A model generated the notes under the pieces. It saw only the letters and a list, made by a program, of their open reading frames with translations. It was not told the origin of the DNA and made no database searches. A stretch of DNA of 64,000 bases from a virus. Taxonomy: Duplodnaviria; Heunggongvirae; Uroviricota; Caudoviricetes. Below, in pieces: positions 1 through 64,000 of the stretch. The stretch covers positions 1 through 64,000 of the IMG/VR virus record IMGVR_UViG_2974578479_000001. The stretch is one strand, 5' to 3'. How positions within the stretch are numbered: position 1 is the stretch's first letter; every line of letters begins with the position of its first letter. A program made the translations under genes and the position numbers.

Positions 1-268
1 TATCTTCTCCTGAAGTCGCATAGTACTTCGCACTTTTTGTTCAATCACCTTTTTTCAAAAATGATAACATGAGGTTCAGGAAAATCTCGAAGGTACGTGA
101 AATCAAATACGAATTCTAAAAAATTTGGAGTACCCTCTAGACTTTTGCTGAGATCTCGAAAGTACAAAAAACATATAAGGAAGTGTGAAAATTTTATTGA
201 ATTGAAAAGTACTAAAGTACTATTTTGTACTGTACAAAAACACAGTACAAAAATAATTGAAATAAACC

Positions 269-297
269 TTGACGTGTTACGGGTGCGATGATATGAT
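269..297 (+). promoter_or_regulatory. sigma70-like promoter (TTGACG-17-TATGAT)
   Basis: -35 ttgacg at 269-274, 17-nt spacer, tatgat at 292-297, read directly. Confidence 0.35.
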
Positions 298-599
298 GTA
301 TCCAAGATGAAGAACACAGTTAGACACCTCTCTCGTTGACGCTGTATGAATCATCTAGTACTGGTAAATTGCCGAACATGTTGCCGCATGTTATTACTGG
401 TACGAAATGGGAATACCTTATTCCCCTCTCTCTTTCTCGCTATTGTTCAGGAAAGATTTAGTACTGAACGTTTGGAAGTAATACTGTACTAATTAGGATA
501 GTACTTTATAATGAGTTCTCATGAAGCACACGCTGGAGAATATATTATAAAGTACTATCCTTTTTTGCATTGTACTATAAGAATAGAAGTACTAATAGA

Positions 600-850
600 G
601 TACCTTTTGATAGATGGATTTGTTTTGAGGATTGTCTGAATTTTGGGTGTACTATCCCTATCTGCTATCTATAGATGGATAGACTTCTGGCAGTGTAGAT
701 GTATAGATGGTTGAACGTCTAGACAGCTATCCTTCTGGATGGCTAAATGTCTAAACGTCTAGATGGTTATCCCTCTAGACGTTTAGACGGCTAAACGCTT
801 TTTTGTCTCGATTTTCCATTAGTTCCCCTTCCGCGTCTAGTTAGTACTAG
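600..850. repeat. iteron-like cluster: repeated TAGATGG, GTCTAGAC and CTAAACG motifs
   Basis: tagatgg/ctggatgg at ~612, 673, 705, 735 and 761; gtctagac palindrome at 717; further copies at 755-798. Confidence 0.5.
749..788. repeat. perfect 15-bp inverted repeat gtctaaacgtctaga / tctagacgtttagac with 10-bp spacer
   Basis: arms 749-763 and 774-788 are exact reverse complements. Confidence 0.8.
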
Positions 851-993
851 GCAGAATCGAAAGGCGTCTTTTCGTGTTGACAGAGCTATATTATCAAACG
901 GTGATCCATTATGCAAGGACTTTTTTCAATAAAAATAAATTTGACAAGTACAAACCGGATGTAGTACTATAATCACAACAAAGAGAAATTTGT

Positions 994-1100
994 AGCCCAC
1001 AGGGTGCCAAGATCCGCCTATTAGAAATTAAATGCGAATGAGAATCATTACCGATTATAGGTATATCTCCGCACCCTCTGGGGTATCCGATTTCTCTCGT
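994..1100. repeat. ~100-bp dispersed repeat, copy 1 (cccacagggtgc ... gcaccctctggggtatccgatttctctcgt)
   Basis: near-identical to 3711-3800; contains inverted arms agggtgc/gcaccct. Confidence 0.7.
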
Positions 1101-1474
1101 CTGAAATAATAATATCAAAGTACGGTATAAGATGCAAGGACTTTTTTCGTTTTTGGTGAAAATAGTTTAGATCGTTGTATACGTATAAAGGAAAGGATTT
1201 AAAAGGCGAACAGGTGGAGCGGGGCGAAGGTATAGCAGTACTATATAAACGCCGTGTAATGGTTCCTATGCGTTATATGGGGGCATGTACACGTATAAAG
1301 GAAAGAAACCCTATAGCAGAACTATTTTTAAAAAGATTGCATAAAGTACTTGCAAAGGTTTACCGGTATGATAATATCTATCTCGTCAACACGACACCGC
1401 TCTTTAACAACTTGCTAGACAATTACTTGATAGTGATTCTTCTCTTTAGAAATAAGGAAAAAGAAAAACAAAAA

Positions 1475-1507
1475 AGTACTTGACGGCAAGAATGGAAAGT
1501 GTAGAAT
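1475..1507 (+). promoter_or_regulatory. early promoter cassette (AGTACTTGAC ... TAGAAT)
   Basis: aaaaagtacttgacgg with tagaat 16 nt downstream. Confidence 0.5.
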
Positions 1508-1690
1508 GTTGGTTATCGAAAGGCGGTAAGGTTCGCCGGATGATAGGAAAGGGTAACAGGGCAAAATAAAGTACTGTTGCAGTGTGAAGCCGAAAGTGCT
1601 CACATAGCCTTATAAAAAGCTTACTAACTGTAAGTGACCTATCTACCGCCTAACGATGTAACAAAAAAAAGTTTCTAAGAAGTTGAAAAA

Positions 1691-1725
1691 AGTACTTGAC
1701 GGATAGAAACGAAACGTAGTAATAT
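1691..1725 (+). promoter_or_regulatory. early promoter cassette (AGTACTTGAC ... TAATAT)
   Basis: aaaaagtacttgacgg, -10 taatat; strong SD plus ATG of 1786 gene downstream. Confidence 0.5.
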
Positions 1726-1785
1726 GTGTTCAAGCCAAACGGCTTACCAAACAAACTAAACTAAACTTTTAAGAGGATTTAAATC

Positions 1786-2448
1786 ATGACTACTACCAAC
1801 AACGCAAAAGCTACCCGTATCACTCTGAACTCTATCGTTTTCGCCAATGCTCCAGTACTGGCAGCGGTTGCCGAAGGTGAACAGCCTCACAGCAAAGAAG
1901 TGATCGCACAGCACAAAACGCAGGTAGCGGAGTTTGTTGCAAATCAGGGTAAAGAACTGGCTGGCTACATTCTCGGCAAAGTTGAAACTCCTGACGTGAT
2001 TCTGGCGATTCTGAAAGAAGCCGCTAAACAGGTTCCAGCAGTACAGAAACAACTGGCAGAAGAAGCCGCGAAAGCCGAAGCCGAAGCCGCAGAACAGCGT
2101 AAAAAAGACGCTGAAGCCGCTGAAGCGAAACGCAAAGCTGATGAAGAAGCACTTCAGGCCGAAAAAGATAAAATGTTGAAAATCCTTACTGATAGCGGTC
2201 TGGATCTGGAAATCGCTCAAACAATGGTCGCCGCTGGCCTGAAAGCAAAAGCACCAGCGAACGCACCGAAAAACAGCTACGAACGTGTAGCGGTAACGGT
2301 GAACGGCAAAGGTTATGATGTTCCAGTACGTGGGAACATGAGCGAAGAACTCAAAGCACTGGTTGCTAAAGACGGCGGGGATCGTGAAGCGTTTATCAAC
2401 AAATACCGCAACGAACCAGCAGCAGCAGAAACCAACACCGCCGAATAA
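1786..2448 (+). CDS. hypothetical protein, Ala/Glu/Lys-rich helical middle (TolA-like low complexity), higher-GC island
   Basis: 220 aa; SD aagagga; two upstream promoters; enterobacterial-like codons (ctg, gcg, ccg), ~48% GC versus ~33% in flanks. Confidence 0.6.
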   Translation: MTTTNNAKATRITLNSIVFANAPVLAAVAEGEQPHSKEVIAQHKTQVAEFVANQGKELAGYILGKVETPDVILAILKEAAKQVPAVQKQLAEEAAKAEAEAAEQRKKDAEAAEAKRKADEEALQAEKDKMLKILTDSGLDLEIAQTMVAAGLKAKAPANAPKNSYERVAVTVNGKGYDVPVRGNMSEELKALVAKDGGDREAFINKYRNEPAAAETNTAE

Positions 2449-2467
2449 TATCACGGCGTAACGCGAA

Positions 2468-2487
2468 AGGGGGCTAACTAGCCCCCT
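2468..2487 (+). other. stem-loop agggggctaactagccccct (no T-tract)
   Basis: inverted repeat directly after the stop of the 1786 gene. Confidence 0.4.
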
Positions 2488-2593
2488 AAGCCGTTCTAAC
2501 AGTACTGTAATGCAATCGGTTATAGTACTGTTAAAACGTCTTAGAAACGATCCTACGGCGTTCTACAATACCTTTTAAGTGAGAGTAAACGCT

Positions 2594-2863
2594 ATGGAAC
2601 TAAAACCCATTACAGAGTTAATTGATCCTAAGACAAGGATCGCCCGAACGATGAACGCCGTTAGCAGTACTAAACAAGTATATAGCGGCTATCTGGCTTT
2701 TGTTGTAGATGGGAAGATCCTACAACGCAGGATCTATGATATGGCTTATAATAGCCTTTATGATTCCTGTATGTATATAGTACACCAGAAAGTTAACTAT
2801 GCCGTTAATGTATCAGCTAAACCAATTAGCGGGGCGTTTAACGTTGAATCCTTAACTGTATAA
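2594..2863 (+). CDS. hypothetical protein (90 aa)
   Basis: ATG preceded by the ttaagtgagag SD motif shared by many genes in this window. Confidence 0.5.
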   Translation: MELKPITELIDPKTRIARTMNAVSSTKQVYSGYLAFVVDGKILQRRIYDMAYNSLYDSCMYIVHQKVNYAVNVSAKPISGAFNVESLTV

Positions 2864-2887
2864 AATTTAGTTTTATTCATAAATATT

Positions 2888-2920
2888 AAAGCCGCATTGA
2901 TTGGCAATGCGGCTTTTTAT
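2888..2920 (+). terminator. rho-independent terminator (12-bp stem aaagccgcattg/caatgcggcttt plus T-tract)
   Basis: perfect 12-bp inverted repeat then ttttt. Confidence 0.7.
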
Positions 2921-2933
2921 TATGGATTAAATT

Positions 2934-3350
2934 ATGAGATACAAAAAACCTGAACCTGTACATATTCAAGGAAAATGCGTTATAGATGGATGTGACAATC
3001 TACAGGCAGTAGTTAAGAAAAACAAATACGGGGCAAGATGTAGCAAACATCTTAGGGAATCATGGCAATCTAATGATCCTGAAATTTTCAAGTATCTAAG
3101 CATTAAAAGATTATATGGATTAGAAAAAGAAGACTATATAAAACTACTTGAATCACAAGATTATAAGTGTTACATTTGTGGAACTCATCAAGATGATAGC
3201 AGTAGAGAAGTATTATATGTTGACCATGATCACAGTACTAATAAAATCCGTGGGTTATTATGTCATCATTGTAATACTGGTATAGGAAATTTTAAAGATG
3301 ATCCTGAACTCTTACAACGTGCTATAGACTATTTGAAAAAGAATTCATAA
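2934..3350 (+). CDS. HNH homing-type endonuclease
   Basis: CYICG...VDHDHSTNKIRGLLCHHCNTGIGNF matches the HNH/Cys-box pattern; very AT-rich; lies between a terminator and a promoter cassette. Confidence 0.8.
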   Translation: MRYKKPEPVHIQGKCVIDGCDNLQAVVKKNKYGARCSKHLRESWQSNDPEIFKYLSIKRLYGLEKEDYIKLLESQDYKCYICGTHQDDSSREVLYVDHDHSTNKIRGLLCHHCNTGIGNFKDDPELLQRAIDYLKKNS

Positions 3351-3383
3351 AGTACTTGCAATAAGTTTTAAGTACTGTAGAAT
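3351..3383 (+). promoter_or_regulatory. early promoter cassette (AGTACTTGCA-N-AGTACTG-TAGAAT)
   Basis: agtacttgca at 3351-3360; tagaat at 3378-3383; followed by tatcgaaac and an SD. Confidence 0.55.
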
Positions 3384-3415
3384 ATCCTATATCGAAACAA
3401 CACGGAGTAAATGAA

Positions 3416-3640
3416 ATGAGATTAAGTAAACTGTTAGCGGAGTTGTCGAAGGTTGCAGAACTTGCGAAAGTACACGGCAACAATGATCCTGATATTTCTT
3501 TTTGGCATGATGAAATTGAAACAATCGAACATTTAGAAGTATCATTCCCGCAAGATCTGGATGATGCCAGAATACCGACTAAAGTACTATCGGAAACTGA
3601 GAAAGGAAACTTTTCATTTAGATTAGTACTACCAGAATAA
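3416..3640 (+). CDS. hypothetical protein (74 aa)
   Basis: ORF with promoter cassette and SD ggagtaaatgaa. Confidence 0.5.
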   Translation: MRLSKLLAELSKVAELAKVHGNNDPDISFWHDEIETIEHLEVSFPQDLDDARIPTKVLSETEKGNFSFRLVLPE

Positions 3641-3653
3641 TCTTTACAAAAAT

Positions 3654-3672
3654 GGGGTTGACAGCCAGCCCC
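3654..3672 (+). promoter_or_regulatory. PeSL-like stem-loop promoter (ggggttgacagccagcccc)
   Basis: TTGACA -35 sits inside the hairpin stem. Confidence 0.5.
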
Positions 3673-3710
3673 AAAAAATGCAATAATACATACAAGCCAG
3701 AGAAATGGCG

Positions 3711-3800
3711 TAACCCACAGGGTGCGGAGATCCGTCCGTAGAAAATTCAGTACTTAATAGATATATCTCGGCACCCTCTAGGGTATCCGATTTCTCTCGT
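3711..3800. repeat. ~100-bp dispersed repeat, copy 2
   Basis: acccacagggtgcggagatccg ... atatctcggcaccctctagggtatccgatttctctcgt, near-identical to 994-1100. Confidence 0.7.
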
Positions 3801-3875
3801 ATGTAAGTATTATGCCAGTACTGAGAACATAAAGCAAGGGGTAAACGAAAATAAAAATTAAAATTCAAATGAAAA

Positions 3876-3908
3876 AGTACTTGCAATAAGTTTTAAGTAC
3901 TGTATACT
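3876..3908 (+). promoter_or_regulatory. early promoter cassette
   Basis: aaattcaaatgaaaaagtacttgcaataagttttaagtactgtatact. Confidence 0.55.
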
Positions 3909-3941
3909 TACCTTATCGAAACAAATGAAAGGATTTAAGAA

Positions 3942-4334
3942 ATGGAACGTAATGAGCAATTTAGATTAGTTCTTGAAGTACTGGAAAACATGCAAGCTTG
4001 TTTAGATGTTAATGATACATATGTGCGTATCAATGGCAAGAGTTTTAATCTTAATCGACATGCGGGGATCTGCTGGCATGTTCTCGCCTATACTCCTAAT
4101 TGTGATTATTCAGGTATTGGATTAGAATATCTTTCCCCGTTGTTTGTTAGTATGGGCTTACATCCTCATTATCCTGTAGAAATGCAGATCGTTAATGAGT
4201 TAGATCAAGCCCGTTGGATTCATTCAAAAGCAACAGATCAATATAATATCTTGGGCGAAGAAGGAAAGATCCGCCGTAAACTTTTAAAGGATTTGATTCA
4301 GTACTATAAAAAAGAGCTTGCAATTGAATCGTAA
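3942..4334 (+). CDS. hypothetical protein (130 aa)
   Basis: ORF with cassette and SD. Confidence 0.55.
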   Translation: MERNEQFRLVLEVLENMQACLDVNDTYVRINGKSFNLNRHAGICWHVLAYTPNCDYSGIGLEYLSPLFVSMGLHPHYPVEMQIVNELDQARWIHSKATDQYNILGEEGKIRRKLLKDLIQYYKKELAIES

Positions 4335-4373
4335 TACTGTATAATCTTTTATATCGAAACGGGAGATATAAAC

Positions 4374-4829
4374 ATGAATAGCAAACAATTTCAAGATGCA
4401 ACAAGAGAAGCCTTTTTGAAGTACTTCCCAAATGGCTACATTGGTATTTCTAAATTGTCAATGGGTGGCGGTTGTGGTATCTTCTGCGGGTTGATTGGTG
4501 ACATTAATGATGTGGGCGGGAAGATCCGCATGAATGACCCAATGACAGTACGGGCATTCATTCATGATAATTTTTCATTCAATGACGAAACAACTGATTT
4601 AGAAAATGTTGTTATCGAATTCGATGGATCTTGGATCTCAGTACTTCCAGACAATCCACACAATTATTGTCAATCTCACAAGGTGCCTAGTCGCAAGATT
4701 AACGCGGAGCCGTCAAAGGCATTAATTAATCTAGATAAGTACTTTAAACGCTTAAAGGATAGTGTAACCGAACAAGCTGGATTGAATCGTATTATTCAGC
4801 AAGAAAAGATCCCCGCAAAATATCTATAA
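4374..4829 (+). CDS. hypothetical protein (151 aa)
   Basis: ORF with SD gggagatataaac. Confidence 0.55.
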   Translation: MNSKQFQDATREAFLKYFPNGYIGISKLSMGGGCGIFCGLIGDINDVGGKIRMNDPMTVRAFIHDNFSFNDETTDLENVVIEFDGSWISVLPDNPHNYCQSHKVPSRKINAEPSKALINLDKYFKRLKDSVTEQAGLNRIIQQEKIPAKYL

Positions 4830-4904
4830 TATATTGTCAAAAGTACTTGCATTAAAGTAGCGAGTACTTTACAATAAGTTATCGTTAAGTGAGAGGATAA
4901 AGAA

Positions 4905-5039
4905 ATGTCAAAGATTGAAGCTTACAGAGCTGGACTGTATATGTTTACAGTACCGCCAGTAATAACCAATGCATGGAAAGAAGTTGATTGGATCAATTTT
5001 ATTGATTCTAATGGTAAATGGATGGTTCCTGTAGTATAA
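4905..5039 (+). CDS. small hypothetical protein (44 aa)
   Basis: promoter cassette at ~4838 and SD ttaagtgagaggataaagaa; below the 60-aa cutoff of the ORF track. Confidence 0.35.
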   Translation: MSKIEAYRAGLYMFTVPPVITNAWKEVDWINFIDSNGKWMVPVV

Positions 5040-5059
5040 TTTTAATTGAGGGTTTTACT

Positions 5060-5464
5060 ATGTTTTTACATGTACGCGGTTTTACTGGTGGCGGTTTCTG
5101 CTTTATGATTGATGATAAAGCGGTATCAGTACAAGAAGCATTGATCCAGAATGGTGGACGTTTCCACAAGGCAACAATAAACGCATTGAACAGAAAGAAC
5201 CTTTTTAATGAGTCAGATTTAAAAGCCTTTGAAGAACTGGCAGAATCATTACATAAAGGTTTAACTCCTTGCTCCATTCGTCAAATCCTGCGTAATGATT
5301 ACGGGATCGACGTGTTAAAAACTGATTACCTTATGTTATCATCTTCTCAGGTTGAAGATCTTAAAACTGTTTATAAGTACGCACGTTATAAGGTTCCTAC
5401 TGGTTACGTATTGAAACATTCGCCAATGTACTACTTTTACAGGTATTTGAGCAACGTAAAATAA
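5060..5464 (+). CDS. hypothetical protein (134 aa)
   Basis: ATG after SD ttgaggg; in frame with track ORF 5018. Confidence 0.5.
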   Translation: MFLHVRGFTGGGFCFMIDDKAVSVQEALIQNGGRFHKATINALNRKNLFNESDLKAFEELAESLHKGLTPCSIRQILRNDYGIDVLKTDYLMLSSSQVEDLKTVYKYARYKVPTGYVLKHSPMYYFYRYLSNVK

Positions 5465-5474
5465 TTTAAAAAAG

Positions 5475-5494
5475 GGGTTGACTACGGTCAGCCC
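5475..5494 (+). promoter_or_regulatory. PeSL-like stem-loop promoter (gggttgac-tacg-gtcagccc)
   Basis: perfect 8-bp stem containing TTGAC; TATAGT downstream. Confidence 0.5.
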
Positions 5495-5516
5495 TTTGTA
5501 GTACTATAGTATCACT

Positions 5517-5545
5517 CCAGCGAAATGGACTAACCCTATAGGGTG
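5517..5545 (+). repeat. conserved leader element CCAGCGAAATGGACTAACCCTATAGGGTG (contains the 12-bp palindrome ACCCTATAGGGT)
   Basis: recurs at 13245, 14246, 15717, 16274 and 18649, and inverted at 9105. Confidence 0.7.
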
Positions 5546-5588
5546 CAGTACTGTACCTATAATAAAAATAATTAAAATTCAAATGAAA

Positions 5589-5621
5589 AAGTACTTGCAT
5601 TAAGTATTGAGTCATGTATAA
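5589..5621 (+). promoter_or_regulatory. early promoter cassette
   Basis: agtacttgca ... tataat, then tatatcgaaag. Confidence 0.55.
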
Positions 5622-5653
5622 TCATTATATCGAAAGCAAACGAGGGTTTAACG

Positions 5654-5830
5654 ATGGATCATTTAATCGCATTACTTAATGCCTTTTGTATTAAACATGG
5701 GTTAGTACCTGCTAGTGCCGATGAAATGCTAATCGAGTATTTGGGTACTGAAAATCCAGATCCTGCAATTGTTTCATGGTTACAAGCTTATATTGTACTG
5801 TGGGACTGTACAAGTGATTTAGGTTTATAA
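5654..5830 (+). CDS. small hypothetical protein (58 aa)
   Basis: cassette-driven; SD cgagggtttaacg. Confidence 0.4.
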   Translation: MDHLIALLNAFCIKHGLVPASADEMLIEYLGTENPDPAIVSWLQAYIVLWDCTSDLGL

Positions 5831-5837
5831 TTAAAAT

Positions 5838-5870
5838 AGTACTTGCAATAATATGTGAGTACTGTATAAT
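5838..5870 (+). promoter_or_regulatory. early promoter cassette
   Basis: agtacttgcaataatatgtgagtactgtataat. Confidence 0.55.
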
Positions 5871-5902
5871 TCTTTATATCGAAAACAAACGAGGATTTTT
5901 AA

Positions 5903-6331
5903 ATGAGAACATGTAAAGAGTGTGGTAATGATTGCAAGTTAGATGTAAATGAAATCGTTAACCATTATAACGAAGATGGGAAGATTGATTTTGATTTAGA
6001 TGCGGATCATGTTGCAATTCCTGAATTAACTGACGCCGAAAGTAATATGCAAAATCCAGTACTACAAACGGCATTCAATTTTTCCGGTGATGTACCTTGC
6101 ATTAACTACGGGTTCAATTCTGGCGGTTATGAAAAATTCCAGTACTTTATTTGTGCTGATGGTGGTTGTTTAGGGATCGGGACTGTAATTAATGAGTTCC
6201 ATAAAGTGAACTTTAATGATCCTGATGATAAGCAATGGTATATCGTAGGGGTTGAAGTTAATTACGAAAATACCGAACTGGTAGACGATCACACAGGGGA
6301 TTATATACCAGCAGCGTACAGCGAAGACTAA
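5903..6331 (+). CDS. hypothetical protein, N-terminal CxxC-x3-C cluster (142 aa)
   Basis: ORF with cassette and SD. Confidence 0.55.
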   Translation: MRTCKECGNDCKLDVNEIVNHYNEDGKIDFDLDADHVAIPELTDAESNMQNPVLQTAFNFSGDVPCINYGFNSGGYEKFQYFICADGGCLGIGTVINEFHKVNFNDPDDKQWYIVGVEVNYENTELVDDHTGDYIPAAYSED

Positions 6332-6342
6332 ACAAAAGCAAC

Positions 6343-6364
6343 GGGGATCTATGATCCCCTTTTG
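6343..6364 (+). terminator. rho-independent terminator (ggggatctatgatcccc plus tttt)
   Basis: hairpin plus T-tract. Confidence 0.65.
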
Positions 6365-6371
6365 AGGTTAT

Positions 6372-6635
6372 ATGAATTTACATTATTGTACCAGAAAATT
6401 AGTTGTTGCTTTTGATTGTAGTTCTGATAAAATACATTGTGTAATATACAGAAAGGGAACACCACGCACAGATCACTGGAAAGTACTGCAATCCTATACA
6501 ATGCAACGTAAAGGGTTTAAGCACCTTGATAGCAGGACACAAAAGGCATGTTTACGGCAAGTACTTAAAGTTATGCGTAATCGTATTACACAGGCGTTAC
6601 ATGTTGCATTAACTACCAAGGATATGATAGAATGA
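6372..6635 (+). CDS. hypothetical protein (87 aa)
   Basis: ORF after the terminator; weak SD. Confidence 0.3.
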   Translation: MNLHYCTRKLVVAFDCSSDKIHCVIYRKGTPRTDHWKVLQSYTMQRKGFKHLDSRTQKACLRQVLKVMRNRITQALHVALTTKDMIE

Positions 6636-6799
6636 AATATGTAATCTATTATGATCGCAGTACTAAAAGCTGGTGGGGGTACTGGATTGATGAAAATGAA
6701 AATCAGTTAGGTGAAGCTGTTTTTGAATATCAAAAAGAAGATTGCCTGATACTCTTAGGAGAAGTCAAGGAAAATCGTCGGAATTTAATTCAAAAATAA
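6632..6799 (+). CDS. small hypothetical protein (55 aa)
   Basis: ATGA overlap with the upstream ORF. Confidence 0.3.
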   Translation: MKYVIYYDRSTKSWWGYWIDENENQLGEAVFEYQKEDCLILLGEVKENRRNLIQK

Positions 6800-6807
6800 A
6801 TGAAAAA

Positions 6808-6841
6808 AGTACTTGCATTCATGTGAGTACTTTTATATAAT
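6808..6841 (+). promoter_or_regulatory. early promoter cassette
   Basis: agtacttgcattcatgtgagtacttttatataat. Confidence 0.5.
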
Positions 6842-6923
6842 ACTTATATCGAAGCGAAATTCGAATTACCCACAGGGTGCGGAAGTATATCTATGAAAAA
6901 AAGAATTAAAATTTAAATGAAAA

Positions 6924-6956
6924 AGTACTTGCATTAGATCGTGGGTATGGTATTAT
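6924..6956 (+). promoter_or_regulatory. early promoter cassette
   Basis: agtacttgcattagatc...tattat; leader cgagaggcggcaatctcttg follows. Confidence 0.5.
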
Positions 6957-7028
6957 AACTACATCGAGAGGCGGCAATCTCTTGATAATAAAATTAATCA
7001 AATAACTTTTAAGAGAGAGAGAAAGAAA

Positions 7029-7337
7029 ATGTCTAAAGCAAACGCGATAGTATCAATGATCCCTGCAATCCTTCCAATCGGTACTGTAGTAGTTCACAAT
7101 TACGGTGAGTTCACTCATGGTACTATTGTATCTCATGTTGCTGGTGATATGTATGAAGTATTCTTTCCTGTTGAGAACTGCCCACAAACTGCAAAGTACT
7201 TGACAGATGTTAATTCTCGTGTACGTAAAATTCGCTTAAATGCTGGTTTCTTTATCAGCCGCTTTAACTCACTTGCAGCAGTTAAGATCGCACAGAAGAA
7301 GTATAAAAAATCTGGTCTAAAACTGGAAAGCATTTAA
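7029..7337 (+). CDS. hypothetical protein, paralog of the 13449 gene (GT(V/I)VVHNY..F.HGTI motif)
   Basis: 102 aa; leader identical to that of the 13449 gene. Confidence 0.6.
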   Translation: MSKANAIVSMIPAILPIGTVVVHNYGEFTHGTIVSHVAGDMYEVFFPVENCPQTAKYLTDVNSRVRKIRLNAGFFISRFNSLAAVKIAQKKYKKSGLKLESI

Positions 7338-7356
7338 TTGTAAAATCATTCACAAA

Positions 7357-7390
7357 AGTACTTTACTTATATCGTAGAGTACTTTATAAT
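7357..7390 (+). promoter_or_regulatory. early promoter cassette variant
   Basis: aaagtactttact...gagtactttataat. Confidence 0.45.
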
Positions 7391-7417
7391 GAAGTTACTA
7401 AGTAAGAGGAAGCAAAT

Positions 7418-7486
7418 ATGAAACGCTGGCATGAAGTACTGTTGTTTGTTTTGTTTATTCTAGTAACTTGTGTAAATTTTAATTGA
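7418..7486 (+). CDS. tiny hydrophobic peptide (22 aa)
   Basis: strong SD taagtaagaggaagc; below the track cutoff. Confidence 0.3.
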   Translation: MKRWHEVLLFVLFILVTCVNFN

Positions 7487-7496
7487 GAGGTTCAAA

Positions 7497-7736
7497 ATGT
7501 CTTTATATAAAGTAGTAGTGAACTGTATTAGTGTTGGTATGGCTGGATCTCATACTCTGTTAGTATCTGGCGACTTCCCGCATATTAACGAGGCAAGAAT
7601 AGGGATCAATGAGTGGGTGGCTAATGAGTACGCCGGACGCTTAGATGTTAACGTAACATTTTTGAATCATTCAGATCAAATTTATGTTACTGATTTGAAA
7701 TCATCAGATTATGATAAAGTTATTATAATGCGTTAA
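7497..7736 (+). CDS. hypothetical protein (79 aa)
   Basis: SD ttaattgagagg. Confidence 0.5.
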   Translation: MSLYKVVVNCISVGMAGSHTLLVSGDFPHINEARIGINEWVANEYAGRLDVNVTFLNHSDQIYVTDLKSSDYDKVIIMR

Positions 7737-7749
7737 CTATATTATCAAA

Positions 7750-7783
7750 AGTACTTGCAAATAGAAAGCGAGTACTTTATAAT
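7750..7783 (+). promoter_or_regulatory. early promoter cassette (identical copies at 8379 and 8672)
   Basis: atcaaaagtacttgcaaatagaaagcgagtactttataatg. Confidence 0.6.
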
Positions 7784-7812
7784 GAAGTTACTTTAAGTAA
7801 GAGGATATTGAA

Positions 7813-8061
7813 ATGGAAAATGAAAACATCTTTACAGTTTATGCTTCTGATGCAATAACTCATATTCATCTCATTGATGAAATTGTAAAAAATACGGATG
7901 TAAAAGTATTAGCAGGTAATCCTGATGGATTATACTTTGATAATCCAATGCCGTCTATTACTTACAGTACCAAATTGAGTTATGAAGATTTTAAGAAAGT
8001 ACTGGACAAATCAACCTCATTAGAGTATCATCTTTGTATAGAAGAAGATTGGTATTGTTAA
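7813..8061 (+). CDS. hypothetical protein (82 aa)
   Basis: cassette plus SD taagtaagagga. Confidence 0.5.
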   Translation: MENENIFTVYASDAITHIHLIDEIVKNTDVKVLAGNPDGLYFDNPMPSITYSTKLSYEDFKKVLDKSTSLEYHLCIEEDWYC

Positions 8062-8086
8062 TTAACTTTTAAGTGAGATATAATTA

Positions 8087-8365
8087 ATGAAAGCATACGA
8101 ACATAAGACCATGACAGTTGCGGATCTTATTGCTAAACTGGAAAGTACTTATCCGAACAAAAACGCCGTTATCGTTGCGGATCTATGGGACGAAGACGAT
8201 ATTCGTGAAGTAGCACAGGATATTAATATTCAGCTCGACCGCGAAGAATGTCGAGTAGTAGCGGCTTATCTGGATGATACCGCAGATAAGACAAATGGTT
8301 ATAATGATGATAACATTAAGTTAGCCATTTATCAAGTTATTAATTTGGGGCTTATTAATCCTTAA
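8087..8365 (+). CDS. hypothetical protein (92 aa), acidic
   Basis: SD ttaagtgagatat. Confidence 0.5.
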   Translation: MKAYEHKTMTVADLIAKLESTYPNKNAVIVADLWDEDDIREVAQDINIQLDREECRVVAAYLDDTADKTNGYNDDNIKLAIYQVINLGLINP

Positions 8366-8378
8366 CTATATTATCAAA

Positions 8379-8411
8379 AGTACTTGCAAATAGAAAGCGA
8401 GTACTTTATAA
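8379..8411 (+). promoter_or_regulatory. early promoter cassette (duplicate of 7750)
   Basis: ~52-bp identity with 7735-7790. Confidence 0.6.
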
Positions 8412-8455
8412 TGAAGTTATTGAATCGGTACTTATTAACTAAGAGGAAGTATATC

Positions 8456-8659
8456 ATGGCTCAAAAAGATCGTCGTTACTCAATCGCAGCGGAGTTTACT
8501 GGTCACATCTCAGGTAAGAAGCGTCAAGTACTGCGTTTCTGTGGGGCGTGGGTATCGGATCATGCGACACGTCACGAAGCCGAACAAGAGATCGTGAAGT
8601 GGAAAGCCAGCGGTGAAGTGCCAGCGGTTCAATCACAGCGTGTGCTGGTGGAAGCGTAA
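8456..8659 (+). CDS. hypothetical protein (67 aa), high-GC island
   Basis: ATG after SD aagaggaag; ~52% GC; enterobacterial-like codons. Confidence 0.5.
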   Translation: MAQKDRRYSIAAEFTGHISGKKRQVLRFCGAWVSDHATRHEAEQEIVKWKASGEVPAVQSQRVLVEA

Positions 8660-8671
8660 CACATTATCAAA

Positions 8672-8705
8672 AGTACTTGCAAACAGAAAGCGAGTACTTT
8701 ATAAT
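8672..8705 (+). promoter_or_regulatory. early promoter cassette (third copy)
   Basis: aagtacttgcaaacagaaagcgagtactttataat. Confidence 0.6.
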
Positions 8706-8735
8706 GGTTACACTATTAAGCGAGAGGATAACAAA

Positions 8736-9035
8736 ATGAAATTTACAGTACAAGTCGAAGGGGTTGATCTAGTATCAGTCGTCGCAGCATTACAAGAAGC
8801 CGCTAGACTTATCGAAGATGGGAATACTTCTGGATTTGATCGCAATGAAGATGGGAATTTTTATTTTGTAGAAGGCGATCAGCACTTGTTTAGTACTGGT
8901 GAATCATGTACAATGCATACAGCCGTTTGTGAAATGGTGGAGCGTTTACATCAAGGCAATCATTATGATAATGATGAAGAACGCCAAGCTGATATTGATG
9001 TGATGAATAAATTACAAAAAGTAACAGGACGCTAA
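8736..9035 (+). CDS. hypothetical protein (99 aa)
   Basis: SD agcgagaggataac; in frame with track ORF 8613. Confidence 0.5.
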   Translation: MKFTVQVEGVDLVSVVAALQEAARLIEDGNTSGFDRNEDGNFYFVEGDQHLFSTGESCTMHTAVCEMVERLHQGNHYDNDEERQADIDVMNKLQKVTGR

Positions 9036-9104
9036 ACAACAAGTACTGGTGAAATATCCAGTACTGTTTTTATATACAGCTTATTCTTTAATAGATACAT
9101 TTTC

Positions 9105-9133
9105 GCACCCTGTGGGTCAAAGACATTTCGCTG
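9105..9133 (-). repeat. inverted-orientation copy of the conserved leader element (gcaccctgtgggt ... catttcgctg)
   Basis: its reverse complement reads cagcgaaatg...acccacagggtgc. Confidence 0.55.
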
Positions 9134-9201
9134 TCTATGAAGTAATAATACAGTACTTTGGTAATGGTGTCAAGGATTAAATTAAAATTAAAACGAAAAA
9201 A

Positions 9202-9234
9202 AGCACTTGTAATTATCATGAAGTACTGTATAAT
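9202..9234 (+). promoter_or_regulatory. early promoter cassette variant (AGCACTTGTA)
   Basis: aagcacttgtaattatcatgaagtactgtataat, then tatatcgaaac. Confidence 0.5.
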
Positions 9235-9261
9235 CTTTTATATCGAAACGGGAGAATTGAA

Positions 9262-9564
9262 ATGAGATTTATCAAATACAGTTTGATAGGGTATTTTGGT
9301 ATGGCATTACTTTGTACTGTACTTGTTATATGCATTACCGTATTAGATTATTTCGATGGTGATTTTTACGTTAAGTATATCTATGGTGGTTCACATTTCC
9401 GTTATGTAATTGAATTTGCATTACCTGCGATATTTAAAAGTAGCTTTTGGGGCGTACCGTGTGCTATACTGATAGCATGGAAAGTTGATCGTATCAAGGC
9501 GAATGATATGAATAACCATAGTATTAAAGAGCATTTTGGTATTGACTACCCTAAGAAGGATTGA
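9262..9564 (+). CDS. hypothetical membrane protein (100 aa)
   Basis: hydrophobic segments; cassette. Confidence 0.5.
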   Translation: MRFIKYSLIGYFGMALLCTVLVICITVLDYFDGDFYVKYIYGGSHFRYVIEFALPAIFKSSFWGVPCAILIAWKVDRIKANDMNNHSIKEHFGIDYPKKD

Positions 9565-9568
9565 TATA

Positions 9569-9814
9569 ATGAGTACCACATTGAAAGCACTGGTGTCATT
9601 ATTATTCTCAGTACTGTTAACATTCTTATTGTTAACGGAGGCAAGAGATGGTATTGTATGGCGGTTAACAATGTTAGCATATGAAATTGAAGATACTTGG
9701 TATTCTTTCTTGACATATGGTAGCAATGGAGTGTATGCTATATTTCTAGCTGGTATACTTTACATTTTATTTTGTTTAATGTTTGCTATGATGGGAGATA
9801 GTCATGAGAGTTGA
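9569..9814 (+). CDS. hypothetical membrane protein (81 aa)
   Basis: two or three hydrophobic helices. Confidence 0.45.
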   Translation: MSTTLKALVSLLFSVLLTFLLLTEARDGIVWRLTMLAYEIEDTWYSFLTYGSNGVYAIFLAGILYILFCLMFAMMGDSHES

Positions 9815-9959
9815 GCCAATCAGTAGAATTATTAAGTTAGCAAGTAGTACTGTCAAGAATGAATATCCAAAAAATATTGTTGACAGTACTAGCAGTACGG
9901 TGGTACATTTAGGTCAAGCAACAACGGGTTGCTATGATAAACGTGGTTTAATAAAATGA
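9804..9959 (+). CDS. small hypothetical protein (51 aa)
   Basis: short ORF overlapping the upstream gene by 11 nt. Confidence 0.25.
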   Translation: MRVEPISRIIKLASSTVKNEYPKNIVDSTSSTVVHLGQATTGCYDKRGLIK

Positions 9960-9968
9960 GGATTGAAA

Positions 9969-10826
9969 ATGGGTAAGCATATTTTTTGGGGTTGTTTAGG
10001 TCTGATTGGTTTACTCGCCATTGGTGCGTTGTTGGGTTCGTTCTATACGGTAGACCAACAGGATCGCGGTGTAGTACTGACTAACGGTAAAATTACAGAA
10101 ATTGCCGAGCCTGGTCTGAACTGGAAAAAGCCATTCGTTACATCGGTGATTGAAATTCCGGTAACTGGTCAGAACAAAAGTTATCCGAACCTTAAAGCGT
10201 ACAGCCGCGATCAGCAGCCAGCAGATATGTCGGTTTCCGTATCGTTCGCCGTTCCAGCGGGTAAAGTGGGGGATCTGTATAGTACTTTCGGGACTATCGA
10301 AAACCTTACAGCACGTGTAATTGACCGTCAAGTACCGCAAGCAGTTGAAAACGTATTTGGTCAGTTTAACGCGATTACCGCCGTACAGGATCGTAATAAG
10401 TTAGTTACTAACTTAAACATTGCAATTAAAAAGGCGATGGAAAACTATCCGGTAATTATTGAATCGGTACAGGTTGAAAACTTATCATTCAGCCCTGCAT
10501 ATGAAAAATCAATTGAAGAACGTATGCAAGCCGAGATCGCAGTAACTAAACGTGAGCAGGACTTTGCACAGGCTAAGATCTCAGCGTCAATCACGGTTGC
10601 CAACGCACAGGCCGAAGCTGATAGCCAGCTTGCTAAGGCAACAGCAGCAGCGAAAGCGACACGCCTACAGGGTGAAGCTGATGCAGCAGCAATTAAGGCG
10701 AAGTCTGACGCACTTAGCAATAATCCGCAACTCGTACAGTTGGCAGCAGTTGACAAGTGGGATGGCGTACTACCTACACAAATGGTTCCAGGTTCTACCG
10801 TTCCATTCGTGAATCTCAACAAGTAA
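9969..10826 (+). CDS. SPFH/band-7 (prohibitin/HflC-like) membrane protein
   Basis: N-terminal TM then SPFH-like core; SD tgagga; higher GC. Confidence 0.8.
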   Translation: MGKHIFWGCLGLIGLLAIGALLGSFYTVDQQDRGVVLTNGKITEIAEPGLNWKKPFVTSVIEIPVTGQNKSYPNLKAYSRDQQPADMSVSVSFAVPAGKVGDLYSTFGTIENLTARVIDRQVPQAVENVFGQFNAITAVQDRNKLVTNLNIAIKKAMENYPVIIESVQVENLSFSPAYEKSIEERMQAEIAVTKREQDFAQAKISASITVANAQAEADSQLAKATAAAKATRLQGEADAAAIKAKSDALSNNPQLVQLAAVDKWDGVLPTQMVPGSTVPFVNLNK

Positions 10827-10839
10827 TTGTATCACAAAA

Positions 10840-10866
10840 AGCCTCGCAAAGTCGAGGCTTTTTTAT
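10840..10866 (+). terminator. rho-independent terminator (agcctcg-caaagt-cgaggct plus tttttt)
   Basis: hairpin plus T-tract. Confidence 0.75.
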
Positions 10867-10895
10867 TATGAACACAATTAAAATTCAAATGTAAA

Positions 10896-10930
10896 AGTAC
10901 TTGTATTATATGGCTGATGCTGTTATAGTA
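10896..10930 (+). promoter_or_regulatory. early promoter cassette variant
   Basis: aaaagtacttgtattata...tatagt, then tatatcgaag. Confidence 0.5.
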
Positions 10931-10958
10931 CTTATATCGAAGCACAGGAGATAATCAA

Positions 10959-11138
10959 ATGGAAGAACTATTGAAGTACTGGAAACGGTTTAGTAATGTA
11001 CCAGTTAATAACAATGACGAGATAGAAGAAAGTTTCTTGCATTTTGATATTGGTACTGATAGAATAGATGTGTGGCAATGGTTCGAAGCACAACATTCTG
11101 ATTTTAATGTATCAAAACTTTTAAGTGGAGAAGTATAA
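10959..11138 (+). CDS. small hypothetical protein (59 aa)
   Basis: SD cacaggagataatc; TAATG overlap with the next gene. Confidence 0.4.
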   Translation: MEELLKYWKRFSNVPVNNNDEIEESFLHFDIGTDRIDVWQWFEAQHSDFNVSKLLSGEV

Positions 11139-11563
11139 TGAAAGTACTTTATATTAGTCAAGCCCCACAAGAAGTACAAAAAGCTTTTGGGCATGTACGG
11201 GCGTTGTTTCCTGATGTAAGTCAAGTACTTTATGATCAGGATTGTCGCTGGTGCTATGAAGGGGAAAACAATTACTTCCCTGATTTCGACACAAAAGAAG
11301 TTGATACAAATATACTTGAATCCGGTGCTGATTCACAGTATAATATTGAAGTACCAGTACTTTACAAGATGTTTAAAGAAGTGCTGGTGGCTAAGTGTGA
11401 AGTACCAGATAAGCCAACGGTAACACTTACACAGATCGACCATGATTTGTGGGAAGTAAATGTAGGCGTGGCTGCACATACATGGGAAACTTTAGAATCT
11501 GGTTTAGCAGAATTTAAAGATTCGATTAATGAATATCAATTAAAAATTCCACGTTCTATGTAA
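11138..11563 (+). CDS. hypothetical protein (141 aa)
   Basis: translationally coupled ORF. Confidence 0.5.
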   Translation: MKVLYISQAPQEVQKAFGHVRALFPDVSQVLYDQDCRWCYEGENNYFPDFDTKEVDTNILESGADSQYNIEVPVLYKMFKEVLVAKCEVPDKPTVTLTQIDHDLWEVNVGVAAHTWETLESGLAEFKDSINEYQLKIPRSM

Positions 11564-11574
11564 TTATTACCAAA

Positions 11575-11609
11575 AGTACTTGACAGAAGTTATCGAGTAC
11601 TTTATAATA
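11575..11609 (+). promoter_or_regulatory. early promoter cassette
   Basis: agtacttgacagaagttatcgagtactttataat. Confidence 0.55.
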
Positions 11610-11639
11610 ATCACATCAACCACACAAGAGGCACTAAAA

Positions 11640-11960
11640 ATGGAAAAGACAGTATATTGCGGCACAAGAACATTGGCACGTGAAGCAGCAAAAGAACTCA
11701 ACGGCAAATTTAAAGATATGGGCAAAGATGCTCCATATGGTGAACGTTGGGTAGTACTGATTGAAGTTCCAGACGTTCAAGAAGAAGTACATACTCAATT
11801 CGTTGATACTCTGCCAGAAGATGCAGTACGTGTACTGAATCAACCAACAGGCTTTAAAGGTGAACAGACGTTGAAGACTTCCAATAACAAGCCTGTACGG
11901 GTGTTGTGGCGTCGTTCTAAAGTTACTATGCGACTAGCCGCACATCTGGCGAAAGCTTAA
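11640..11960 (+). CDS. hypothetical protein (106 aa)
   Basis: SD acaagaggcac. Confidence 0.5.
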   Translation: MEKTVYCGTRTLAREAAKELNGKFKDMGKDAPYGERWVVLIEVPDVQEEVHTQFVDTLPEDAVRVLNQPTGFKGEQTLKTSNNKPVRVLWRRSKVTMRLAAHLAKA

Positions 11961-11972
11961 CAGTAACCGATT

Positions 11973-11997
11973 GGGGGCGTTATATGCCCCCTTAATT
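11973..11997 (+). terminator. terminator-like hairpin gggggc-gttatat-gccccc
   Basis: 6-bp GC stem; weak T-tract. Confidence 0.45.
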
Positions 11998-12012
11998 AAG
12001 TGAGTACACTAC

Positions 12013-12255
12013 ATGAAAAAGGTTCAAGTAGATAGTACACAATTACGAATACATTTCAAGGCACAAACAAAAGTACTTGACAAAGCTATTCGTGTTGTGA
12101 AAGAATACAACACTGGTAAAGTAAGGCCAAGACGATTAGGGTGTGGATTGTTTTCAGTACTGGATGTTTCCCGTAACGAGCGAATCGTTATTAAAGATAA
12201 CACACTGAATCTAATGACGCATGAACAATATAATAAATTCGTTGAACGCCGTTGA
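12013..12255 (+). CDS. hypothetical protein (80 aa)
   Basis: SD ttaagtgagtac. Confidence 0.5.
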   Translation: MKKVQVDSTQLRIHFKAQTKVLDKAIRVVKEYNTGKVRPRRLGCGLFSVLDVSRNERIVIKDNTLNLMTHEQYNKFVERR

Positions 12256-12307
12256 CATAATCCCCTAAATACGTATATAATAACTTATACGATTAGGGGA
12301 TTTTATT

Positions 12308-12775
12308 ATGCCTGGAAAATTCAGATCCAAGAGTGGTGCTACACTAGCAGGACACTCTGATAAATGGAGCGATGAGAATCGTTCAGCAAGTAGCCATGAA
12401 GCGGGGCAAGGCAGTAAAGGCAGTCGCAATCAAGGTACTGGCATTCAAGGAAAAGTTAACGCAATGCCATCACAGGGAATAGATACTTCCCGCATGGATA
12501 AATCAGAAAAGCTAAAGTACTTTAATTCATTAGGGTTACTACAGCCAGAACAAAAGCAAGAACTTTCTATAAAAACATGGCCTGATACTTTACGTAAAGT
12601 ATTCAAAGACGAGCCAGTATATATCAAAGACATTACCGCCGCTTTAAAATCAGTACCGCAAGCAAACTACCCGCAAGCAGTACAAGCAGGATTCAACGCC
12701 ACACAAGAGACAATGAATCAAACCGATGATGTTTATGACATATACGCCGCTATCATGCAAGCCATTCAGGGTTAA
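12308..12775 (+). CDS. hypothetical protein, disordered Ser/Gly/Gln-rich N-terminus (155 aa)
   Basis: ORF after hairpin aatcccctaa...ttaggggatt. Confidence 0.5.
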   Translation: MPGKFRSKSGATLAGHSDKWSDENRSASSHEAGQGSKGSRNQGTGIQGKVNAMPSQGIDTSRMDKSEKLKYFNSLGLLQPEQKQELSIKTWPDTLRKVFKDEPVYIKDITAALKSVPQANYPQAVQAGFNATQETMNQTDDVYDIYAAIMQAIQG

Positions 12776-12780
12776 AAAAA

Positions 12781-12800
12781 GGGTTGACTTAGGTCAGCCC
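12781..12800 (+). promoter_or_regulatory. PeSL-like stem-loop promoter (gggttgacttaggtcagccc)
   Basis: TTGACT inside the stem. Confidence 0.5.
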
Positions 12801-12841
12801 TTTTGCTATTGTATCAGTACTTAAACAAAAGGAACAAAATC

Positions 12842-13192
12842 ATGAGAAAACTTCTTTTAGCTACATTACTCTTTGCTGGTGCTGTAAACGCACAAACTTA
12901 TGTTTGCAACACTTACACAGTATATCAGGGTGTTGGGAATGGTCAGTACAATAAAATTGATAACAGTACGCCATCATTCAGTACTATCATCGAAACATCA
13001 CGCGATGTAATTAAAGTGTATGTTAAAGGTGAAGAAAGTACTTATACCGAATTCTGGAAAGATTACAATGATTATCGTAATGATACCGGATTGATTAAAC
13101 AGTCTGGTAATGAATTCGAAATCAAAACAGCGATTGAAGATCCTACAGGAACCGCATACATTCCAGTAAAAATAGAATACCATTGCAAATAA
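12842..13192 (+). CDS. secreted/periplasmic hypothetical protein (signal peptide MRKLLLATLLFAGAVNA)
   Basis: classical signal peptide with AxA cleavage motif. Confidence 0.55.
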   Translation: MRKLLLATLLFAGAVNAQTYVCNTYTVYQGVGNGQYNKIDNSTPSFSTIIETSRDVIKVYVKGEESTYTEFWKDYNDYRNDTGLIKQSGNEFEIKTAIEDPTGTAYIPVKIEYHCK

Positions 13193-13202
13193 TTAAAATA
13201 AA

Positions 13203-13221
13203 GACTTGACTCGTTCAGGTC
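13203..13221 (+). promoter_or_regulatory. PeSL-like stem-loop promoter
   Basis: gacttgactcgttcaggtc plus T-tract; TATACT downstream. Confidence 0.45.
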
Positions 13222-13448
13222 TTTTTTTGTATACTATATTCAATCCAGCGAAATGGACTAACCCTATAGGGTACATAAATGTATCTATTAGATATAGTAC
13301 TGGATGTTTGTACAGTACTAAAAGAATTTAAAAATAAGATGAAAAAGTCCTTGCATTAAAATACAGATTTGCTATTATAACTACATCGAGAGGCGGCAAT
13401 CTCTTGGTAAACAAACTTTAAAACATTTTAATTGAGAGAGAAATAAAC

Positions 13449-13781
13449 ATGGCTAACTTCAACGCACAGAACAAAGTAGACCGTACTCCTGCTCACACTT
13501 TAGAAGTAGGTACAATCGTAGTACACAACTACACTACATTCTGTCATGGTACTATTACTGGCTATGCTCCAGATGGTGCTTACCATGTTTATTTCCCTAC
13601 TGATATGGCACCTAACATGCCTAAGTATCAAGCTAACACAGTAGAAGCCACGCAAAACCGTACCCGTACATTGACGGCTGGATCTGGTTTCTTTGTAAGC
13701 AAACACAAGTCATTCGCGTCTATTCGTGAACTGCAACGCAAGTACCGCCAGAAAGGTGCTGCACTGGAAATGTTAGCATAA
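13449..13781 (+). CDS. hypothetical protein, paralog of the 7029 gene
   Basis: GTIVVHNYTTFCHGTI versus GTVVVHNYGEFTHGTI; identical leader. Confidence 0.6.
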   Translation: MANFNAQNKVDRTPAHTLEVGTIVVHNYTTFCHGTITGYAPDGAYHVYFPTDMAPNMPKYQANTVEATQNRTRTLTAGSGFFVSKHKSFASIRELQRKYRQKGAALEMLA

Positions 13782-13792
13782 CAAATTAAAAA

Positions 13793-13814
13793 GGGGTTGA
13801 CAATGTTCAGCCCC
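13793..13814 (+). promoter_or_regulatory. PeSL-like stem-loop promoter (ggggttgacaatgttcagcccc)
   Basis: TTGACA-17-TATAGT. Confidence 0.5.
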
Positions 13815-13853
13815 TTTGTTATAGTATCAGTACTTAAACGAGAGGATAACAAT

Positions 13854-14075
13854 ATGTTTACTGCATTAGAATCTTTGGTTAGAGAAGAAGTTTCGGAAGA
13901 AGAAGTAAAAGCAGGTTTAAAACTGCGTGATCTTTGCATCCAGAATGATCTGGATATTCCCGAAGTACTAATGACGTTGCATTACTTCAATGGTATTGAA
14001 CCAAAATTAATCATTGACAAAGTATCAGCGTTAAACACGCCGTTAATTGAAAATGCAATGCATGTACTGCATTAA
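13854..14075 (+). CDS. hypothetical protein (73 aa)
   Basis: SD cgagaggataac. Confidence 0.45.
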   Translation: MFTALESLVREEVSEEEVKAGLKLRDLCIQNDLDIPEVLMTLHYFNGIEPKLIIDKVSALNTPLIENAMHVLH

Positions 14076-14197
14076 TGAAAACTATTATTAATGCAATCAT
14101 TCTATCATTTATAATGATACTAGTACAACGTCAAACATCCTTCCCACTGCTTTGTATTATAGCAGTACTGACAGGATTGTTAATTTATAAATGGTAA
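14075..14197 (+). CDS. small membrane peptide (40 aa)
   Basis: TAATG coupling; hydrophobic. Confidence 0.3.
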   Translation: MKTIINAIILSFIMILVQRQTSFPLLCIIAVLTGLLIYKW

Positions 14198-14203
14198 AAA
14201 TAA

Positions 14204-14224
14204 AGGCTTGACACGTTCAAGCCT
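14204..14224 (+). promoter_or_regulatory. PeSL-like stem-loop promoter (aggcttgacacgttcaagcct)
   Basis: TTGACA-17-TATAGT. Confidence 0.5.
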
Positions 14225-14361
14225 TTTTGTTATAGTACTATCACTCCAGCGAAATGGACTAACCCTATAGGGTGTAGTACTGTATCTATAATAAAATAAT
14301 TAAAATTTAAATGAAAAAAGTACTTGCATTAAGTTTTAAGTACTGTATAATGTTTTACATA

Positions 14362-14383
14362 GGGTAAGCAATACCGCTTACCC
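14362..14383 (+). promoter_or_regulatory. 5' leader hairpin gggtaagc-AATACC-gcttaccc upstream of SD ttaagtgagag
   Basis: same loop with compensatory stem changes at 19083-19102. Confidence 0.5.
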
Positions 14384-14404
14384 ATATTAAGTGAGAGAAT
14401 CAAA

Positions 14405-14986
14405 ATGAAATTTACTGAACTGAATGCTGAACAACAAGCTAGAGCAATTGAAGTACATCGTGATATTAATTTGGATGATAATAGTATCTGGTGCGACTTC
14501 ATTCAAGAGCGTTTTCATTCAGAACTAAATGAGTTTGGTTTTGAAGAAGTCGAATCACGTTATAGTGGTTTTTGTTCACAAGGTGACGGGGCAAGCTTTA
14601 CCGCTGATAACGTTGATATTGAAAAGTTCTTGCGTAAAACGAAACGCTGGACACACTATCGTTCATTACATGAATTCATTCGCATTAATGATATTACATG
14701 TATAGTTGTACGTGATAACGGTTCGCGTTATGTTCACTACAACACAACCGAAGCCACGTTAAGCGGTAACTGGTATATAGATCTTAGCCCAAAACAAGAA
14801 TCATTGTATACTGAATTAGAAAAAGAGATCGATGATTTTATAACGGAGAAAGGTCAAGAATATTATTCAGAACTTGACAAGCATTATTATCATCTATTGG
14901 AAGATGAACAAGTCAAGGAAACAATAATAGCTAATGAAATGGAATTTGAAGAAGATCCACGCGAAAGCTGCGTAACTTATATCTAA
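14405..14986 (+). CDS. hypothetical protein (193 aa)
   Basis: cassette plus hairpin leader. Confidence 0.55.
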   Translation: MKFTELNAEQQARAIEVHRDINLDDNSIWCDFIQERFHSELNEFGFEEVESRYSGFCSQGDGASFTADNVDIEKFLRKTKRWTHYRSLHEFIRINDITCIVVRDNGSRYVHYNTTEATLSGNWYIDLSPKQESLYTELEKEIDDFITEKGQEYYSELDKHYYHLLEDEQVKETIIANEMEFEEDPRESCVTYI

Positions 14987-14997
14987 ATTCAAAATAG

Positions 14998-15018
14998 GGA
15001 TTGACAAGTTCAATCCCT
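14998..15018 (+). promoter_or_regulatory. PeSL-like stem-loop promoter (gggattgacaagttcaatccc)
   Basis: TTGACA inside the stem. Confidence 0.5.
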
Positions 15019-15051
15019 TTTGATACTCTATCAGTACTGAAACGGAGTTAT

Positions 15052-15174
15052 ATGAAAAAGAAATATATAGTTCTGTACAGTACTTTAAACGAAGCTTACA
15101 TTCAAGGCCAAAAAATGGAACGCATTGTTCAAGTACTGATTGTTATTTTATTCATTTTGTACTGGATACTGTAA
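15052..15174 (+). CDS. small membrane peptide (40 aa)
   Basis: SD aacggagttat; hydrophobic C-terminus. Confidence 0.3.
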   Translation: MKKKYIVLYSTLNEAYIQGQKMERIVQVLIVILFILYWIL

Positions 15175-15324
15175 TGAGAATAATCAAGTACTACAATGGT
15201 GTAAGTATTAAAATGATTGATACCGATCATTTTGTAGTACAGAAAGGCCGTATAAAAATTACTTGCAAACGTGCCGTAATTGCATTATACTATTTCTATC
15301 AACTAATCATTAAGTGAGAAGAAA

Positions 15325-15660
15325 ATGAGAAAACCAAACGTAGAATTACTTTGCGATTCACATCATGGCGTTTACATTCCGCAAATTATGATCCATCGTC
15401 TTAAAGACAATGGTTGGCGTAATATTCCACTTAATGCCGTGGAAGTACTTTCGCATCCAGATAATGAAGATTATTGGGATACATGGAATCAAGTACTTGA
15501 CAATGCTGAATGGCATGATGAATACACTACACAAGTCTTTAAGCTACATCATGATGGTGACTTGTGGGCGTATTGTGAAGCGTCAATGTCGCCTACAGAG
15601 TATCATAACATGTTCGGTGAATATCCTGAATGGTTCAATGAAGAACTCGAAGAAGCTTAA
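15325..15660 (+). CDS. hypothetical protein (111 aa)
   Basis: SD ttaagtgagaagaaa. Confidence 0.5.
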   Translation: MRKPNVELLCDSHHGVYIPQIMIHRLKDNGWRNIPLNAVEVLSHPDNEDYWDTWNQVLDNAEWHDEYTTQVFKLHHDGDLWAYCEASMSPTEYHNMFGEYPEWFNEELEEA

Positions 15661-15674
15661 AAGAATTACAAAAA

Positions 15675-15696
15675 GTACTTGACTACGGTCAGGTAC
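15675..15696 (+). promoter_or_regulatory. PeSL-like stem-loop promoter (gtacttgac-tacg-gtcaggtac)
   Basis: perfect 9-bp stem; TTGACT-17-TATAGT. Confidence 0.5.
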
Positions 15697-15873
15697 TTTG
15701 TTATAGTTATATTACTCCAGCGAAATGGACTAACCCTATAGGGTGCAGTACTGTACCTATAATAAAAATAATTAAAATTCAAATGAAAAAGTCCTTGCAT
15801 TAGAATATCAGTACTGTATAATCTTTTACATAGACAGGAGATAGTCTCTTGTCAAAGCAAAGGAATTACAATC

Positions 15874-16221
15874 ATGATTAGCATCCAATCTACTCTTAAT
15901 GACCTGATCGCACATCGTGAACGCCTGTTGAATGAATCCATCAAACATGCGTCAACTATTGGTTATGTGTATATTAGACCATTTAACTTAGGCTTGCTGG
16001 TGGAACAATTACCCGAAGGTGTACAAGTCGGGCCAGCGATGGGCGATGAACTCCCTACTATCTTCTCTGAACGTATGGCTAATGCCAATCTTTCTCTTGT
16101 AAAGAGTATTGCAAAAGAGCCAGAAGTCAAATTTGTTTCTATCCAAAAATATATTTCAGATTCACTTGAAAGTACTGAAAACACTATCAAGATGATTCAA
16201 TCATTACAACCAGAAATTTAA
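15874..16221 (+). CDS. hypothetical protein (115 aa)
   Basis: leader hairpin gacaggaga-tag-tctcttgtc. Confidence 0.5.
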   Translation: MISIQSTLNDLIAHRERLLNESIKHASTIGYVYIRPFNLGLLVEQLPEGVQVGPAMGDELPTIFSERMANANLSLVKSIAKEPEVKFVSIQKYISDSLESTENTIKMIQSLQPEI

Positions 16222-16230
16222 TTAAAAATA

Positions 16231-16251
16231 GGGGTTGACGAGAGTCAGCCC
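16231..16251 (+). promoter_or_regulatory. PeSL-like stem-loop promoter (ggggttgacgagagtcagccc)
   Basis: TTGACG-18-TATAAT. Confidence 0.5.
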
Positions 16252-16438
16252 TTTTTGCTATAATAATTCCAATGAAGCGAAATTCACTAACCCTATAGGG
16301 TGCGGAAGTGTATCTATATCTTTTAGTACTGTATATCTGTACAGCAAAAATAAATTAAAAATAAGATGAAAAACAGCTTGCAATGTAATGCTGGTGGATG
16401 TATTATATCTATATCGAAACAGCAACGGGGTACAAGAA

Positions 16439-16678
16439 ATGGCTAATAAAGAATTTGAATTTAAAGTTAGAAAATGGTCAGATACTAATGCTAGACCGTT
16501 TGATGTAGTACTGTTGGACTATCTCAAAAACAATCAGCATTATCAACCTAACGTTGAATTCAGTACTGAAGCCTTAGCCAATCAACATTTGGTTTCGTTG
16601 CAAAATTCAGTACTTAACAATCCTGATAGTGTTAACTTTATTCGTGATCATTGGCCTGTTGATGGTGGCATCGAATAA
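16439..16678 (+). CDS. hypothetical protein (79 aa)
   Basis: tatatcgaaac leader; SD. Confidence 0.45.
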   Translation: MANKEFEFKVRKWSDTNARPFDVVLLDYLKNNQHYQPNVEFSTEALANQHLVSLQNSVLNNPDSVNFIRDHWPVDGGIE

Positions 16679-16761
16679 AAATTTAAACGTAAAAAGTACT
16701 TGACTACATCAGTTGAGTACTTTAAAATAGAATCTTAATCAACGCAATAGGAAACGAAATC

Positions 16762-17655
16762 ATGAAAATGTACAAAGGTATCGCAGGTAAAGCAATCAAA
16801 GAAAACCGTCCACTGCTAAGATCAGAACTGGAACTGGTTGTTCCTTCTATCTTTTCAAGTACTGGACACGAATCACGTTCAGCACGGTTCGCACCTGTTG
16901 CAACAATTGACGTTGTTGACCGCTTAGCAAAGGAAGGTTATCAACCATTCTTTGCGATTCAGTCAAATGTACGTGACGAATCTAAACGTGAATTTACTAA
17001 ACATATGCTGCGTTTCCGTCAGCATGATGGCAAAACATCCGGCGAATCTAATGAGATCATTCTCGTTAACGCCAACGATGGCACAAGTGCCTATCAATTG
17101 ATGGCTGGTCAATTCCGTTTCGTTTGTGCTAATGGTCTAGTTATGGGCAATATGAAGCATAACACAAAGATCTATCACAAAGGTAACAACATCATGGATG
17201 ACGTTATCGAGGGCGTTTACACTGTAGTAAAAGACTTTGATAACATCGAACGTTACAAACATGAAATGCAACGTATCCAGCTTAATGATGTTGAGCGTAA
17301 GACATTCGCCACCGCTGGCTACCTCATGAAAGAAGGTTTGCCAGAAAGTGGTTCACTGGATGACGCTGTTTATAACCCATTACAGTTGTTATCACGCAAT
17401 GGCCTGAACAGCCTTGACCAGTACGATAACAGCTTATACAGTACTTTTAACACTGTACAGCAGCACTTAATTAACGGCGGTCAACGCTCATTCATGGAAG
17501 ATCGTAACGGTCGCACCCGCCGCCGTTCAAGCCGTGGAGTTACTAATATCAATAAGAACATTGACATTAATAGTAACTTATGGCAACTCGCTACTGCACT
17601 GGTAGAAAAGAATACTAAGGTTGTGCATGATATTGTTGACGCACAATTATCATAA
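16762..17655 (+). CDS. hypothetical protein (297 aa), possibly of the phage/plasmid DUF932 type; higher GC
   Basis: long ORF with SD aggaaacg; family assignment from memory only. Confidence 0.55.
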   Translation: MKMYKGIAGKAIKENRPLLRSELELVVPSIFSSTGHESRSARFAPVATIDVVDRLAKEGYQPFFAIQSNVRDESKREFTKHMLRFRQHDGKTSGESNEIILVNANDGTSAYQLMAGQFRFVCANGLVMGNMKHNTKIYHKGNNIMDDVIEGVYTVVKDFDNIERYKHEMQRIQLNDVERKTFATAGYLMKEGLPESGSLDDAVYNPLQLLSRNGLNSLDQYDNSLYSTFNTVQQHLINGGQRSFMEDRNGRTRRRSSRGVTNINKNIDINSNLWQLATALVEKNTKVVHDIVDAQLS

Positions 17656-17679
17656 TAATTAAGTACTAAAATCATGTAA

Positions 17680-17701
17680 GGGGTTGACACTTGTCAGCCC
17701 C
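17680..17701 (+). promoter_or_regulatory. PeSL-like stem-loop promoter (ggggttgacacttgtcagcccc)
   Basis: near-identical copy at 18098-18119. Confidence 0.55.
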
Positions 17702-17743
17702 TTTTGCTATACTTCTTTTACACCAACCGGAAAGGAAAAACAA

Positions 17744-18091
17744 ATGTTAGATGTATATGTAAGATCAGATTTAGTTTCAAATGGTCGCAATGAGTTCGGT
17801 ACTGAACAAGAAAAAACAGAGTACTATATCATTGCTGAATCATCAAGCGGTCAACGTATTAGATTAGATAGTGTATCAATTGTTAATAGAGAATACACTG
17901 ATTCACAATGTACTGAGTACTTAGAACGTATCGTTACTAAAATTAATAATCATTTAGCTGGTGGCGGAAAATTAAATCTAGATTACTGGTACGAAATTGA
18001 TCCTTGCTATGGTTCACAACGTTACATTGATTTAGATAGTACTGGTTACTTCTATAAGCGTGAGAAACGCGAAGATTCTTATAAAAATTAA
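17744..18091 (+). CDS. hypothetical protein (115 aa)
   Basis: SD ggaaaggaaaaac. Confidence 0.5.
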   Translation: MLDVYVRSDLVSNGRNEFGTEQEKTEYYIIAESSSGQRIRLDSVSIVNREYTDSQCTEYLERIVTKINNHLAGGGKLNLDYWYEIDPCYGSQRYIDLDSTGYFYKREKREDSYKN

Positions 18092-18097
18092 TACTAA

Positions 18098-18119
18098 GGG
18101 GTTGACAATAGTCAGCCCC
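18098..18119 (+). promoter_or_regulatory. PeSL-like stem-loop promoter (ggggttgacaatagtcagcccc)
   Basis: TTGACA-18-TATACT. Confidence 0.55.
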
Positions 18120-18158
18120 TTTTGATATACTTCTTTTACACCAACAAAGGAAAGTATT

Positions 18159-18356
18159 ATGACTAGACAAGAAATAATTAAAGCGGCTAACAAAGTACTG
18201 TCATACAACCATCTCGAAATGATGGAAGCTATGGAAAGAGTACTAGGCACGTTTGGCGAAGATAATAAAGATGAATTCGCCGCTGTCTATGATGAAGTAC
18301 AGGATATTTTATATCCTCATGGTACTGGTGAAGATGCAGTATACTGCGAAAATTAA
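18159..18356 (+). CDS. hypothetical protein (65 aa)
   Basis: SD aaaggaaag. Confidence 0.45.
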   Translation: MTRQEIIKAANKVLSYNHLEMMEAMERVLGTFGEDNKDEFAAVYDEVQDILYPHGTGEDAVYCEN

Positions 18357-18359
18357 TAT

Positions 18360-18388
18360 TTGACAACCGCTGTCAGTACTGATATACT
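18360..18388 (+). promoter_or_regulatory. sigma70-like promoter TTGACA-17-TATACT overlapping hairpin tgtcagtactga...tactgacag
   Basis: read directly. Confidence 0.5.
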
Positions 18389-18417
18389 GACAGCATATTA
18401 AACGAGAGGATACAATC

Positions 18418-18597
18418 ATGGTACAAGTAGATATGACTGAATTGCGTAAACGCTGGTATGATCTGGCACGTGCGGGTACTGCGATCACTGGTGATAACAG
18501 AACGCTATTCAATACACTGGATGGCTGGCAGCGTCAAGAACTAAAGAATGCATATGTTCAGGGCATGACTGATGAAGTTCAGACATGGGATGAATAA
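18418..18597 (+). CDS. small hypothetical protein (59 aa), high GC
   Basis: SD cgagaggatac; missed by the 60-aa cutoff; the minus-strand ORFs listed here are shadows. Confidence 0.45.
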   Translation: MVQVDMTELRKRWYDLARAGTAITGDNRTLFNTLDGWQRQELKNAYVQGMTDEVQTWDE

Positions 18598-18784
18598 TTA
18601 AAAAGAAAGGCTTGACTTCGGTTGAGCCTTTTGTTATAGTACTATCAATGCAGCGAAATGCACTAACCCTATAGGGTGCCAAGATCCGCCCGTAAAATAT
18701 ATTAAAATTCAAATGAAAAAGTACTTGACTTATATCTACTGAAATTGTATTATGTATCTATTGAAAGCAAACGAGGGCAATACC

Positions 18785-19057
18785 ATGAGAGTTACTACAC
18801 TGATTAAGAAGCTGTTCGGTAAAGATTCAATCTCTGACTACATGGAAGTACTGGATGATGATGAAAAGAAATCAGTACTTGAGTACTACTCTATTCAAAT
18901 GGATGAAGATGCAAGCGAACCAGATTACTTTGTTAAGTACTGGCAGGATGGATTATATACTGTCAAAGATATTAATGGTAATGTTATCGTGCATACATAT
19001 AATGTGCGACTGCTAAAAGAAAAGTTAAAAGTACTTGCAAACAAGTCTAAGGTTTAG
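18785..19057 (+). CDS. hypothetical protein (90 aa)
   Basis: SD acgagggcaatacc. Confidence 0.45.
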   Translation: MRVTTLIKKLFGKDSISDYMEVLDDDEKKSVLEYYSIQMDEDASEPDYFVKYWQDGLYTVKDINGNVIVHTYNVRLLKEKLKVLANKSKV

Positions 19058-19082
19058 TATTATATATTCATCGGGAGGCAAT

Positions 19083-19102
19083 ACCGCTTCCCTTCTTAAT
19101 CA
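19083..19102 (+). promoter_or_regulatory. 5' leader hairpin gggaggc-AATACC-gcttccc (covaries with 14362-14383)
   Basis: identical loop; compensatory stem changes. Confidence 0.5.
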
Positions 19103-19113
19103 GGAGCTTCACC

Positions 19114-19515
19114 ATGAACTTCACTACTAACTCTTTCAATGATGTACTGGTACTGGCTAAAACCTTCGGCGTTGCTGCACTGGATTATGCAGTACAGAAC
19201 AACACTATTAACATTGCATTCCCTGCACTGGTCAGAGAATGTAAGAGATGGGCAACTCGTCAAATCATTGAATTGCAGAATGTCAATGATGGCAATGTAG
19301 AGTACAGTATTGATGCTGTATTCAAGGCAGAGTTAGTACTGGATCAGTACGATACTAACCTGAATGACATTACTGTTGTTCGTACAGGGTTCGGTGCTTA
19401 CACTAAGCCAGTGCGTCAGGCAATGCAGGACGGCGACATTAACGCGGATACATTAGAGTATATCCTTAATGATGTACGCCAGCGTAATGAAGCACGTAAG
19501 GTGCTCGGCCTCTAA
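19114..19515 (+). CDS. hypothetical protein (133 aa), higher GC
   Basis: SD aggagcttcacc. Confidence 0.5.
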   Translation: MNFTTNSFNDVLVLAKTFGVAALDYAVQNNTINIAFPALVRECKRWATRQIIELQNVNDGNVEYSIDAVFKAELVLDQYDTNLNDITVVRTGFGAYTKPVRQAMQDGDINADTLEYILNDVRQRNEARKVLGL

Positions 19516-19584
19516 CAAAGTACTTGACAATACATCAAGCCACTGGCATACTGTCGGTGGCTTTGTCTATTAGGAGATACCAAC

Positions 19585-19791
19585 ATGTTTAATGTAGTAG
19601 GTTGTTTAGGCGTTACCATCGGTCAGGCTGATAGCATTGATACAGCCATCACTCTAGTACAGTCACAGATAACAGTGAGCGATAAGAAGCGTACAGCTAT
19701 GCGTAACGCACTGCAACGCCTCAAGGTAGGCCAGCAGTATCAGATAGACTACGGCGGCACTGGCTGCACCGTACAGCGTGTAGAAGGGTAA
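19585..19791 (+). CDS. hypothetical protein (68 aa)
   Basis: promoter aaagtacttgaca at ~19520; SD ttaggagatacc. Confidence 0.45.
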   Translation: MFNVVGCLGVTIGQADSIDTAITLVQSQITVSDKKRTAMRNALQRLKVGQQYQIDYGGTGCTVQRVEG

Positions 19792-20007
19792 GCAGTACTA
19801 TGTTATACCCATTTTTATATTAATTCAAAAAATATCTTATACAAAATAAAAGTACTTGACTTTTAAAATGTATAAGGTATTGGTTAACTTTTCTGTATAT
19901 AACGTTGAAGGACTATGCAAATTTTTTTGCTTACTAAAGGCCAGTAATGCTTAGCACCCCTATAATCGGGGTATAGGTATTACTGGCTATACTATTTGGA
20001 GTAAATT

Positions 20008-20577
20008 ATGGAATATGAAAAGATAAAAGAAATGTTTTTAAAAGTTTGGCCTATACTAATTCCACTCATGCCCCCATTAAATCAGTACAGTACTCCTATT
20101 GATAATGAATACTTCGCGGAGTACATAACCTTCTCCCCGAATCATATCTTCAGGATATACGGTAATGGTGGTACTAAGTTATCTGACATACTATTTGAAA
20201 TCAGTTACAATACTGAAACGAAATACTTCAGTACTTTTACTGAGGACACTATACGTATTGCACACTGGAAGAAAGATTTACCTCGTTTCTACGCCCTTCA
20301 TGATCCAGATAACTCTAAGGAGAATGGTCAGGGATATACTTTCATCCAGTACCCATGTGATACTGATTATTTCTTTCAGAGGATGACAGTACAAAATACG
20401 TTAGAATATGAAGAATATGAATTATGGGATACTGAAGTAATGGTTATGCAAGAAGTACTCTCTGATCATCCTGCATTAAGTATAGGTTTAGTACTACGTG
20501 ATGAGTATCTTACACCTGATGATGTAATTAAGATAGGCGTAGAGTTCTTTGAAAAGATGTGGGAAAATAAAAAATGA
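20008..20577 (+). CDS. paralog-array member 1 (motif DYFFQRMTVQ)
   Basis: 189 aa; SD atttggagtaaatt. Confidence 0.55.
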   Translation: MEYEKIKEMFLKVWPILIPLMPPLNQYSTPIDNEYFAEYITFSPNHIFRIYGNGGTKLSDILFEISYNTETKYFSTFTEDTIRIAHWKKDLPRFYALHDPDNSKENGQGYTFIQYPCDTDYFFQRMTVQNTLEYEEYELWDTEVMVMQEVLSDHPALSIGLVLRDEYLTPDDVIKIGVEFFEKMWENKK

Positions 20578-21233
20578 TTAAACTTATACAATTCGTTAAT
20601 GTATGTAAGTCATTAATAGAATGGCATAGTTTACGGACTTCCAACACATCCATTGTTATGAATGATGATAGAATACAATTAAGTACTGGTAATGAGTATC
20701 GTGTACTGTCAGGTGAATCTGGAGCTATTGCAACTAGGTTAGAATTTTATCTATCAGAATATAGACAGGATGTTACATTAGTCCGATTATCGAGACATAT
20801 GGATTTACACATAAAATTAAGAGATGATTATTATTTCTTAATGAATGAAGATAATCTTTTACAATTTGGCATACTCAAAGAAACTACTGGAGTATTGAGA
20901 AAGCTTGCTGAGTACCTTCCATTTCTCGATAAAGATACACCGTACAACCATGATACCTTAGAAGCTTTAGAGTTTCAGTACTTGACTAAGTACAGTATTA
21001 ATGAAGTACAAGCAATGATTGTTTATCATTTACTTCGAGAGTACAGGAAAGATTACCCAGCACATACATTAACTTCAAAGTACACTCCATCGTTAGCAAT
21101 TAATTTTAAAGTACTTGAGGAATGCACAGTACAAGAGTTGCTAGAGATGAACAATCATATACGGAATAAAATAGATGAACTTCAACTTCAAGTACTATCC
21201 AAAATTGAAAGAAATATTAAAACTAATGTCTAA
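20574..21233 (+). CDS. paralog-array member 2
   Basis: ATGA coupling; 219 aa; EALEFQYLT. Confidence 0.5.
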   Translation: MIKLIQFVNVCKSLIEWHSLRTSNTSIVMNDDRIQLSTGNEYRVLSGESGAIATRLEFYLSEYRQDVTLVRLSRHMDLHIKLRDDYYFLMNEDNLLQFGILKETTGVLRKLAEYLPFLDKDTPYNHDTLEALEFQYLTKYSINEVQAMIVYHLLREYRKDYPAHTLTSKYTPSLAINFKVLEECTVQELLEMNNHIRNKIDELQLQVLSKIERNIKTNV

Positions 21234-21774
21234 GTTCAATACTAACATTACGGATGATATAGAGTATCGTGATGATATATTATCAGTAAGATTGGTGAGA
21301 GTACGTGATGATCGTATGACATTTGATATACATGCAATTGGTTTTGATTATAATTATCCAGTACTTATCATGACGTGGTGTTATAATAACGATGTAGATA
21401 TTTTTTCTAGATTTTTCTACAGTACAGATACATTTATAAGTGCAGTTTATAGTACTACTAATATGAGCAAGTTCCATTATGAAGTTAATGAAAGTATTCA
21501 TGTAAAGAAGGTATGCAAGTTGGATTATCCTTTACGGGAAGAACAAGTGTTTCAGGAGTTGACTAGATTTAATTTACCGTCCGAAGAATCAATTACGACA
21601 TTCATGGATACATCTTATGAAGTACTGAATGGTAGTACTAAGTTTAGTTCTTTCTCTTTTCATCCACATAGTTTAGATGCAAAAAATGAAACAGAGATGG
21701 ATAATATGGTACAATCTATATTGGAAAGGTTAGAGAAGTTGTATCTTGAAAATGACGCAATTTTAAAAGACTAA
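21229..21774 (+). CDS. paralog-array member 3 (EQVFQELT)
   Basis: ATGtcTAA coupling with the upstream gene. Confidence 0.5.
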   Translation, partial: SKFNTNITDDIEYRDDILSVRLVRVRDDRMTFDIHAIGFDYNYPVLIMTWCYNNDVDIFSRFFYSTDTFISAVYSTTNMSKFHYEVNESIHVKKVCKLDYPLREEQVFQELTRFNLPSEESITTFMDTSYEVLNGSTKFSSFSFHPHSLDAKNETEMDNMVQSILERLEKLYLENDAILKD

Positions 21775-21893
21775 ATAAATGTTATCTTAAAAATTGTTGT
21801 ATAAAAAATAGTCAAAAAAATTTCCGCTTCTAATGATTGCTGTCAAGATAAAATGGCGGGGTCGAGGGGGCGTCGGGAGCGTGGGAAGTAATT

Positions 21894-22490
21894 ATGGAAT
21901 CGATGATAGTACTAAAAGATTTTTACGAAAAGTTTGCTGCACCGATAGCTGATGCTGGATTATTGAGTACTGCAAAGAACACCAAGACCTTAGAATGGGG
22001 AGGTCGAGTTAAGGGGTTAAGATATACATTTACCAGTACTGATTCTTATACAAGTGTTAAGTTAGTAGATGAAACTGATTATACCTTTGCATTAGATGCA
22101 GTATGTTATCGTGAACAAAACGGTGCTATCAATGCAACTCGTACATTTTTCACGAGTCCTACATGGACAGAGATATACACTGGTACAGGATTTAGTACTA
22201 CAAAAATTAATGTATGTCACCGAGATGAAAGTGAATTTCGTCGGGACATGAACTATCCGATATTAGAAGAAGAATACTTTCAGAATAGTACTAGGATTGA
22301 ATTAGAAGAAGAATCTTTCTATCAGTACTTCATGGGATTTGAACCAGCAGCTATAGAGTTATGTTTAAAATTCTCCCACGTTGATAATGGTGTAGAGTTA
22401 GCGAGGACAGTGCTAAATGATACTACTTTAATTAATAACATATTAATGCAATTGAATATTCTTATCATGACATATAAGAGACAAAAATGA
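21894..22490 (+). CDS. paralog-array member 4 (EEYFQNST)
   Basis: 198 aa; SD gggaagtaattatg. Confidence 0.5.
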   Translation: MESMIVLKDFYEKFAAPIADAGLLSTAKNTKTLEWGGRVKGLRYTFTSTDSYTSVKLVDETDYTFALDAVCYREQNGAINATRTFFTSPTWTEIYTGTGFSTTKINVCHRDESEFRRDMNYPILEEEYFQNSTRIELEEESFYQYFMGFEPAAIELCLKFSHVDNGVELARTVLNDTTLINNILMQLNILIMTYKRQK

Positions 22491-22999
22491 GTGAGAAGAT
22501 TTATAAACAGGCTAGAAAGTACTGTGATAAGTTTTTAAGATTACACAAAGTACTTTCTGGCGTACATGAGAAAATTAAAAAGAATTCGTGGAGAAATTCA
22601 CCCTTTAGTACTAATCGGTACATGGTAAATCTAGACAATAATAAGACGGGAATTATAATGAAAATGGCTAGGGGAAAATATAATTCTTATGAAGTACATT
22701 ATCATCTAGCACCATATACACACAGAGATTCACAGCGTAGAAATAATTTTTATGTTATTACGGATCATACTAAATTTATACATTGTAGTACTAAAACAGT
22801 TCAAGACTTACGTGATGTATCAGTTTATGATGAATGTTTAGCATTTCAATTAAGTACTGTATATACGGACAGTGAATTATTTGATTATTATTGTTGTTCG
22901 ATGTTACATACTGCGGGTTTTCGTGGAGCGTGTAGGACTAATGTTCATCATAGTACATGGAAAGCTTTATATCTACAAGCTTTAAGTATTGGTGGCTGA
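22487..22999 (+). CDS. paralog-array member 5 (CLAFQLST)
   Basis: ATGA coupling. Confidence 0.5.
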   Translation: MSEKIYKQARKYCDKFLRLHKVLSGVHEKIKKNSWRNSPFSTNRYMVNLDNNKTGIIMKMARGKYNSYEVHYHLAPYTHRDSQRRNNFYVITDHTKFIHCSTKTVQDLRDVSVYDECLAFQLSTVYTDSELFDYYCCSMLHTAGFRGACRTNVHHSTWKALYLQALSIGG

Positions 23000-23000
23000 T

Positions 23001-23588
23001 ATGCAAGAGTATAAAATTTTGACAGATATTGCTTCTGAACTATATAAGATTCGGAACAAAACAATAGAATATTCTGTATCTGATGGAATAGCTGCATCTT
23101 TATGGCCTGAGAGGAAGCCATTCACATCGTACACATTTAAAGTAAGTGGTCCATTAGAGACATATACATCTAAGTACTATAAATTTGTATTAAGCAGTAT
23201 GCACCATTCAGAAAACGCAGTTGCTTTTGCGGAGTTATGTACACTTGAGGTTTGTTTTGATACGGCTTGGTATATTAATAGTATCGATCATCACAGGGGT
23301 AGAATATCATTAAACAATGTTAACATGGATGTTTTATCCATATGTCATGATAGTACTGACAATTCTGCTATGATAGTACTTAGAGATGAAGTAATTACAG
23401 AAGAATGGTTATTTCAATTAATGACTAAGTTTGATATTCCATTTTATGAAGACGTATTAGTACTGAACAGTATAAGGACGGATTTATTTAAATTTCCATA
23501 TAATGTTAGTTTTTGTATAAGGTATTCAAAAGAACATTTACAGAATTTTTTGTTTAAGATTAAGGATTTTTTACATGACCAGAGCTGA
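23001..23588 (+). CDS. paralog-array member 6 (EEWLFQLMT)
   Basis: start uncertain (22989 or 23001). Confidence 0.5.
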   Translation: MQEYKILTDIASELYKIRNKTIEYSVSDGIAASLWPERKPFTSYTFKVSGPLETYTSKYYKFVLSSMHHSENAVAFAELCTLEVCFDTAWYINSIDHHRGRISLNNVNMDVLSICHDSTDNSAMIVLRDEVITEEWLFQLMTKFDIPFYEDVLVLNSIRTDLFKFPYNVSFCIRYSKEHLQNFLFKIKDFLHDQS

Positions 23589-24144
23589 ATTAATTCAGAG
23601 TAGTACTATGTATCGTCTTCTTGGTGCTTATAAAATCTTCAAAGAGAAGGAAAAAAAGTACAAGGGGAAGTTATATAATTTTACTTTATATGATTACAAC
23701 GATAGTGGTTATGATTTAGAATGTTCGCATCATGGATTATATATTTGGCCTAATGGTGAAGACAGAGATGATAATCAAATCTTTAGTATTGAATACTTGA
23801 AAGATGACCAATGGTGGGTTCAATCATTATTGAATGACTATGAGTTTTCTATTACTCCACGCGAGGCAGTTGAAATCAATGTTGGTGATCATTTAGACCT
23901 TGACAAAAGCAACCTATATGTGTATAATCATCAGGATGAAGAAGAATTATTTGAGGAATATCCAGAAGAATGGTTTTTTCAACAACTGACCGTACAGGAC
24001 ATAATTCCTTTTGAACAATTTAAAGAAGAAGTTAAGTTCTGTAAGAAAATACTTTCTCACGGTATAGATGAGTATGATAGAATCTTTATCTTTAATTTAG
24101 AGAAATTTAATATCAATCTGTTAGAAGGGTTTAAGGAAATATGA
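23575..24144 (+). CDS. paralog-array member 7 (EEWFFQQLTVQ)
   Basis: overlapping start. Confidence 0.5.
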   Translation: MTRAELIQSSTMYRLLGAYKIFKEKEKKYKGKLYNFTLYDYNDSGYDLECSHHGLYIWPNGEDRDDNQIFSIEYLKDDQWWVQSLLNDYEFSITPREAVEINVGDHLDLDKSNLYVYNHQDEEELFEEYPEEWFFQQLTVQDIIPFEQFKEEVKFCKKILSHGIDEYDRIFIFNLEKFNINLLEGFKEI

Positions 24145-24569
24145 TAGTTTTCCATGCTAGTACTGTTCAGATTACAAACTTTTACATTCCTTACGGTGGA
24201 TTACATTTAGGTGGTATGCACAGTGCTTTGGAATGTGCCTTACGGAAGGTCTATACAGGCCGTGAAGCTGGTATTGATGTGGATACGGTGTACATTCACC
24301 GTTGTTTTCTTAAAGCACTGAAGCCGTTTGAGGCTGATGATATGGGAAGTGATGCATCATGGAAGCGATTAAATCAGACATTAATAGCTACTGCTACAGA
24401 TTTCGATTGTATTAAATATACGAACAAGTACGAGGTTGACGTTGTTCCATCCTATTGTTTATTTGATGCGAGTTTAGTTGAAATCCTTGATTGTAGTACT
24501 ATGCATATGGATATGGCAGAAGATATATTACATGGGACATACACAGATGACTACCGGTACGAGTACTAA
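24141..24569 (+). CDS. array ORF (142 aa), motif not evident
   Basis: ATGA coupling. Confidence 0.45.
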   Translation: MIVFHASTVQITNFYIPYGGLHLGGMHSALECALRKVYTGREAGIDVDTVYIHRCFLKALKPFEADDMGSDASWKRLNQTLIATATDFDCIKYTNKYEVDVVPSYCLFDASLVEILDCSTMHMDMAEDILHGTYTDDYRYEY

Positions 24570-25122
24570 AGAAGTACTTTTAGATAAAGAGTTTCGAATT
24601 TCAATGAAGATGTTTGATTTCATGAAGAAGATAAATTTAATATTCATGAATGATTATAAAAATGAATTAGAAACTTCACACAGTATTAGTGTTGGTGATG
24701 ATACAAGTTATACGCTAAAAATGATCAAAGATAAGGCATTTTACATTACCAGAACACGCTCAGAATTTTATTCACAAATATTATTACATGTTGAATATGA
24801 ATCGTATTATACTGGAAGAAACTATTTTGGAGCAGGAAGAACGTACTTACATTTTTCACCACTATTGAATAGTGATTGTATAGTACAAGATAGTGCTTAT
24901 ATTTTGAAGTACCCATATGATTTTGATGAGGCGGCACATTTTCAGGCAATGACACAAAATCATATAACTATTGAAGAAAATTACATGTACGCATCTGAAT
25001 TAATGAAAGCAGTACATTCAGATTCATTTATTTGGGCTGAAATAGTTACTTCTGAAATTGAAGAAGATGAGTACGAGTATTTTGAGAAATTGATAAAATA
25101 TTTCAGGGATTCGATATGCTAA
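24547..25122 (+). CDS. paralog-array member (AAHFQAMTQN)
   Basis: start uncertain. Confidence 0.45.
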   Translation: MTTGTSTKEVLLDKEFRISMKMFDFMKKINLIFMNDYKNELETSHSISVGDDTSYTLKMIKDKAFYITRTRSEFYSQILLHVEYESYYTGRNYFGAGRTYLHFSPLLNSDCIVQDSAYILKYPYDFDEAAHFQAMTQNHITIEENYMYASELMKAVHSDSFIWAEIVTSEIEEDEYEYFEKLIKYFRDSIC

Positions 25123-25562
25123 ACATAATTGAAAACATTGATCCAATTAATTACATCATTCAGGATGTATTAAATAACATCAATGGATTAGAGTTAACTC
25201 CACGTAATAATTTTTATATTGGTGAAGGATACTCACTTGACATACAAGAAGTTCGTAAGAATTCGTATAAGTTAAAAGTACGAACAAATAATTTACAAGA
25301 TTTATGTAATATTGCGTTTGATAAGAAGAATCTTATTATTCGTTACAGTCCTGAGTTTTTCTTTGTACAAGAAGGTGCAGCGTTAAGCACGAACTTGTTT
25401 GAGGGACTGTTTAGTTTAGAGGAACTACCTAATGCGTTCAGGAATAATAGTACTGTATTCGGATTAGGTGTAGAATTTGATCATGCTACAATGATGGAAA
25501 CCATTGAACTGTGCCGTAGAATTCGTGATGATTTCTTGCGGAAAATTGCTACGCAAAAATAA
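25116..25562 (+). CDS. paralog-array member (PEFFFVQEGA)
   Basis: overlapping start. Confidence 0.5.
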   Translation: MLNIIENIDPINYIIQDVLNNINGLELTPRNNFYIGEGYSLDIQEVRKNSYKLKVRTNNLQDLCNIAFDKKNLIIRYSPEFFFVQEGAALSTNLFEGLFSLEELPNAFRNNSTVFGLGVEFDHATMMETIELCRRIRDDFLRKIATQK

Positions 25563-25642
25563 AAGACACTCATGGATGAGTTATAAATACTTTTAGAGCA
25601 CTAAAAGATGTGCTAAAAATACAAGTTCAAGGGAGTGAACAC

Positions 25643-26122
25643 ATGAATAATCTTATTCAAAAAGACAGCGGGCCGATTGATGATGTGATCACTCAAGACG
25701 CTTTTGAAGTACATGGACTAATGTTTAATATTAAAGATATTGTGCAATGTCTGTTTTTGTGCAGTGCAACTATGCATGAATTTTTTAATAACCCAATGTG
25801 TAATTGTTTTGCTGTTACTATTAACAGTAATGATAAATGGGTTATGGCTACACCCATGACAATGAATACTGAATTCAATGAATGTGTAATGCGTAACAAC
25901 AAAGAAAAAACTCCACAATCTGAAGTAGAAAAACTACGTAACACGTATACTAAACCTGATGAGAAACACATACTTATGTTTTTATCGAAGGGATATGTTA
26001 TGGATAATTTTACTGTACAAGAGAGTTATCATGATTTTCTCTTTACAGAAGGTGAACCACATGTTATGATTACTGCGGAAGACATTGAGAGTCTAACATT
26101 AAAAAATCCTTACTTGGAGTAA
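25643..26122 (+). CDS. paralog-array member (DNFTVQESY)
   Basis: SD gggagtga. Confidence 0.5.
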   Translation: MNNLIQKDSGPIDDVITQDAFEVHGLMFNIKDIVQCLFLCSATMHEFFNNPMCNCFAVTINSNDKWVMATPMTMNTEFNECVMRNNKEKTPQSEVEKLRNTYTKPDEKHILMFLSKGYVMDNFTVQESYHDFLFTEGEPHVMITAEDIESLTLKNPYLE

Positions 26123-26125
26123 AAA

Positions 26126-26293
26126 ATGGCGAAGTCAAAGAAGAAAGTACAAGAAGCACCTGATGTTCAAAATTTTGTTGCTAAACATATGAATACTTTC
26201 AACAAAGCAAAAACTTTTGTAGATCAAAAGAAAGAATTTAAAAATGGTAAAACCAAACACAAAGGACGTGGCTATGAAGGCACGTCCTTTTAG
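26126..26293 (+). CDS. small basic Lys-rich protein (55 aa)
   Basis: SD ttggagtaaaaa. Confidence 0.4.
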   Translation: MAKSKKKVQEAPDVQNFVAKHMNTFNKAKTFVDQKKEFKNGKTKHKGRGYEGTSF

Positions 26294-26311
26294 CATTTCA
26301 GGGGTATACTA

Positions 26312-27181
26312 ATGTTAGATTTTAAAAAGCATTCAGTACAAGAAATATTAGATTACGCACGTGAACAAAATCGTAATACTGATACAAGAAGTTTTGTACT
26401 TGGGTATGATAACGAATGTAATGTAATGTTATTATCAAAATGGCAAGATATTGGTGATTGTAGAGCTAAGGTTTATCCTAAAGGATTTTCTGTACAGCGT
26501 GAACAGAAATATATCTTCTATTATAGTAAGTATAATAATTTTACAACTTATAGTTTTGAAAATGTTTCTTTCAGTACTAAGTACAATAAGAAAACCAAGA
26601 CTGAAGAAATTAAAACTAAGATGTACAAATTAAGTAACAAGACTGTTGATATACAAACTGACAGTCAAACTTATACAACTACGTATGAAGATTTACGTAT
26701 TAAAGAACGATTATTCAGAAATGGGTGTAGTACAATTGATGTAGATTTTCCTATAGTACTTTATCAGAACGGTGTTGTTAGTAGTAGGACTTTTGGTGGT
26801 ACTCACATATATGAAAAATATAATAGTAAAGGCGTTTGTACTTTATGTAACTTTAGCTTTTACTATAAGGGAAATCATGCAACTGTTCAAATGTATTATG
26901 ATAAAAAGAAAGGTGCAACATTTTGGATGAATTCTGGTACTGGTAAAACACATTTATATGTAAGAGATAATATAAGAATTCCAGAAATTAAAGAAGCAGG
27001 TATTGAGTACTTGTTTAATGATTTGAATATGTGGAATATAGATTTACTTATGTTCGGTGCAGAAAATTTTGAATGTATCGAGTTCGCCAAAAAACATCTT
27101 ATTCAATTACTCGACAAACATAAAAACCGTTTTGGTACAGCATTGGAAAAAATAAGGATACAGAGTGAAAAGAAAGATTAA
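26312..27181 (+). CDS. hypothetical protein (289 aa)
   Basis: SD caggggtatact. Confidence 0.5.
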   Translation: MLDFKKHSVQEILDYAREQNRNTDTRSFVLGYDNECNVMLLSKWQDIGDCRAKVYPKGFSVQREQKYIFYYSKYNNFTTYSFENVSFSTKYNKKTKTEEIKTKMYKLSNKTVDIQTDSQTYTTTYEDLRIKERLFRNGCSTIDVDFPIVLYQNGVVSSRTFGGTHIYEKYNSKGVCTLCNFSFYYKGNHATVQMYYDKKKGATFWMNSGTGKTHLYVRDNIRIPEIKEAGIEYLFNDLNMWNIDLLMFGAENFECIEFAKKHLIQLLDKHKNRFGTALEKIRIQSEKKD

Positions 27182-27488
27182 ATTCAAAGATGGTGCTCCA
27201 AAATACATATGGCTCGGTAATCGAGGATTTCCTAACAAACATGAAGTACTGACATGGCATGATGAATCGATAATCCGAGTTAGTGATGCTCCTAGTTATC
27301 GTGGTGCATTGGAGAGAATTTATACCTTTAGTAAGCTTACTAACAATGAAACAGAAACTGCAAAATACGAATTCGCATTATGTCATTACTTAGATGATGA
27401 AGATGAGGACACGTTTTATCTTTTATTACAACCATTCAGTGAGTGGCATAAAATGATTGATATGGACAATAAAGATGAAACAACATAA
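27165..27488 (+). CDS. hypothetical protein (107 aa)
   Basis: overlapping start. Confidence 0.45.
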   Translation: MKRKIKFKDGAPKYIWLGNRGFPNKHEVLTWHDESIIRVSDAPSYRGALERIYTFSKLTNNETETAKYEFALCHYLDDEDEDTFYLLLQPFSEWHKMIDMDNKDETT

Positions 27489-27532
27489 TTTTTTTTGGTA
27501 TAATATACGCACCTAAACATGAGGTATAAACA

Positions 27533-27928
27533 ATGAACAAAACGCATTCAACATCACTAAAAGCTATTACTGGTGTAATACTAATTAACAAAGACGGTGA
27601 AGATCATTTGTACTGCATTGATGATATGCAGCATACAAAGCACTTTACTATTGGTCAAATTTTCAATGCAGTACGAGTACTGTATGGTAAAGAAGTACAT
27701 GAGTACGGTAAATTATGGCCTCACTATAAAGTTGATGAGGTAGTTTCGAATGATTGGAAAGCAATTCAGTCAGCAATGGAAAGTTGCACATCAGATTATG
27801 ATTTCCTAGTTGAAGCATGTAAACAGCTTAACGAGGAAGTACCTGAGATTGTACCACGAGATAAAGTACAACAACGTTTAGAAATGTATAAAGAGACAGT
27901 AATTAAGATTGCATCTCAAGCACAATAA
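27533..27928 (+). CDS. hypothetical protein (131 aa)
   Basis: SD catgaggtataaaca. Confidence 0.5.
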   Translation: MNKTHSTSLKAITGVILINKDGEDHLYCIDDMQHTKHFTIGQIFNAVRVLYGKEVHEYGKLWPHYKVDEVVSNDWKAIQSAMESCTSDYDFLVEACKQLNEEVPEIVPRDKVQQRLEMYKETVIKIASQAQ

Positions 27929-27949
27929 TTTATTATAAAGGAATATAAT

Positions 27950-28300
27950 ATGTCAAATGGAAGCGACAACAAATTCAATATGTTCGATGGTCTAGATGTA
28001 GAAAAAACTCGTAAAGTTCTTCACGATGAAGACCATGAAACAAGTACTGGTGAAGTATCTGAAGTACCTGATGAAATTGTAAGTATTACAATGAAGACAG
28101 ATACTCGTAAGAAATATGCAGCAGCAGTTGTTGCACGTTCGCAGGAAGAATATGACACATATGTTATTGGTCATTATTTCGAAACACTAATTCATCCAGA
28201 AACTAAGCAAGAGTACCAAGTTAAAGTTACTGTACTTAAACCTGAAGTTAATCCAATGGAATTAATGCGTCCTGCATACGCTTACAGTACTAATCACTAA
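27950..28300 (+). CDS. hypothetical protein (116 aa)
   Basis: SD aaaggaatataat. Confidence 0.5.
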   Translation: MSNGSDNKFNMFDGLDVEKTRKVLHDEDHETSTGEVSEVPDEIVSITMKTDTRKKYAAAVVARSQEEYDTYVIGHYFETLIHPETKQEYQVKVTVLKPEVNPMELMRPAYAYSTNH

Positions 28301-28309
28301 TAATAAAAA

Positions 28310-28330
28310 AGGGGCTATATGCCCCTTTTC
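28310..28330 (+). terminator. rho-independent terminator (aggggctatatgcccct plus tttt)
   Basis: hairpin plus T-tract. Confidence 0.7.
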
Positions 28331-28345
28331 GCATAGGAAAAATAA

Positions 28346-28681
28346 ATGAGTACAGGTCAAATTGTTACGTTAGCTTATATGCTGGTAGGTATTGTAGTAA
28401 GTTTATACATTGTATTATCGTATATTCGTGGTGTATTTGAGTACATAAAACAGTTATATACGGCTAGGTATGTAAAACCAAGGGAAATTAAAATACAATT
28501 CGGCAATAGTTTACATAGTACAAATTATGAACATTGGACAATTGTAATAGGAATTTCATTTCTACTAACTATTATGCATATTTTTTGTGCATTATTTATA
28601 TGGCCTGTATTCTCTGTGTGGTTGATTAGTTATACGATACGTGTGGCACGAGAAAAGAACTTTGGTTCTGGAGATTATTAA
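28346..28681 (+). CDS. hypothetical membrane protein (111 aa)
   Basis: two or three TM helices. Confidence 0.5.
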   Translation: MSTGQIVTLAYMLVGIVVSLYIVLSYIRGVFEYIKQLYTARYVKPREIKIQFGNSLHSTNYEHWTIVIGISFLLTIMHIFCALFIWPVFSVWLISYTIRVAREKNFGSGDY

Positions 28682-29454
28682 TGTTATCAATTAAAGATTT
28701 AATAACATGTCAACGTACTTGGGATGATAAAATAAGAACAATCGCAAACATGATTGATCCTAAGTTACTATCCATTTTATCATATGAAGACATATTCAAT
28801 GACAAGTACAAGGATGATACTCTACAAGAAAAATATACAGAAATAGTTTATCCATTAATTGTAGAGTATAAAAAAGAATTTAAAGAATTAAGAGACAAAT
28901 ATCTATTGGATTATATTAATGATATGGGTAATGTACTTGATTCATTGGGCTATTATGTGGATTCAGGTGAAGAAGCAGGTAATGTACTTGATTCAATTAC
29001 TAATGATTTCATTCCATGTGTTGAAATTGAACATGTATGGAATTATGTATACAATGAACTTCAGATAGATATTCATCGACCGTTTTGGGTAAGAAGTGGA
29101 TACAGTTTAGTTGGTAATAATGAATATGTATCAGTAGAGAGTAATAGTTCTCCATCAAAATTCATTGAATACAATAGAAATAAATTTAATAGAAGTTATG
29201 GTGAAAAGCGAATAGATATATTTAAAAGATCGGTACGTCAGGCTGATGAACTATTTGATTATGATATTCATATTCAACCTCTTTCTAAATTCGAAGATGA
29301 TAAATTACCTAACAATTATAATGATGCAGTACGTAGGCATTTAATTTTACGTCATGCATTAGAAAATCAAAATTTAATAGAAGACAATGCACATTACATA
29401 TCAAAGATTACAGAAGAAGGTGAAGTGCAGTTCTTGGTAACGGGATATTTTTAA
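28681..29454 (+). CDS. hypothetical protein (257 aa)
   Basis: TAATG coupling. Confidence 0.5.
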   Translation: MLSIKDLITCQRTWDDKIRTIANMIDPKLLSILSYEDIFNDKYKDDTLQEKYTEIVYPLIVEYKKEFKELRDKYLLDYINDMGNVLDSLGYYVDSGEEAGNVLDSITNDFIPCVEIEHVWNYVYNELQIDIHRPFWVRSGYSLVGNNEYVSVESNSSPSKFIEYNRNKFNRSYGEKRIDIFKRSVRQADELFDYDIHIQPLSKFEDDKLPNNYNDAVRRHLILRHALENQNLIEDNAHYISKITEEGEVQFLVTGYF

Positions 29455-30239
29455 TGTTTTTAAAATTCTTTTTAACACTCAATAATTCAACAGGTAGATT
29501 GGTTGGTGGAAATTCAGGAAAAAATAAATTACTAGTTAGTACTCATAACGATCACAAAAAGGAACGGCATGAGACTATAACATTTAACAATGTACTAGAT
29601 TCATTCATGCGTTCCATTGATAATCCTACTCGTTTCGACTTCGGTCTTAATCAGACTAGAGAAATATTAATCAACATTTCTGATGAAGCAATGTTCCAAT
29701 TAGAAACATTATCTGTACCAGAAAATTGTTATTGTACCTATAATTTAAATACTAAGTTAATTGGATTTGGTAACAATATGGCTGAAGCAGAAGAAGCGAC
29801 ACAGGAAGATAATTTTGGATGGGGATACAAATCTAAAAGTTCTAATAATGATTTATTCTTTAATTATTTTGTTGAGATGCCAACAGTACTACCTTATAAA
29901 TTTACTGTACCTGATGTATTTTATGAGCAAGTACTTCAAGAACTGAAACCATATATTGTTAATGAAAAACTTCATATATTCAAAGGATTCAGTGATTTTG
30001 TACTAAAGAGCAGTAAAGAAATAACTGAGTATTTTGATAATTATTATACTGAAGTTTATGATGAATCTAAGATACGTTCATTATCACCATTTAAGAAGTC
30101 CGAGATGCGTAAAGTGATTGAATGGTTCATGGAGGATGATATTGACATTGTAGCCAATAAAGAATCCTTAGCTATTGAGTATGGTACTATAGGTATTTTG
30201 TGTAGAAAAATAATGAATGTTTCGGGTGAAACGTTCTAA
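29454..30239 (+). CDS. hypothetical protein (261 aa)
   Basis: coupled. Confidence 0.5.
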   Translation: MFLKFFLTLNNSTGRLVGGNSGKNKLLVSTHNDHKKERHETITFNNVLDSFMRSIDNPTRFDFGLNQTREILINISDEAMFQLETLSVPENCYCTYNLNTKLIGFGNNMAEAEEATQEDNFGWGYKSKSSNNDLFFNYFVEMPTVLPYKFTVPDVFYEQVLQELKPYIVNEKLHIFKGFSDFVLKSSKEITEYFDNYYTEVYDESKIRSLSPFKKSEMRKVIEWFMEDDIDIVANKESLAIEYGTIGILCRKIMNVSGETF

Positions 30240-30259
30240 AAAAATGTGTTATAATATAT

Positions 30260-30287
30260 AGGACAGCAAGATAAGCTGTCCTTTTTT
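30260..30287 (+). terminator. rho-independent terminator (ggacagc-aagataa-gctgtcc plus tttttt)
   Basis: hairpin plus T-tract. Confidence 0.75.
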
Positions 30288-30289
30288 AA

Positions 30290-30935
30290 TTGAGAAAAAC
30301 TCTGAATGGCCTTGTTAAACAAGGAAGTTTTAACCCTGATCCTATCGAAAAGTAGATGGCAGATGAGTAGATCATTCAGTACGAACAGCAAAAGAAACCC
30401 GTTAGAAGTACGTGCAGTCAATCAAATGCGACATAAGACACTGAGATCACGGCAATGCGGCTGTATAAAGCATGACAGTACTACATAAGTTCATGCCTAG
30501 ATAGACATATAGGATCGCACCTACCTAATGTATAAGGGAGTCAAAAAAATGCGATTGATTTATTACAATATAGATCCGTCCAGAATTTGACAAGTACTGA
30601 AGCTGTTCATGTAGCTTTTGTACTAAGTGTAGTAAGACTACGACCGTTGTATAGAACCGCGATAGGGAGAAACCGGACAACCCGCTTCCGCTCAATTAAG
30701 AAATTCGTGACATGAAATTGCTATGACTATCATCGTCAGTTTTATTCTTCCCTCCCGATGGGGGGATGAAAATGCATCAACAAATCTCGTCAGTACTATT
30801 AAGTAAGTAACTATAAAATGTAAATTCAGAATGAACGTAGTGCTAACGAAGTTCAGAATGAATTTACTGGAACATCGCAAGATGTTCCTTGTATAATGAG
30901 AATCAGCAAAGTACTGATTCTATGTAAAGTGAGAT
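30290..30935 (+). other. ~650-bp ORF-free, hairpin-rich region (candidate ncRNA or decayed locus)
   Basis: no ORF above 60 aa with an SD; hairpins at ~30745 and 30815-30905; promoter TTGTATAAT at ~30890. Confidence 0.35.
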
Positions 30936-30939
30936 GTAA

Positions 30940-31467
30940 ATGAAAGTTGTATACAAATGCAAAAATACGGACACAGTACTTGATTCCGTAGATATGAGTA
31001 CGTTTAATGGTTATATTATTCAAGTGGAGAAAGGAAACAAAATCAGCAATATTACAGAGGTTTATAAGAATGTAGTACTTGCTAAGATTAGTTTACGTCC
31101 CTCCAAAACACCACTCATACACAAAGTTGAATACAATGGTCATATAGAATACCGTTACAATAACAACAATGTTAGTAGTGTTTATTATGAATTTAATGAT
31201 AAAAAATATGGAGAGTACTTAAAATTTGATTTGAATGGAATACTTTTGGATAGGATTTTCTATTACGAAGGAAAGGATGTAACTTCAGATATAATTCAAT
31301 TTCTTGGTTACACTGATGATTTATCTTCATTTAAGAATTATGAATTTAAAGAAGATGAACTGTTTAACATCATGATGAAGTACGGTTTTTATTTTAGATT
31401 TCGCAATGAATCGGAACGGGATAGTTCTGAATTTGACCGTATCACAGAGTACTGTCAACACATATAA
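30940..31467 (+). CDS. hypothetical protein (175 aa)
   Basis: SD aagtgagatgtaa. Confidence 0.5.
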   Translation: MKVVYKCKNTDTVLDSVDMSTFNGYIIQVEKGNKISNITEVYKNVVLAKISLRPSKTPLIHKVEYNGHIEYRYNNNNVSSVYYEFNDKKYGEYLKFDLNGILLDRIFYYEGKDVTSDIIQFLGYTDDLSSFKNYEFKEDELFNIMMKYGFYFRFRNESERDSSEFDRITEYCQHI

Positions 31468-31475
31468 GGAAATAT

Positions 31476-32015
31476 ATGGAAGATAATGAAAAACAACAAT
31501 CAGTACATTTTAGTTCTGCATCTAATACATGGGATACTCCTGATGAATTTTATCAGAAACTAAATGCTGTTTGGAATTTCACATTAGATCCTGCTGCAAT
31601 GGCAGAAACAGCTAAATGTGAAAAGTACTATACACCTGAAACTGATGGATTAGCTCACTCATGGAGTGGTGAAACTGTTTGGTGTAATCCCCCTTATGGT
31701 CGTGAAATAAAGAAATGGTTTAAAAAGTTCGATGAAGAATTCAAAGAAAATGGAACTACTATTATTGCATTACCACCAGCAAGAACAGATACTTTGTACT
31801 TTCACAAGTACGTACAAGAATCAGCAACAGCAATATGCTTTGTAAAAGGCCGATTAAAATTTGACAATAGAAATCTTCCTTCATGGACAGAAGACGGTTC
31901 TCATAAAAAATCTGGTGCACCTTTTCCTAGTATGCTTGTTATATATGATAATGATTTAACAGACGATAAAATTAAAGTACTACAAGAATTAGGTTTCGTA
32001 GTGCGTCCTTGGTAA
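31476..32015 (+). CDS. dam: phage-type DNA N6-adenine methyltransferase (Dam; T1/P1-prophage type)
   Basis: W.TP..F...N..W.FTLDPAA...AKC..Y ... CNPPYG ... RTDT.YFH ... KGRLKF all present. Confidence 0.85.
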   Translation: MEDNEKQQSVHFSSASNTWDTPDEFYQKLNAVWNFTLDPAAMAETAKCEKYYTPETDGLAHSWSGETVWCNPPYGREIKKWFKKFDEEFKENGTTIIALPPARTDTLYFHKYVQESATAICFVKGRLKFDNRNLPSWTEDGSHKKSGAPFPSMLVIYDNDLTDDKIKVLQELGFVVRPW

Positions 32016-32021
32016 TTACTT

Positions 32022-32573
32022 ATGAATAAAACTTGTATAATGATGTATGGGAGAATGAATCCAGTACATTTAGGTCATGGCTTATTATTTGATGTATGTT
32101 TAAGTACCATGAATCAAATACCAAATTCTGAAATACGAATTTACATGAGCACTACTGTAGATAGTATAAGTAATCCTATTCCTCATTGTTTTAAAATGAA
32201 TATGGTTCAAGATTACTTTCCAAGTATTTTTCCTTATATGCAACAGGCACAAGAAGGAACATTATTTGGTACATTAGAAAAGATAGATACTGAGTTTGAT
32301 AATTTAGTACTAGTATGTGGTGAAGATAGATATGAACATTTTAATAATGTACTTCACAAATATAATGGTACTTTATATGAATTTGATGAATTATCTGTTC
32401 GCACTTATGGTGGTCCTCGTGAGTATAATAAGTACAGTGCTACAAATTTGAGACAGGCTATACGAGATAATAATTACAAGGAATTTTGTACCTTCTTGCC
32501 TAATAGGGGTGAAGCTATGAATGAGAAGTACTACGAAATTATTTCTCATTTTATGGGAGTAAACAACTATTGA
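32022..32573 (+). CDS. HxGH nucleotidyltransferase, NMNAT/cytidylyltransferase-like
   Basis: GRMNPVHLGH matches the GRFQPxHxGH NMNAT signature; 183 aa. Confidence 0.55.
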   Translation: MNKTCIMMYGRMNPVHLGHGLLFDVCLSTMNQIPNSEIRIYMSTTVDSISNPIPHCFKMNMVQDYFPSIFPYMQQAQEGTLFGTLEKIDTEFDNLVLVCGEDRYEHFNNVLHKYNGTLYEFDELSVRTYGGPREYNKYSATNLRQAIRDNNYKEFCTFLPNRGEAMNEKYYEIISHFMGVNNY

Positions 32574-32854
32574 TGCTTTATAAATTGAATCAAATGTTTT
32601 GGGATGAGAATGAAAGTACTGGTTATAGGCATGTTAGTGTTGAATATAATGGTCGTGTACTAATGGCTGTAACCGCCCACAACGTGTCAAAGGTGTGGTC
32701 ATCTAGGATTATTCCAATGGGATTTTCATTTGAACTGGATGAGGTAGAAGCGTTTTCAGGACTATTTGAAGTACTTCCTTCGTTGATGAAATTCATGTGT
32801 ACTGAATCATTAAGTTCAGAAGAAATGCAGAATTTTCTCTTGACAATCCAGTAA
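32570..32854 (+). CDS. hypothetical protein (94 aa)
   Basis: ATGA coupling. Confidence 0.45.
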   Translation: MMLYKLNQMFWDENESTGYRHVSVEYNGRVLMAVTAHNVSKVWSSRIIPMGFSFELDEVEAFSGLFEVLPSLMKFMCTESLSSEEMQNFLLTIQ

Positions 32855-32900
32855 AAGTATTATACAATCTATGAACAACAAAAATTAAGAAGGTAAATGA

Positions 32901-33482
32901 ATGAGCAGTTTAATGACCAAAACTTTTGCTAAGTACTTGCGTTTAGGAATCACACCTAGACCAGTTCGTGGTAATTGGAAAGATGGCGATTACATGTATA
33001 GCATCTATCATGGTGATGTTCAGTACGCCATTGATGATACTGGAGACTATGAGATTGACCACGATGTTGATTATATCTTAGATTGTTTACAATCTAGAGC
33101 AACAATTATTGATCGTAATCACAAATTGATTAGTGAAATCTATGAGCATCTAATGGGTGTACTAGACACTGATATTTGGGTACGAGTTGGTGTAGGTATG
33201 CAGCTTAATGTTGTTTTTGGTTCAGTGGATGGAGAAATTGCTACGTTCATGATGGACTTTGAAGATATGGAAGCATTCAATAAGTTAGTTGAAGAAATCA
33301 AAGCTCAAATCTTGGAAGAAACAAATAAAGAACCGATAGTTGAACAATCAGACTATTTTACTTTAATCTTACATAACCGTGTGGATATTAAATTGTTCAA
33401 AGGTTACTATAACCCAAAAGTTCGTATCCATTTTATGGATGAGTTCGAAGATGATGACGGAGATGATGATGAAGAAGACTGA
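32901..33482 (+). CDS. hypothetical protein with acidic C-terminal tail (193 aa)
   Basis: SD aagaaggtaaatga. Confidence 0.5.
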   Translation: MSSLMTKTFAKYLRLGITPRPVRGNWKDGDYMYSIYHGDVQYAIDDTGDYEIDHDVDYILDCLQSRATIIDRNHKLISEIYEHLMGVLDTDIWVRVGVGMQLNVVFGSVDGEIATFMMDFEDMEAFNKLVEEIKAQILEETNKEPIVEQSDYFTLILHNRVDIKLFKGYYNPKVRIHFMDEFEDDDGDDDEED

Positions 33483-34167
33483 TTACACAAAATTACGTAC
33501 TAAGATCCTTGGAATTATTGAGGGTCTAACGATGTTTGATAGTAAGTACTTTAACGTTCGCCGTGCCTTAGTGTATGCAGAACATGTACATTGCAATCAA
33601 CGCCGAGATGGTACTCCTGAATTTTCACATCAACTTGAAATGCTTTCTCTAGCATTGAGTTTGCATAACTCTCTATTGAAACCATATGAAGTTTATATGG
33701 CTATTATCATTCATGATACAATTGAGGATTATCCACATACTCAACCAGAACTGGCTCAGATGTTTCCTGATGTAGTTAATTATAGTCGAATCTTATCTAA
33801 ATTTAATGATTCAGATTTAAGCACGTACTATAATTATTTTGCACAAATTGCAGCATGTGAAGTGTGTTCTGTTGTAAAATTGATTGACCGTATTCATAAT
33901 CTTAGTACTGCACCTGGTGTATTCAGCACTGCAAAGATTGGAGAGTACTGTGACGAGGTAGATATGTATTTCCTTAGTATGATGCATATTGCAAAAAGTA
34001 ATTTCAATCAACGAGAAGTATATGAAGTACTTAAATTTATTCTTCAAAATGAAGTCCGTACTATTCGTGCATTTTTACGTTTAGCGGAAGCAAAGGAAGA
34101 AGAAGAACGTAAGACAGTCAGTGCATCTGAATTAGTCCAACGTCTAAAAAGGAATGAACGAAAATGA
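33469..34167 (+). CDS. RelA/SpoT-family HD hydrolase (small alarmone hydrolase, Mesh1-like)
   Basis: H..H......G.P...H, IIHDTIED, VVKLIDRIHNL match the SpoT (p)ppGpp-hydrolase HD motifs; start is one of three ATGs at 33463-33469. Confidence 0.7.
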   Translation: MKKTDYTKLRTKILGIIEGLTMFDSKYFNVRRALVYAEHVHCNQRRDGTPEFSHQLEMLSLALSLHNSLLKPYEVYMAIIIHDTIEDYPHTQPELAQMFPDVVNYSRILSKFNDSDLSTYYNYFAQIAACEVCSVVKLIDRIHNLSTAPGVFSTAKIGEYCDEVDMYFLSMMHIAKSNFNQREVYEVLKFILQNEVRTIRAFLRLAEAKEEEERKTVSASELVQRLKRNERK

Positions 34168-35219
34168 GTTTTGAAAAACAACGTAATATTATTACACGTA
34201 CACTAGGCGAAGATAATATTCGCCTTTTAACTACCACTAAAGCTATTTTAGCAGGTGGTGCAATAACTTCTATCTTTAGTGGGAAAGACATTAATGATTT
34301 TGACATTTACTTTCGTAGAATAGAAGATTTAATTACATTTATTCGTAATGCTTATTGTGATGAAGATAATCTATCTGATGAAGAATTTGTAGATTTAGCA
34401 CCATTTTCATTAATATGTACAAGCTATACTAATCGTAGTATTACTTTTAATGTTGATGAATTAAAGATTCAATTAATTCATTTTGATTATTTTGATTCTA
34501 TTCAGAAAATTTTTGATAGTTATGATTTCCATCATAACATGGGAGCATATGATTTCAGTACTTCAGAGTTTGTTCTGGATGAGCATTTCTTAACAGATAT
34601 TGCAGAACGTAGACTTACTTTTAATGCAGGTACTAAGTACCCAATTATGAGTACTTTGCGTGTTTCCAAATATGTTGATCGTGGATATAAGATTTCTAAG
34701 AAGGAAATGTTCAAGATTGCACTAGCAGTTGCTAAACTAAACATTGAATCATGGGAAGAATTAGAAGATCAGCTAAGTGGTTTTTATGGAATTGATGTTC
34801 GTAAAATGTTTGATAAGACGCAAGAATTTAGTATTGATACTGCTATTGAAATGCTAGATTTAGTTGAAGAATTACCAGAGCAAAGTACTGATATTCATCC
34901 TACATTGAAAGATCTTCTATTTAATATTGAAGGTTCTCCGATTAAAGATCAACGTATCTTTTTCAAACAAGTACAAGATAACGGGATAAATTTTGTGTCT
35001 TTACATAGTGGAACTGAAACATTTGGTACAGATCAAATAACCGCATGTGATGGGATGGCAGTATATTGTACTTTTGAAGAAGCGAACAGTACATATTTCT
35101 TCAGAAAAAATTTCCATATTGCTATTTTGCAATTAGTGGAAGGTGAAGTTGAAATGAAGGGTGATAGTCTAGTACTTACTGGTGCAGTAAAACTTTTGGG
35201 AACAAAGGAGCCAACTTAA
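34164..35219 (+). CDS. nucleotidyltransferase, CCA-adding/poly(A)-polymerase-like head motif
   Basis: LAGGAITSIFSGKDINDFDIYF is GGAx(n)DxD as in class II tRNA nucleotidyltransferases; 351 aa. Confidence 0.45.
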   Translation: MSFEKQRNIITRTLGEDNIRLLTTTKAILAGGAITSIFSGKDINDFDIYFRRIEDLITFIRNAYCDEDNLSDEEFVDLAPFSLICTSYTNRSITFNVDELKIQLIHFDYFDSIQKIFDSYDFHHNMGAYDFSTSEFVLDEHFLTDIAERRLTFNAGTKYPIMSTLRVSKYVDRGYKISKKEMFKIALAVAKLNIESWEELEDQLSGFYGIDVRKMFDKTQEFSIDTAIEMLDLVEELPEQSTDIHPTLKDLLFNIEGSPIKDQRIFFKQVQDNGINFVSLHSGTETFGTDQITACDGMAVYCTFEEANSTYFFRKNFHIAILQLVEGEVEMKGDSLVLTGAVKLLGTKEPT

Positions 35220-35427
35220 TGTGGTACTTAGAAGTTTGTCAAGATAATTCAGAAACATCGTATGAAACGGTGTTTACTGGATTATATAATACAAAGAAAG
35301 AAGCAGAGGATGAAGGAGCTACTTGGTTTAGGGGTTTAAAGATTATTAAATTCGTACCAATTAGGTCTGAAACCAAAACAGTTTAAGGGAGTAATGTAGC
35401 AAGTTTATTCACAAGGAGTGTGGAGCG

Positions 35428-36159
35428 ATGGTAGATCGTATTAAATTTGCAACTGAAATGGCGAACGAGTTGAACATGGCTAATTTTCAGTCTTTAACAT
35501 CCGTAATGGCAGAATACGCAACTGCTGGTGCGGTAGATGGTGTTCAATGTGGTCAAGCTAATATGTTAGCTGATGTATATAGTACTTTAAGTAGTACACA
35601 ATATTCAGTAAAAACATATAAGGATGACTTTGTTTCGTTATATATGAACGGTGTAGTTCAAGAAGAACGTAGATATACTGATCCAATTATTGAACGTAGA
35701 GTAGCGGGTGTTTCTGATCCTAATGGAGAACCGCATATTGTACTTCAGGAAGTACTTCAAGATATTCGTGAGAATGAAGAAAAGAGTAAAGACTTTTACA
35801 GTGTGCAAAACACTGAGACTGTATTACTTGGATATAGTGAAGATGATCAATATTTCTATTTTAGATTGACCGAAATGCCATATGAATATGAACCTCCTGC
35901 TATAGTAGATGTAAAATACTTTACGGATCGTAGCAAGAACTTTAATAAACATGTTGGTAACCGTACATCAATTGTTGGTTTCAATGAAGATGGTATTCAG
36001 ATTTATGAATGGGTACATCCTAATAACCAAACATACACGAGATGTTTGAAGAAGCGTTATTGTTTAGAAGATGCTGATTCATTCTATTTCAAAATAGAAA
36101 AACAATCATATTCACGTCCTGATAATTCAGTACTAATGGGTATGGTTCATATTTGCTAA
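35428..36159 (+). CDS. hypothetical protein (243 aa)
   Basis: SD cacaaggagtgtggagcg. Confidence 0.5.
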   Translation: MVDRIKFATEMANELNMANFQSLTSVMAEYATAGAVDGVQCGQANMLADVYSTLSSTQYSVKTYKDDFVSLYMNGVVQEERRYTDPIIERRVAGVSDPNGEPHIVLQEVLQDIRENEEKSKDFYSVQNTETVLLGYSEDDQYFYFRLTEMPYEYEPPAIVDVKYFTDRSKNFNKHVGNRTSIVGFNEDGIQIYEWVHPNNQTYTRCLKKRYCLEDADSFYFKIEKQSYSRPDNSVLMGMVHIC

Positions 36160-36163
36160 CTAA

Positions 36164-36195
36164 AATGCCCTGATAGTATCGGGGCATTATTTTAT
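36164..36195 (+). terminator. terminator-like hairpin aatgccc...ggggcatt plus T-rich tail
   Basis: inverted repeat plus tattttat. Confidence 0.5.
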
Positions 36196-36206
36196 CTGGA
36201 ATATTC

Positions 36207-36500
36207 ATGATAGATTTAAACAAAACGGATTATGTAACTATACTAATAGAGGCAGCTAAAATTCTGGATGGAACTTTAGTACAAAAACCTACTGGTGAAG
36301 TAATTTATACATTAGAAACTGAAAAACCCAATAAAACATATACTTATAATGATTGGGGTAGATATGAAAAAGAATACGGAATGGTTTACTTGAAGCATGA
36401 AAATGGTGTATACTATTCTTATCCAAAGAATAAAATGTTAAAAGTTACGATTTACAAGTACGATTTACAAAAATATATTGACGAAACGTGCGAATATTGA
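36207..36500 (+). CDS. hypothetical protein (97 aa)
   Basis: ORF. Confidence 0.45.
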   Translation: MIDLNKTDYVTILIEAAKILDGTLVQKPTGEVIYTLETEKPNKTYTYNDWGRYEKEYGMVYLKHENGVYYSYPKNKMLKVTIYKYDLQKYIDETCEY

Positions 36501-36561
36501 TTGACATGGGCTGTCAATCGGTGATATGATGTGCATCTACTTAATTACGAGAGATAAAGAA

Positions 36562-37722
36562 ATGACTAATAAAACCAGTACAGAAATCATGTTTGATGAT
36601 CTGATGACCTTGACTGCAAAAAACGATGCGTTTATGTGGAAAGACTTCACCTCTGTAGGTGGTGGTACTTTTCGTATCTTCTCTTATCGTCTTGCGAGTT
36701 ATTCTGACTTTTTAGAGCGAAATGCTTTAGAATGTCGTGGCAGTATGTTCCTAATTAATGAAGATTGTACATATAATCGTGTTGCATCTCGGACTCCACA
36801 AAAGTTCTTTAATGCATATGAAAATCCGTTCACTATGTATGATAAAAGTATTCTTAGTAATGAGATTGCGATTGTTATGGATAAGCTTGACGGTTCTATT
36901 ATTAGTACTTTCATGGATGTAGATTATATTGTCCGTACTAAATCACATGCATCTTTAAATTCTGATCATGCTTTAAACAGTACTGCATTGCTTCATAAAG
37001 ATAAAGAATTTTACGAAGAAGTATATCAGGCAGAAATTTGCGGATATACGGTTAATATGGAGTATACATCTCCAGAGTTTCGTATTGTTCTTCCATATCA
37101 AGAAGATGGTTTAACAGTATTAAATTTACGTCATCGCCATGATGGAACGTTGTTAATCGGTAAAGAATTGGAAGCTACATTCCCATTACTTTATGCCAGT
37201 TCTGTATTTGCGAAGTACGGTGAAATTGACAGTACTTTTCCAATGCGTGAAACATTGTATGAAAGTATTGAAGCAGTTCGCTCTATGACTGACATTGAGG
37301 GATATGTATTGATCCTTAAAGATGGTCGTATGTGCAAGATTAAAACTGATTGGTACAGTGCATTACATTTTACTAAGGATAGTATTAATGTTGATTCTCG
37401 TCTGTACGAAGCAGTAATTAATGGTGGTTCTGACGATTTAAAACAAATGTTCGGTACTGATTTGTACAGTATGAAAAAGATTGAAAAAATGGAACAGCTT
37501 GTTTTTTCTTGCTATAATAAGCTAGTACATGATGTTGAAACGTTTGTAGAAGCGAACAAACACATGGAACGAAAAGACTATGCTTTAAAAGTTCAGGCAG
37601 AATTACCAAATGAGCTTGGAAAACCAGGTCTAGCATTTAGTCTTTATAATTCTAAGCCCGTAGATTATAAAGGTACGATGTTAAAATACATGAAGGAAGT
37701 CCTTAAAGATTTCGAAGTTTAA
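36562..37722 (+). CDS. rnlA: RNA ligase 1 (T4 RnlA/gp63-like tRNA repair ligase)
   Basis: TFRIFSYRLASYSDF..ALECRG, KFFN..ENPFTM, active-site K in MDKLDGSI, IEGYVLILKDGRMCKIKTDWY align with T4 Rnl1 as recalled. Confidence 0.9.
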   Translation: MTNKTSTEIMFDDLMTLTAKNDAFMWKDFTSVGGGTFRIFSYRLASYSDFLERNALECRGSMFLINEDCTYNRVASRTPQKFFNAYENPFTMYDKSILSNEIAIVMDKLDGSIISTFMDVDYIVRTKSHASLNSDHALNSTALLHKDKEFYEEVYQAEICGYTVNMEYTSPEFRIVLPYQEDGLTVLNLRHRHDGTLLIGKELEATFPLLYASSVFAKYGEIDSTFPMRETLYESIEAVRSMTDIEGYVLILKDGRMCKIKTDWYSALHFTKDSINVDSRLYEAVINGGSDDLKQMFGTDLYSMKKIEKMEQLVFSCYNKLVHDVETFVEANKHMERKDYALKVQAELPNELGKPGLAFSLYNSKPVDYKGTMLKYMKEVLKDFEV

Positions 37723-37750
37723 GGACGTAATAGCCTAACAAGGAGTAGTG

Positions 37751-37987
37751 ATGGCTAAACCGAAGTATAATTCAAAGAAGGGCGATGTACGAACTCCTGA
37801 AGAACATAGAAAAATATTAGAAGAAATTGACGCTTTGCAAAGTGAACGCTCAAGGAAAGGAGTTGTGAAAAGTGCAAAGCGTCTTAAAAATACTTTTGGT
37901 GTTAGTAGTACTATGTATAAGAAGGAACGTAAGCCAAAAAACAAAAAACCAAAGATTTATGATTTAGGAAGATATGCACGTGAATAA
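37751..37987 (+). CDS. small basic Lys/Arg-rich protein (78 aa)
   Basis: SD acaaggagtag. Confidence 0.5.
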   Translation: MAKPKYNSKKGDVRTPEEHRKILEEIDALQSERSRKGVVKSAKRLKNTFGVSSTMYKKERKPKNKKPKIYDLGRYARE

Positions 37988-38204
37988 TCCTCGTAGAATT
38001 GATCTTACAAAGGTTATGTACCATGAACGTGAATTTTATCTTATTCCATCTAGCGTCCTAACCGTTTATGATAAAATCGAAATGGTAAGATACGTTAAAG
38101 CAATTGGTGATACAGCCTTTATTGTCGATAACGAAATGTACTTCGATGAGGGAGCATTTTTCAACTTGACGATGAAGTACTGTGACAAATACGTATTCAT
38201 CTAA
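37974..38204 (+). CDS. hypothetical protein (76 aa)
   Basis: overlapping start. Confidence 0.45.
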   Translation: MHVNNPRRIDLTKVMYHEREFYLIPSSVLTVYDKIEMVRYVKAIGDTAFIVDNEMYFDEGAFFNLTMKYCDKYVFI

Positions 38205-38216
38205 AAGGAGATTTCC

Positions 38217-38441
38217 ATGAAAGTAGAAGTAGAACATAGTATTATTCAAGACATGTCGGTAATTAAATTTTTATCTTTAAAAGATTATCACCGAGCACTT
38301 GACTTTTTAGATACGAATGGGTTATCATGGACACCTCTTAAATATAGTTCTCGCTTAGACACCGCTAGTATACGTGTCAGTGAGGGCGTATTAAACATCA
38401 TTACAAATAAATTTGGAATAGGAAAATCATGCCAACATTAA
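38217..38441 (+). CDS. hypothetical protein (74 aa)
   Basis: SD aaaggagatttcc. Confidence 0.45.
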   Translation: MKVEVEHSIIQDMSVIKFLSLKDYHRALDFLDTNGLSWTPLKYSSRLDTASIRVSEGVLNIITNKFGIGKSCQH

Positions 38442-39355
38442 CAGTAACAGTAGGACTTCCAGGATGTGGTAAAACCACTTGGGCGAACGAGCAAGTACGT
38501 ACCGCACGGTCTAAGACTGTGAACGTAAATCTTGATGACCTTCGCCAAACAATGGCTGGTTCCCATAGTAACTACAAGTTCCGTAAAGACAACGAACAGT
38601 ACGTGCAAGACGCACAGTACAGTGCAGCGGAACATGCAGCAGCTAATAACTGGAACATCATTGTATCCGACACGAACTTGAATCCTACAGTTCGTGGAAA
38701 GTGGAAAGAATTTGCCAAAAAGCATAATTACACTTATAAAGAACAAAGCTTCTTAGAAGAATTCAAGAAAGATAAAACTTTCTCTCATGATTTCTTTGCA
38801 GTTAAAGGTTTTGTTAAACAGTGTAAAGACCGCAACCTTATGCGTGAGAAATCTGTACCAGAAGATGTAATTGATGGTATGGCTGAAAAGTACTTCTATA
38901 GTGCAATGAAGGTTCAGACACCAACTTTACAAGATTTGGAAGAAGCGATCATTGTAGATATTGATGGTACTCTTGCACATATGGACGGTAAACGTGGCCC
39001 ATACGAAGAAAATAAAGTACTTGTAGATTCACCAGATCCTGAAGTAATTTTGTCAGTACTGGCAGAAAAGAACTTTCTCGGTCGTACAGTGATCATCATG
39101 AGTGGTCGTCATGAAACCTGTAAAGAAGATACTGAAGCATGGTTGGATAAGTATGCTATTCCATACGATCATATCTTCATGCGTGGTGCTGAAGATAGCC
39201 GCTCGGACGACATTGTGAAGTACGAACTTTACATGGAAAATGTACACAACAAATTCAAAGTTGTTAAAGTCTTTGATGATCGCGATCAGGTGGTCGTAAT
39301 GTGGCGGCGTTTGTTGGGTCTTAAAGTTTATCAGGTTGGTTTTGGTAACTTCTAA
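38429..39355 (+). CDS. pseT: polynucleotide 5'-kinase/3'-phosphatase (T4 PseT-like)
   Basis: P-loop GLPGCGKTTWA; phosphatase DIDGTLAHMDGKRGPY; C-terminal DDRDQVVVMWRRLLGLKVYQVGFGNF as in T4 Pnk. Confidence 0.9.
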   Translation: MPTLTVTVGLPGCGKTTWANEQVRTARSKTVNVNLDDLRQTMAGSHSNYKFRKDNEQYVQDAQYSAAEHAAANNWNIIVSDTNLNPTVRGKWKEFAKKHNYTYKEQSFLEEFKKDKTFSHDFFAVKGFVKQCKDRNLMREKSVPEDVIDGMAEKYFYSAMKVQTPTLQDLEEAIIVDIDGTLAHMDGKRGPYEENKVLVDSPDPEVILSVLAEKNFLGRTVIIMSGRHETCKEDTEAWLDKYAIPYDHIFMRGAEDSRSDDIVKYELYMENVHNKFKVVKVFDDRDQVVVMWRRLLGLKVYQVGFGNF

Positions 39356-39360
39356 TATAA

Positions 39361-39386
39361 AGGGGATAGAAATATCCCCTATTTTA
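39361..39386 (+). terminator. rho-independent terminator (aggggatagaaatatcccct plus atttt)
   Basis: hairpin plus T-tract. Confidence 0.65.
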
Positions 39387-39409
39387 ATTAAGATAAAGGA
39401 GATTGTACT

Positions 39410-39607
39410 ATGTCAGTTAGTGTTATATATAGAATTAAAAAACTAAATCATGTATATGATTATGATATTATTATCCATGAAGATAATTATTATTTTGAAA
39501 AAGGTTCTACCCTTGTTCATGGTGGTGGTATTAGAGAAGTACTTGAACTAAAATATCCAACTGATCAGTTCAGAATTAATGTAGAAATTGCAATCCATAA
39601 GGATTAA
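39410..39607 (+). CDS. hypothetical protein (65 aa)
   Basis: SD aaaggagattgtac. Confidence 0.45.
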   Translation: MSVSVIYRIKKLNHVYDYDIIIHEDNYYFEKGSTLVHGGGIREVLELKYPTDQFRINVEIAIHKD

Positions 39608-39609
39608 TT

Positions 39610-39981
39610 ATGAATAAGCATTTGTTCAATAGAGTACTTAAAAAAATAAAGGTTTATTCTGAAGAAATTAAAATTAATTCAGCATTTGATCCTTTTGAAT
39701 ATGGGGAAACTGATATTTCTGATGAGTTTTGGGGTGAGGTTTATAATATTAATAAATTATATGCTTATATCACTTTATTGAACGATTTAGATGATGAATC
39801 ATGTATTGACATTTATAGTACTTATAATATAGCTACAGATTCGTATGTATCATTGAATGAAATTAATTCTAAAGATTTGGCAATAGATATTAGTAATATT
39901 ATTAAGTATCTCGATGAACATTCAGAACATTTTGATGAAGATGGGTGGAGAGGAAGAATGGGATGGGGATGGAAAAAGTAG
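39610..39981 (+). CDS. acidic protein with C-terminal GWRGRMGWGW motif
   Basis: shares the C-terminal GWRxRxGW ending with the 40781 gene. Confidence 0.5.
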   Translation: MNKHLFNRVLKKIKVYSEEIKINSAFDPFEYGETDISDEFWGEVYNINKLYAYITLLNDLDDESCIDIYSTYNIATDSYVSLNEINSKDLAIDISNIIKYLDEHSEHFDEDGWRGRMGWGWKK

Positions 39982-40172
39982 TATATCTATTTTATTACAC
40001 CAGCTATGAAATAGTAGATCATGATGAAGATGGTGCAGTATATTCAAATGAACGTAACGATTTAGGAGCGTTCTACGATTTTCAAACAGGATTAGAGTAC
40101 TATCAACATATGTACCCTAGTAAACAAATACAATATCAAACTATCCAGATAATGGATTCAATTGAGGAATAA
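39969..40172 (+). CDS. hypothetical protein (67 aa)
   Basis: SD ggagaggaag; track ORF uses a GTG start at 39945. Confidence 0.4.
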   Translation: MEKVVYLFYYTSYEIVDHDEDGAVYSNERNDLGAFYDFQTGLEYYQHMYPSKQIQYQTIQIMDSIEE

Positions 40173-40174
40173 TT

Positions 40175-40342
40175 ATGGGCTTTATTGCTTTTCTAATTTG
40201 GCTTTTTCTGATGGTGATTACCTTCATTAAAGCACGTGACTTCGGTCGTTCTAAGCTACTATGGGTTATTATTGGTTTAGTACTATCACCAATTCTAGCA
40301 CTTATCGGTCTACTAATTTTGGGGAAATCTGATGACAATTGA
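40175..40342 (+). CDS. small membrane protein (55 aa, 2 TM)
   Basis: SD gaggaataatt; hydrophobic. Confidence 0.4.
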   Translation: MGFIAFLIWLFLMVITFIKARDFGRSKLLWVIIGLVLSPILALIGLLILGKSDDN

Positions 40343-40733
40343 AATTAAACTAAACGATAAAACATATGAACTTCCAACTGATATTGATATTATGGATGAA
40401 CCAGATGATGAACGTGTCATTAAACTAAGCCTTACTCGTGAAGGTATGACTGAAGGTATCTGGATCGTTATTCATGAAAAAGACCTAGAAGATTATCAGA
40501 ATAATGTAGTAGATGAAGAATATACCCGCGTATGCTCTCTATCTAATCATGCAGTTTGTGGTATTCCTTGGGGTGCATATGTTCCTTATAAACTTCAGGG
40601 TGGTGATCGACCGATTGCAGTATTTGAAGATATTATCAATACTGAAACTGATGAAGTCTTTTTCCCTGCTAAAGTACTAGCAGCTTACAAAGAAGCAAAT
40701 CCAGAATCTGAAGAAGATTCAGAAGAAGAATAA
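40332..40733 (+). CDS. hypothetical protein with acidic tail (133 aa)
   Basis: overlap start. Confidence 0.5.
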   Translation: MTIEIKLNDKTYELPTDIDIMDEPDDERVIKLSLTREGMTEGIWIVIHEKDLEDYQNNVVDEEYTRVCSLSNHAVCGIPWGAYVPYKLQGGDRPIAVFEDIINTETDEVFFPAKVLAAYKEANPESEEDSEEE

Positions 40734-40744
40734 AGTAACATTCT

Positions 40745-40767
40745 AGCCGGAGAGATCCGGCTTTTTC
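40745..40767 (+). terminator. rho-independent terminator (agccggagagatccggct plus ttttt)
   Basis: hairpin plus T-tract. Confidence 0.75.
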
Positions 40768-40780
40768 TATAGGTATAGAT

Positions 40781-41134
40781 ATGAGCGAAAGACAATTTGG
40801 TGGATACCAACGAGAACTAGAACTTCATGGTAGAATCGACAATTCAGATTCACGTGAATCATTTTATAGCAACTTAATGGTAATTTATGAACTAGTAGTA
40901 GATTTTGATGATGATTATTGGGAAGATGATGAAGATGCAGATCCCAATGACATGTTCAGAAATTACACATCATTAACTCCTGAAGTACTAGAACATATTC
41001 GTACTGGAATTAAAATCGATGGCGAAAGTGCTAGTGGTGAAATTGATTTCATGTTTGATATGTTAGAAGGGGGTGACATGAATGATTCATTCGGAACAGA
41101 AGGTTGGCGTCATCGTTTGGGATGGGATGAATGA
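40781..41134 (+). CDS. acidic protein with C-terminal GWRHRLGW motif (paralog of the 39610 gene)
   Basis: shared C-terminal motif. Confidence 0.5.
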   Translation: MSERQFGGYQRELELHGRIDNSDSRESFYSNLMVIYELVVDFDDDYWEDDEDADPNDMFRNYTSLTPEVLEHIRTGIKIDGESASGEIDFMFDMLEGGDMNDSFGTEGWRHRLGWDE

Positions 41135-41340
41135 CAGTACTTTCTATTATATGCATCGTATATTGTATCGGTGCTCTATTAACATTTATAGTCGGTGGCT
41201 ATGTATCAGGTTCATTTAAAGATGGAATATTTGGTATAATTTTCGCTGCCGCTTTTGCATTCTTTTGGTTCTATACTATTCCTGCAATGTTCTATGAAGA
41301 ATATGGTAGAGAACAAAGGAAGAAACGGAGAAAGAAATGA
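41131..41340 (+). CDS. small membrane protein (69 aa, 2 TM, basic tail)
   Basis: ATGA coupling. Confidence 0.5.
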   Translation: MTVLSIICIVYCIGALLTFIVGGYVSGSFKDGIFGIIFAAAFAFFWFYTIPAMFYEEYGREQRKKRRKK

Positions 41341-41579
41341 AAAAATTATTAGCAGTATTAGTATTGGCATTTACCATAACTGGTTGTGATGGTAGTGCGG
41401 AAGACCGCACAGGAAATTATACATTACCATCTGGATTACAAGACTGTCAAATATATCGTCTTGCAGCAGATGGTATTGGGAAAACTTTATATGTAGTACG
41501 TTGTCCTAATTCAAACACATCAACTACCTTTAGTTCTGGAAAAAATGACTCCACTACTGTCTCAAATATTGGAGGTTAA
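41337..41579 (+). CDS. lipoprotein (signal peptide plus lipobox ITGC)
   Basis: MKKLLAVLVLAFTITGC. Confidence 0.55.
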   Translation: MKKLLAVLVLAFTITGCDGSAEDRTGNYTLPSGLQDCQIYRLAADGIGKTLYVVRCPNSNTSTTFSSGKNDSTTVSNIGG

Positions 41580-41580
41580 T

Positions 41581-41937
41581 ATGTCTAAAGTTTATGTAGC
41601 ACTTGATGGTACTGAATTTAGTACAAAGGAAGCAGTATTAGAATACCAAAAGCTATCTGAATTAGCAGGTATTGAATATACTGAAAAACGTAAAGAATTT
41701 TTAATTCTTCGAAATCTATCATTAAATGCATTGGATGCAGTACTTCAGTTTCAAGAAGAATGTCCACATGAATATGTAACTCTTAAAGCATGTTCAGATA
41801 CTGGAAATTATGATCGTTCTCAAGATTCATATTGGTATGAAATACGCTGTAAATGTTGTGAAAAATATTGGACAGAAGATCAGTCAGATTCTCAATATAG
41901 AGGTTCTAGTGATTCTAAAGTTGAAAGGATACGATAA
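41581..41937 (+). CDS. Cys-rich hypothetical protein (118 aa)
   Basis: SD attggaggttaat. Confidence 0.5.
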   Translation: MSKVYVALDGTEFSTKEAVLEYQKLSELAGIEYTEKRKEFLILRNLSLNALDAVLQFQEECPHEYVTLKACSDTGNYDRSQDSYWYEIRCKCCEKYWTEDQSDSQYRGSSDSKVERIR

Positions 41938-42188
41938 TGATTGTAGCAATGCATATTAAAAGTGAATCGTGTGATCACTATTTGGAATTATTTGTTGATA
42001 AAACAGTAGAGCAAATAAAAGAAGAATTATATGACAATATGGAAATGTATGAACCAGTATGTGATTATGCAGTAACCTTTGATGATAGTACTACAAAATC
42101 TGAAAGAAAAGAAGTAAATGATATGCTATCAGATTGGTATGATGATTCATGGAATCGGAATGAAGATGACGGTGATGAAGATGAATAA
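41937..42188 (+). CDS. acidic hypothetical protein (83 aa)
   Basis: ATGA coupling. Confidence 0.45.
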   Translation: MIVAMHIKSESCDHYLELFVDKTVEQIKEELYDNMEMYEPVCDYAVTFDDSTTKSERKEVNDMLSDWYDDSWNRNEDDGDEDE

Positions 42189-42435
42189 AGAAAAGGTAGG
42201 AATAGAATTCACTCTACTTAATAGTTGGGAAGGGTGGGATGAACATGGTGTAGCTGATTTATATTTTTATGATGTAAAGCTAAAGCCAGAAGTATTTGGT
42301 GAAGATTTTCTTAAACAATACGAAGGTAAGAAAATGGATTTAGGTATGTACCTTTCTATTTCAGTTATTGAAGTATATGTGGAAGGAGAAGATGAACCAG
42401 TACTAATTAAAGACGTGAAGTTGAGTCTAATCTGA
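42181..42435 (+). CDS. hypothetical protein (84 aa)
   Basis: in-frame ATG overlapping the upstream stop. Confidence 0.45.
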   Translation: MNKEKVGIEFTLLNSWEGWDEHGVADLYFYDVKLKPEVFGEDFLKQYEGKKMDLGMYLSISVIEVYVEGEDEPVLIKDVKLSLI

Positions 42436-42468
42436 GTCGTAGACTCAGTTTTAATTGAGGAAATAATA

Positions 42469-43065
42469 ATGAACAAAGAACAAATTGAACAAGAGATTTC
42501 TGATTTAACAAACCGTAATACTGAAATTCGTACAATTATCAATCCATATGAAACTGAATTAAGTTCTAATTGGAAACGTATTGAACGTTTAAATGATCGT
42601 TTAAGTGCTATTGTTTCCTCTCAGTTGGAAACGGAAGAAGAACAAATCCCTTACTTCTTACAGGCAGAAAATGGCATGGAACACTACCGTAAGAGTCAAC
42701 AATTTTTTGATTCTATGGGTTTCATGAGTAGCGGTTATTACCCTGAAACAAATCAAAAATGTTTGCAAATTGTCTTGTATAAAGACCGTTGTCGTGATAC
42801 AATGATGAAAGATTCAATCAAAAAAGTACTTCCATTTATTTTACCTGCTCAAGATGATACAGTAGGTGAGGTAAAACGGTTTGGTTTATTTGAACATACT
42901 CTTTCAGAAGGTGGATCTTATAATGTTCGTTATGTTGTAAGTACTGGTGAATGGCAATTAACCATAATGCGTTGGAGTCGGTTTAGTGTAGTATATTATA
43001 ATACTGATTTAGATGCATTTATTGAATATTGTTCACAGAATCATTATTATACGGAAGAATATTAA
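42469..43065 (+). CDS. hypothetical protein (198 aa)
   Basis: SD attgaggaaataata; hairpin gagtcgtagactc upstream. Confidence 0.5.
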   Translation: MNKEQIEQEISDLTNRNTEIRTIINPYETELSSNWKRIERLNDRLSAIVSSQLETEEEQIPYFLQAENGMEHYRKSQQFFDSMGFMSSGYYPETNQKCLQIVLYKDRCRDTMMKDSIKKVLPFILPAQDDTVGEVKRFGLFEHTLSEGGSYNVRYVVSTGEWQLTIMRWSRFSVVYYNTDLDAFIEYCSQNHYYTEEY

Positions 43066-43066
43066 T

Positions 43067-43318
43067 ATGATATTATTTGCTATTCTATATTCAATGGGTT
43101 TTATTTTTACTATTTTGTATTATATTGTTTATAACATAAATTGTGTCGAGAATGGAGAAGTTTCATTCAGTGATATTATTTTTTGTTCAGTACTATCATC
43201 AGTTGGTTGGTTGTTAGTTCCAATGATTGGATTGGCTGAATTAATTGAAAAAAATTATGGTGAAGGTATTAGTAAATTTTTTAATACTCCACTATTTAAA
43301 TCTAAGGATGTAACATGA
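43067..43318 (+). CDS. small membrane protein (83 aa)
   Basis: hydrophobic. Confidence 0.45.
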   Translation: MILFAILYSMGFIFTILYYIVYNINCVENGEVSFSDIIFCSVLSSVGWLLVPMIGLAELIEKNYGEGISKFFNTPLFKSKDVT

Positions 43319-44094
43319 GTCATGTAAAAGTTCTGGATATTCCAGATGAAAAAAATGTTTACATCATTGGTGATATTCACGGTAATTTTGATTTATTTCA
43401 AAAAACGCTGCACGAAATAGGAATCACCGATGATGATGTACTAATTAGCGTTGGTGACCTAGTTGATAGAGGTCGCAATAATGCAAAAATGTTATTTGAG
43501 TTTTTGAATAAAGAAAATAGACATATGGTACTTGGAAATCACGAAGATATGATGATGCGTGGGCGTACTAGTAGAGAATGGTATTTCAACTGGTTGCAAA
43601 ACGGTGGACAAACAACACTAGATGAAATTGGTGCACCAGGTATCGACCATTTCTGTACTTTATTAGAAGATGTTCCACATTTAATTGAAGTAAACCATCG
43701 TGGATATAAATTAGGTATTGCACATGCGGGAATACCACATTATCCAAGTATTAATGATTGGGAAACTATTAAACAATGGACTGAAGATAATGGTGAATAT
43801 CGTTATCAACTTCTATGGGATCGTGATGCAATTCAAATGGCAAGATATGATTTTGAACTTTCTGAAAAAGAAAAATTAGAACGTATCGTGGCTGGGGTTG
43901 ATTATGTAATTCATGGTCATACTGGTGTTCCACACAAATTTGCTTTTGGTAATCGTGTGTGGATTGATACTCAATTCCGTAGTGGTCAATTTACTATTGC
44001 AACAATGGACGATGATCATCTGATGAAGTACTATACTATAGTTCCAGATGAATGGGGTTCAGATGTTGGTTATGAAATAAGGGAAACAAAATAA
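43315..44094 (+). CDS. PPP-family Ser/Thr phosphatase or ApaH-like metallophosphoesterase
   Basis: GDIHGNFDLF, GDLVDRG, GNHEDMM motifs. Confidence 0.75.
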   Translation: MSHVKVLDIPDEKNVYIIGDIHGNFDLFQKTLHEIGITDDDVLISVGDLVDRGRNNAKMLFEFLNKENRHMVLGNHEDMMMRGRTSREWYFNWLQNGGQTTLDEIGAPGIDHFCTLLEDVPHLIEVNHRGYKLGIAHAGIPHYPSINDWETIKQWTEDNGEYRYQLLWDRDAIQMARYDFELSEKEKLERIVAGVDYVIHGHTGVPHKFAFGNRVWIDTQFRSGQFTIATMDDDHLMKYYTIVPDEWGSDVGYEIRETK

Positions 44095-44576
44095 TGCGTT
44101 TATACAGTATCACAAATATGTATACCGATGGAATTCATGCAGGTATTCAAACACAGCATAGTACAGTAAGACTATTTGTAAAATATGACAAATCTAGAGG
44201 TGATTATTTCCCACAAGAAGATATGTTATATGATTGGGCATATGATCATGAAACTACTGTAGTACTAAATGGTGGTATGCATGATTCACTTATGGAAGTA
44301 CTAAATCAATTGCAAGAATGGGAACGCCATAATGCAAATGAAGTACTACCATTTGCTCCATTTTTTGAACCAGGTATTAATAATGCATTAACTAGTATCA
44401 GTATTATTATGCCACAAGATGCAATTGATTTTATGTCTGAAATTCGTGCAAAGAAACCACGAAATGATATTATGACTCCAGAGTATACAGAGTTGTATCA
44501 TAATATTCATGTAGCTTACGGGCGTCATGCATTTAAACTATTTGAACTAGTTGCATTCCTACCACTTGCAAAATAA
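44094..44576 (+). CDS. hypothetical protein (160 aa)
   Basis: coupled ORF. Confidence 0.5.
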   Translation: MRLYSITNMYTDGIHAGIQTQHSTVRLFVKYDKSRGDYFPQEDMLYDWAYDHETTVVLNGGMHDSLMEVLNQLQEWERHNANEVLPFAPFFEPGINNALTSISIIMPQDAIDFMSEIRAKKPRNDIMTPEYTELYHNIHVAYGRHAFKLFELVAFLPLAK

Positions 44577-44586
44577 GGTAAATCAA

Positions 44587-45819
44587 ATGAGTACTAAAAT
44601 TCCTGAGAAGTTTTATGTTTCTCGTGTATATCGTAGTGCAGAAGAAATTCTAGGTTTCATGGTTGTGGCTGATAATGAAAGTACTAAAACTTTCCAGAAA
44701 GCCAAAGAAAGGGCTGATGGATGGACACGACATAATAAGAATCCGTTGGATGCTATCTATGTAGACAACAAACCACGTTCTGGTTTCCGTTTAGTTACAA
44801 ATGTAAGTCGTTATAGTACTTCCAATGTGGTATGGCGTATTATGCACCCTGAAGGTTTTGAATTTGAAATCACTTCTGATAACATGTGTGATCTTTTAGA
44901 AACTAATACTATTGTTGAAGGTGAATTTCAAGATGAATTATTCTTCACACACAATCGTAAATTAGTTAATCAGAAGACTAAACTCTTTGCTGAAATGATT
45001 CGCCAAGAAGAAAAGAAAAAAGCCACAATTGAGAAAGTTAAAGAACTGGAACCTGGATGTTTAATTAGTGTACCAAATCAGTACAGTTATCGTAATCCAC
45101 CACCGCCACCAGATAAGTATGTGTATTGTGGTAAGTTCCATTCTATTACAGTTAATCGTAATAAGCCTATGGTTCTTGGTGCAAAAAGCTCACTACGTTA
45201 TGTGGTTCGTGAAGTTAGTACTGGTAATTATTACTGTCTATCTAAAATTTCTGATGCATTTACCCCACTTGAACATTATGCAGATATTGATCGTGAAAAA
45301 GTCATTAAGGAATTTAATGAACAAATCCGCAGTGATAAAGTTCAAATTGTACGTTATTATCAATCTGGTTATGTTGAGAATGCAATTGAACCTTTGTTAA
45401 TTAATGATAAGCCATTTACAAAAGATAAATTAAAAATGGAATTCATTAAACAACCTATGAAAGATATTTCAGTAATTGATGATACAAAAATCTATGTTTA
45501 TAATGAACAACGAGTTTTTGGATTCGGACTTATGAATAATGGTGGTCATTGGTATGTTAGCACAGATAAAAATGCGTACAGTAATCATAGCATGGTAGCT
45601 TCTAAACTATTAGTATATCCAATTTCGTCTATTAATGAACAAAATGTTCCACAAATCTCAGTGGATTTATCTGAACATAAAGGAATTGATCATTATAGTA
45701 GTAGTGGTAATGTATTTGGTGTACGTGATCGTTATGGTCGTAGTGGTAGTAAACCAGAACTACGTCACGTTGATATTCCAGAAAACATTGAAGTAGGATA
45801 TTACACACTAGGGGAATAA
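44587..45819 (+). CDS. hypothetical protein (410 aa)
   Basis: SD aaggtaaatcaa. Confidence 0.5.
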   Translation: MSTKIPEKFYVSRVYRSAEEILGFMVVADNESTKTFQKAKERADGWTRHNKNPLDAIYVDNKPRSGFRLVTNVSRYSTSNVVWRIMHPEGFEFEITSDNMCDLLETNTIVEGEFQDELFFTHNRKLVNQKTKLFAEMIRQEEKKKATIEKVKELEPGCLISVPNQYSYRNPPPPPDKYVYCGKFHSITVNRNKPMVLGAKSSLRYVVREVSTGNYYCLSKISDAFTPLEHYADIDREKVIKEFNEQIRSDKVQIVRYYQSGYVENAIEPLLINDKPFTKDKLKMEFIKQPMKDISVIDDTKIYVYNEQRVFGFGLMNNGGHWYVSTDKNAYSNHSMVASKLLVYPISSINEQNVPQISVDLSEHKGIDHYSSSGNVFGVRDRYGRSGSKPELRHVDIPENIEVGYYTLGE

Positions 45820-45846
45820 TATTCCCCACCGTTATAAGGAAATAAC

Positions 45847-47262
45847 ATGTCAGTACTTGATATTATTTTAAAAATTAAAAAAACAGCCAGTACTAATTCG
45901 AAGAAAGATATTCTTAAAGAAAATATTGATAATGAAGATTTAAAGCGTGTAATTAAACTCGCCCTTGAACCTTCTATTGTTAGTGGTATTAAGAAAATTC
46001 CAGAACCAATTAGTACTGACAAAAATCTTACTCTTTCTGAAGCTCTAACCTCATTAGATGCACTTTACACTCGTACTGTAACTGGTAATGCAGCCCGTCA
46101 ATTTCTTGGTGAACTATTAGGTTCAGTAAATGAATTTGATGCAGACATTATTCGCCGCGTAGTACTAAAGAATTTAGATTGTGGTATTCAAGAAAAAAAT
46201 GCTAATGATGTATTTGGTAAACAATTTATCAAAGATGAACCTTATATGAGGTGTTCATTAGTAGATGAAAAAACTGTTAAGAATATTACATCTTTCAAAA
46301 CTCATGGATATGCAGTTATTGAAACAAAAATGGATGGTCAATATCTTAACAGTACTATTGTAAATGATTCATTATTGTGTACCTCACGTAATGGTAAAAT
46401 TTATGATTTTCTTGGCATGAAAGATGAAGATATGATTCGTCTAGCAAAAAATGTTCAAGCATTGGATTCCCGATTCAGTTCTGGTGTAGTGTTTAATGGT
46501 GAATGTTTAATCATGGGTGATGATGGTAAAGTAGTTAACCGTGAAACTGGTAATGGTATTATTCAGAAAGCTGGTAAGGATACAATGTCCGATTCAGAAG
46601 CAATGCGTGTAGTATTTGTATTGTGGGATGTTATACCATATGATGCATTTTGTAATGGTATTTGGGAAGTTGAAAGACAAGAACGCCGTGAACTATTAGA
46701 GAAAGCGATTAGTACGTTGGAATCAGAATTTGTTCGTTTAGTACATTATCGTAAAGTAAAAGATATTGGAGAAGCTTTTGATTTTAATACTGAAATGATT
46801 GATGCTGGTGAAGAAGGTTCAGTACTAAAATGTGAAAGTGGAATCTGGAAATCTCACACCTCACCAAAACAATTGAAAATGAAATTGAAAATGCAATTTG
46901 ATTTACGTATTATTGGTTTCAATGAAGGTGAAGGTAAACGTAAAGGAATGCTTGGTGCAATTCTTTTAGAATCTGAAGATGGAGTTATCACCGTTGGATG
47001 TGGTACGGGAATCAAAGAAAAAGATAACGAGTGGACATTCCAAAGTATTTGGGATAAACGTGATGAGTTGATGGGAAAAATCGTAATGGTTGAAAGCACC
47101 TCATTAACAAAAGATAAGCGTACTGGTAAAATGAGTATCTTCCTACCTTCTTTCCAAGAATTCCGATTCGATAAAGATGTAGCTGATACATATGAACGTA
47201 TTCTTGAAATTCGTGAATCTGCTGTACATGTTCTTCGTGAAAAATTGGCAAGGTTAGAATGA
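45847..47262 (+). CDS. 30: ATP-dependent DNA ligase (T4 gp30-like)
   Basis: N-terminus and TGNAA, KMDG (adenylation Lys), DGE motifs align with T4 DNA ligase as recalled. Confidence 0.85.
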   Translation: MSVLDIILKIKKTASTNSKKDILKENIDNEDLKRVIKLALEPSIVSGIKKIPEPISTDKNLTLSEALTSLDALYTRTVTGNAARQFLGELLGSVNEFDADIIRRVVLKNLDCGIQEKNANDVFGKQFIKDEPYMRCSLVDEKTVKNITSFKTHGYAVIETKMDGQYLNSTIVNDSLLCTSRNGKIYDFLGMKDEDMIRLAKNVQALDSRFSSGVVFNGECLIMGDDGKVVNRETGNGIIQKAGKDTMSDSEAMRVVFVLWDVIPYDAFCNGIWEVERQERRELLEKAISTLESEFVRLVHYRKVKDIGEAFDFNTEMIDAGEEGSVLKCESGIWKSHTSPKQLKMKLKMQFDLRIIGFNEGEGKRKGMLGAILLESEDGVITVGCGTGIKEKDNEWTFQSIWDKRDELMGKIVMVESTSLTKDKRTGKMSIFLPSFQEFRFDKDVADTYERILEIRESAVHVLREKLARLE

Positions 47263-47636
47263 TAATTTACACTAAAAGTACTTATATGGAGCCTAGACAG
47301 GCTCTATATTTTGTTCCATATTTGGATAAACATAGTTCATTACATGGTATTATTGATACAAAATTAATTTTTCAAAGTGATTTTATATCAATCATAGATA
47401 TTGATAAAAACGCACACAAAGTAATGAAAAATAGGTACGAACCACTTGACAGCATGTGGAATTCTGGTACACTATTATCTCGAATCCGAGATGAAATTCA
47501 AATAGGTTCAGAGACTGAAGGGGCGGCATATTCTTATAGTCGTAAATTCAAGTACAGTAATAAATTTGATATTTCATTGTGCGAAAACTTTGAAGAATAT
47601 ATAAAGGCTCTCTATGAAATTCACAGAAATTTCTGA
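47259..47636 (+). CDS. hypothetical protein (125 aa)
   Basis: ATGA coupling. Confidence 0.45.
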   Translation: MIIYTKSTYMEPRQALYFVPYLDKHSSLHGIIDTKLIFQSDFISIIDIDKNAHKVMKNRYEPLDSMWNSGTLLSRIRDEIQIGSETEGAAYSYSRKFKYSNKFDISLCENFEEYIKALYEIHRNF

Positions 47637-48417
47637 TATTCACGGCGAAATTGATTTTATTAAAGAATTACCAGATCAAAAAGATACTATTCTTTTGATT
47701 CCTGGTGATATTCATGAAGTAAAAACATACTCTGCGTATCGTTCTATTGTAGAAGTACTTGTTAATAAGTACAAAGATGTTGTTATGGTTCCAGGAAACC
47801 ACGAATATTACCGTAGTAACATAACTAAAGTACATCGTAAATTAAAAGAACTTGATGATGAGTTTAGTAATTTTCATTTCCTACAAGATGACTTTCGGGT
47901 ATTCGAAGATGGAACTGATAAAGTACTTGTTCTTGGTGGTACATTGTGGACTGATTTTGATGGTGGGAATCCGTTAAGTAAGATTATGGCAAAATCGATG
48001 ATGAATGATTATCGCTATATTCGTCATGGGACTCCTGAATATTATTGGGGTCGTAAATTGATTCCTGATGACGTTGAATTTTTCCATTTCAAAACCAAAC
48101 AATTTATCAAAAATTGTGTTGACAAACACCGTGGAATGTGCGATAATCTAAAAATAGTGGTGATGACCCACCATGCACCAAGTTTTCAAAGTGTTGATTC
48201 ACGATATGCGAATGACAGTTCGAACGGGTTTTATTGTTCTAACATGGATTACTATGTTGGTGATATTAATGCCAACGTTTGGGTACATGGTCATGTACAT
48301 TCATCTCATGATTATATGATTGGTGATACCCGTATTATTTGTAATCCACGTGGTTATGGAAATGTTCACACAAATGAAAATAAAAAATTTGACAGTACTC
48401 TAACATTTGAGGTATAA
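47614..48417 (+). CDS. calcineurin-like metallophosphoesterase
   Basis: ISDIHGE, GDIHE, GNHEYY motifs. Confidence 0.7.
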   Translation: MKFTEISDIHGEIDFIKELPDQKDTILLIPGDIHEVKTYSAYRSIVEVLVNKYKDVVMVPGNHEYYRSNITKVHRKLKELDDEFSNFHFLQDDFRVFEDGTDKVLVLGGTLWTDFDGGNPLSKIMAKSMMNDYRYIRHGTPEYYWGRKLIPDDVEFFHFKTKQFIKNCVDKHRGMCDNLKIVVMTHHAPSFQSVDSRYANDSSNGFYCSNMDYYVGDINANVWVHGHVHSSHDYMIGDTRIICNPRGYGNVHTNENKKFDSTLTFEV

Positions 48418-48419
48418 TC

Positions 48420-48845
48420 ATGGGTAGTTCAGATTCGTTAATCAAACTAATGTCAATGGTTGCTAATAAAACACAAGTAACTATTAACGATCAAGCCATG
48501 TCATTTAGTGAAATGACCATCAAGAGAACATCTGATGGTGGAACTGTTGTTATGATTGATGGTGTTCCGGCTATCGGTGATGATGTAGTCATTAACATTG
48601 AAGTAAATGGTGATGTTGAATCTATTATGTTAGGTTCAGGTACAATTACTTGTGCCAATGTTACCAATGGTATTAAAACAGTTTCAGGGGATGTATTCTG
48701 TGAGAATGTTCATGGGAATATTACCAGTACATCAGGGGATGTACAATGTGATGATGTAGCTGGGAACGTAAGTACTGTTTCTGGTGATGTAGATTGTGAC
48801 GATATTGGCGGGAACGCAAGTACAATATCTGGCGACATTAACTAA
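48420..48845 (+). CDS. repeat protein with tandem SGDVxC(D/E)(D/N)VxGNxST units (DUF2807/GIN-like beta-helix?)
   Basis: four or more ~13-aa repeats read in the C-terminal half. Confidence 0.5.
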   Translation: MGSSDSLIKLMSMVANKTQVTINDQAMSFSEMTIKRTSDGGTVVMIDGVPAIGDDVVINIEVNGDVESIMLGSGTITCANVTNGIKTVSGDVFCENVHGNITSTSGDVQCDDVAGNVSTVSGDVDCDDIGGNASTISGDIN

Positions 48846-48857
48846 TAAGGATAAATT

Positions 48858-49517
48858 ATGACTACTAATACTATTTCTATTCCATACGTACTAGAGCGTT
48901 CTAGTGAAGGTGAACGTTCTTATGATCTAGCATCTCGTATGATGCAAGATCGCATCATCATGATTGACCATCAATTTGATGAAGCAATGGCACACGTTGT
49001 TAAAATGCAGTTAATGTATCTTGATGCACGTAGTAGTCAACCAATTTCTATCTACATTTCAAGTCCTGGTGGTTCAGTACATGACGGTCTTGGTATTCGT
49101 GATGTAATTGGTAACTGTCGTTCACCTATCAAAACTATTGTTATGGGATATGCTGCAAGTATGGGATGCTATCTACAATCAGTTTGTGGTACTAAAGGCC
49201 AACGTCTTGCTGGACAAAACGCTTTTATCATGGCACACCAAGTATCCAGTGGTACTAAAGGTCTAGTAACTGATCAAGAAATTGCATTGAATCATACTAA
49301 ATCTTTGAACAAACTACTAACTTCACAAATTGCTGAAGCATGTGGTGTCTCTCATGAACAATTCCTAAAAGATTGTGATCGTGATTTGTGGCTAAATGCA
49401 GAAGAAGCTCTTAACTATGGTGAGTTCGGATTCATCGATGGTATTTTGGTTGGTGAACGTAATGAAAAAGGTCAATACAAAGTTAAACGCCGTAATGACG
49501 TGATTGATTGGGTATAA
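48858..49517 (+). CDS. clpP: ClpP-like serine protease
   Basis: ERSYDLASRMMQDRII, ISSPGGSV, GYAASMG (catalytic Ser), IMAHQVSSG (His) are ClpP signatures. Confidence 0.75.
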   Translation: MTTNTISIPYVLERSSEGERSYDLASRMMQDRIIMIDHQFDEAMAHVVKMQLMYLDARSSQPISIYISSPGGSVHDGLGIRDVIGNCRSPIKTIVMGYAASMGCYLQSVCGTKGQRLAGQNAFIMAHQVSSGTKGLVTDQEIALNHTKSLNKLLTSQIAEACGVSHEQFLKDCDRDLWLNAEEALNYGEFGFIDGILVGERNEKGQYKVKRRNDVIDWV

Positions 49518-49520
49518 CGA

Positions 49521-49808
49521 ATGTCTAAAAAACTAATTCGTGGGGGAGAAGTCCCCCAATCTGCTGAAGTATTAAGTACTTCAGAATTTATGGATGTTGC
49601 ACTGGAACAAATTTCCAGTACTGCATTATCAGTAAAGGGTTCCAACGAAGCTGAACCAGTTCTAACAGCTATGTCAGATATTTTGGATTTAATGTGTTCG
49701 TTCTTAAAAGCAAAGAATATTGAACCAAACGCATTATTTGAACATGCAGAAGTACTAAGGGAAACAGAAGGAACTTTCGAAAAGAAAGTAGCAGTAACTA
49801 AGGAGTAA
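49521..49808 (+). CDS. hypothetical protein (95 aa)
   Basis: coupled to clpP. Confidence 0.45.
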   Translation: MSKKLIRGGEVPQSAEVLSTSEFMDVALEQISSTALSVKGSNEAEPVLTAMSDILDLMCSFLKAKNIEPNALFEHAEVLRETEGTFEKKVAVTKE

Positions 49809-49812
49809 TACA

Positions 49813-50259
49813 ATGGCTAATAACGATCAATACAAAACAGGGTATGATTTCTTTCAGAAAAGTACTGAACTTCTATCCCCTGAACAGTTGAAACAAATGC
49901 ACCCTCTATTTCGTCGTGGGTATCGTACTGCACAAGAAGATTTGATGAAGAAATCAAATAAAACATTCCCAACAGTACTTAGTGATATTCCACGTAGACC
50001 TGTAACATTTGTTCCTGACGTGAAAGATATTCTCGCGGCTACTCGTCGCCCTCGTATGAATAAACTACATCTTCCACAAATGGAACCAATTTTGAATCTA
50101 TTAGTATCATCTGTAGAACGTGAAAAAGATAAAATTACACGTTATGCTGATGTTGTTCGTCTAGTTGATGAGAAATTTAATATTATTTTACAGTACGGTT
50201 ATGATAGTGGTGTTCTAAATGAGCATGATTTAAAGCAGTATAACTACGACCCAAAGTAA
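49813..50259 (+). CDS. hypothetical protein (148 aa)
   Basis: SD aaggagtaataca. Confidence 0.5.
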   Translation: MANNDQYKTGYDFFQKSTELLSPEQLKQMHPLFRRGYRTAQEDLMKKSNKTFPTVLSDIPRRPVTFVPDVKDILAATRRPRMNKLHLPQMEPILNLLVSSVEREKDKITRYADVVRLVDEKFNIILQYGYDSGVLNEHDLKQYNYDPK

Positions 50260-50265
50260 TTAAAA

Positions 50266-50295
50266 AGGCCACTTAACTGTGGCCTTAAATATTTT
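50266..50295 (+). terminator. terminator-like hairpin aggccacttaactgtggcct
   Basis: perfect 7-bp stem; weak T-tract. Confidence 0.45.
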
Positions 50296-50306
50296 AAGGA
50301 TTATTT

Positions 50307-50858
50307 GTGAGATTACAACCTTATACACCAGAACAAACAGATCAACTACTAGCAGATATTAAATTTATTGCAACACATGCAGTAATTGTAAATGTTGAAG
50401 CAGTGGAAATTCTAGAAAAGAAATATGCAGAGTACTTAGAGCATTTTCGATGGACACTTTTTAAGTGGAAACCATTAGATAAAAAAGGATTTGTAGAATC
50501 ATTGTATATCTATAAATCTTATATTATTGAAAACAAACCATCTGATGGATATTCACGAAGTACTTTTCAAGAACACTTTTTGAATGAACCAAGTAAATTT
50601 TATCGTGGTGAAACATTTCATTTTCGTTTATATCAACACCAATTAGAAAAATATGGTGTACCATTAATTACAGATGATGAAAATAAAATAATTAAGATTG
50701 CATCAGAATTAACTGATTTCATGTTCGATTATGACTTTCATAAAAAATACTCAGTACTTGTAAATTATGCACATCGTCCGTTTGAATTTGATGAAGTAGA
50801 TATTGGTTGGATTGAAAGAGTAAAGCGTTATAAGAAATTAGTGGAGTATAATCTATGA
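50307..50858 (+). CDS. hypothetical protein (183 aa)
   Basis: SD ttaaggattatttg. Confidence 0.5.
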   Translation: MRLQPYTPEQTDQLLADIKFIATHAVIVNVEAVEILEKKYAEYLEHFRWTLFKWKPLDKKGFVESLYIYKSYIIENKPSDGYSRSTFQEHFLNEPSKFYRGETFHFRLYQHQLEKYGVPLITDDENKIIKIASELTDFMFDYDFHKKYSVLVNYAHRPFEFDEVDIGWIERVKRYKKLVEYNL

Positions 50859-51382
50859 ATTACCAATTATCAGAAGAACAAAGTCGTGATGTTATATTGC
50901 AGTTAGAAAATTATATTCCCATAATTAATAAACTAAATGAAGTTGCATATAATTTCATGATGAATTATTATAAAACCTATGTTACTAATGGTCAATATTT
51001 TTTTGGATATATGTCGGAAGATAAGTTTTTCAAAAAGTTAGGTTCAAGAAGTGAATTTTTTGCTGTATATATTGAAGATGAAAATATTCATAGAGTGAGA
51101 GCAAGTACTCTTTTTATGGGATTTAATAATAAATTTTTGCGTAAACATGGAATTATTATTGAACCAGTTGATGCAGAAGTTATTTTTGAATCAGTTGCCT
51201 GTCCACGTCAAGATGCTTCTATTATTAATAAAGTACGAACTTTACAACATTTCCTTTCTGAATATGCAAATGTTCCGTTCAAGTTAGGTACAGAAGAATT
51301 AGAATTATATGAAAGAATTAAAACTGTAAATGCGAAACGTATAAAAGTACTTTCAGATGTTGGAGTAGAATATGATTTATAA
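50855..51382 (+). CDS. hypothetical protein (175 aa)
   Basis: ATGA coupling. Confidence 0.5.
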   Translation: MNYQLSEEQSRDVILQLENYIPIINKLNEVAYNFMMNYYKTYVTNGQYFFGYMSEDKFFKKLGSRSEFFAVYIEDENIHRVRASTLFMGFNNKFLRKHGIIIEPVDAEVIFESVACPRQDASIINKVRTLQHFLSEYANVPFKLGTEELELYERIKTVNAKRIKVLSDVGVEYDL

Positions 51383-51866
51383 AAAATTATCACCAAGAGA
51401 AACATCTATTTGGATTAAAAACATTAATAAAGTTATAGACTTAAATGAACAGCTAATGATAATGGTTCGTGCTCGTTATAATTTTATGGATGCTGAATAT
51501 CAAGAAAAGTACTATTCAGGTTGGAAACGATTCTTTTATGAAAGTCGTTGTCATATTGTTTTTGGTAATATATACCAACATGGATCTTGGTTCTTTAAAC
51601 TAAACAAGATGACTCCTTGGACTCGTGCTGAATTGAATATGGATTATCATACTGATAACTATTATGAAAATTGGAAGCGTAAGCTAAAAATGACAAAAGA
51701 ACGTTGGACTAAATATGCAGAACAACCATTCCAAGTTGAAGAAAAGGATGTAATCTTTTATCAGGAAATGGTGGAATTTCACCAAAAAACAATTAAAATT
51801 GCCGAAAAGCTAGGGATAGAATATGAAACATACAACTTGGATGAAGATCGCAAAGATAGTTGCTGA
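51372..51866 (+). CDS. hypothetical protein (164 aa)
   Basis: overlap start. Confidence 0.5.
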   Translation: MIYKKLSPRETSIWIKNINKVIDLNEQLMIMVRARYNFMDAEYQEKYYSGWKRFFYESRCHIVFGNIYQHGSWFFKLNKMTPWTRAELNMDYHTDNYYENWKRKLKMTKERWTKYAEQPFQVEEKDVIFYQEMVEFHQKTIKIAEKLGIEYETYNLDEDRKDSC

Positions 51867-52293
51867 TGAAAGTAAATGTATTTCTCAACATGTTGGTGCG
51901 GTTATTGTAAAAAATGACCGTATTGTAAGTACTGGATATAATGGAACACCATCTAAGCAACAAAACTGTTGTGATGCAAATTCTCATTTAGTCAATGACG
52001 GGTTTCAAGATTGGGTATCCGATGATGCCCGACATGAGCACCACTCATGGAGCCAGCTTCACGAGCTACATGCAGAGCACAATGCTCTTTTGTATGCAAA
52101 TCCACTTGACAGAGATGGAGCAACGTTGTATTGTACTCTACAGCCTTGCTTTGTGTGTTCATTGCTCATTGCGGGATCGGGAATTAAACATGTGATTTAT
52201 GAGACTGAATATCATCGTACACCAGTAGAAGCACTTGACGTTTTGAAAAATGCTGGTATAATTGTTGAAAGACTTTCGGACATTGAGGAATAA
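51823..52293 (+). CDS. cd: dCMP deaminase (T4 Cd-like)
   Basis: ESKC..VGAVI.KN.RI.STGYNG, HAE.NA, PC..C zinc motifs; N-terminus aligns with T4 cd. Confidence 0.85.
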   Translation: MKHTTWMKIAKIVADESKCISQHVGAVIVKNDRIVSTGYNGTPSKQQNCCDANSHLVNDGFQDWVSDDARHEHHSWSQLHELHAEHNALLYANPLDRDGATLYCTLQPCFVCSLLIAGSGIKHVIYETEYHRTPVEALDVLKNAGIIVERLSDIEE

Positions 52294-52296
52294 AAA

Positions 52297-52569
52297 ATGA
52301 AATTGATTATCTTTTTTGCTATTGCCCTTATCGTATTTGCTATTTTAGCAATGATCATAAAGTCCACATTAGATAGCAAAGATGTGTCTTATGGTAAAAA
52401 GAAAAACACTCGTAACTTTAAGGTTCGCTTTGATGCGGCGGCGGAAAAGTACTATATTGTGAACGAGCTTCAAACTCATGACGAACCAGTTGTTAATTGG
52501 TTAGGTAAACGTGTAATGTACAAAGAAAAGCCAAAAGCAGAATTTGTAACTGAAAAATTGAATGCATAA
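52297..52569 (+). CDS. small membrane-anchored protein (90 aa)
   Basis: N-terminal TM. Confidence 0.45.
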   Translation: MKLIIFFAIALIVFAILAMIIKSTLDSKDVSYGKKKNTRNFKVRFDAAAEKYYIVNELQTHDEPVVNWLGKRVMYKEKPKAEFVTEKLNA

Positions 52570-52571
52570 AA

Positions 52572-52600
52572 AAAGGAGCCTATGGCTCCTTTTTTGTTTT
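52572..52600. terminator. bidirectional terminator (ggagcctatggctcc flanked by A- and T-tracts)
   Basis: sits between convergent genes. Confidence 0.75.
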
Positions 52601-52615
52601 TAAGTAATCGTAAAA

Positions 52616-53521
52616 TTAAGCAGTTACTGTTACGACACACGTATCGGTTTTAGAACCGTCAGTTGTTGTCACAGTAATAGTACTTGTACCAACTGCTACA
52701 GCAGTAATTAAACCACTTGAGCTAACAGTTGCTGTTGCTGGAGTACCAGAAACATAAGTTACTGCCTTATTACTTGCAGTAGATGGGGCAATAGTTGCAG
52801 TTAGTTGTTGGGTTGTAGTTCCAGCTAGGCTTAGAGATACAGTTTTTGGTGCTAGGGTAACTCCGGTTACAGCAGTTGTCACAGTTACTACACAAGTATC
52901 GGTTTTAGAACCGTCAGATGTTGTAGCAGTGATTGTTGCAGAACCGTTAGCTACAGCAGTAACCAAGCCAGTACTTGAAACCGTAGCCTTTGTTGCATCA
53001 TCAGAAGACCATGCAATAGATTTATCGGTTGCATCAGATGGTGCTACCGAAGCATCTAGTTGAGAAGTAGCCCCAACTTTTAGTGCAAGTGTATCAGGAG
53101 TTACAGTTACTCCAGTTACAGCCACAGGGTCTTGACCCTGACCTTGATAGTTAGTTAAGAATACTGCACTACCATCTTGTAGAACAACTTTGTTTAGAAG
53201 TAAGCGAACTGCGAAACCTACAACATCACCAGCAGCATCTTTAATGCTAATGCAGAAAGTACCATTAGCTAAGTTGTCAGCTATATCAGAATTAGAATCC
53301 GCTGGATCTAAATCTACACCGGTTTTATCTACACCAGTAATTTTTACGAAAGGATAAACGGTTGCACCGTCAGCAGAAAGCAAATCAAACATATTGATTG
53401 AACGTTGCTTACTGATGCGTACATTTGTTAATTTAGTACCATCGGCTAGAACAGCAGCATCAACGTTGATGCCATCTACACCGAATGGTGACTTATTACG
53501 ACCAGCAATTGGTTTTCCCAT
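52616..53521 (-). CDS. Ig-like (BIG2) domain protein, candidate virion decoration/adhesion protein
   Basis: two C-terminal BIG2-like repeats (VTGVT..P.T..L..G.T.QL.A...P..A....V.Y.S......ATV...G..TAV..G..TIT); SD aggaga; T4-late-like TATAAATG ~30 nt upstream on the minus strand. Confidence 0.7.
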   Translation of the reverse strand: MGKPIAGRNKSPFGVDGINVDAAVLADGTKLTNVRISKQRSINMFDLLSADGATVYPFVKITGVDKTGVDLDPADSNSDIADNLANGTFCISIKDAAGDVVGFAVRLLLNKVVLQDGSAVFLTNYQGQGQDPVAVTGVTVTPDTLALKVGATSQLDASVAPSDATDKSIAWSSDDATKATVSSTGLVTAVANGSATITATTSDGSKTDTCVVTVTTAVTGVTLAPKTVSLSLAGTTTQQLTATIAPSTASNKAVTYVSGTPATATVSSSGLITAVAVGTSTITVTTTDGSKTDTCVVTVTA

Positions 53522-53597
53522 AATTAATCTCCTAGAGAATCATTTATATAATAATATTTATCCAGCCAAGGACTAATATATATTTATTAGGATTTCC

Positions 53598-53626
53598 TTG
53601 ACATAAATGTGAAGATTTGATATACT
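53598..53626 (+). promoter_or_regulatory. sigma70-like promoter TTGACA-17-TATACT for natV
   Basis: read directly. Confidence 0.55.
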
Positions 53627-53712
53627 CTTTTGGTCTTAGAGACAATTAAATCTGAAGTATTTACTGAAAAAAAGTTGAAACATCAGAAAAAAATCTGTTA
53701 TAATATAAACAT

Positions 53713-53756
53713 CAAAGCGATGTAGCTTTGGCAACAATGACTAAGGGAGTCTTAGA
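53713..53756 (+). promoter_or_regulatory. conserved leader: hairpin caaagc-gatgta-gctttg plus ACTAAGGGAGTCTTAGA SD box (shared with nadV)
   Basis: a second copy at 55402-55444 has compensatory stem changes. Confidence 0.55.
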
Positions 53757-53757
53757 A

Positions 53758-54825
53758 ATGAAAAATGAAAAAGTATATGTATATATTGGTCGCTTCCAAA
53801 TGGCACATAAAGGCCATGAGGAAACAATTAAACATGCACTAGAAAATGCAGACCGTTTGGTAATTCTTGTTGGTTCGTCTGACCTTGCACGTGATCCTAA
53901 AAATCCGTTCAGTTTCACAGAACGTCAACAGGTACTGGATGCTATGAGTACTCGTTTAGCACAAGAAGAATGGGCTAAAGGGCGTTCGGTTAAGATTAAC
54001 ATCTTACCAATCCACGATTACGTTTATAACAACAGCAAATGGTTAAAAGAAGTACATGAACAGGTTAAATCTGTAACTGTCAGTTCTGATATTACTATTA
54101 CTGGTTGTCAGAAAGAAGCTGACGAAAGTACTTTCTATTTGAACTTCTTTCCACAATGGAAACAGGATTTCATTGAAGAACTTAAAGTTGATGAAGCAAC
54201 TATCAACAGTACTGAGATTCGTAATCAATTCTTCAGTACTAAACAAGTTCCAACGATTCTTCCAGAAGAAACTCAAGAGTTCCTAGAGAAGTTCATGCAC
54301 ACTAAACCAATGGTGTTTGATAATTTGATTGGTGAATTTAACTTCATTAATCGTTATCGTTCTGAAATGATCGAAAAGTTACCATTTAAAACTATCCCAT
54401 TTATTACTGGTGATGCTTTGGTAATTTGTGCTGGTCATGTTCTATTGGTTAAACGCCGCACATTCCCAGGAAAAGGTCTATATGCACTTCCTGGTGGATT
54501 CTTCGATTCTGAACAAGATGGTGATCAAGTAGATGCCGCGATTCGTGAATTAAAAGAAGAAACCAAAATTGATGTTCCAGTAAAAGTACTTTATGGTTCT
54601 ATCCGTGAAAGTATGGAATTTGGTGATAAAAACCGTTCTCTACGCTGGCGTATCATTACTAAGTGTGCGTACATCCAACTTCAGGACAATACTTTACCAA
54701 AAGTAAAAGGTGCTGATGATGCTGAAAAAGCATTCTGGATGCCACTTGGTGATTTGGTTAACAACCGTGATAAATTCTTTGAAGACCATTTGAGTATCAT
54801 TGATACTTTCTTAGGTATTCTGTAA
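53758..54825 (+). CDS. natV: bifunctional NMN adenylyltransferase / Nudix hydrolase (NatV-like)
   Basis: IGRFQMAHKGH (HxGH NMNAT) at the N-terminus; Nudix box GGFFDSEQDGDQVDAAIRELKEETKI at the C-terminus. Confidence 0.8.
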   Translation: MKNEKVYVYIGRFQMAHKGHEETIKHALENADRLVILVGSSDLARDPKNPFSFTERQQVLDAMSTRLAQEEWAKGRSVKINILPIHDYVYNNSKWLKEVHEQVKSVTVSSDITITGCQKEADESTFYLNFFPQWKQDFIEELKVDEATINSTEIRNQFFSTKQVPTILPEETQEFLEKFMHTKPMVFDNLIGEFNFINRYRSEMIEKLPFKTIPFITGDALVICAGHVLLVKRRTFPGKGLYALPGGFFDSEQDGDQVDAAIRELKEETKIDVPVKVLYGSIRESMEFGDKNRSLRWRIITKCAYIQLQDNTLPKVKGADDAEKAFWMPLGDLVNNRDKFFEDHLSIIDTFLGIL

Positions 54826-54833
54826 GAAATATT

Positions 54834-54856
54834 GGAGTACTTCGGTACTCCATTTT
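54834..54856 (+). terminator. terminator (ggagtacttcggtactcc plus atttt)
   Basis: hairpin plus T-tract. Confidence 0.6.
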
Positions 54857-54868
54857 AAGTGAGGTCTA

Positions 54869-55390
54869 ATGCTTTACTGTCAACCGAATAGTTTTTATGA
54901 TGAAATGATGTATGTATCAGAAAATAATGAGAGATTTTTAAAGAAACTCGCATTGACAGAATACAAAATACCTGATACAGTACTAAATCTTGAACCTATT
55001 GGATACCTAATAAAAATAGTTCTTACTGAACCAGATTTTTATGGCAATGATAAAATTATTGCATTACGAACTTTTGGTGTTAATGATTCATTAACAATGA
55101 CACCAAATTGTACTTATATGAGTGTTTATTATGCAATGATTGCAGAAGGTTCATTACTTATATCTAAACCAACCACTTCATATGTTTATATGAATGATGA
55201 AGGTGAAACGATATATAAGACTTCTGATGAGTATGGTGATGAATATCATTATCGAATAGAAGATATTGCAAAAAGTAAAAGTAATGATATATATGCATTA
55301 GATGCTTATGTATATTATAGCTCTAGATTATTTCGTCCAGATAATATCATGGCGAAAATACCAACATTTTTATTAAAAAACATGGCATAA
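54869..55390 (+). CDS. hypothetical protein (173 aa)
   Basis: SD taagtgaggtctaatg. Confidence 0.5.
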   Translation: MLYCQPNSFYDEMMYVSENNERFLKKLALTEYKIPDTVLNLEPIGYLIKIVLTEPDFYGNDKIIALRTFGVNDSLTMTPNCTYMSVYYAMIAEGSLLISKPTTSYVYMNDEGETIYKTSDEYGDEYHYRIEDIAKSKSNDIYALDAYVYYSSRLFRPDNIMAKIPTFLLKNMA

Positions 55391-55401
55391 GCCATCAACC
55401 T

Positions 55402-55444
55402 GAAAGCGTTGTAGCTTTCACACCTATACTAAGGGAGTCTTAGA
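55402..55444 (+). promoter_or_regulatory. conserved leader, second copy: hairpin gaaagc-gttgta-gctttc plus ACTAAGGGAGTCTTAGA
   Basis: matches the natV leader. Confidence 0.55.
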
Positions 55445-55445
55445 T

Positions 55446-56924
55446 ATGAAAAACTTAAATGTAAACTTTATTCTTAATGTTGATTCTTACAAAACTGGTC
55501 ACGGTTTTATGATGAAAGATGGCGTTGTAGCTCTCGAATCAAACATCATTGCCCGTAAACCATCCAAATTCACTACACATGTTGTGATGATGGGTATTCA
55601 GTACTACCTTCAAGAGTACTTGGATATTGTTATCACTGTAGATGACATTGACGAAGCAGAACATGAAACAAACCAACGTGGTGATGATTTTGATCGCGGC
55701 TTTTGGGAGCATATTGTAGAAGTGCATGGTGGTAAAATTCCATTGCATATTCGTGCTATTCCAGAAGGTACATTGGTTCCTGTTGGTTGTCCTTTAGTAC
55801 GTTCTTTCAGTACTGATGAACGTGTAGCAGTTATTGCAAGCTACATTGAAACTCAGTTACAACGTGCAATTTGGTTCCCAACAACTGTTGCAAGTAATGC
55901 TCGTAGCATTAAAGAATTTTTAGCAGATACTATGGAACGTCATGCTGGTCATCGTTTTGTAGATTATCATCTTCATAACTTCGGGGATCGTGGTGCATCA
56001 AGTTTCGAATCAGCAATTCTTGCTGGTATGTCCCATTCAACGGTATTCAGTGGTTCTGATTGTTTATCTGCTAACCGTTACATCAAACATTACTATAATA
56101 CTGACAAAGCATATTTGACCAGTGTTACTGCAAGTGAACATAGTGCAACTTGTTCTAACTCTGATGCAGACAAACGTGATGACTTCAATATGGCAGTCAA
56201 AATGGTTCGTTTGTGGGAGAAGAAAGTTGACAAGTACATTGCAAATGGTTCTGTTGGTGTACCACCAATTGTTTCAGTAGTAATCGATACTTACGATGCG
56301 TACCGTTTCGTTCGTGATTATATCGGTACTCGGTTAAAAGCGACAATTGAAGAAATCGGGAAACGTTGCCCTGGTGCTAAACTTGTTATGCGTCCAGATA
56401 GTGGCGACCCAACAACTATGCCAATCGAAATCATCGAACTATTGATGGAAAAATTTGGTAGTACTGTAAATGCACAGGGATTCAAAGTACTTCCAGCATT
56501 TATCGGTGTTATCCAAGGTGATGGCATCAATGAAACCAGTATTCGTCAGATTGTTTCTAATCTAGATGACAAAAAACTTTCTATTGAAAACCTTGTTTTC
56601 GGTATGGGTGGTAAACTTGTTCATCCTGAAGCTGGTCGTGATACTTATTCTTTCGCAATGAAAGGATCTGCACAGCAACTTGAAGATGGTACTTGGGAAG
56701 ATTTATTCAAAGACCCAATTACCGATGTTGGTAAACGTTCTCTCCGTGGTCGTGTAACGACTTATGAATGCACCAATACTCACAAAATCATTGCTGAGCG
56801 AATTGAATTACAAGAAGTCAATCCATTCTTGAAAGATATGATGGTTGATATGTACATTGACGGTGTTATCATGAATCTTAGTACTTTTGATGAAGTACGG
56901 GAACGTGCTAATAAAGGTCTATAA
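55446..56924 (+). CDS. nadV: nicotinamide phosphoribosyltransferase (NadV/NAMPT-like)
   Basis: N-terminal NVDSYKTGH motif; 492 aa, typical of NAMPT. Confidence 0.8.
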   Translation: MKNLNVNFILNVDSYKTGHGFMMKDGVVALESNIIARKPSKFTTHVVMMGIQYYLQEYLDIVITVDDIDEAEHETNQRGDDFDRGFWEHIVEVHGGKIPLHIRAIPEGTLVPVGCPLVRSFSTDERVAVIASYIETQLQRAIWFPTTVASNARSIKEFLADTMERHAGHRFVDYHLHNFGDRGASSFESAILAGMSHSTVFSGSDCLSANRYIKHYYNTDKAYLTSVTASEHSATCSNSDADKRDDFNMAVKMVRLWEKKVDKYIANGSVGVPPIVSVVIDTYDAYRFVRDYIGTRLKATIEEIGKRCPGAKLVMRPDSGDPTTMPIEIIELLMEKFGSTVNAQGFKVLPAFIGVIQGDGINETSIRQIVSNLDDKKLSIENLVFGMGGKLVHPEAGRDTYSFAMKGSAQQLEDGTWEDLFKDPITDVGKRSLRGRVTTYECTNTHKIIAERIELQEVNPFLKDMMVDMYIDGVIMNLSTFDEVRERANKGL

Positions 56925-56930
56925 TATTTT

Positions 56931-56955
56931 GGGGGCTTTTGCCCCCTTCTTTTTA
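56931..56955 (+). terminator. rho-independent terminator (gggggcttttgccccc plus T-tract)
   Basis: hairpin plus T-tract. Confidence 0.75.
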
Positions 56956-57016
56956 AGTTAAATAGAGTTATTAAAAGACAAATATAATCAATTTTATAAT
57001 TGAAAATGAGAAAAAT

Positions 57017-57217
57017 ATGAATATTTTTATGGCAGTACTAAGCATTTTCTGCTATATCTTTATAGGTTATCTGGCCTATCATGATCACAGAGAAAAGTTT
57101 AAAGAAGAACCAAATAAGAAAGTTAAGAAAGTACTTTATGCTACAACAGCGATAACATTATATGTTTTAATCGGATTCTTTTTAGCAGTACTTTTGTACT
57201 TGATTTTAACCATGTAA
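57017..57217 (+). CDS. small membrane protein (66 aa)
   Basis: two hydrophobic helices. Confidence 0.45.
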   Translation: MNIFMAVLSIFCYIFIGYLAYHDHREKFKEEPNKKVKKVLYATTAITLYVLIGFFLAVLLYLILTM

Positions 57218-57226
57218 GGGAGTATA

Positions 57227-57673
57227 ATGGCTGGAAAAGGATTTGTGGGTCTATCACTGGATATTGACCAAGCTAAAGAAATTCAAAGAATATTTAAAAT
57301 TGCTGGTGTAGATTGCTTGACACCATCAAAATTTCATGTTACTGTTATGTACGATGAAGACGAGCCGGAAATTGATGTTCTTCCGAATGACAAAAAATAT
57401 TCTGCAACTATTACTGGCGTTGAACGTCTTGGTAAAGTAGGTTCAAAATATGAAGCTATTGCACTAATATTGGAATCATTTGACATTAGTCAACGGCATA
57501 AAGAACTAAAAAACGCTGGATTTAAACATAAATTTCCAGATTTTAAATGTCATATGAGTGTACTTTATCAACCATCAGATACCGATTTGGATTTGATTGA
57601 ATTGATATATAAACTTGGGGTATTACCAGAAGAATTGACATTTGGTAATGAACATTTAGGTAATACAAAATAA
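57227..57673 (+). CDS. hypothetical protein (148 aa)
   Basis: SD taagggagtataatg. Confidence 0.5.
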   Translation: MAGKGFVGLSLDIDQAKEIQRIFKIAGVDCLTPSKFHVTVMYDEDEPEIDVLPNDKKYSATITGVERLGKVGSKYEAIALILESFDISQRHKELKNAGFKHKFPDFKCHMSVLYQPSDTDLDLIELIYKLGVLPEELTFGNEHLGNTK

Positions 57674-57683
57674 GTAGGTTGTT

Positions 57684-57899
57684 ATGAAAAACGACTTGAG
57701 CGATAATGAAAAACGACTGTACAGCGGGGCATGGGTAGATGAACATTCTTGTGCAAATAATAAAGTGACATGTATACGTTGCTTTGGTAGTTACATTATA
57801 CGTGAATCCCCACGCTCAGTACCAGGAACTGATGGATATTATATTAAAGAGCCACAGTGTCCTCATTGTAAATGTCGTTTATATTTTTCACATCTATAG
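57684..57899 (+). CDS. zinc-ribbon mini-protein (CxxC-x29-CxxC)
   Basis: CIRC...CPHC; 71 aa; immediately upstream of the sirtuin gene. Confidence 0.5.
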   Translation: MKNDLSDNEKRLYSGAWVDEHSCANNKVTCIRCFGSYIIRESPRSVPGTDGYYIKEPQCPHCKCRLYFSHL

Positions 57900-57907
57900 G
57901 AATACAA

Positions 57908-58699
57908 ATGGAACTCGAAAGCTTTCTTTTAAATCGTGGACAACCACGCCTAGTATTTGCAACTGGTGCTGGATTATCAAAAGAATCTGGTATTAATACT
58001 TTCCGTGACGCTGACGATGAAGGCTTGTGGGATCAGTACAATGTGGATGAGATTTGTAATATTGCAACTTTCCATATTAATTATCAAAAAGTACATCATT
58101 TTTATAATATGCTTCGTGTAAATTTAGCAAATGTTGAACCAAATATTGGTCACCATATAATTGCTGAATACCAACAACTATATGGTCATGACCGTGTATT
58201 ACATATTACTGCTAATGTTGATGATTTGGCAGAACGTGCTGGTGGTACAGCTATGCATGTTCATGGTAAACTGACTGAAGTGGTAGAACCATATAGTACC
58301 AATAGTGAGGATTATGAAGTACTGACCGTTGGTTATGAGAATTTCACACCAACACCAGGAATTATTTCTAAACCAAATATTGTAATGTTTGGAGAAGGTT
58401 ACTGGTTCACCGATGGTGTACGTAAACCAATTTATGATGATCTATATCGAGTACTTGATAATTTAACGTCACAAGATACCGTTATTATTATTGGATCATC
58501 TGATACTGTAATTCCTTGGTCTGTGTATGTTGGTTTAGCTACACCTGCTGAGACACTTAATGTGAATCCAGAAGCCCATGAAAAAGATGATTACTTTACT
58601 TATAATATGTACCAACCAATAAGTAATTCAGTAACAATGATCGATCAGTACGTTCATTCCCGTATGGATCGTCCTGATTATAGCAATGAAGAATACTAA
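57908..58699 (+). CDS. SIR2-family (sirtuin-like) NAD-dependent enzyme lacking the zinc-ribbon cysteines
   Basis: GAGLSKESGINTFRDADDEGLW; TANVDDLAERAGG; catalytic H in MHVHGKL; VMFGE; no CxxC...CxxC between the HG and FGE motifs. Confidence 0.75.
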   Translation: MELESFLLNRGQPRLVFATGAGLSKESGINTFRDADDEGLWDQYNVDEICNIATFHINYQKVHHFYNMLRVNLANVEPNIGHHIIAEYQQLYGHDRVLHITANVDDLAERAGGTAMHVHGKLTEVVEPYSTNSEDYEVLTVGYENFTPTPGIISKPNIVMFGEGYWFTDGVRKPIYDDLYRVLDNLTSQDTVIIIGSSDTVIPWSVYVGLATPAETLNVNPEAHEKDDYFTYNMYQPISNSVTMIDQYVHSRMDRPDYSNEEY

Positions 58700-58708
58700 G
58701 GTTATTTT

Positions 58709-59617
58709 ATGATAGGTTATGAAGAAATTGAATTTGGTACACGCTCAGATCGTTTTGACTGTGTATTCGTGTGGATTTACGCACGTAATTGCACCCCGTA
58801 TACTGGCTACCCTTATAATGACATTCCAAATGTTAGTCTAGTACTAACAGAATTGCGGTATGACGGTTTATTTGGAGCAGTGGGTGGAGCAGTAGAAGCA
58901 GATGATTTGAATCTAGAAGTTGCAGTACATCGTGAAGCAATGGAAGAAATTGCATATGATTTGCCTATTGAACGTTTAGAACCTCTGGCAACATATAAAA
59001 ATAAAATGAGTGGTTCTCATATTCATAGTTTCTCATTAGAAGTAACTTATGAAGAACTGCTTGAAATACGTAAGAACGCATACAACGGCGAGCATTTTAA
59101 TGCTGAGAATGCAGGTATTAATTTACTTCATATTTGTCGGTACTTAAAAGGTGGAAAAGTCGAATGTGGTTGGAATACAATTCTTGAACAGAATTTTGTT
59201 AGTACTTCTAAATTAGAACTAATGAAACTTGCTCGTACTAAAAATCTTGTCATTAATTATGTTGATGACAGTAAAGCACATACGGGTTCTTACAAGATGT
59301 TTATTGATGATCTTCGTGATGTTGAACAGTACTATCCAAATGAAGAATTTGTTGTGGTACGTACATATCAAGAAGCTGTTCAATATGTCAAAGAACATGG
59401 TATGCCATCTTTTGTGTCATTTGATCATGATTTGGGTGATACTGTTAACAAAGATGAAGAAACAGGATATACATTTGCTAAGTACTTAGTGGATTATATG
59501 ATGGATAATCGGATTGCAGTACCTTTCGAATATCATGTTCATAGTGCAAATCCAGTTGGTGCCATGAATATTATGTCCTATTTGGAAAACGCATTTAAAT
59601 TTATTCGGAGTTTATAA
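58709..59617 (+). CDS. Nudix hydrolase with uncharacterised C-terminal domain (FDHDLGD motif)
   Basis: Nudix-box core GGAVEADDLNLEVAVHREAMEEIAYDL; C-terminal ~150 aa unassigned. Confidence 0.6.
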   Translation: MIGYEEIEFGTRSDRFDCVFVWIYARNCTPYTGYPYNDIPNVSLVLTELRYDGLFGAVGGAVEADDLNLEVAVHREAMEEIAYDLPIERLEPLATYKNKMSGSHIHSFSLEVTYEELLEIRKNAYNGEHFNAENAGINLLHICRYLKGGKVECGWNTILEQNFVSTSKLELMKLARTKNLVINYVDDSKAHTGSYKMFIDDLRDVEQYYPNEEFVVVRTYQEAVQYVKEHGMPSFVSFDHDLGDTVNKDEETGYTFAKYLVDYMMDNRIAVPFEYHVHSANPVGAMNIMSYLENAFKFIRSL

Positions 59618-59919
59618 TGAAACGCATGTTTTGGTCAGCATTGTTAGCTGCATTTATAGTTTGGGTAATTTCTTGGGCGGTAACTTCAGGTAAAAGTACT
59701 GAACACCAAAACGTATATTATAATACTGGACAAATTGTTGCATTGGGTCAGTGTAAAGGTGGAGAATGTTCATACCAATATAAAGATAATACTGGCTCAT
59801 TGCAATATGCAACATCATCAAAACCAGTTAGTTTAGGCCAACTGGTATATCAAGAATGTTGGTACGAGGAAGCAAAAGGAGATCGCTGCTACGTCGAGTA
59901 CCAACCTAGCAAAAATTAA
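59617..59919 (+). CDS. secreted or membrane-anchored Cys-rich small protein (100 aa)
   Basis: N-terminal hydrophobic signal; TAATG coupling. Confidence 0.5.
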   Translation: MKRMFWSALLAAFIVWVISWAVTSGKSTEHQNVYYNTGQIVALGQCKGGECSYQYKDNTGSLQYATSSKPVSLGQLVYQECWYEEAKGDRCYVEYQPSKN

Positions 59920-59991
59920 TGGTATTTTAGAGTATTAAATACTATTAGTTAATACAAAGTGTTATGCACACAAACTATAAAAAGGATGTTT

Positions 59992-61446
59992 ATGAAACGA
60001 TATGTTCTTGACACAAACGTGATTCTTAGTGACCCACATGCAATTCTTGCATTTGAAGGTTCACATGTTATTCTTCCATTCACAGTACTAGAAGAATTAG
60101 ATTCCATTAAGAGTCGCAAAGTTGATATTAGTAGAGATGCACGTGTTGCGGTTCGCAATATTAGTGCTATTCTTGAAGGTGCAACTCATGAAGAAATTGC
60201 CACCACTGGTGTTCCAATTTCACGTACTCACACCAATATTCACGAGGATACCCGTCTTTTTGTTCTAACCATTGAAGAACTTGATGCAATTAAAACATTA
60301 ACTGGAACTACTTCAGATGATGTTGAATATGCAAAAAATGAAACTCTACGTAATAGCACTGTACCAGATGATAAAATTATTCTAGTTGCAAAACTAAGTA
60401 ATTCTGTACTAGTAACTCGTGATATTAATATGCGAATTAAAGCACTTGCATATGGTGTTGAAGTTCAAGATTATCGTCATGATGTAACAATCGAAGATTC
60501 TGATTTGATTCATACTGGTCACCATGAAGTTGAAGGTTCTATTTGGGATCGCCTTGGTACTGTTTATTCTGAACAACATGGCACCAAACTATTACACTTC
60601 GTACCAAAGGATCAAGTTGATTTCCTACCACCAAATATTTGTGTAGGCGATTTCGTTTATGACGAAGCTGATGTACTTTTTGTTTATGAAGGTGAAGGTG
60701 CACGTTTGGATGAGAATGATGAACCAATTGATGATGAGCAATATGTTGCCTTTATTGATGTTGGACAATCTTCTGCACTAAATCGTAAAGTTTGGCATAT
60801 CAAAGCTAAAAATATCCAACAAGCTATGGCAATTAACAGTATTATGGATAGTGATGTTCATATTACAGTACTATTAGGTTCAGCAGGTACTGGTAAGACT
60901 CTAATTACAATGGCATGTGCGTTAGATCTAGTAATGGAACTAAAGCATAAAAACAAACGTTATGAACGTATTATTTTCTCCAAAACCCAAGATTCCCAAT
61001 TCGAAGATATTGGTTTCTTACCAGGTACTGAAATGGAAAAAGTAATGCCATTCTGTGGTGCGGCAGTTGACGCATTGGAATATCTACACAAAGATGATGC
61101 AAATCCTCAAGGATCAATCGATGAGATTTTAAAACGTAATAAGTTCCAATTCAAAGCATTGAACTTCGTTCGTGGACGTAGTTTCATTAATACAATTCTT
61201 ATTGTAGATGAATTCCAAAATATTACTCCTGCACAAGCAAAAACCATTTTGACTCGTGCTGGTGAGAACTGTAAAGTAATCATTATGGGTAACTTATCTC
61301 AGATTGACAATAAGTTTGTAAGTCCAACTAATAGTGGATTAACTTATGTTACTGAGAAGTTCAAAGATTGGGAAGGTTGTAGAATCATTGAACTAGAAGG
61401 TGTTGTTCGTTCACCACTAGCTGCTTTTGCAGAAGAAAATCTATAA
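59992..61446 (+). CDS. phoH: PIN-domain plus PhoH-like ATPase
   Basis: N-terminal PIN (VLDTNVIL...EELD); Walker A LLGSAGTGKT; IVDEFQN Walker B. Confidence 0.8.
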   Translation: MKRYVLDTNVILSDPHAILAFEGSHVILPFTVLEELDSIKSRKVDISRDARVAVRNISAILEGATHEEIATTGVPISRTHTNIHEDTRLFVLTIEELDAIKTLTGTTSDDVEYAKNETLRNSTVPDDKIILVAKLSNSVLVTRDINMRIKALAYGVEVQDYRHDVTIEDSDLIHTGHHEVEGSIWDRLGTVYSEQHGTKLLHFVPKDQVDFLPPNICVGDFVYDEADVLFVYEGEGARLDENDEPIDDEQYVAFIDVGQSSALNRKVWHIKAKNIQQAMAINSIMDSDVHITVLLGSAGTGKTLITMACALDLVMELKHKNKRYERIIFSKTQDSQFEDIGFLPGTEMEKVMPFCGAAVDALEYLHKDDANPQGSIDEILKRNKFQFKALNFVRGRSFINTILIVDEFQNITPAQAKTILTRAGENCKVIIMGNLSQIDNKFVSPTNSGLTYVTEKFKDWEGCRIIELEGVVRSPLAAFAEENL

Positions 61447-61452
61447 TATTGT

Positions 61453-61480
61453 TGGGGATACTTATGTATCCCCGTTTTAT
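61453..61480 (+). terminator. terminator (ggggatacttatgtatcccc plus gtttt)
   Basis: hairpin plus T-tract. Confidence 0.6.
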
Positions 61481-61493
61481 TAAGGAAGAATAT

Positions 61494-61928
61494 ATGGAAA
61501 TATATCTATCAGGAATAGTATTGAAATTAAATGAACCAAATCATAATGGTAGAATTTATTCACAGAAAGAAGTTTCAAAAAATATTAGTAATTTGCAAAC
61601 TGATATATTAAGCGGGTCATTGCTTTCTGAAATTGATCCACTTGAGAGAACTACAACTATTAATTTAGATAATGTTGGTGGTTTAGTTGCACGATTAGAA
61701 ATTGTAAATGATAACTTAGAAAGTACTGTTCAAATATTACCAACGGTTAGAGGCCAGCAGCTTATTAGAATGTTGGAAGGTAATGGTGAAGTATTTTTAA
61801 GTTCTCGCGGTACTGGTCAAATTGATAGTGATGGAAATGTTACTAATTATGAATTAATTACAGTTGATATTTTACCATTCCACCTATGCGACGACCCCGA
61901 TAAAATTTGCAAAGTGATAGTGAAATAA
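61494..61928 (+). CDS. hypothetical protein (144 aa)
   Basis: SD ttaaggaagaatat. Confidence 0.5.
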   Translation: MEIYLSGIVLKLNEPNHNGRIYSQKEVSKNISNLQTDILSGSLLSEIDPLERTTTINLDNVGGLVARLEIVNDNLESTVQILPTVRGQQLIRMLEGNGEVFLSSRGTGQIDSDGNVTNYELITVDILPFHLCDDPDKICKVIVK

Positions 61929-61958
61929 TTGAAACAGCAGTGAAAATTGTGGTATAAT
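61929..61958 (+). promoter_or_regulatory. sigma70-like promoter with extended -10 (TTGAAA-18-TGgTATAAT)
   Basis: read directly. Confidence 0.55.
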
Positions 61959-61988
61959 GTACCCATAACAAAAGAGAAGGAAACGAAG

Positions 61989-62243
61989 ATGGCTAAGCAA
62001 AACGATAAAGATGTAAAAAGTACCCGCAAAGAACTTATGTACAAAAACGAGCAGCTTGAGAATCTATTAGAGCTACGCCGCAAGGGTATTCTAACCCGTC
62101 AGCAGTTCCGTCTATTGACCTTTGATAAAGGTCTACAGGGCAGCACCAAGGGTTCTCCACTAATCGAAGTGTTCGAGTTGGAGAAACAAGGAAAGGGTAA
62201 ACCAGTCCTTGTCCAAAAAGTTCGTCAATGGACTCGCACTTAA
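61989..62243 (+). CDS. small basic protein (84 aa), enterobacterial-like codons
   Basis: SD agaaggaaacgaag. Confidence 0.5.
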   Translation: MAKQNDKDVKSTRKELMYKNEQLENLLELRRKGILTRQQFRLLTFDKGLQGSTKGSPLIEVFELEKQGKGKPVLVQKVRQWTRT

Positions 62244-62331
62244 TTTCTGGCCTGTTTTGATATAAACAACATAAATAAGTTTACAATAATAAAAATATTT
62301 TTGACTCCATGTTGTTTATATTACATTCTTT

Positions 62332-62357
62332 TAAGGCCACGCAATGTGGCCTTTTTT
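62332..62357 (+). terminator. rho-independent terminator (aaggccacgcaatgtggcctt plus tttttt)
   Basis: hairpin plus T-tract. Confidence 0.8.
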
Positions 62358-62371
62358 ATTGGAAAAATAAA

Positions 62372-63097
62372 ATGATTAACAAAGAAGAAGTAAGTAAAGC
62401 AGCAAGAGAAATTGTTCATCACATTATTCTAGATAATATCTATGGATATTTCGAAGAATTAGGTACACCAAATATTGTTGTGTACGGTTCATTCATCGAA
62501 ATGACTTCTGGTTTTGATGTGAAGCCAAATGATATTGATGTTACGATTGTACTTGATGGGGAGTTACCTGAACCACGTCATAAATCATTCTATTTAAACT
62601 TTGTTGAACTACCCATTAATGTAGAGTATATGAGTCGTGAATCATTTCAAAAAGAATTGCATTCATTTCAACCAAAATACTTTATGTGCACAGCTACTCC
62701 TGAACTAAGTGAAGAAATTGATTCTGTATGGAAGAATAAAGAAATTCACGAAGTACGTTCTGGTATAAGTTCAGTAACTTCCAAAGCCTTTGATAAAGGT
62801 CGTAAAAAACTACTAGTTGAAGATGACTATGATGAAGTACTAGGATTAAAAAATATCTATCATGCGTTTAAGTTTCCAATTTATGCTAAATGGTATTTCT
62901 ATCCAGAATTGGCTGAACGTGATTATATTACAGACATTCAGTACTTGAATGAGATTCATAAAGGAATTTATGAGGCTTACAATAATAGTACTGGCACATT
63001 AGAAGAACGTTGTGCGGCGGTTGTACAATTTGCTAAACCACATCATTTATCATTGATGACTGGCTTCCGCATACTATTTCCTAAAAAGGTAGAATAA
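62372..63097 (+). CDS. minimal nucleotidyltransferase (pol-beta superfamily, GS-x10-DxD)
   Basis: VVYGSFIEMTSGFDVKPNDIDVTIV; 241 aa. Confidence 0.6.
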   Translation: MINKEEVSKAAREIVHHIILDNIYGYFEELGTPNIVVYGSFIEMTSGFDVKPNDIDVTIVLDGELPEPRHKSFYLNFVELPINVEYMSRESFQKELHSFQPKYFMCTATPELSEEIDSVWKNKEIHEVRSGISSVTSKAFDKGRKKLLVEDDYDEVLGLKNIYHAFKFPIYAKWYFYPELAERDYITDIQYLNEIHKGIYEAYNNSTGTLEERCAAVVQFAKPHHLSLMTGFRILFPKKVE

Positions 63098-63309
63098 TGA
63101 TAGTGTTTATAATTATTGGAATGGTTTTATTATTTCTATTTGGCCTCGCTGCTATTATTGGAAGTGTTATTATTCCAATGTATGTATGTGCATGGACAGG
63201 AAAAGTATCAAAGGGTGAGATTGCAATCAGTATTATAATGTTTGTAATTGGTGCATTTTCATGGTACTATGTGTTTTCTCATATGAGTCTCAACATAGGT
63301 ATTAGTTAA
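63097..63309 (+). CDS. small membrane protein (70 aa, 2 TM)
   Basis: hydrophobic; ATGA coupling. Confidence 0.5.
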   Translation: MIVFIIIGMVLLFLFGLAAIIGSVIIPMYVCAWTGKVSKGEIAISIIMFVIGAFSWYYVFSHMSLNIGIS

Positions 63310-63446
63310 TGGGTGAAATTATTTTTGCATTAATTGAATGTTTAGTTGAATTAATGTGTATGGGTGCAGCAGGATTTTGGATTGTTATGTGTATTTTAGC
63401 AATTGCTGCTGTTGCTGGTTTTGGTTATTGGGCATATATTTGTTAA
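63309..63446 (+). CDS. small membrane peptide (45 aa)
   Basis: TAATG coupling; hydrophobic. Confidence 0.35.
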   Translation: MGEIIFALIECLVELMCMGAAGFWIVMCILAIAAVAGFGYWAYIC

Positions 63447-63522
63447 GGAATTAAAATGATATTACTTATAAAAGGGCGAATGACTTTCCGATTATGAATT
63501 TTTAATCATAATAAGGAGGACA

Positions 63523-64000
63523 TATGTTCTTTAAGCAAAAATTTAAAATCTGCTATGATAATGGCAATTTCGTAGAAGTTGATGATTTATTAGGATATAT
63601 TGGTTACACTTACGGTGCAGCCGAAGCATTCTACCAAAGAATGAAATTCACTGTTAAAATTGATAAAAGTAGCTTCTGGTCATATTCTCATTCAAGTATG
63701 AATGATTTGGTTGAAACATTTTACTTATTCACTGAAAACAATATCATGATTTCTCCTGAATTGTTTAAAGGTGAGTACTTAAAATATCGTAATCTAGAAA
63801 CTCAAATTTGGCACAGAAATCGTTTATATTCAATGAAACAATGGCGTCATTTCAATTATCGTCGCAGTCATACGACTACCTATGATCGTCGTATGGAAAC
63901 TATCGCAGAACGCCGAGCTATTGCTGGTGTTGTGAAAGAAGAAGGTGAACCAGAATTTCGTGGTCGCCGCCGTTGTATTCCTAATCCGTGGGATGATATA
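63523..64000 (+). CDS. hypothetical protein, 3'-truncated by the window edge
   Basis: SD taaggaggacatatg; ORF runs off the end. Confidence 0.5.

Follow-up and report, generated by a model that had tools for sequence, protein, structure and literature searches.

Short words that occur far above chance throughout a genome, within genes and between them, are known from Chi (GCTGGTGG), KOPS, and the DNA uptake sequences of Neisseria and Haemophilus, which are asymmetric, orientation-dependent elements of 8-12 nt with known readers (RecBCD, FtsK, and ComP). In mycobacteriophage L5, a single phage-encoded specificity, that of gp71, serves an early promoter operator and many "stoperators" across the genome; these sites number about 30 and are asymmetric, 13 bp long, mostly intergenic, and in one orientation. 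TF1 of the Bacillus phage SPO1 is a phage DNA-binding protein that prefers its own DNA, binds at many positions, early promoters among them, with effects on early transcription, discriminating by means of hydroxymethyluracil DNA and not of a specific hexamer. Phages are also known for losing short palindromes to escape restriction, whereas here one of them, AGTACT, has been driven to about 1,000 copies, an enrichment of which no earlier description was found in the literature searched.

The DNA analysed, hereafter the window, spans bases 1-64,000 of the 357-kb genome of Serratia phage BF, which belongs to the Rak2-like jumbo phages. In the window, AGTACT occurs 286 times against 21.4 copies expected from a zero-order and 18.2 from a first-order Markov model, and GTAC 646 times against 200 expected, one per 99 nt; by z-score, AGTACT leads the 6-mers, AGTAC/GTACT the 5-mers, and GTAC the 4-mers. 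The enrichment is thus real and stronger than the original prediction had claimed. Its figure of one GTAC per 60-120 nt is reproduced at 26341-26820 (8 GTAC, 1/60 nt) and 46021-46500 (4 GTAC, 1/120 nt), and the recount of positions 1-1750, put at about 25 GTAC, about 17 AGTACT, and at least 20-fold enrichment, yields 29, 15, and roughly 25-fold. Over the whole BF genome, 1,072 copies stand against 98 expected (10.9-fold, one per 333 bp), the reverse of the under-representation typical of palindromes avoided because of restriction. AGTACT is the sole strongly enriched palindrome of this genome, from which 26 of the 64 palindromic hexamers, and likewise GCGC, are absent; an excess of about 11-fold where most other palindromes have been deleted suggests that selection maintains AGTACT for a factor that reads it.

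Correction for codon usage does not bring the ratio near 1, the outcome that had been named in advance as contrary to the claim. Specifically, the 208 genic copies in the window compare with 53.9 +/- 6.5 after synonymous-codon shuffling and 20.7 +/- 4.3 after codon permutation, so that 3.9-9.7-fold excess remains under codon-aware nulls in all reading frames (79/38/91 copies by frame, each about four times the synonymous null); a codon or codon-pair artefact is ruled out by these shuffles in both the window and a core-gene region. In core genes, the excess is almost wholly synonymous (81 vs 16.8), while in accessory early genes the amino-acid sequences are also shifted to carry the word (208 vs 54 vs 21). 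Hence, it is extremely unlikely, and already largely refuted, that AGTACT has no function and is a by-product of mutation bias, of codon or codon-pair usage, or of the purge of other palindromes. AGT, ACT, GTA, and TAC are indeed common codons in an AT-rich genome, and a maximal-order Markov model nearly gives the hexamer count (248 predicted, 286 observed), although this expectation is so high because its 5-mer sub-words come from the same AGTACT sites; on the other side stand the excess in every frame and the fact that intergenic DNA is the richest in the word, with about 9 sites/kb. The one-mismatch neighbours of AGTACT occur at 0.5-3.2 times expectation and are not depleted, which makes a repair or conversion sink resembling very-short-patch repair unlikely, and this candidate was rejected.

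The sequence around the sites is mirror-symmetric, as position -1 favours C and avoids G and position +6 favours G and avoids C, giving an extended 8-bp element, (C/A/T)AGTACT(G/T/A); such two-sided symmetry is not expected from coding bias. The spacing of the sites is slightly more even than Poisson (CV 0.84-0.93), with no gap longer than 2.5 kb and the longest ones all located in core genes under strong constraint, and no helical phasing between sites was seen, only the 3-bp codon periodicity. Density is uneven along the window (Table 1). The first ~19.5 kb are homologous to the direct terminal repeat (early region) of phages CBB and fEgEco12, but a strict tie of the dense block to this repeat is unsupported, as the block extends ~3.6 kb past the homologous boundary in BF and CBB has no sharp step at the repeat boundary.

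Table 1. Positions in the window of the AGTACT-related features and of the candidate adenine methyltransferase gene.
Feature	Position	Strand	Remarks
AGTACT sites, n=286	1..64000	.	206 fully genic (3.7/kb), 80 intergenic (8.9/kb)
Non-coding left end	1..1785	.	15 AGTACT and 29 GTAC
Dense AGTACT block	1..23600	.	6.7/kb vs 3.3/kb beyond; best single change-point 23,602
Local AGTACT dip	24000..30000	.	~2.5/kb; rise of AGTAC[A/C/G] and [C/G/T]GTACT
Double-site early promoter cassette, AGTACTTGCAATAAGTTTTAAGTACTGTAGAAT	3351..3383	+	Site 1 overlaps -35, site 2 abuts -10
Double-site early promoter cassette	3876..3908	+	
Double-site early promoter cassette	4842..4875	+	
Double-site early promoter cassette, AGTACTTGCAATAATATGTGAGTACTGTATAAT	5838..5870	+	
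Variant double-site cassette (AGTACT-TTACTT ... AGTACT-TTATAAT)	7357..7390	+	Sites 21 bp apart
Double-site early promoter cassette	7750..7783	+	Near-identical to copies at 8379 and 8672
Double-site early promoter cassette	8379..8412	+	Near-identical copy of 7750 cassette
Double-site early promoter cassette	8672..8705	+	Near-identical copy of 7750 cassette
Double-site cassette	11575..11608	+	Perfect TTGACA-N17-TATAAT promoter
Double-site early promoter cassette	14319..14351	+	
Double-site early promoter cassette	16695..16728	+	
BF_0063, PF05869 "Dam-like" adenine methyltransferase	31476..32015	+	Sole phage methyltransferase family in all AGTACT-rich genera

The bias is common to all the enterobacterial Rak2-like genera sampled and absent from deeper relatives and outgroups, being present at polymerase identities of at least 71% and absent at 51% or less, with no intermediates. 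It has been kept while at least five genera diverged, and the hosts of the AGTACT-rich genera include Klebsiella, E. coli, Salmonella, Cronobacter, Pectobacterium, Erwinia, Serratia, and Yersinia. In an E. coli chromosome sample, the word occurs 3 times against 4.8 expected, about every 17 kb, and phage T4, equal in GC content and with a host in common, has no AGTACT bias either; a general host-driven bias is therefore rejected, and the case of T4 also speaks against an origin without function. Among 80 viral contigs, no sister lineage with a different enriched palindrome was found. In the same orthologous genes, BF carries 71 sites and RaK2 79, of which only 13 are shared, indicating that the density of sites is conserved while their individual positions turn over. 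Nevertheless, AGTACT is 1.5-2 times better conserved than control hexamers of the same composition, a further point against the absence of function. The all-frame excess, the non-coding peak, the sharing across the clade, and the conservation of sites support the earlier inference of positive selection, which acts on the DNA and is not a codon artefact. The causes proposed with it, a binding protein, a modifying enzyme, a transcription-factor box, or an organising signal, are all reasonable candidates.

At one class of early promoters, the sites have fixed positions. Two AGTACT lie 20-21 bp apart in 10-11 double-site cassettes of BF, all within the first 17 kb, the first overlapping the -35 and the second abutting the -10 element. 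Further cassettes occur in CBB (7), fEgEco12 (4), and 121Q (at least 1), and the arrangement is kept in Eneladusvirus, Mimasvirus, and Asteriusvirus with a spacing of 20-22 bp, while the spacer sequence drifts. Such a conserved placement relative to the -35 and -10 is that of a sigma-70 promoter element or operator; confinement to regulatory regions is not seen, however, with 206 of the 286 sites fully genic. The original prediction of two AGTACT at these positions in every early promoter cassette holds for this class, but not for "every" promoter, since a second early class, with TTGAC inside a hairpin, carries 0-1 AGTACT at variable offsets, and many promoter-like matches in the window lack the word. 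Similarly, the suggested transcription-factor box fits one conserved promoter class and cannot account for the approximately 1,000 other sites, most of which sit inside genes. The promoter placement could in part reflect duplicated cassettes together with a general pressure to fit AGTACT wherever the sequence is free.

Promoter context also bears on the highly unlikely reading in which a host protein recognises AGTACT, either SlmA, which acts in nucleoid occlusion, or the host RNA polymerase through a promoter-context element. The hosts all belong to the Enterobacterales, GTGAGTACT is read at some -10-proximal promoter sites, and AAAAAGTA fits the pattern of the UP-element proximal subsite. 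Moreover, the 12-bp SlmA-binding site (SBS), GTGAGTACTCAC, has AGTACT at its centre, although binding requires G and T at SBS positions 1-2 and A-C at 11-12 (PMC3020112), and these flanks are missing from the phage sites: no exact SBS is found among them, G is disfavoured at -1, GT.AGTACT.AC occurs twice against 3.4 expected, and the half-site flanks occur 65 and 36 times against 63 expected, so that SlmA sites were rejected on flanks and counts. Recognition by a host protein is also at odds with the unbiased T4, which infects E. coli, with the 3 copies in the chromosome sample, and with the location of the majority of AGTACT inside genes, far from promoters.

The palindrome could in principle be the preferred gate site of the phage type II topoisomerase (A↓GTAC↓T, with a 4-bp stagger), recruiting decatenation or relaxation to the 357-kb genome. 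By sequence match alone, A↓GTAC↓T would satisfy the two-fold symmetric core and the stagger of a type IIA gate, and, with G at +1, C at +4, and A/T at -1/+5, it would be an instance of the core reported for pneumococcal topo IV, a↓GNNC↓t (PMC3814380). BF encodes GyrB-like and T4 gp52-like subunits, and the early protein BF_0026 is ParE-like, of a gyrase-poisoning family. Conversely, T4 has a related topoisomerase and no bias, type II preferences are usually loose and not a strict hexamer, and both the promoter cassette and the polar AGTACA block described below would be left unexplained, which makes a gate site very unlikely.

Nearly everywhere, T is strongly favoured at position 6 (286 AGTACT in the window against 72, 36, and 27 of the other AGTACN). 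The exception is a block of 6-8 kb in Asteriusvirus phages, in which AGTACT is replaced by the one-strand variant AGTACA: the block holds 46 AGTACA, 0 TGTACT, and 0 AGTACT, each of the three frames shows positive maintenance of the variant, its outer flanks match those of the palindrome, and the block is conserved between fEgEco12 and 121Q. A block that excludes AGTACT yet enriches AGTACA within the same genome implies that a genome-wide mutational process cannot be the cause. It is also not predicted by a simple model of a symmetric dimer, and the functional unit may instead be a directional 5-mer (AGTAC) or a half-site, although AGTACT, being palindromic, has no polarity of its own; strong genome-wide over-representation, genes included, is what a polar distributed signal has in common with the present word.

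A rather unlikely reading follows, in which AGTAC would be a directional signal in single-stranded DNA or for a strand-specific enzyme (a nickase site, a primase start, or a Chi-like element) and the palindrome the cheapest way of placing it on both strands; the nickase version would provide entry points for clamp loading, for recombination-dependent replication, or for late transcription. T7 primase sites are pentamers, and in T4 the late genes are switched on by clamps that load where the non-transcribed strand is nicked. Besides the polarity, conservation, and flanks of the Asteriusvirus block, a weak sense-strand bias in BF after codon control (AGTAC[A/C/G] about 1.55-fold, [C/G/T]GTACT about 1.2-fold) and the mildly even spacing without long gaps are in line with this reading. 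However, neither the preference for T at position 6 nor the symmetric flanks are required for a 5-mer signal, paired nicks 4 bp apart at each palindrome would break the genome, and no nickase was found; the sole early nuclease found, the EndoVII-type BF_0003, is private to BF and was rejected as the reader.

A conceivable though doubtful explanation is that AGTACT or its core is acted on by a DNA-modifying enzyme of the phage, for instance a methyltransferase, the dense modified sites being an epigenetic self-mark or protection. BF encodes three methyltransferases. The full-length best similarity of BF_0151 is to M.PvuII, an N4-cytosine methyltransferase of a palindromic hexamer, but this gene is confined to Eneladusvirus/Mimasvirus and close kin, and BF_0129 to Eneladusvirus, while RaK2, 121Q, and Munch lack both and are just as rich in AGTACT; both were thus rejected as the cause, and the proposal of a modifying protein does not hold for these two across the clade, as their distribution does not track the trait. 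PF05869 is present in every AGTACT-rich genus, making BF_0063 a weak candidate for the writer of an AGTACT mark; from genus to genus, its homologues share only 41-45% identity and are no closer to one another than to those of Lactococcus or Geobacillus phages. If the A of one strand of AGTAC were the modified base, AGTACA would be a permanent one-strand site, in keeping with the polar block. Nevertheless, being a methylation target does not by itself explain enrichment, and digestion of a relative's DNA with ten type II enzymes is normal (PMC13070987), indicating no global hypermodification.

The best explanation, to which we assign a probability of about 40%, is that AGTACT is the site of a clade-specific, putative reader of double-stranded DNA with two-fold symmetry; the protein, its symmetry, and the effect of its binding are what we infer, while the enrichment and its selection on the DNA, the clade distribution, the turnover at constant density, and the conserved position in promoters are demonstrated by the data. 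(C/A/T)AGTACT(G/T/A) would be recognised by a homodimeric binding protein or enzyme, and selection would hold the word at the highest density that coding constraints permit, so that phage DNA would present a site every ~110-330 bp as compared with ~17 kb in the E. coli chromosome sample. At the conserved early promoter class, whose paired sites are separated by two helical turns, one covering the -35 and the other beside the -10, the same factor would be an operator-binding regulator, most simply shutting off or tuning early transcription, while the approximately 1,000 dispersed sites may mark or organise the phage DNA genome-wide. A search of 30 early proteins and of the surroundings of the phage sigma factor showed no recognisable DNA-binding regulator. 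More speculatively, and with rather poor odds, AGTACT may be a sequence-encoded "self" label that tells the unmodified phage genome from that of the host, with half-sites read directionally by a clade-specific factor, for instance through strand-specific nicking or loading that seeds replication, recombination, or clamp-dependent late transcription; palindromes would then act both ways and the Asteriusvirus AGTACA operon one way, and the early promoter sites would control the early-to-middle switch. The persistence of the trait across the genera implies an abundant sequence-specific factor central to the biology of the Rak2-like jumbo phages, which are candidates for therapy and biocontrol and of whose regulation very little is known, and the word could show by what means a relative of T4 that lacks modified bases recognises its DNA or keeps it organised.

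Compared with known systems, AGTACT is the reverse of an avoided restriction target: it is the ScaI/Eco255I site and its core GTAC the RsaI/CviQI site, and it is enriched 11-fold in a genome purged of other palindromes. No TF1/HU homologue is linked to it, in contrast to SPO1. The sites for SlmA and Noc are likewise palindromic and dispersed over the replicon, and the SBS core is literally AGTACT, but SBS number about 50 in E. coli against about 1,000 AGTACT here, and their essential outer G-T/A-C is not enriched, with a count of such sites at the level of chance. In comparison with L5, the sites here are palindromic hexamers, approximately 1,000 in number and mostly within genes, and their carrier is a virulent jumbo phage with a putative reader. 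With Chi, KOPS, and the uptake sequences, AGTACT shares genome-wide excess inside and outside genes and many individually replaceable copies, as befits a distributed signal for one reader; it differs from them as a 6-bp palindrome, enriched about 11-fold in a phage clade, with polarity only in the AGTACA block of Asteriusvirus.

The window matches Serratia phage BF (KY630187 / NC_041917, 357,154 bp, genus Eneladusvirus) at 100% identity and in the same coordinates, and the genome-wide counts given here refer to the complete 357-kb genome of this Rak2-like jumbo myovirus, a distant T4 relative equipped with a T4-type replisome, a type II topoisomerase of its own, and a late sigma factor of the gp55 type. 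The window contains 286 AGTACT, where a zero-order model expects 21.4 and a first-order Markov model 18.2, and 646 GTAC, where 200 are expected, and the z-scores are led by GTAC among 4-mers, by AGTAC/GTACT among 5-mers, and by AGTACT among 6-mers; every other one of the 16 NGTACN hexamers stays at 72 copies or fewer. The local GTAC and AGTACT counts of the original prediction, made by hand, proved correct to within a few sites on recount. Over the whole BF genome, 1,072 AGTACT are found where 98 are expected (10.9-fold excess), and the density falls from 6-7 per kb over the initial ~24 kb to about 2-3 per kb across the structural and replication core, then returns to 3-4 per kb nearing the right end. 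Relatives have a known direct terminal repeat, to which the dense left block corresponds only loosely. Two local arrangements of AGTACT, at a hairpin and at the right end of the record, are listed in the table, together with short repeats of the left end that might serve the terminal repeat as signals for packaging or replication.

Coordinates of the features discussed in the text
Feature	Sequence	Position	Details
Imperfect short repeats in a run, spotted by eye	window	650-800	non-coding left end; ctatagatgg / gtctagac / ggctaaa...
BF_0003, early EndoVII-type nuclease gene	window	2934-3350	PF02945, E = 6e-25
Fused terminator-promoter cassettes	window	5478, 12784, 13206, 13797, 14208, 15001, 15679, 16235, 17684, 18102, 18612	
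Chi octamer GCTGGTGG	window	6669, 8644, 11383, 15996, 16390, 17957, 58238	+ strand; six within first 18 kb
Terminator-like hairpin	window	9042-9065	AGTACT starting each of two arms (AGTACTGGTGAAATATCCAGTACT)
BF_0026, small early protein with ParE-like toxin domain	window	12013-12255	PF24732, E = 9e-13
Right end of the record	BF genome, outside window	357105-357154	3 AGTACT in last 50 bp, including AGTACTTGACAGTACT
Tandem array of overlapping ~70-codon ORFs	fEgEco12 (L101)	20857-26616	5.8 kb, just past terminal repeat
Polar block	fEgEco12 (L101)	29,016-37,647	8.6 kb, just past terminal repeat
Homologous polar block	121Q (L102)	15001-23231	about 82% identical to fEgEco12 block

The excess persists after correction for codon usage, at about 4-fold over the synonymous null in all three frames. 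Specifically, the annotated genes of the window hold 208 AGTACT (79/38/91 by frame), compared with 53.9 ± 6.5 after a synonymous-codon shuffle that keeps the protein sequences and 20.7 ± 4.3 after within-gene codon permutation, and intergenic DNA is the richest (8.9 per kb versus 3.7 per kb in genes); a codon artefact is therefore rejected. The maximal-order Markov model expects as many as 248 AGTACT in the window because its 5-mer sub-words are built from the AGTACT sites themselves. In the core genes around the DNA polymerase (81 sites observed, 16.8 expected from the synonymous shuffle and 13.6 from codon permutation) the excess is almost purely synonymous, while the small early genes encode proteins whose own sequences have changed to accommodate AGTACT, and the pattern across core, early, and intergenic DNA is the expected outcome of uniform selection on site density, limited by protein constraint. 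No AGTACT-free gap exceeds 2.5 kb, and the longest ones are all situated within the portal, scaffold/capsid, polymerase, and ATPase genes. A repair-driven conversion sink is disfavoured as the source of the sites, since the single-mismatch neighbours of AGTACT range from 0.5x to 3.2x in the BF genome and are not depleted. Next to these nulls, an excess without function is very improbable.

The bias extends to relatives. Within ±20 kb around the DNA polymerase of each phage, AGTACT reaches observed/expected ratios of 7.2x in BF, 7.1x in fHe-Yen9-04, 7.4x in GAP32, 7.5x in CBB, 5.5x in Munch, 5.8x in 121Q, and 9.1x in RaK2, is the top 6-mer in all seven, and is accompanied by a complete lack of GCGC (0 copies in each), whereas the outgroups Vibrio phage 2.275.O (0.6x), Atu_ph07 (0.2x), and PA5oct (0.2x) have normal GCGC. 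Among 80 uncultivated viral contigs, those with a polymerase at least 75% identical always carry the AGTACT bias (4-6x) and those at 42% identity or less never do; no sister lineage enriched for another palindrome was found among them. T4, with the same GC content and a shared E. coli host, holds 12 AGTACT versus 8.8 expected, and a 50-kb sample of E. coli K-12 holds 3 versus 4.8. Since the bias lies within the clade and is missing from the outgroups, T4, and the E. coli sample, the enrichment is a synapomorphy of the enterobacterial Rak2-like phages and does not stem from the host. A host factor reading AGTACT is quite improbable; the site of SlmA, GTGAGTACTCAC, has an AGTACT core but requires G-T at positions 1-2 (PMC3020112), and SlmA was rejected as the reader because the phage sites are without these flanks (2 observed versus 3.4 expected).

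In protein-guided alignments of 43 orthologous genes with BF as the reference, AGTACT sites of BF are conserved more often than hexamers of the same composition in fHe-Yen9-04 (60% versus 39%), GAP32 (51% versus 28%), Munch (35% versus 16.5%), and RaK2 (18% versus 11.5%). The same aligned genes contain 79 AGTACT in RaK2 and 71 in BF, with 13 in common: the density is held constant and individual positions are replaceable. AGTACT is a palindromic 6-8 bp element in strong clade-specific excess, selected at the DNA level and maintained as a density.

In genic sites, the information outside the hexamer is confined to the directly adjoining bases, and the flanks are mirror-symmetric, as position -1 favours C and avoids G and position +6 favours G and avoids C. 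The flanked forms differ in abundance, CAGTACTG having 72 copies versus 31 expected and GAGTACTC 5 versus 31. Such symmetry points to duplex DNA read with two-fold symmetry, not to coding bias. Spacing between sites is slightly more even than Poisson (CV 0.84-0.93 versus 1.0 ± 0.06), and no helical phasing between sites was seen.

In one early promoter class, AGTACT is also used at fixed positions that are conserved. The double-site cassette, an early promoter with AGTACT at -35 and at -10, has the consensus aaaAGTACT-TG(C/A)AA ... (a/g/c)AGTACT(g/t/a)TAtAAT, in which the last T of the first palindrome is part of the -35 hexamer and the second AGTACT lies 20-21 bp downstream of the first, adjoining the -10. 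BF has 10 or 11 such cassettes, all on the + strand within the first 17 kb and one of them at window positions 5838-5870, and the architecture recurs in the terminal repeat of CBB (7), in fEgEco12 (4), and in 121Q (at least 1), with both palindromes fixed and a drifting spacer. The proposal that every early promoter cassette carries two AGTACT holds for this class but fails for a second one, with TTGAC inside a terminator-like hairpin and 0-1 AGTACT at variable offsets, and for many promoter-like matches without any site. In the fused terminator-promoter cassettes, the -35 TTGAC sits within the 5' arm of a G+C-rich hairpin (e.g. aaaGGGGTTGACnnnnGTCAGCCCCttt), and downstream of the hairpin come a T-run and a -10 of the form TATAGT/TATACT. 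The AGTACT metagene profile peaks 60-80 nt upstream of start codons and directly after stop codons, with no peak in the ribosome-binding zone.

The reading that we tentatively favour, with a probability of roughly 0.4, is that AGTACT would be recognised by a two-fold symmetric factor specific to the clade, which would bind operators to regulate early promoters and would mark or organise phage DNA genome-wide. Per kb, AGTACT is about 50 times as frequent in phage DNA as in the E. coli sample.

The main observation left unexplained by a simple symmetric reader is a polar AGTACA block in Asteriusvirus. In fEgEco12, a member of this genus, the block contains no AGTACT and no TGTACT among 89 GTAC, and 46 AGTACA versus 4.2 expected (about 11-fold); the AGTACA excess extends to every reading frame (17/15/12) and is therefore not a synonymous decay of AGTACT, and the outer flanks of AGTACA are those of the palindrome (C at -1, G at +6). 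The homologous block of 121Q likewise has 46 AGTACA and no TGTACT, with AGTACT absent from the central 6 kb and present 6 times across the whole 8.2 kb, and the two phages share 21 of 39 aligned positions. The block edge appears to coincide with an intergenic gap, and the block may be a single operon. No orthologue was found in BF, which has only a mild AGTACT dip at 24-30 kb and, genome-wide under codon control, a weak sense-strand preference (AGTAC[A/C/G] over [C/G/T]GTACT). The polar block shows that the last base of AGTACT matters functionally and suggests that the element, or each half, is usable directionally. A signal that acts directionally, in nicking, priming, or loading, and of which the palindrome would be the two-strand form, is an unlikely alternative that addresses this polarity, set against the mirror-symmetric flanks of the palindrome. 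Separately, the fEgEco12 ORF array lacks AGTACT, is not enriched in GTAC, and resembles a recent expansion or acquisition that does not yet bear the genome signature.

As for candidates that might read or write the proposed symmetric element, a screen of 30 early proteins and of the neighbours of the sigma factor gene revealed no HTH or RHH regulator. The nuclease BF_0003 was rejected as private to BF: outside the two BF records, which hold near-identical copies, no match reaches 60% identity, so that the 99.6%-identical Erwinia phages are without it, and the gene probably arrived as a mobile nuclease. That AGTACT is a DNA modification mark has a minor but appreciable chance, a little above that of a directional signal. 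BF_0063 (a PF05869 adenine MTase, in the window) is found, highly diverged, in all AGTACT-rich genera, as is BF_0507 (a sigma-70-family factor), and their co-occurrence with AGTACT is no stronger than expected of any clade-specific gene. Two other MTases were rejected as the cause, BF_0151 (M.PvuII-like N4-cytosine MTase; 1boo closest solved relative, E = 6e-19) being limited to Eneladusvirus, Mimasvirus, and close kin, and BF_0129 to Eneladusvirus; moreover, ten ordinary restriction enzymes cut the DNA of a relative as predicted (PMC13070987), and the clade DNA is therefore not globally hypermodified. A topoisomerase gate site is improbable; the agreement of AGTACT with the a*GNNC*t core of a type IIA topoisomerase gate (PMC3814380) is geometric only.

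Other words are strongly skewed as well. Of the 64 palindromic hexamers, 26 do not occur at all in the BF genome, including CTTAAG (91 expected), GCATGC (43), and CTGCAG (38), GATATC occurs once versus 104 expected, and GCGC is absent versus 217 expected; the window alone has no GCGC (about 50 expected) and no GATATC, CTTAAG, GGTACC, CGTACG, or GAAGAG. AGTACT is the only strongly enriched palindrome, CACGTG following at 1.9x. The purge could reflect avoidance of host restriction or, more speculatively, of a nuclease that the phage itself encodes and directs at host DNA. The most under-represented 6-mers of the window are TAAATA (13 versus about 73-86 expected) and TATTTA (11 versus about 57-69), a scarcity consistent with avoidance of chance occurrences of the T4-type late promoter (TATAAATA). 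The BF genome holds 18 copies of the E. coli Chi octamer on its + strand and 12 on its - strand, with about 1 expected on each; its orientation tracks the gene strand, so that a coding cause (CTG-GTG) is conceivable. Lastly, the toxin family of BF_0026 poisons DNA gyrase, which is of note since the phage brings its own type II topoisomerase.

No prior report of AGTACT/GTAC enrichment in phages or jumbo phages was found in the searchable literature, whose coverage is partial, so that absence is not proven; within it, neither the AGTACT enrichment nor the complete purge of the other palindromes nor the polar block appears to have been described. The CBB genome paper, which mentions neither AGTACT nor palindromes, describes the promoters of that relative as RpoD-like with UP-like elements.

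Follow-up and report, generated by a model that had tools for sequence, protein, structure and literature searches.

Large virulent phages such as SPO1 and T5 carry host-takeover modules (the SPO1 host-takeover module and the T5 pre-early region) at or next to their long terminal repeats, and we know of no module of this type that is one expanded paralog family. Terminal multigene families occur in large eukaryotic DNA viruses, among them MGF360/505 of ASFV and the Bcl-2-like or ankyrin families of poxviruses. In T4, ModA and ModB are adjacent paralogs, and the R-S-E clade includes Alt and Mod. The early ADP-ribosyltransferases of T4 (Alt, ModA and ModB) and the early gene clusters surrounding them have been described (PMC7824862).

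The locus described here lies in a stretch of 64,000 nucleotides (the window, analysed as a whole) that is the left end of the genome of the Serratia jumbo phage BF. It recalls T4 in that a T4-related myovirus carries a predicted ADP-ribosyltransferase (ART)-fold enzyme in what would be a pre-replicative cluster of small uncharacterised genes; however, the duplicated genes of BF are an unrelated family rather than the ART, and the ART-fold protein is far smaller than Alt or Mod (142 aa), with fold neighbours of the H-Y-E and RES/MbcT types and no Pfam match. With SPO1 and T5 it shares many small, strongly promoted terminal-repeat genes, with the BF array probably starting right beyond the repeat on the same strand. 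The ASFV and poxvirus families are likewise near-end tandem arrays of lineage-variable copy number in which fold and a short signature are kept while sequence falls to 10–20% identity, but they are evolutionarily unrelated to the BF array, whose orthology is largely 1:1 across genera.

Results

The array (positions 20008–26122) consists of 11 consecutive plus-strand CDS, BF_0043 to BF_0053, and at 8 of the 10 gene junctions these overlap or lie 1 nt apart, in line with the consecutive, mostly overlapping ORFs that the earlier note on this DNA had seen; most of the genes are probably translationally coupled. The starts used are the ATG codons given in GenBank at 23001 (BF_0048), 24547 (BF_0051) and 25643 (BF_0053); translation probably does not begin at the longest-ORF starts 22989 (TTG), 24478 (TTG) and 25610 (GTG). 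The genes are as follows.

BF_0043, 20008..20577, plus strand: family, ortholog group A; 189 aa; motif DYFFQRMTVQ
BF_0044, 20574..21233, plus strand: family, group B; 219 aa; motif EALEFQYLT; HMM E 2e-24
BF_0045, 21175..21774, plus strand: family, group C; 199 aa; motif EEQVFQELT
BF_0046, 21894..22490, plus strand: family, group D; 198 aa; motif EEEYFQNST
BF_0047, 22487..22999, plus strand: divergent family member, group E; 170 aa; pI 9.4; motif ECLAFQLST
BF_0048, 23001..23588, plus strand: family, group F; 195 aa; motif EEWLFQLMT; HMM E 8e-30
BF_0049, 23575..24144, plus strand: family, group G; 189 aa; motif EEWFFQQLTVQ
BF_0050, 24141..24569, plus strand: non-family; 142 aa; predicted ART fold
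BF_0051, 24547..25122, plus strand: family, group I; 191 aa; motif EAAHFQAMT
BF_0052, 25116..25562, plus strand: non-family; conserved 148-aa protein without assigned function
BF_0053, 25643..26122, plus strand: non-family; core 159-aa protein

We assign eight of the eleven genes (BF_0043 to BF_0049 and BF_0051) to one paralogous family of strongly diverged tandem duplicates. Its proteins have about 170–220 residues, are acidic except for the basic BF_0047, and carry, roughly two-thirds of the way along, the signature E-[EAD]-x-x-F-Q-x-[LSM]-T (hereafter the FQxLT family). Each of the eight proteins has a single FQx[LMS]T, at relative positions 0.61–0.72; elsewhere in the window the string turns up in only 2 of 112 other plus-strand ORFs and 0 of 60 minus-strand ORFs. 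Of 20,000 residue shuffles, none placed it in more than two of the 11 proteins. An iterative HMM search converged at 65 members from ten phages, the full signature being present in 60 of them and an FQ or FM core in all 65, and in a 34-sequence family alignment the F is invariant and the Q and T are nearly so. BLASTP gave only weak links between ortholog groups, the best pairs within BF being BF_0045–BF_0046 (1.5e-4) and BF_0043–BF_0049 (1e-3), and BF_0045 cross-matched the PHROG of BF_0046. Profile comparison by hhalign linked groups C and D (97%, E 2e-10, 136 columns), X and B (96%, 91 columns), A and G (92%, 97 columns) and D and I (88%, 102 columns), and placed group F with X (77%), I (70%), C (54%) and G (51%). 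The divergent BF_0047 matched a family profile from which group E had been left out (87.8%, E 3e-6, 44 columns), was, of the 183 window ORFs, the top non-training match of the family HMM and joined the family at iteration 2 of the iterative search.

BF_0050, BF_0052 and BF_0053 lack the signature, score about 0 with the family HMM and reach at most 1.1% by hhalign against the family profile. The earlier claim of at least 11 paralogs thus stands for eight genes and fails for these three; the FQx[LMS]T strings it quoted are borne out in eight proteins, and its PEFFFVQEGA (BF_0052) and DNFTVQESY (BF_0053) are not the motif. In the all-against-all hhalign comparison that it had proposed, similarity runs far beyond the motif (91–136 columns in the best pairs), so a likeness confined to the short motif, which it had named as the outcome that would tell against it, is not what was found. 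BF_0052 (72–89% identity across genera) and BF_0053 (90–95% in Eneladusvirus and Mimasvirus, about 54% in Asteriusvirus and Munch-like phages) are judged to be highly conserved genes unrelated to the FQxLT family, and tblastn with BF_0053 found matches in 72 phage records.

The AF2 model of BF_0043, the sole family member modelled, has a pLDDT of 90.5 and runs from an N-terminal helix through a sheet of about eight beta-strands, a short and then a long helix and one further strand to a C-terminal helix. The signature sits in the short helix right after the sheet (residues 119–128), where F (i), L/M (i+3) and T (i+4) fall on one face of the helix; this face is most likely a buried core element rather than an active site. 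Foldseek matched this model to independently predicted BFVD models (E 9e-9 to 6e-6, TM 0.42–0.66, 12–18% identity) that agree in length with the group C/D and G paralogs, and to one RaK2 protein; in the structure prediction that the earlier note had called for, BF_0050 stands apart with an ART fold. No convincing fold relative of the BF_0043 model was found in the PDB, and the family fold is possibly new. Its structural neighbours Atp11, Ivy and TipC2 have in common a beta-sheet platform packed with helices. Atp11 is a chaperone, Ivy a lysozyme inhibitor and TipC2 an immunity protein, and all three work by binding other proteins.

BF_0050 is confidently modelled with the ART split beta-sheet fold and stands outside the FQxLT family. 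Its fold neighbours are proteins of the H-Y-E and RES/MbcT types (diphtheria toxin, PARPs, ParT), whereas it had no Pfam match at E ≤ 1, no NCBIfam match and no PDB match by protein or by profile sequence search. Invariant among 23 homologs are H5 (in FHAST), GGLH22xGG, S28, Y93xN95 and E98xD100; H5 on strand 1 and E98 (in NKYEV) are compatible with an H-x-E arrangement, with a tentative mapping to the canonical positions. The minimal ART-fold proteins (the anti-CRISPR AcrF11, the rifampin ART Arr, and the RES, ParT and MbcT toxins) share 3–14% identity with BF_0050, which differs from them in its own invariant set (H5, GGLHxGG, S28, YxN, ExD). The gene is single-copy and at a fixed position within the array in 10 of 10 related phages, and in BF it overlaps its neighbours by 4 nt upstream and 23 nt downstream.

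The layout of several family genes, the ART gene, one further family gene, BF_0052 and BF_0053 recurs in the ten related jumbo phages examined, a family member lying directly downstream of the ART gene in 9 of 10 (CBB lacks it). The block is a conserved cassette of Rak2-like jumbo phages (Eneladusvirus, Mimasvirus, Asteriusvirus, Munch-like phages and RaK2), with a family copy number from 6 (CBB) through 8 (BF) to at least 12 per genome. The BF paralogs mostly have 1:1 syntenic orthologs in other genera, with some lineage-specific loss and presence/absence variation, so the duplications are best dated as ancient rather than as recent bursts. Family orthologs fall to 25–35% identity between genera (neighbouring non-family genes, 58–94%), and the fastest-diverging member, BF_0051, shares 24% with its fHe-Yen9-04 counterpart. 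Omega is 0.20–0.42 for the family against a flanking-gene median of about 0.14, and recent changes (9 synonymous, 9 nonsynonymous) show no nonsynonymous excess; the family diverges about twice as fast as its neighbours, a moderate elevation, under purifying selection. Where the earlier note inferred repeated duplication and rapid divergence, the eight genes do show tandem duplication and strong divergence, but the events are old and the rate is only moderately elevated. An arms-race signature (omega > 1, or rapid lineage-specific turnover) was not found in the family, and the 1:1 orthology across genera would fit conserved, perhaps housekeeping-like roles better than host-specific ones.

The non-coding elements associated with the array are listed below.

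19792..20007, plus strand: upstream conserved non-coding region; about 70% identity, five phages of two genera
21775..21893, plus strand: intergenic gap 1; A-rich element then G-rich leader; 73% mean identity, five phages
25563..25642, plus strand: intergenic gap 2; small hairpin then invariant TATAAATA; 81% identity, five phages

The upstream region is better conserved than the family CDSs and contains the conserved block GCTTACTAAAGGCCAGTAATGCTTAGC, a hairpin at about 19934–19990 (dG −34.8 kcal/mol, z −4.4) and, at 19849–19860, the final occurrence of the recurrent early −35 element AAAGTACTTGAC, a 12-mer with 16 copies against 0.47 expected. No −10 element lies 16–18 nt from this last copy and two intergenic regions that are conserved between genera lie inside the array, one of them with TATAAATA, so a single promoter at about 19850, as had been proposed, is not upheld. 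Nor is the block extremely AT-rich, its GC content being 32–34%, against about 34% for the window and 29–36% for the following 25 kb. Gap 1 is possibly an internal promoter or a regulatory RNA, and fHe-Yen9-03 has an annotated promoter at the corresponding position. In gap 2, TATAAATA (25582–25589, just ahead of BF_0053) is a T4-late-promoter-like octamer observed twice in the window against 12.4 expected. The CBB record gives a repeat_region at 1..22456, from which the terminal repeat of BF would end at about 19951; this boundary is taken from CBB alone, as the left end appears only once in the BF record. The cassette would thus begin about 56 nt past the point matching the end of the CBB long terminal repeat, and the region of promoter-per-gene early cassettes appears to lie immediately upstream of it.

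Discussion

The virion proteome tables of CBB do not list the products of CBB_53–61, the CBB orthologs; the virion MS table of the near-identical Erwinia phages (Eneladusvirus) carries no locus tags and is therefore uninformative on virion presence, and non-virion status is taken from CBB. This absence, together with the position beyond the repeat and the probable translational coupling, leads us to read the FQxLT proteins as intracellular and pre-replicative, the position of the array being what points to early timing. Most likely they are non-virion binding proteins for host takeover or anti-defence, and because an ART-like enzyme lies among them, the block probably serves manipulation of the host cell. 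One could envision that each paralog has its own host (or phage) macromolecule as a target and binds it stoichiometrically, through variable surfaces of sheet and helix, while the embedded ART would act as a separate enzymatic effector, probably used like Alt, ModA and ModB of T4. We consider it about an even chance that this explanation as a whole, with the paralogs as pre-replicative host-interaction binders and the ART as a separate effector, is right. The missing arms-race signature and the 1:1 orthology across genera count against it. No array protein matched a characterised anti-defence protein in sequence or structure, and the likeness to counter-defence or host-range families drawn in the earlier note would be an analogy.

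The paralogs could instead be partners of the ART, namely interchangeable substrate adaptors, regulators or inhibitors that dock through the FQxLT helix, so that one minimal enzyme would be steered to several targets or restrained. The fixed position of the ART gene in all ten phages, with overlapping junctions and a family member next downstream in nine, fits this arrangement, as does the restriction of family-wide conservation to one short helix, which would be expected if all paralogs docked on one partner. However, CBB has six paralogs only and none after the ART gene, paralog number varies from 6 to at least 12 while the ART is always single, and a hydrophobic face at i, i+3 and i+4 with an acidic N-cap is what a buried core helix would show; we regard a partnership as unlikely, if the least unlikely of the alternatives. 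Slightly less credence goes to a broader alternative, that the ART is targeted or gated by the paralogs via the shared helix or that the paralogs are new-fold stoichiometric inhibitors, each of a different bacterial defence or housekeeping complex. Somewhat more improbable again would be a family that helps to build the very large virion, as assembly chaperones or morphogenesis factors, which would account for 1:1 orthologs kept across genera under purifying selection and for the late-type TATAAATA inside the block. That element, however, precedes only BF_0053, a non-family gene, the array lies amid early-type elements and distant from the structural genes, and family orthologs have 25–35% identity between genera as compared with 58–94% for neighbouring non-family genes.

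That all eleven ORFs are paralogs, with BF_0050, BF_0052 and BF_0053 diverged past recognition, might be argued from their similar sizes, shared strand and tight packing and from the motif-like strings in BF_0052 and BF_0053. We consider this very improbable, because these three are the most conserved genes of the block (58–95% identity), the opposite of extreme divergence, and because they score so low against the family; for BF_0050 it is refuted by an ART fold of different topology with its own invariant residues. A negligible chance is left to a motif shared by accident or composition among unrelated ORFs, for which the weak pairwise BLASTP within BF alone could be cited; this was rejected on the shuffle and background tests, the profile matches over about 100–136 columns, the Foldseek results and the presence of the motif in 65 members.

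The FQxLT family, for which no relative was found in Pfam, the PDB or NCBIfam, is previously undescribed and lineage-restricted: searches gave 32 family matches among 5.8 billion proteins and 23 cluster representatives among 1.84 billion. PHROGs divides it into separate groups and the BLAST-based paralog table of the CBB paper missed it, so that 8 to at least 12 adjacent "orphans" per Rak2-group genome now reduce to one family, in a cassette probably at the boundary between terminal repeat and unique region. An unannotated ART-fold protein at a fixed position in the array offers a concrete experimental handle, and if the paralogs are host-targeting binders, the locus would be a defined place in which to seek new anti-defence or host-shutoff proteins. 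Related phages are considered for therapy and biocontrol of E. coli, Klebsiella, Salmonella and Erwinia. The genomes of Rak2-group jumbo phages encode mostly hypothetical proteins.

Results

At unchanged coordinates, the 6.1 kb block under study matches Serratia phage BF (KY630187, Eneladusvirus, 357 kb) with 100% identity, which makes the window the leftmost 64 kb of the BF genome. GenBank annotates every product from BF_0043 to BF_0053 as "hypothetical protein", and none of the 11 could be given a function from Pfam, NCBIfam or PHROGs. The description in an earlier note of consecutive, mostly overlapping ORFs was borne out, with all of them on the plus strand and 8 of 10 junctions overlapping or 1 nt apart; the longest-ORF starts used there are TTG, TTG and GTG at three genes for which GenBank gives ATG, at 23001, 24547 and 25643. 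The features that matter here are as follows.

20008-26122, plus strand: block of eleven ORFs, BF_0043 to BF_0053
21775-21893: true intergenic gap 1, 119 bp
24141-24569, plus strand: BF_0050, a 142-aa protein with a predicted ADP-ribosyltransferase (ART) fold
25563-25642: true intergenic gap 2, 80 bp

The block had also been called extremely AT-rich, but its GC content (32–34%) is close to that of the next 25 kb (29–36%) and to the window average (~34%), so this is not a distinguishing feature; GC is somewhat higher solely in the 3 kb upstream (37–41%).

At least eleven paralogs sharing one motif had been proposed. The motif FQx[LMS]T occurs once in each of eight block proteins (BF_0043 to BF_0049 and BF_0051) at relative position 0.61–0.72, against 2 of 112 other plus-strand ORFs and 0 of 60 minus-strand ORFs in the window, and when the eleven proteins were shuffled 20,000 times, no shuffle had it in more than two of them. 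BF_0050 lacks the motif, and the strings cited for BF_0052 and BF_0053 are not instances of it. BLASTP among the BF proteins alone is weak (BF_0045 to BF_0046, 1.5e-4; BF_0043 to BF_0049, 1e-3), and PHROGs assigns no two of the proteins to one family, BF_0045 and BF_0046 alone cross-matching. We defined ortholog groups from the syntenic arrays of phages fHe-Yen9-04, fHe-Yen9-03, CBB, GAP32 and Kaldavass, and comparison of the group profiles with hhalign confirmed paralogy reaching well past the short motif: group A (BF_0043) matched G (BF_0049) at 92% over 97 columns, C (BF_0045) matched D (BF_0046) at 97% over 136, D matched I (BF_0051) at 88% over 102, X, a group missing from BF, matched B (BF_0044) at 96% over 91, and F (BF_0048) matched X, I, C and G at 51–77%.

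The initial match of BF_0047 was confined to the motif, yet this protein is the top non-training hit of the family HMM among 183 window ORFs. It enters in round 2 of an iterative HMM search with new members from Hallingskeid, Munch and PBECO4, with which it has the FQ-x-ST form of the motif in common, and it reaches 87.8% (E 3e-6, 44 columns) against a family profile that leaves out its own group. BF_0050, BF_0052 and BF_0053, the most conserved genes of the block (58–95% identity across genera), have HMM scores near zero and hhalign probabilities of at most 1.1%, widened profiles included. As judged from these profiles, the paralogs in the array number eight, not eleven. Across a family alignment of 34 sequences the F never varies, and conservation exceeds 90% at Q and T; 65 members from ten phages give the signature E(53/60)-[EAD]-x-x-F-Q(55/60)-x-[LSM]-T(59/60)-x-x-[DN]-[IL]-P-x-E-E, with a median relative position of 0.67, and the five members without the motif T retain FQ.

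The structure model of BF_0043 (38 sequences; pLDDT 90.5, pTM 0.87) has a helix at 3-20, eight strands within 27-114, the motif-carrying helix at 119-128, and then a helix at 134-150, a strand at 158-163 and a helix at 170-188. Because F123, M/L126 and T127 fall at i, i+3 and i+4 on one helical face, with acidic residues at the helix N-terminus, the motif would mark a core helix that is buried and N-capped, rather than an active site. Foldseek matches of this model in BFVD were limited to uncharacterised proteins of related jumbo phages. From their lengths we assigned these to paralog groups C/D and G (12–18% identity, E 9e-9 to 6e-6), and a protein of RaK2 is also among the matches; at the level of predicted structure, they back the family independently. 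Its distribution is very narrow, with 32 matches among 5.8 billion proteins and 23 representatives among 1.84 billion, and a PDB sequence search with the family profile gave no match. One member is annotated on a 371 kb contig of a Salmonella enterica serovar Braenderup assembly; the contig is presumably the genome of a jumbo phage that the isolate carries or that was assembled together with it.

Recognition sequences of TEV/3C-type proteases resemble E-x-x-Y-F-Q, and E-x-x-Y-F-Q-x can be read in several members, such as EEEYFQN of BF_0046 (22266-22286). Since the motif sits in a confidently predicted helix, the resemblance is probably coincidental; moreover, Y occupies P3 in only 13 of 60 members. 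A reading of the motif as the "STS" element of an ART was likewise rejected, conservation being limited to the T and the R or ExE partners being absent.

For BF_0050 itself, the residues invariant across 23 homologs are H5 (in FHAST), GGLH22xGG, S28, D67, W74, Y93xN95, E98xD100 and S104. Its confident model (pLDDT 90.2) predicts an ART fold, in which, on a putative residue mapping, H5 and E98 fit an H-x-E active site. No curated sequence model detects the protein (Pfam, NCBIfam, and the PDB by sequence and by profile), and the accessible portion of an NAD/ADPr survey names phage BF only for another locus. About 210 nt upstream of the gene, inside BF_0049, lies a perfect 12/12 sigma-70 consensus (TTGACA-17-TATAAT, 23900-23928), which could be chance or an internal promoter.

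With BF_0053 as anchor (orthologs in 72 phage records) and the arrays of Munch, PBECO4, XbC2 and Hallingskeid added, the same layout was found in 10 of 10 phages: [family]n, ART, (family), a BF_0052-like gene, 0-2 genes, a BF_0053-like gene and a gene of ~290 aa. Family copies detected were six in CBB, seven in fHe-Yen9-03 and eight each in BF, fHe-Yen9-04, GAP32, Kaldavass and XbC2. In Munch, Hallingskeid and PBECO4, three to five copies pass the threshold and many more ORFs of ~170–215 aa have sub-threshold scores and a correctly placed E..xFQxST, so that their arrays probably hold 10-12 or more members. Presence and absence vary between phages (see table). The duplications are therefore older than the genera and were followed by lineage-specific loss.

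Table. Ortholog groups of the family missing from individual phages
Group X: missing in BF
Group F: missing in Yersinia phages
Group G: missing in GAP32 and CBB
Group I: missing in CBB
Group E: missing in Kaldavass and XbC2

The array of XbC2, a Xanthomonas phage, corresponds gene for gene to that of Kaldavass, an Erwinia phage, the recorded hosts belonging to different orders; the match has E 1e-141 for the array-head genes, and sizes are the same and signature motifs near-identical for the eight family members.

Between BF and fHe-Yen9-04, family genes have dN of 0.11–0.78 and omega of 0.20–0.42 (median ~0.27) against a median omega of ~0.14 in flanking genes, all approximate values with dS near saturation. 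Between BF and the 99.5%-identical pEa_SNUABM_12, the family carries 9 synonymous and 9 nonsynonymous substitutions, not above the flanks and too few to show selection. Of the rapid divergence claimed for the array, elevation stands, but selection is purifying, and neither comparison gave an arms-race signal. BF_0051 (24547-25122), directly downstream of the ART gene, is 24% identical to its counterpart in same-genus fHe-Yen9-04 and 34% to that of GAP32, pointing to faster change here, or to a replacement. Elsewhere, BF_0031 (14405-14986) is a mosaic hot spot, with 135 substitutions and 12 nt of indels relative to pEa_SNUABM_12 where its neighbours have 0-5 differences, and its allele was probably replaced through recombination; a second cluster of differences (14 synonymous, 15 nonsynonymous) lies in BF_0076 (38429-39355, polynucleotide kinase/phosphatase).

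Transcription of the block from a single promoter at ~19850 was not supported. Strong sigma-70-like promoters are numerous in the upstream region (12-19.6 kb), where they often lie within hairpins, and the 12-mer AAAGTACTTGAC, present in 16 copies against 0.47 expected and nearly all in 1.4-19.9 kb (span 1473-19860), usually forms the -35 part of cassettes that combine promoter and hairpin ahead of small genes, and it ceases at the array start. Its last exact copy (19849-19860) is the proposed promoter, but no -10-like hexamer follows 16-18 nt past it in BF or relatives, and both internal gaps are conserved (gap 1, 73%; gap 2, 81%). Gap 2 contains an invariant TATAAATA (25582-25589), which is the T4 late-promoter consensus; it is the sole plus-strand copy in the window, where the sequence is depleted (2 observed, 12.4 +/- 3.9 expected). 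ATAAATA, contained in it, was proposed as a late promoter by the CBB authors (PMC5259590). A sole plus-strand copy in so conserved a gap suggests a late-type promoter within an otherwise early-looking region, probably one belonging to BF_0053. The gap 1 leader is strikingly rich in G (GGCGGGGTCGAGGGGGCGTCGGGAGCGTGGG, with four G-runs in BF) given a genome of 33% GC; the runs are less regular in GAP32 and CBB, and Rfam had no match for it or elsewhere in 19.5-26.4 kb.

The 216 bp before the array (19792-20007) are ~70% identical across two genera, above the identity of the family coding sequences. The annotated terminal repeat of CBB (22,456 bp) ends within the conserved block GGCCAGTAAYGCT/TAGC, and by homology the repeat of BF would end at ~19951, 56 nt before BF_0043; the BF record carries no right-end copy. 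Straddling the equivalent site is a strong hairpin (~19934-19990; dG -34.8 kcal/mol, z -4.4), but fHe-Yen9-04 and CBB do not conserve its 3' arm. The region could be a packaging/terminus signal or an injection-related signal.

Discussion

The array pointed out in the earlier note is real, although its number was overstated and the composition and promoter claims were partly wrong. Eight ancient tandem paralogs make up one lineage-restricted family; an ART-fold gene is embedded among them, and two conserved genes unrelated to them complete a cassette that Rak2-like jumbo phages share. The protein family is new but of a familiar kind, the multigene array of a large virus; the ART within it was unexpected. 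The literature yielded no prior description of the family and no transcriptome of Rak2-like phages, and these genes do not appear in the BLAST-based paralog table of the CBB paper.

We favor a reading in which the paralogs would be intracellular, pre-replicative host-interaction proteins that act through binding, with the ART probably a separate enzymatic effector. That they instead serve as adaptors or regulators of the ART seems unlikely to us, and a role as assembly chaperones somewhat less likely still. CBB_53-61 are absent from the CBB virion proteome tables; the virion mass-spectrometry table for Eneladusvirus consists of masses only.

Around the block, Pfam matched BF_0036 (16762-17655) to DUF932 (E 6e-35), BF_0054 (26126-26293) to DUF7230 (E 3.5e-17) and BF_0057 (27533-27928) to DUF6674 (E 7e-7). 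BF_0060 and BF_0061 (28681-30239) abut and encode proteins of 257 and 261 aa that fall in different PHROGs. With 52% and 43% identity to fHe-Yen9-04 they are fast-diverging, and they may represent a further pair of diverged paralogs.

Follow-up and report, generated by a model that had tools for sequence, protein, structure and literature searches.

Two phage-encoded small alarmone hydrolases (SAHs), from phages SSU5 (PaSpo) and PVP-SE1 (PbcSpo), neutralise all toxSAS tested, namely CapRel, PhRel, PhRel2, FaRel and FaRel2 (Jimmy 2020, PMC7229694), and Mesh1 expressed in E. coli likewise neutralises toxSAS (Jimmy 2020, PMC7229694; Kurata 2021). SAHs have also been reported to strip the 3'-pyrophosphate from tRNA (Kurata 2021; Sci Adv 2024), while an HD-superfamily alarmone phosphodiesterase, exemplified by BBI90576.1, was described in jumbo phages and predicted to act against the stringent response and related immune signalling (2021, Viruses 13:63, PMC7824862). 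Phage SAHs have thus been known since 2020-2021, and the gain from the locus analysed here is an annotation and a divergent family member, not a mechanism.

The DNA analysed (the window, 64,000 nt) comprises the first 64 kb of the 357-kb genome of Serratia phage BF, a Rak2-like jumbo phage, and the coordinates of the BF record are those of the window. The gene of interest, gp067 (33469..34167, + strand), encodes 232 aa and is identical to the RefSeq CDS FDH34_gp067 / YP_009599563.1, for which the existing annotation reads "hypothetical protein"; the boundaries proposed in a first-pass annotation of the sequence coincide exactly with those of the RefSeq CDS. A longer ORF opening with GTG at 33379 was considered an unlikely start, because a Shine-Dalgarno-like GGAG (33459..33462, +) precedes the ATG at 33469 by 6 nt, within the 3' end of gp066, and because homologues begin with M-x-K-T. 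With this start, gp067 overlaps gp066 by 14 nt.

The first-pass annotation had recognised three HD-domain motifs, all of which are present in the gp067 translation: an 'H..H' element corresponding to HCNQRRDGTPEFSH (aa 41-54), IIHDTIED (aa 80-87) and VVKLIDRIHNL (aa 135-145). Searching the PDB with a profile built from 28 family members matched 22 sequences (E 5e-15 to 1e-4), every one a RelA/SpoT-homologue (RSH) hydrolase domain or an SAH, including SpoT from Acinetobacter baumannii (5e-15), Rel from Bacillus subtilis (1e-14) and the Pseudomonas aeruginosa SAH (2e-14). The single sequence was also sufficient to retrieve the P. aeruginosa SAH from the PDB by phmmer (E 1e-7) and to match the NCBIfam spoT_relA N-terminus (E 2e-6). 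Direct Pfam assignment of the BF protein failed, with HD_4 (PF13328) at 22.4 bits against a gathering score of 27.2 and HD at 19.7 against 22, and the HD_4 match covers only model positions 1-67 of 156. We therefore relied on the family profile, the structure and residue conservation instead. Within the family, 20 of the 28 members match HD_4 at E<0.01 (best E 2e-12), and several members carry a precomputed PF13328 assignment. No other Pfam, NCBIfam or PHROG domain was detected in the 232 aa. At E<1e-30 the family contains 345 clusters, and the best 150 of these are mostly single-domain proteins of 200-230 aa matching end to end, and a tblastn search with gp067 returned 36 phage records, all of jumbo phages.

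The phage family, the P. aeruginosa SAH, SpoT, Rel and the SSU5 SAH have nine invariant residues in common: H41, H54, H82, D83, E86, D87, K137, D140 and N144. Among these, H54 (codon 33628-33630), H82-D83 (33712-33717) and D140 (33886-33888) form the metal-binding tetrad, which aligns with that of the P. aeruginosa SAH, A. baumannii SpoT, B. subtilis Rel and the SSU5 SAH, and whose equivalents in RelSeq we take to be H53, H77, D78 and D144. The catalytic dyad E86-D87 of the HDxxED motif (33724-33729) and the D140-R141-x-H143-N144 block are invariant within the gp067 family, and in comparison with the reference enzymes ED, D140 and N144 remain invariant; the codons for H41 and N144 lie at 33589-33591 and 33898-33900, respectively. 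The gene is under strong purifying selection, with dN/dS of about 0.2 (0.18-0.23 in comparisons with Yen9-04, CBB and K64-1). The first-pass annotation had made its assignment depend on HD-domain homology and on conserved metal-binding His and Asp residues, and both were found.

The AF2 model of gp067 (pLDDT 93, pTM 0.87) contains 11 helices, and its best Foldseek matches were the P. aeruginosa SAH structures 6Z3N and 6YVC (target TM 0.77-0.79), further top matches being C. glutamicum RelH, SpoT and TdActApo2. All 11 matches at E<=0.001 are SAHs or SpoT, and more Rel, SpoT and SAH structures follow just beyond this cut-off. As modelled, gp067 is an all-helical RSH hydrolase fold, and its motif set together with the profile and structure matches lies far beyond chance. 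Profile homology, predicted fold, invariant metal and catalytic residues, and a single-domain size that leaves no synthetase domain agree with one another and support the identification of gp067 as a stand-alone SpoT/Rel-type RSH hydrolase, i.e. a small alarmone hydrolase, as the first-pass annotation had proposed. Its wording "SpoT/Mesh1-type" holds for the SpoT part, while the Mesh1 part is imprecise, as SpoT/Rel and the P. aeruginosa SAH score 55-59 bits and Mesh1 only 30-34 bits. gp067 is very probably a Mn2+-dependent 3'-pyrophosphohydrolase. Both roles suggested for it in the first-pass annotation, removal of alarmones and counteraction of toxSAS/CapRel-type toxins, have been published for other phage SAHs (Jimmy 2020; Kurata 2021; Sci Adv 2024).

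The surroundings of gp067 were examined for a transcription unit and for functional context. A sigma-70-like promoter candidate (32840..32868, +) precedes gp066 and combines TTGACA and TACAAT over a 17-nt spacer (11 of 12 consensus matches); its -35 and part of its -10 element are conserved in Yen9-04 and CBB, and consensus matches of this kind are not enriched in the region (51 found versus 57 expected). We regard this element as the putative start of a gp066-gp070 transcription unit, probably expressed early and including gp067. The first gene of the putative unit, gp066 (32901..33482, +; PHROG 15575), carries an acidic C-terminal tail, overlaps the SAH start and is syntenic in K64-1, Munch, Yen9-04 and CBB. 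A terminator-like hairpin with a U-run (36164..36188, +) follows gp070 and putatively ends the unit; Yen9-04, CBB and Munch have such a hairpin and U-run at the corresponding position, the stem sequence of Munch being different.

Directly downstream, the ATG of gp068 (34164..35219, +) overlaps the gp067 stop codon by 4 nt (ATGA). In tblastn, gp068 matched the annotated Gad2 (Gabija anti-defence 2, a predicted nucleotidyltransferase) of SPbetaL6, and a BLASTP alignment with this protein spans gp068 residues 1-265 in 271 columns at 37% identity (E 5e-55). The GG...DxD nucleotidyltransferase motif is retained in both (AGGAITS...ND(F/V)DIYFR), and the C-terminal third of gp068 is left unaligned. 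Judged by this homology, gp068 is a Gad2 homologue with a predicted anti-Gabija function. Two other readings of gp068, as a toxSAS or as a CCA-adding enzyme, were discarded, with no PDB or Pfam match found and the Gad2 homology accounting for the protein. An obligate SAH-nucleotidyltransferase module was rejected as well, as gp068 is a Gad2 homologue whose counterpart is absent beside the SAH in K64-1 and Munch. In CBB, a small membrane-protein gene lies between the SAH and the Gad2-like gene, and Gad2-like genes occur in 217 phage records compared with 36 for gp067 homologues.

The RNA-repair and nucleotidyltransferase neighbours invoked in the first-pass annotation are real, comprising a cytidylyltransferase-like gene (32022-32573), the nucleotidyltransferase-fold gp068, a T4-type RNA ligase 1 (Rnl1; 36562..37722, +) in the next transcription unit, and a T4-type polynucleotide kinase/3'-phosphatase (Pnkp; 38429..39355, +). 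An Acb1-like gene and an NAD+-salvage pair (Nampt and NMNAT-Nudix) lie within the same 30 kb as gp067. Together with the Gad2 homologue and Rnl1/Pnkp, these genes fit a counter-defence region.

Upstream of this unit, we also observed an unannotated large RNA-like element (30231-30938), which is supported by covariation and is present at five places in the BF genome. Scanning the 64-kb window for Rfam families and tRNAs gave no matches, and a pattern scan of IMG/VR for the element was unspecific, 13 of 120 loci being true members by nhmmer. The element looks more novel than the gp067 finding.

For gp067 we infer which metal and substrates it uses, when it is expressed and how it benefits the phage in counter-defence, as follows. 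A divalent metal, Mn2+ in characterised relatives, would be held by H54, H82, D83 and D140, and the catalytic dyad E86-D87 would allow cleavage of a 3'-pyrophosphate from ribose, with (p)ppGpp, (p)ppApp and tRNA 3'-CCA ends pyrophosphorylated by toxSAS/CapRel-type toxins as candidate substrates. The enzyme would be made early, from a host-type promoter and alongside the Gad2-like anti-Gabija protein, so that the stringent-response signal may be erased and toxSAS-type abortive-infection chemistry reversed while the infected cell keeps translating and replicating. We assign this explanation as a whole, a catalytically competent SAH produced early with a Gad2-like protein that both erases the stringent signal and reverses toxSAS-type chemistry, a probability of roughly 0.7. 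CapRel systems are found in Enterobacter, Klebsiella and Salmonella-phage backgrounds, which correspond to host genera of BF-related phages. As gp067 is only remotely similar to the tested SSU5 SAH, the transfer of 'neutralises toxSAS' rests on the behaviour of the class, and a literature search on gp067, its close relatives and Rak2-like phages yielded generic statements and no specific report.

The same enzyme might instead serve purely as a host-takeover or metabolic factor that lowers (p)ppGpp and thereby keeps rRNA, tRNA and nucleotide synthesis running for a 357-kb genome, with no anti-toxSAS role, a reading that we hold to be possible though rather unlikely. The R45-R46 motif and the DRxHN block resemble those of the long SpoT/Rel hydrolases, whose substrate is (p)ppGpp and which gave the best profile matches; the SAH furthermore belongs to the core of a Dam-CTase-gp066-SAH-gp070-Rnl1 block found in all Rak2-like phages checked, whereas the Gad2-like gene is accessory, and a DksA/TraR-type zinc-finger protein of BF suggests an interest in the ppGpp/RNAP axis. 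However, all SAHs tested against toxSAS, human MESH1 included, neutralise them, which makes the metabolic and the anti-toxSAS roles hard to separate, and the genes adjoining gp067 are counter-defence genes. The two readings may both hold.

The opposite emphasis, which we advance only tentatively and consider somewhat doubtful, would make gp067 part of a distinct, as yet unclassified SAH lineage fixed in Rak2-like phages, whose main job would be the removal of tRNA 3'-pyrophosphates left by CapRel/FaRel2-type toxins and not alarmone turnover. The hydrolase would then form the third arm of a tRNA-maintenance kit and, co-expressed with the Gad2-type protein, belong to one early counter-defence operon. 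Just as tentatively, such an unusually complete kit would further include Rnl1 and Pnkp as a counter to anticodon nucleases, along with Pth, a CCA-adding enzyme and about 30 phage tRNAs.

gp067 could also be an RSH-fold hydrolase with a non-alarmone substrate. This might be NADPH, the substrate suggested for metazoan MESH1, or some other nucleotide or signalling molecule phosphorylated at the 3' or 2' position. NADPH phosphatase activity has indeed been reported for MESH1, bacterial SAHs show metabolic promiscuity, and the window has an abundance of NAD-related genes (Nampt, NMNAT-Nudix, Sir2). The NAD genes, however, belong to other transcription units at a distance of 20 kb, and Mesh1 proteins match less well (E about 1e-7 to 1e-6) than SpoT/Rel/SAH (1e-15 to 1e-14), which leaves such a substrate improbable. 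Even less credit can be given to gp067 as the immunity or antitoxin partner in a phage-borne type IV toxSAS-SAH pair, comparable to FaRel-ATfaRel, which would protect the cell from the phage's own synthetase used for superinfection exclusion. Although SAHs are known as toxSAS antitoxins, toxSAS occur in phages and prophages and the overlapping downstream gene has a nucleotidyltransferase fold, that gene is a Gad2 homologue without a RelA_SpoT match and not an RSH synthetase, it has no counterpart beside the SAH of K64-1 and Munch, and no RelA/SpoT or GTP pyrophosphokinase product is annotated anywhere in the BF record. Least plausible of all is a degenerate, non-catalytic HD-fold protein that binds without hydrolysing, as in the RelA pseudo-hydrolase domain, since against the sub-threshold Pfam scores of BF gp067 stand metal and catalytic residues that are invariant in 28 diverse members and match active enzymes, as well as the strong purifying selection.

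With the assignment as a small alarmone hydrolase, a "hypothetical protein" conserved across a lineage of 340-380-kb enterobacterial jumbo phages gains a specific predicted enzymatic function. Several phages of this lineage have been used or proposed for therapy or biocontrol, directed at Klebsiella, Erwinia, Salmonella and E. coli. If the enzyme is active, phages of the lineage are predicted to be intrinsically resistant to toxSAS/CapRel-type abortive infection and able to blunt the stringent response. Because gp067 adjoins the Gad2 homologue, with Rnl1/Pnkp, the Acb1-like gene and the NAD+-salvage pair nearby, roughly 29-60 kb of the BF genome can be marked as a counter-defence region, whose uncharacterised genes are good anti-defence candidates.

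Comparison with described enzymes places gp067 at different distances from each. SSU5_099 (PaSpo) of Salmonella phage SSU5 is likewise a stand-alone phage RSH hydrolase and shares H41, H54, HD, ED, K137, D140 and N144, but identity to gp067 amounts to 22% over 90 aa (E 0.024; hhalign probability 74%), a marginal similarity on which close kinship with this tested SAH was rejected. As SSU5 and PVP-SE1 are also absent from the 36 phage records matched by tblastn, gp067 probably belongs, by sequence comparison, to a different SAH subfamily from theirs. Metazoan Mesh1/HDDC3 (3NQW, 3NR1, 5VXA) shares the RSH hydrolase fold and the catalytic residues with gp067 but is clearly more distant (profile E 2e-7 to 6e-6), and its reported physiological substrate is NADPH. 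The hydrolase domains of the long RSH enzymes SpoT and Rel (7QPR, 7OIW, 6S2T, 1VJ7) are the best profile matches (E 5e-15 to 8e-12) and have H-x2-Q-x-R-[RK]-x-G-x-P-x3-H, HDxxED and KLxDRxHN in common with gp067, which, in contrast to these proteins of about 700 aa, consists of 232 aa and lacks synthetase, TGS, helical, ZFD and ACT/RRM domains.

Both the best single-sequence PDB match and the best structural match of gp067 is the P. aeruginosa SAH (PA0431; 6YVC, 6Z3N and 6Z3O, the last crystallised as an E-to-Q mutant of the catalytic dyad), which is also stand-alone and about 200 aa long and shares the HD, ED and D..N catalytic residues of gp067. The two proteins differ in that the P. aeruginosa enzyme is bacterial and chromosomal whereas gp067 is phage-encoded, that identity reaches only about 22-26%, with T/L in place of R45-R46 and 'DRITN' in place of 'DRIHN', and that gp067 possesses an extra conserved N-terminal helix (aa 3-23), to which the BF clade adds a C-terminal helical extension. 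In concept, gp067 represents the same idea as the published "HD-alarmone" hydrolases of jumbo phages (PMC7824862).

Megablast placed the window at bases 1-64000 of the genome of Serratia phage BF (KY630187 / NC_041917), with identical window and record coordinates; BF is a Rak2-like jumbo myovirus of the genus Eneladusvirus with a genome of 357,154 bp. The gene under study, gp067 (33469-34167, + strand; RefSeq CDS FDH34_gp067, YP_009599563.1), is deposited as "hypothetical protein". While a mechanical ORF call extends the frame to a GTG further upstream, at 33379, we favour the ATG at 33469, because GGAG is located 6 nt upstream of it, homologues begin with M-x-K-T at the same point, and the resulting 14-nt overlap with the gp066 stop is of the usual phage type. 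The motifs quoted in the first-pass annotation were all recovered in the 232-residue product, namely HCNQRRDGTPEFSH at residues 41-54, IIHDTIED at 80-87 and VVKLIDRIHNL at 135-145.

Searched with its sequence alone against curated libraries, gp067 is a borderline case, scoring 22.4 bits for Pfam HD_4 (cut-off 27.2) and 19.7 bits for Pfam HD (cut-off 22). PHROGs assigns it to phrog_15275, "unknown function", with a weaker match to "metal-dependent phosphohydrolase", and the NCBIfam model spoT_relA is matched at 2e-6 over its N-terminal 120 positions only. Using phmmer against PDB sequences, the best match was the small alarmone hydrolase (SAH) of P. aeruginosa (1e-7), followed by SpoT, Rel and Mesh1. 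We gathered 92 relatives, nearly all on contigs of jumbo-phage size and some labelled "(p)ppGpp synthase/HD superfamily hydrolase" by JGI, and aligned 28 diverse members. The profile built from this alignment matched 22 PDB sequences, every one of them a RelA/SpoT homologue (RSH) hydrolase domain or an SAH, with E values of 5e-15 for A. baumannii SpoT, 1e-14 for B. subtilis Rel, 2e-14 for P. aeruginosa SAH, 6e-14 for T. thermophilus Rel and ~2e-7 for Mesh1; HD_4 was matched by 20 of the 28 members (best E 2e-12). AlphaFold2 run on the same alignment yielded a confident, all-helical model (pLDDT 93, pTM 0.87), for which Foldseek ranked P. aeruginosa SAH first in the PDB (target-normalised TM 0.77-0.79), with C. 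glutamicum RelH, full-length SpoT, TdActApo2 and a Leptospira SAH among the other best matches. An exhaustive HMMER search of 1.84 billion representatives returned 345 family clusters at E<1e-30, and most of the 150 best listed are 200-230 aa long and matched end to end; the family is thus a sizeable set of stand-alone enzymes rather than fragments of a long RSH.

Fourteen residues (H41, R45, D47, G48, H54, H82, D83, E86, D87, K137, D140, R141, H143 and N144) are invariant within the 28-member alignment, while H41, H54, H82-D83, E86-D87, K137, D140, N144 and E163 are shared without exception by gp067, P. aeruginosa SAH, SpoT, Rel and the SSU5 phage SAH. From what is known of RelSeq and Mesh1, we take the invariant set to include the metal-binding His/His-Asp/Asp tetrad, the ED dyad and the asparagine of DRxHN. 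Comparison with the orthologues of the Rak2-like phages Yen9-04, CBB and K64-1 gave dN/dS values of 0.18-0.23, indicating purifying selection. The alarmone-hydrolase reading of the first-pass annotation, which had been staked on an HD-domain match and on conservation of the metal-binding His/Asp residues, is thus supported by the RSH-only profile matches, the SAH-like model and the invariance of the metal-binding and catalytic residues, and we regard the assignment of gp067 to the RSH-type hydrolases, as an SAH, as well founded (probability roughly 85%).

The SAH gene lies within a conserved block, Dam-cytidylyltransferase-gp065-gp066-SAH-gp070-Rnl1, that is kept in K64-1, Munch, Yen9-04 and CBB. 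The strongest sigma-70-like promoter match of the region (32840-32868; TTGACA, 17 nt spacer, TACAAT) lies just upstream of gp066, its -35 being conserved in Yen9-04 and CBB, and downstream of gp070 is an intrinsic terminator-like hairpin (36164-36188); a hairpin plus U-run recurs there in Yen9-04, CBB and Munch, the stem sequence differing in Munch. These two partly conserved signals suggest that gp066-gp067-gp068-gp069-gp070 may form an early transcription unit. The gene directly upstream, gp066 (32901-33482, +), overlaps the SAH start, is without a known domain, carries a strongly acidic C-terminal tail (DEFEDDDGDDDEED) and was syntenic with the SAH in every Rak2-like phage checked. As a separate observation, the RefSeq start of the cytidylyltransferase-like gene gp064 (32022-32573, +), at 32055, is probably too far downstream: an ATG at 32022 opens a longer ORF of 183 aa, the length annotated in Yen9-04, which gains the N-terminal strand preceding the PVHLGH nucleotide-binding motif and in which the Pfam match begins at residue 8.

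Immediately downstream, gp068 (34164-35219, +; annotated as hypothetical) overlaps the SAH stop with its start (ATGA). Tblastn with gp068 matched the annotated Gad2 of SPbetaL6, and BLASTP aligned both proteins over 271 columns (gp068 residues 1-265) at 37% identity (E 5e-55) with a conserved GG...DxD nucleotidyltransferase motif. Judged by these alignments, gp068 is homologous to the anti-Gabija nucleotidyltransferase Gad2 of SPbeta-like phages, a protein described by Yirmiya et al. (bioRxiv 2023.05.01.538930). A Gad2-like gene is part of the block in BF, Yen9-04 and CBB and is absent from this site in K64-1 and Munch; as only two of the four relatives carry it while the surrounding block is conserved in all four, the pairing is not obligatory and gp068 is accessory.

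Further relevant genes lie within 25 kb downstream of gp067 in the window, among them T4-type Rnl1 and Pnkp. The product of gp110 (57227-57673, +), annotated as 'RNA ligase', matches Pfam Acb1, an anti-CBASS 2H phosphoesterase, at 56.4 bits (cut-off 27) and probably degrades cyclic nucleotides in counter-defence instead of acting as a ligase. A bifunctional NMN adenylyltransferase-Nudix fusion (53758-54825, +; annotated 'cytidyltransferase') adjoins nicotinamide phosphoribosyltransferase (55446-56924, +), its partner in a two-enzyme NAD+ salvage pair, which we presume to resemble that reported against NAD+-depleting defence. Sir2 (57908-58699) comes after this pair, as does a fusion of a Nudt16-like Nudix with a cREC_REC domain (58709-59617). 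Given these genes and the adjacent Gad2 homologue, the earlier suggestion of an island directed at nucleotide- and tRNA-targeting immunity is reasonable. Outside the window, BF is heavily equipped for the maintenance of tRNAs and translation and for the ppGpp axis, with ~30 tRNAs (269-319 kb of the record), a CCA-adding enzyme (106350-107462), a second RNA ligase (99795-101054), an RlaP-family NTase (87898-89142), a DksA/TraR-type zinc-finger protein (333937-334197), and peptidyl-tRNA hydrolase, Thg1-like and TyrRS genes; no RelA/SpoT-type synthetase is found among the annotations of the BF record.

Probably the most novel feature of the window is an element of ~600-700 nt (30231-30938, +) that occupies the gap at 30240-30940, flanked by gp061 and gp062. 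These 700 unannotated nucleotides are more conserved than the flanking genes, with a mean column identity of 85% to Yen9-04 and CBB and indels of lengths not divisible by three. Blastn found the element in 62 Rak2-like jumbo-phage records, mostly without an annotated feature, at 3-5 places per genome, and nhmmer across the whole BF genome located five + strand copies (30231-30881, 92958-93599, 174420-175136, 258729-259417 and 335270-335830), each in its own unannotated, gene-free gap. An extended -10-like TGnTATAAT precedes all four of the five copies whose upstream sequence was inspected. RNAalifold on four BF paralogues and four orthologues gave a structure with strong covariation, made up of 71 pairs and containing a long-range helix (30358-30372/30725-30737); 94.2% of cells were paired, compared with 81.3 +/- 1.0 in shuffles, and 34 pairs had changed on both sides, compared with 15.8 +/- 2.5 in shuffles and 4-15 in slid controls, with none of 500 shuffles matching the observed value on any measure. 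Many changes are from G-C to G-U, consistent with the + strand. None of three copies examined had a credible match in Rfam 15, and only 13 of 120 IMG/VR loci with the 14-base core pattern were true members, most on contigs of ~354-378 kb and the rest on fragments. The element is a candidate for a large, multi-copy structured RNA of ~550-650 nt that has not been described before. Given the even spacing of the BF copies, 63-84 kb apart, it could alternatively be a transcript-dependent origin-like element or an origin-associated transcript.

Concerning the role of gp067, erasure of stringent-response signals and neutralisation of toxic alarmone synthetases (toxSAS) had both been proposed. The mechanism is established for other SAHs, while the substrates of gp067 and its benefit in counter-defence would follow from class behaviour and context; the two roles are compatible and inseparable in silico. 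Jimmy et al. (2020, PMC7229694) detected SAHs in numerous phages and prophages, and in that study the stand-alone SAHs of the Salmonella phages PVP-SE1 (PbcSpo) and SSU5 (PaSpo) neutralised CapRel, PhRel, PhRel2, FaRel and FaRel2, with the explicit proposal that incoming phages bypass alarmone-mediated defence via SAHs. In the work of Kurata et al. (2021), toxSAS were shown to add pyrophosphate to the CCA end of tRNA, and SAHs (ATfaRel, MESH1) made the tRNA chargeable again; the SSU5 enzyme, stated to remove this modification (Sci Adv 2024), is a routine means of keeping CapRel(SJ46) in check, and CapRel systems from Enterobacter and Klebsiella provide phage defence. For jumbo phages, Iyer et al. 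(2021, PMC7824862) had already described an HD-superfamily alarmone phosphodiesterase, with the stringent response and related immune signalling as its predicted targets. An SAH was also annotated in Pseudomonas phage Adele in a 2025 genome paper.

Tblastn with P. aeruginosa SAH matched 146 phage records, BF included, while the close gp067 family comprises 36 phage database records, from jumbo phages only, with the K64-1 and Muenster homologues annotated "phosphohydrolase". Phosso and RsoM2USA, both unrelated jumbo phages, carry their SAH homologue among neighbours other than those in BF. In Sinorhizobium phage Phosso (469 kb; segment 787-5603) the homologue (32% identity) is preceded, at a distance of 2.3 kb, by a phage threonyl-tRNA synthetase and followed a few kb further on by an ADP-ribosyl glycohydrolase, which is of interest as the toxSAS FaRel2 targets tRNA-Thr and tRNA-Gly. 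Since phage SAHs and their anti-toxSAS action are both published, gp067 is not new in principle and adds what is, on sequence grounds, a divergent member of the class, with marginal likeness to the tested SSU5 SAH, SSU5_099 (22% identity over 90 aa, E 0.024, hhalign probability 74%).
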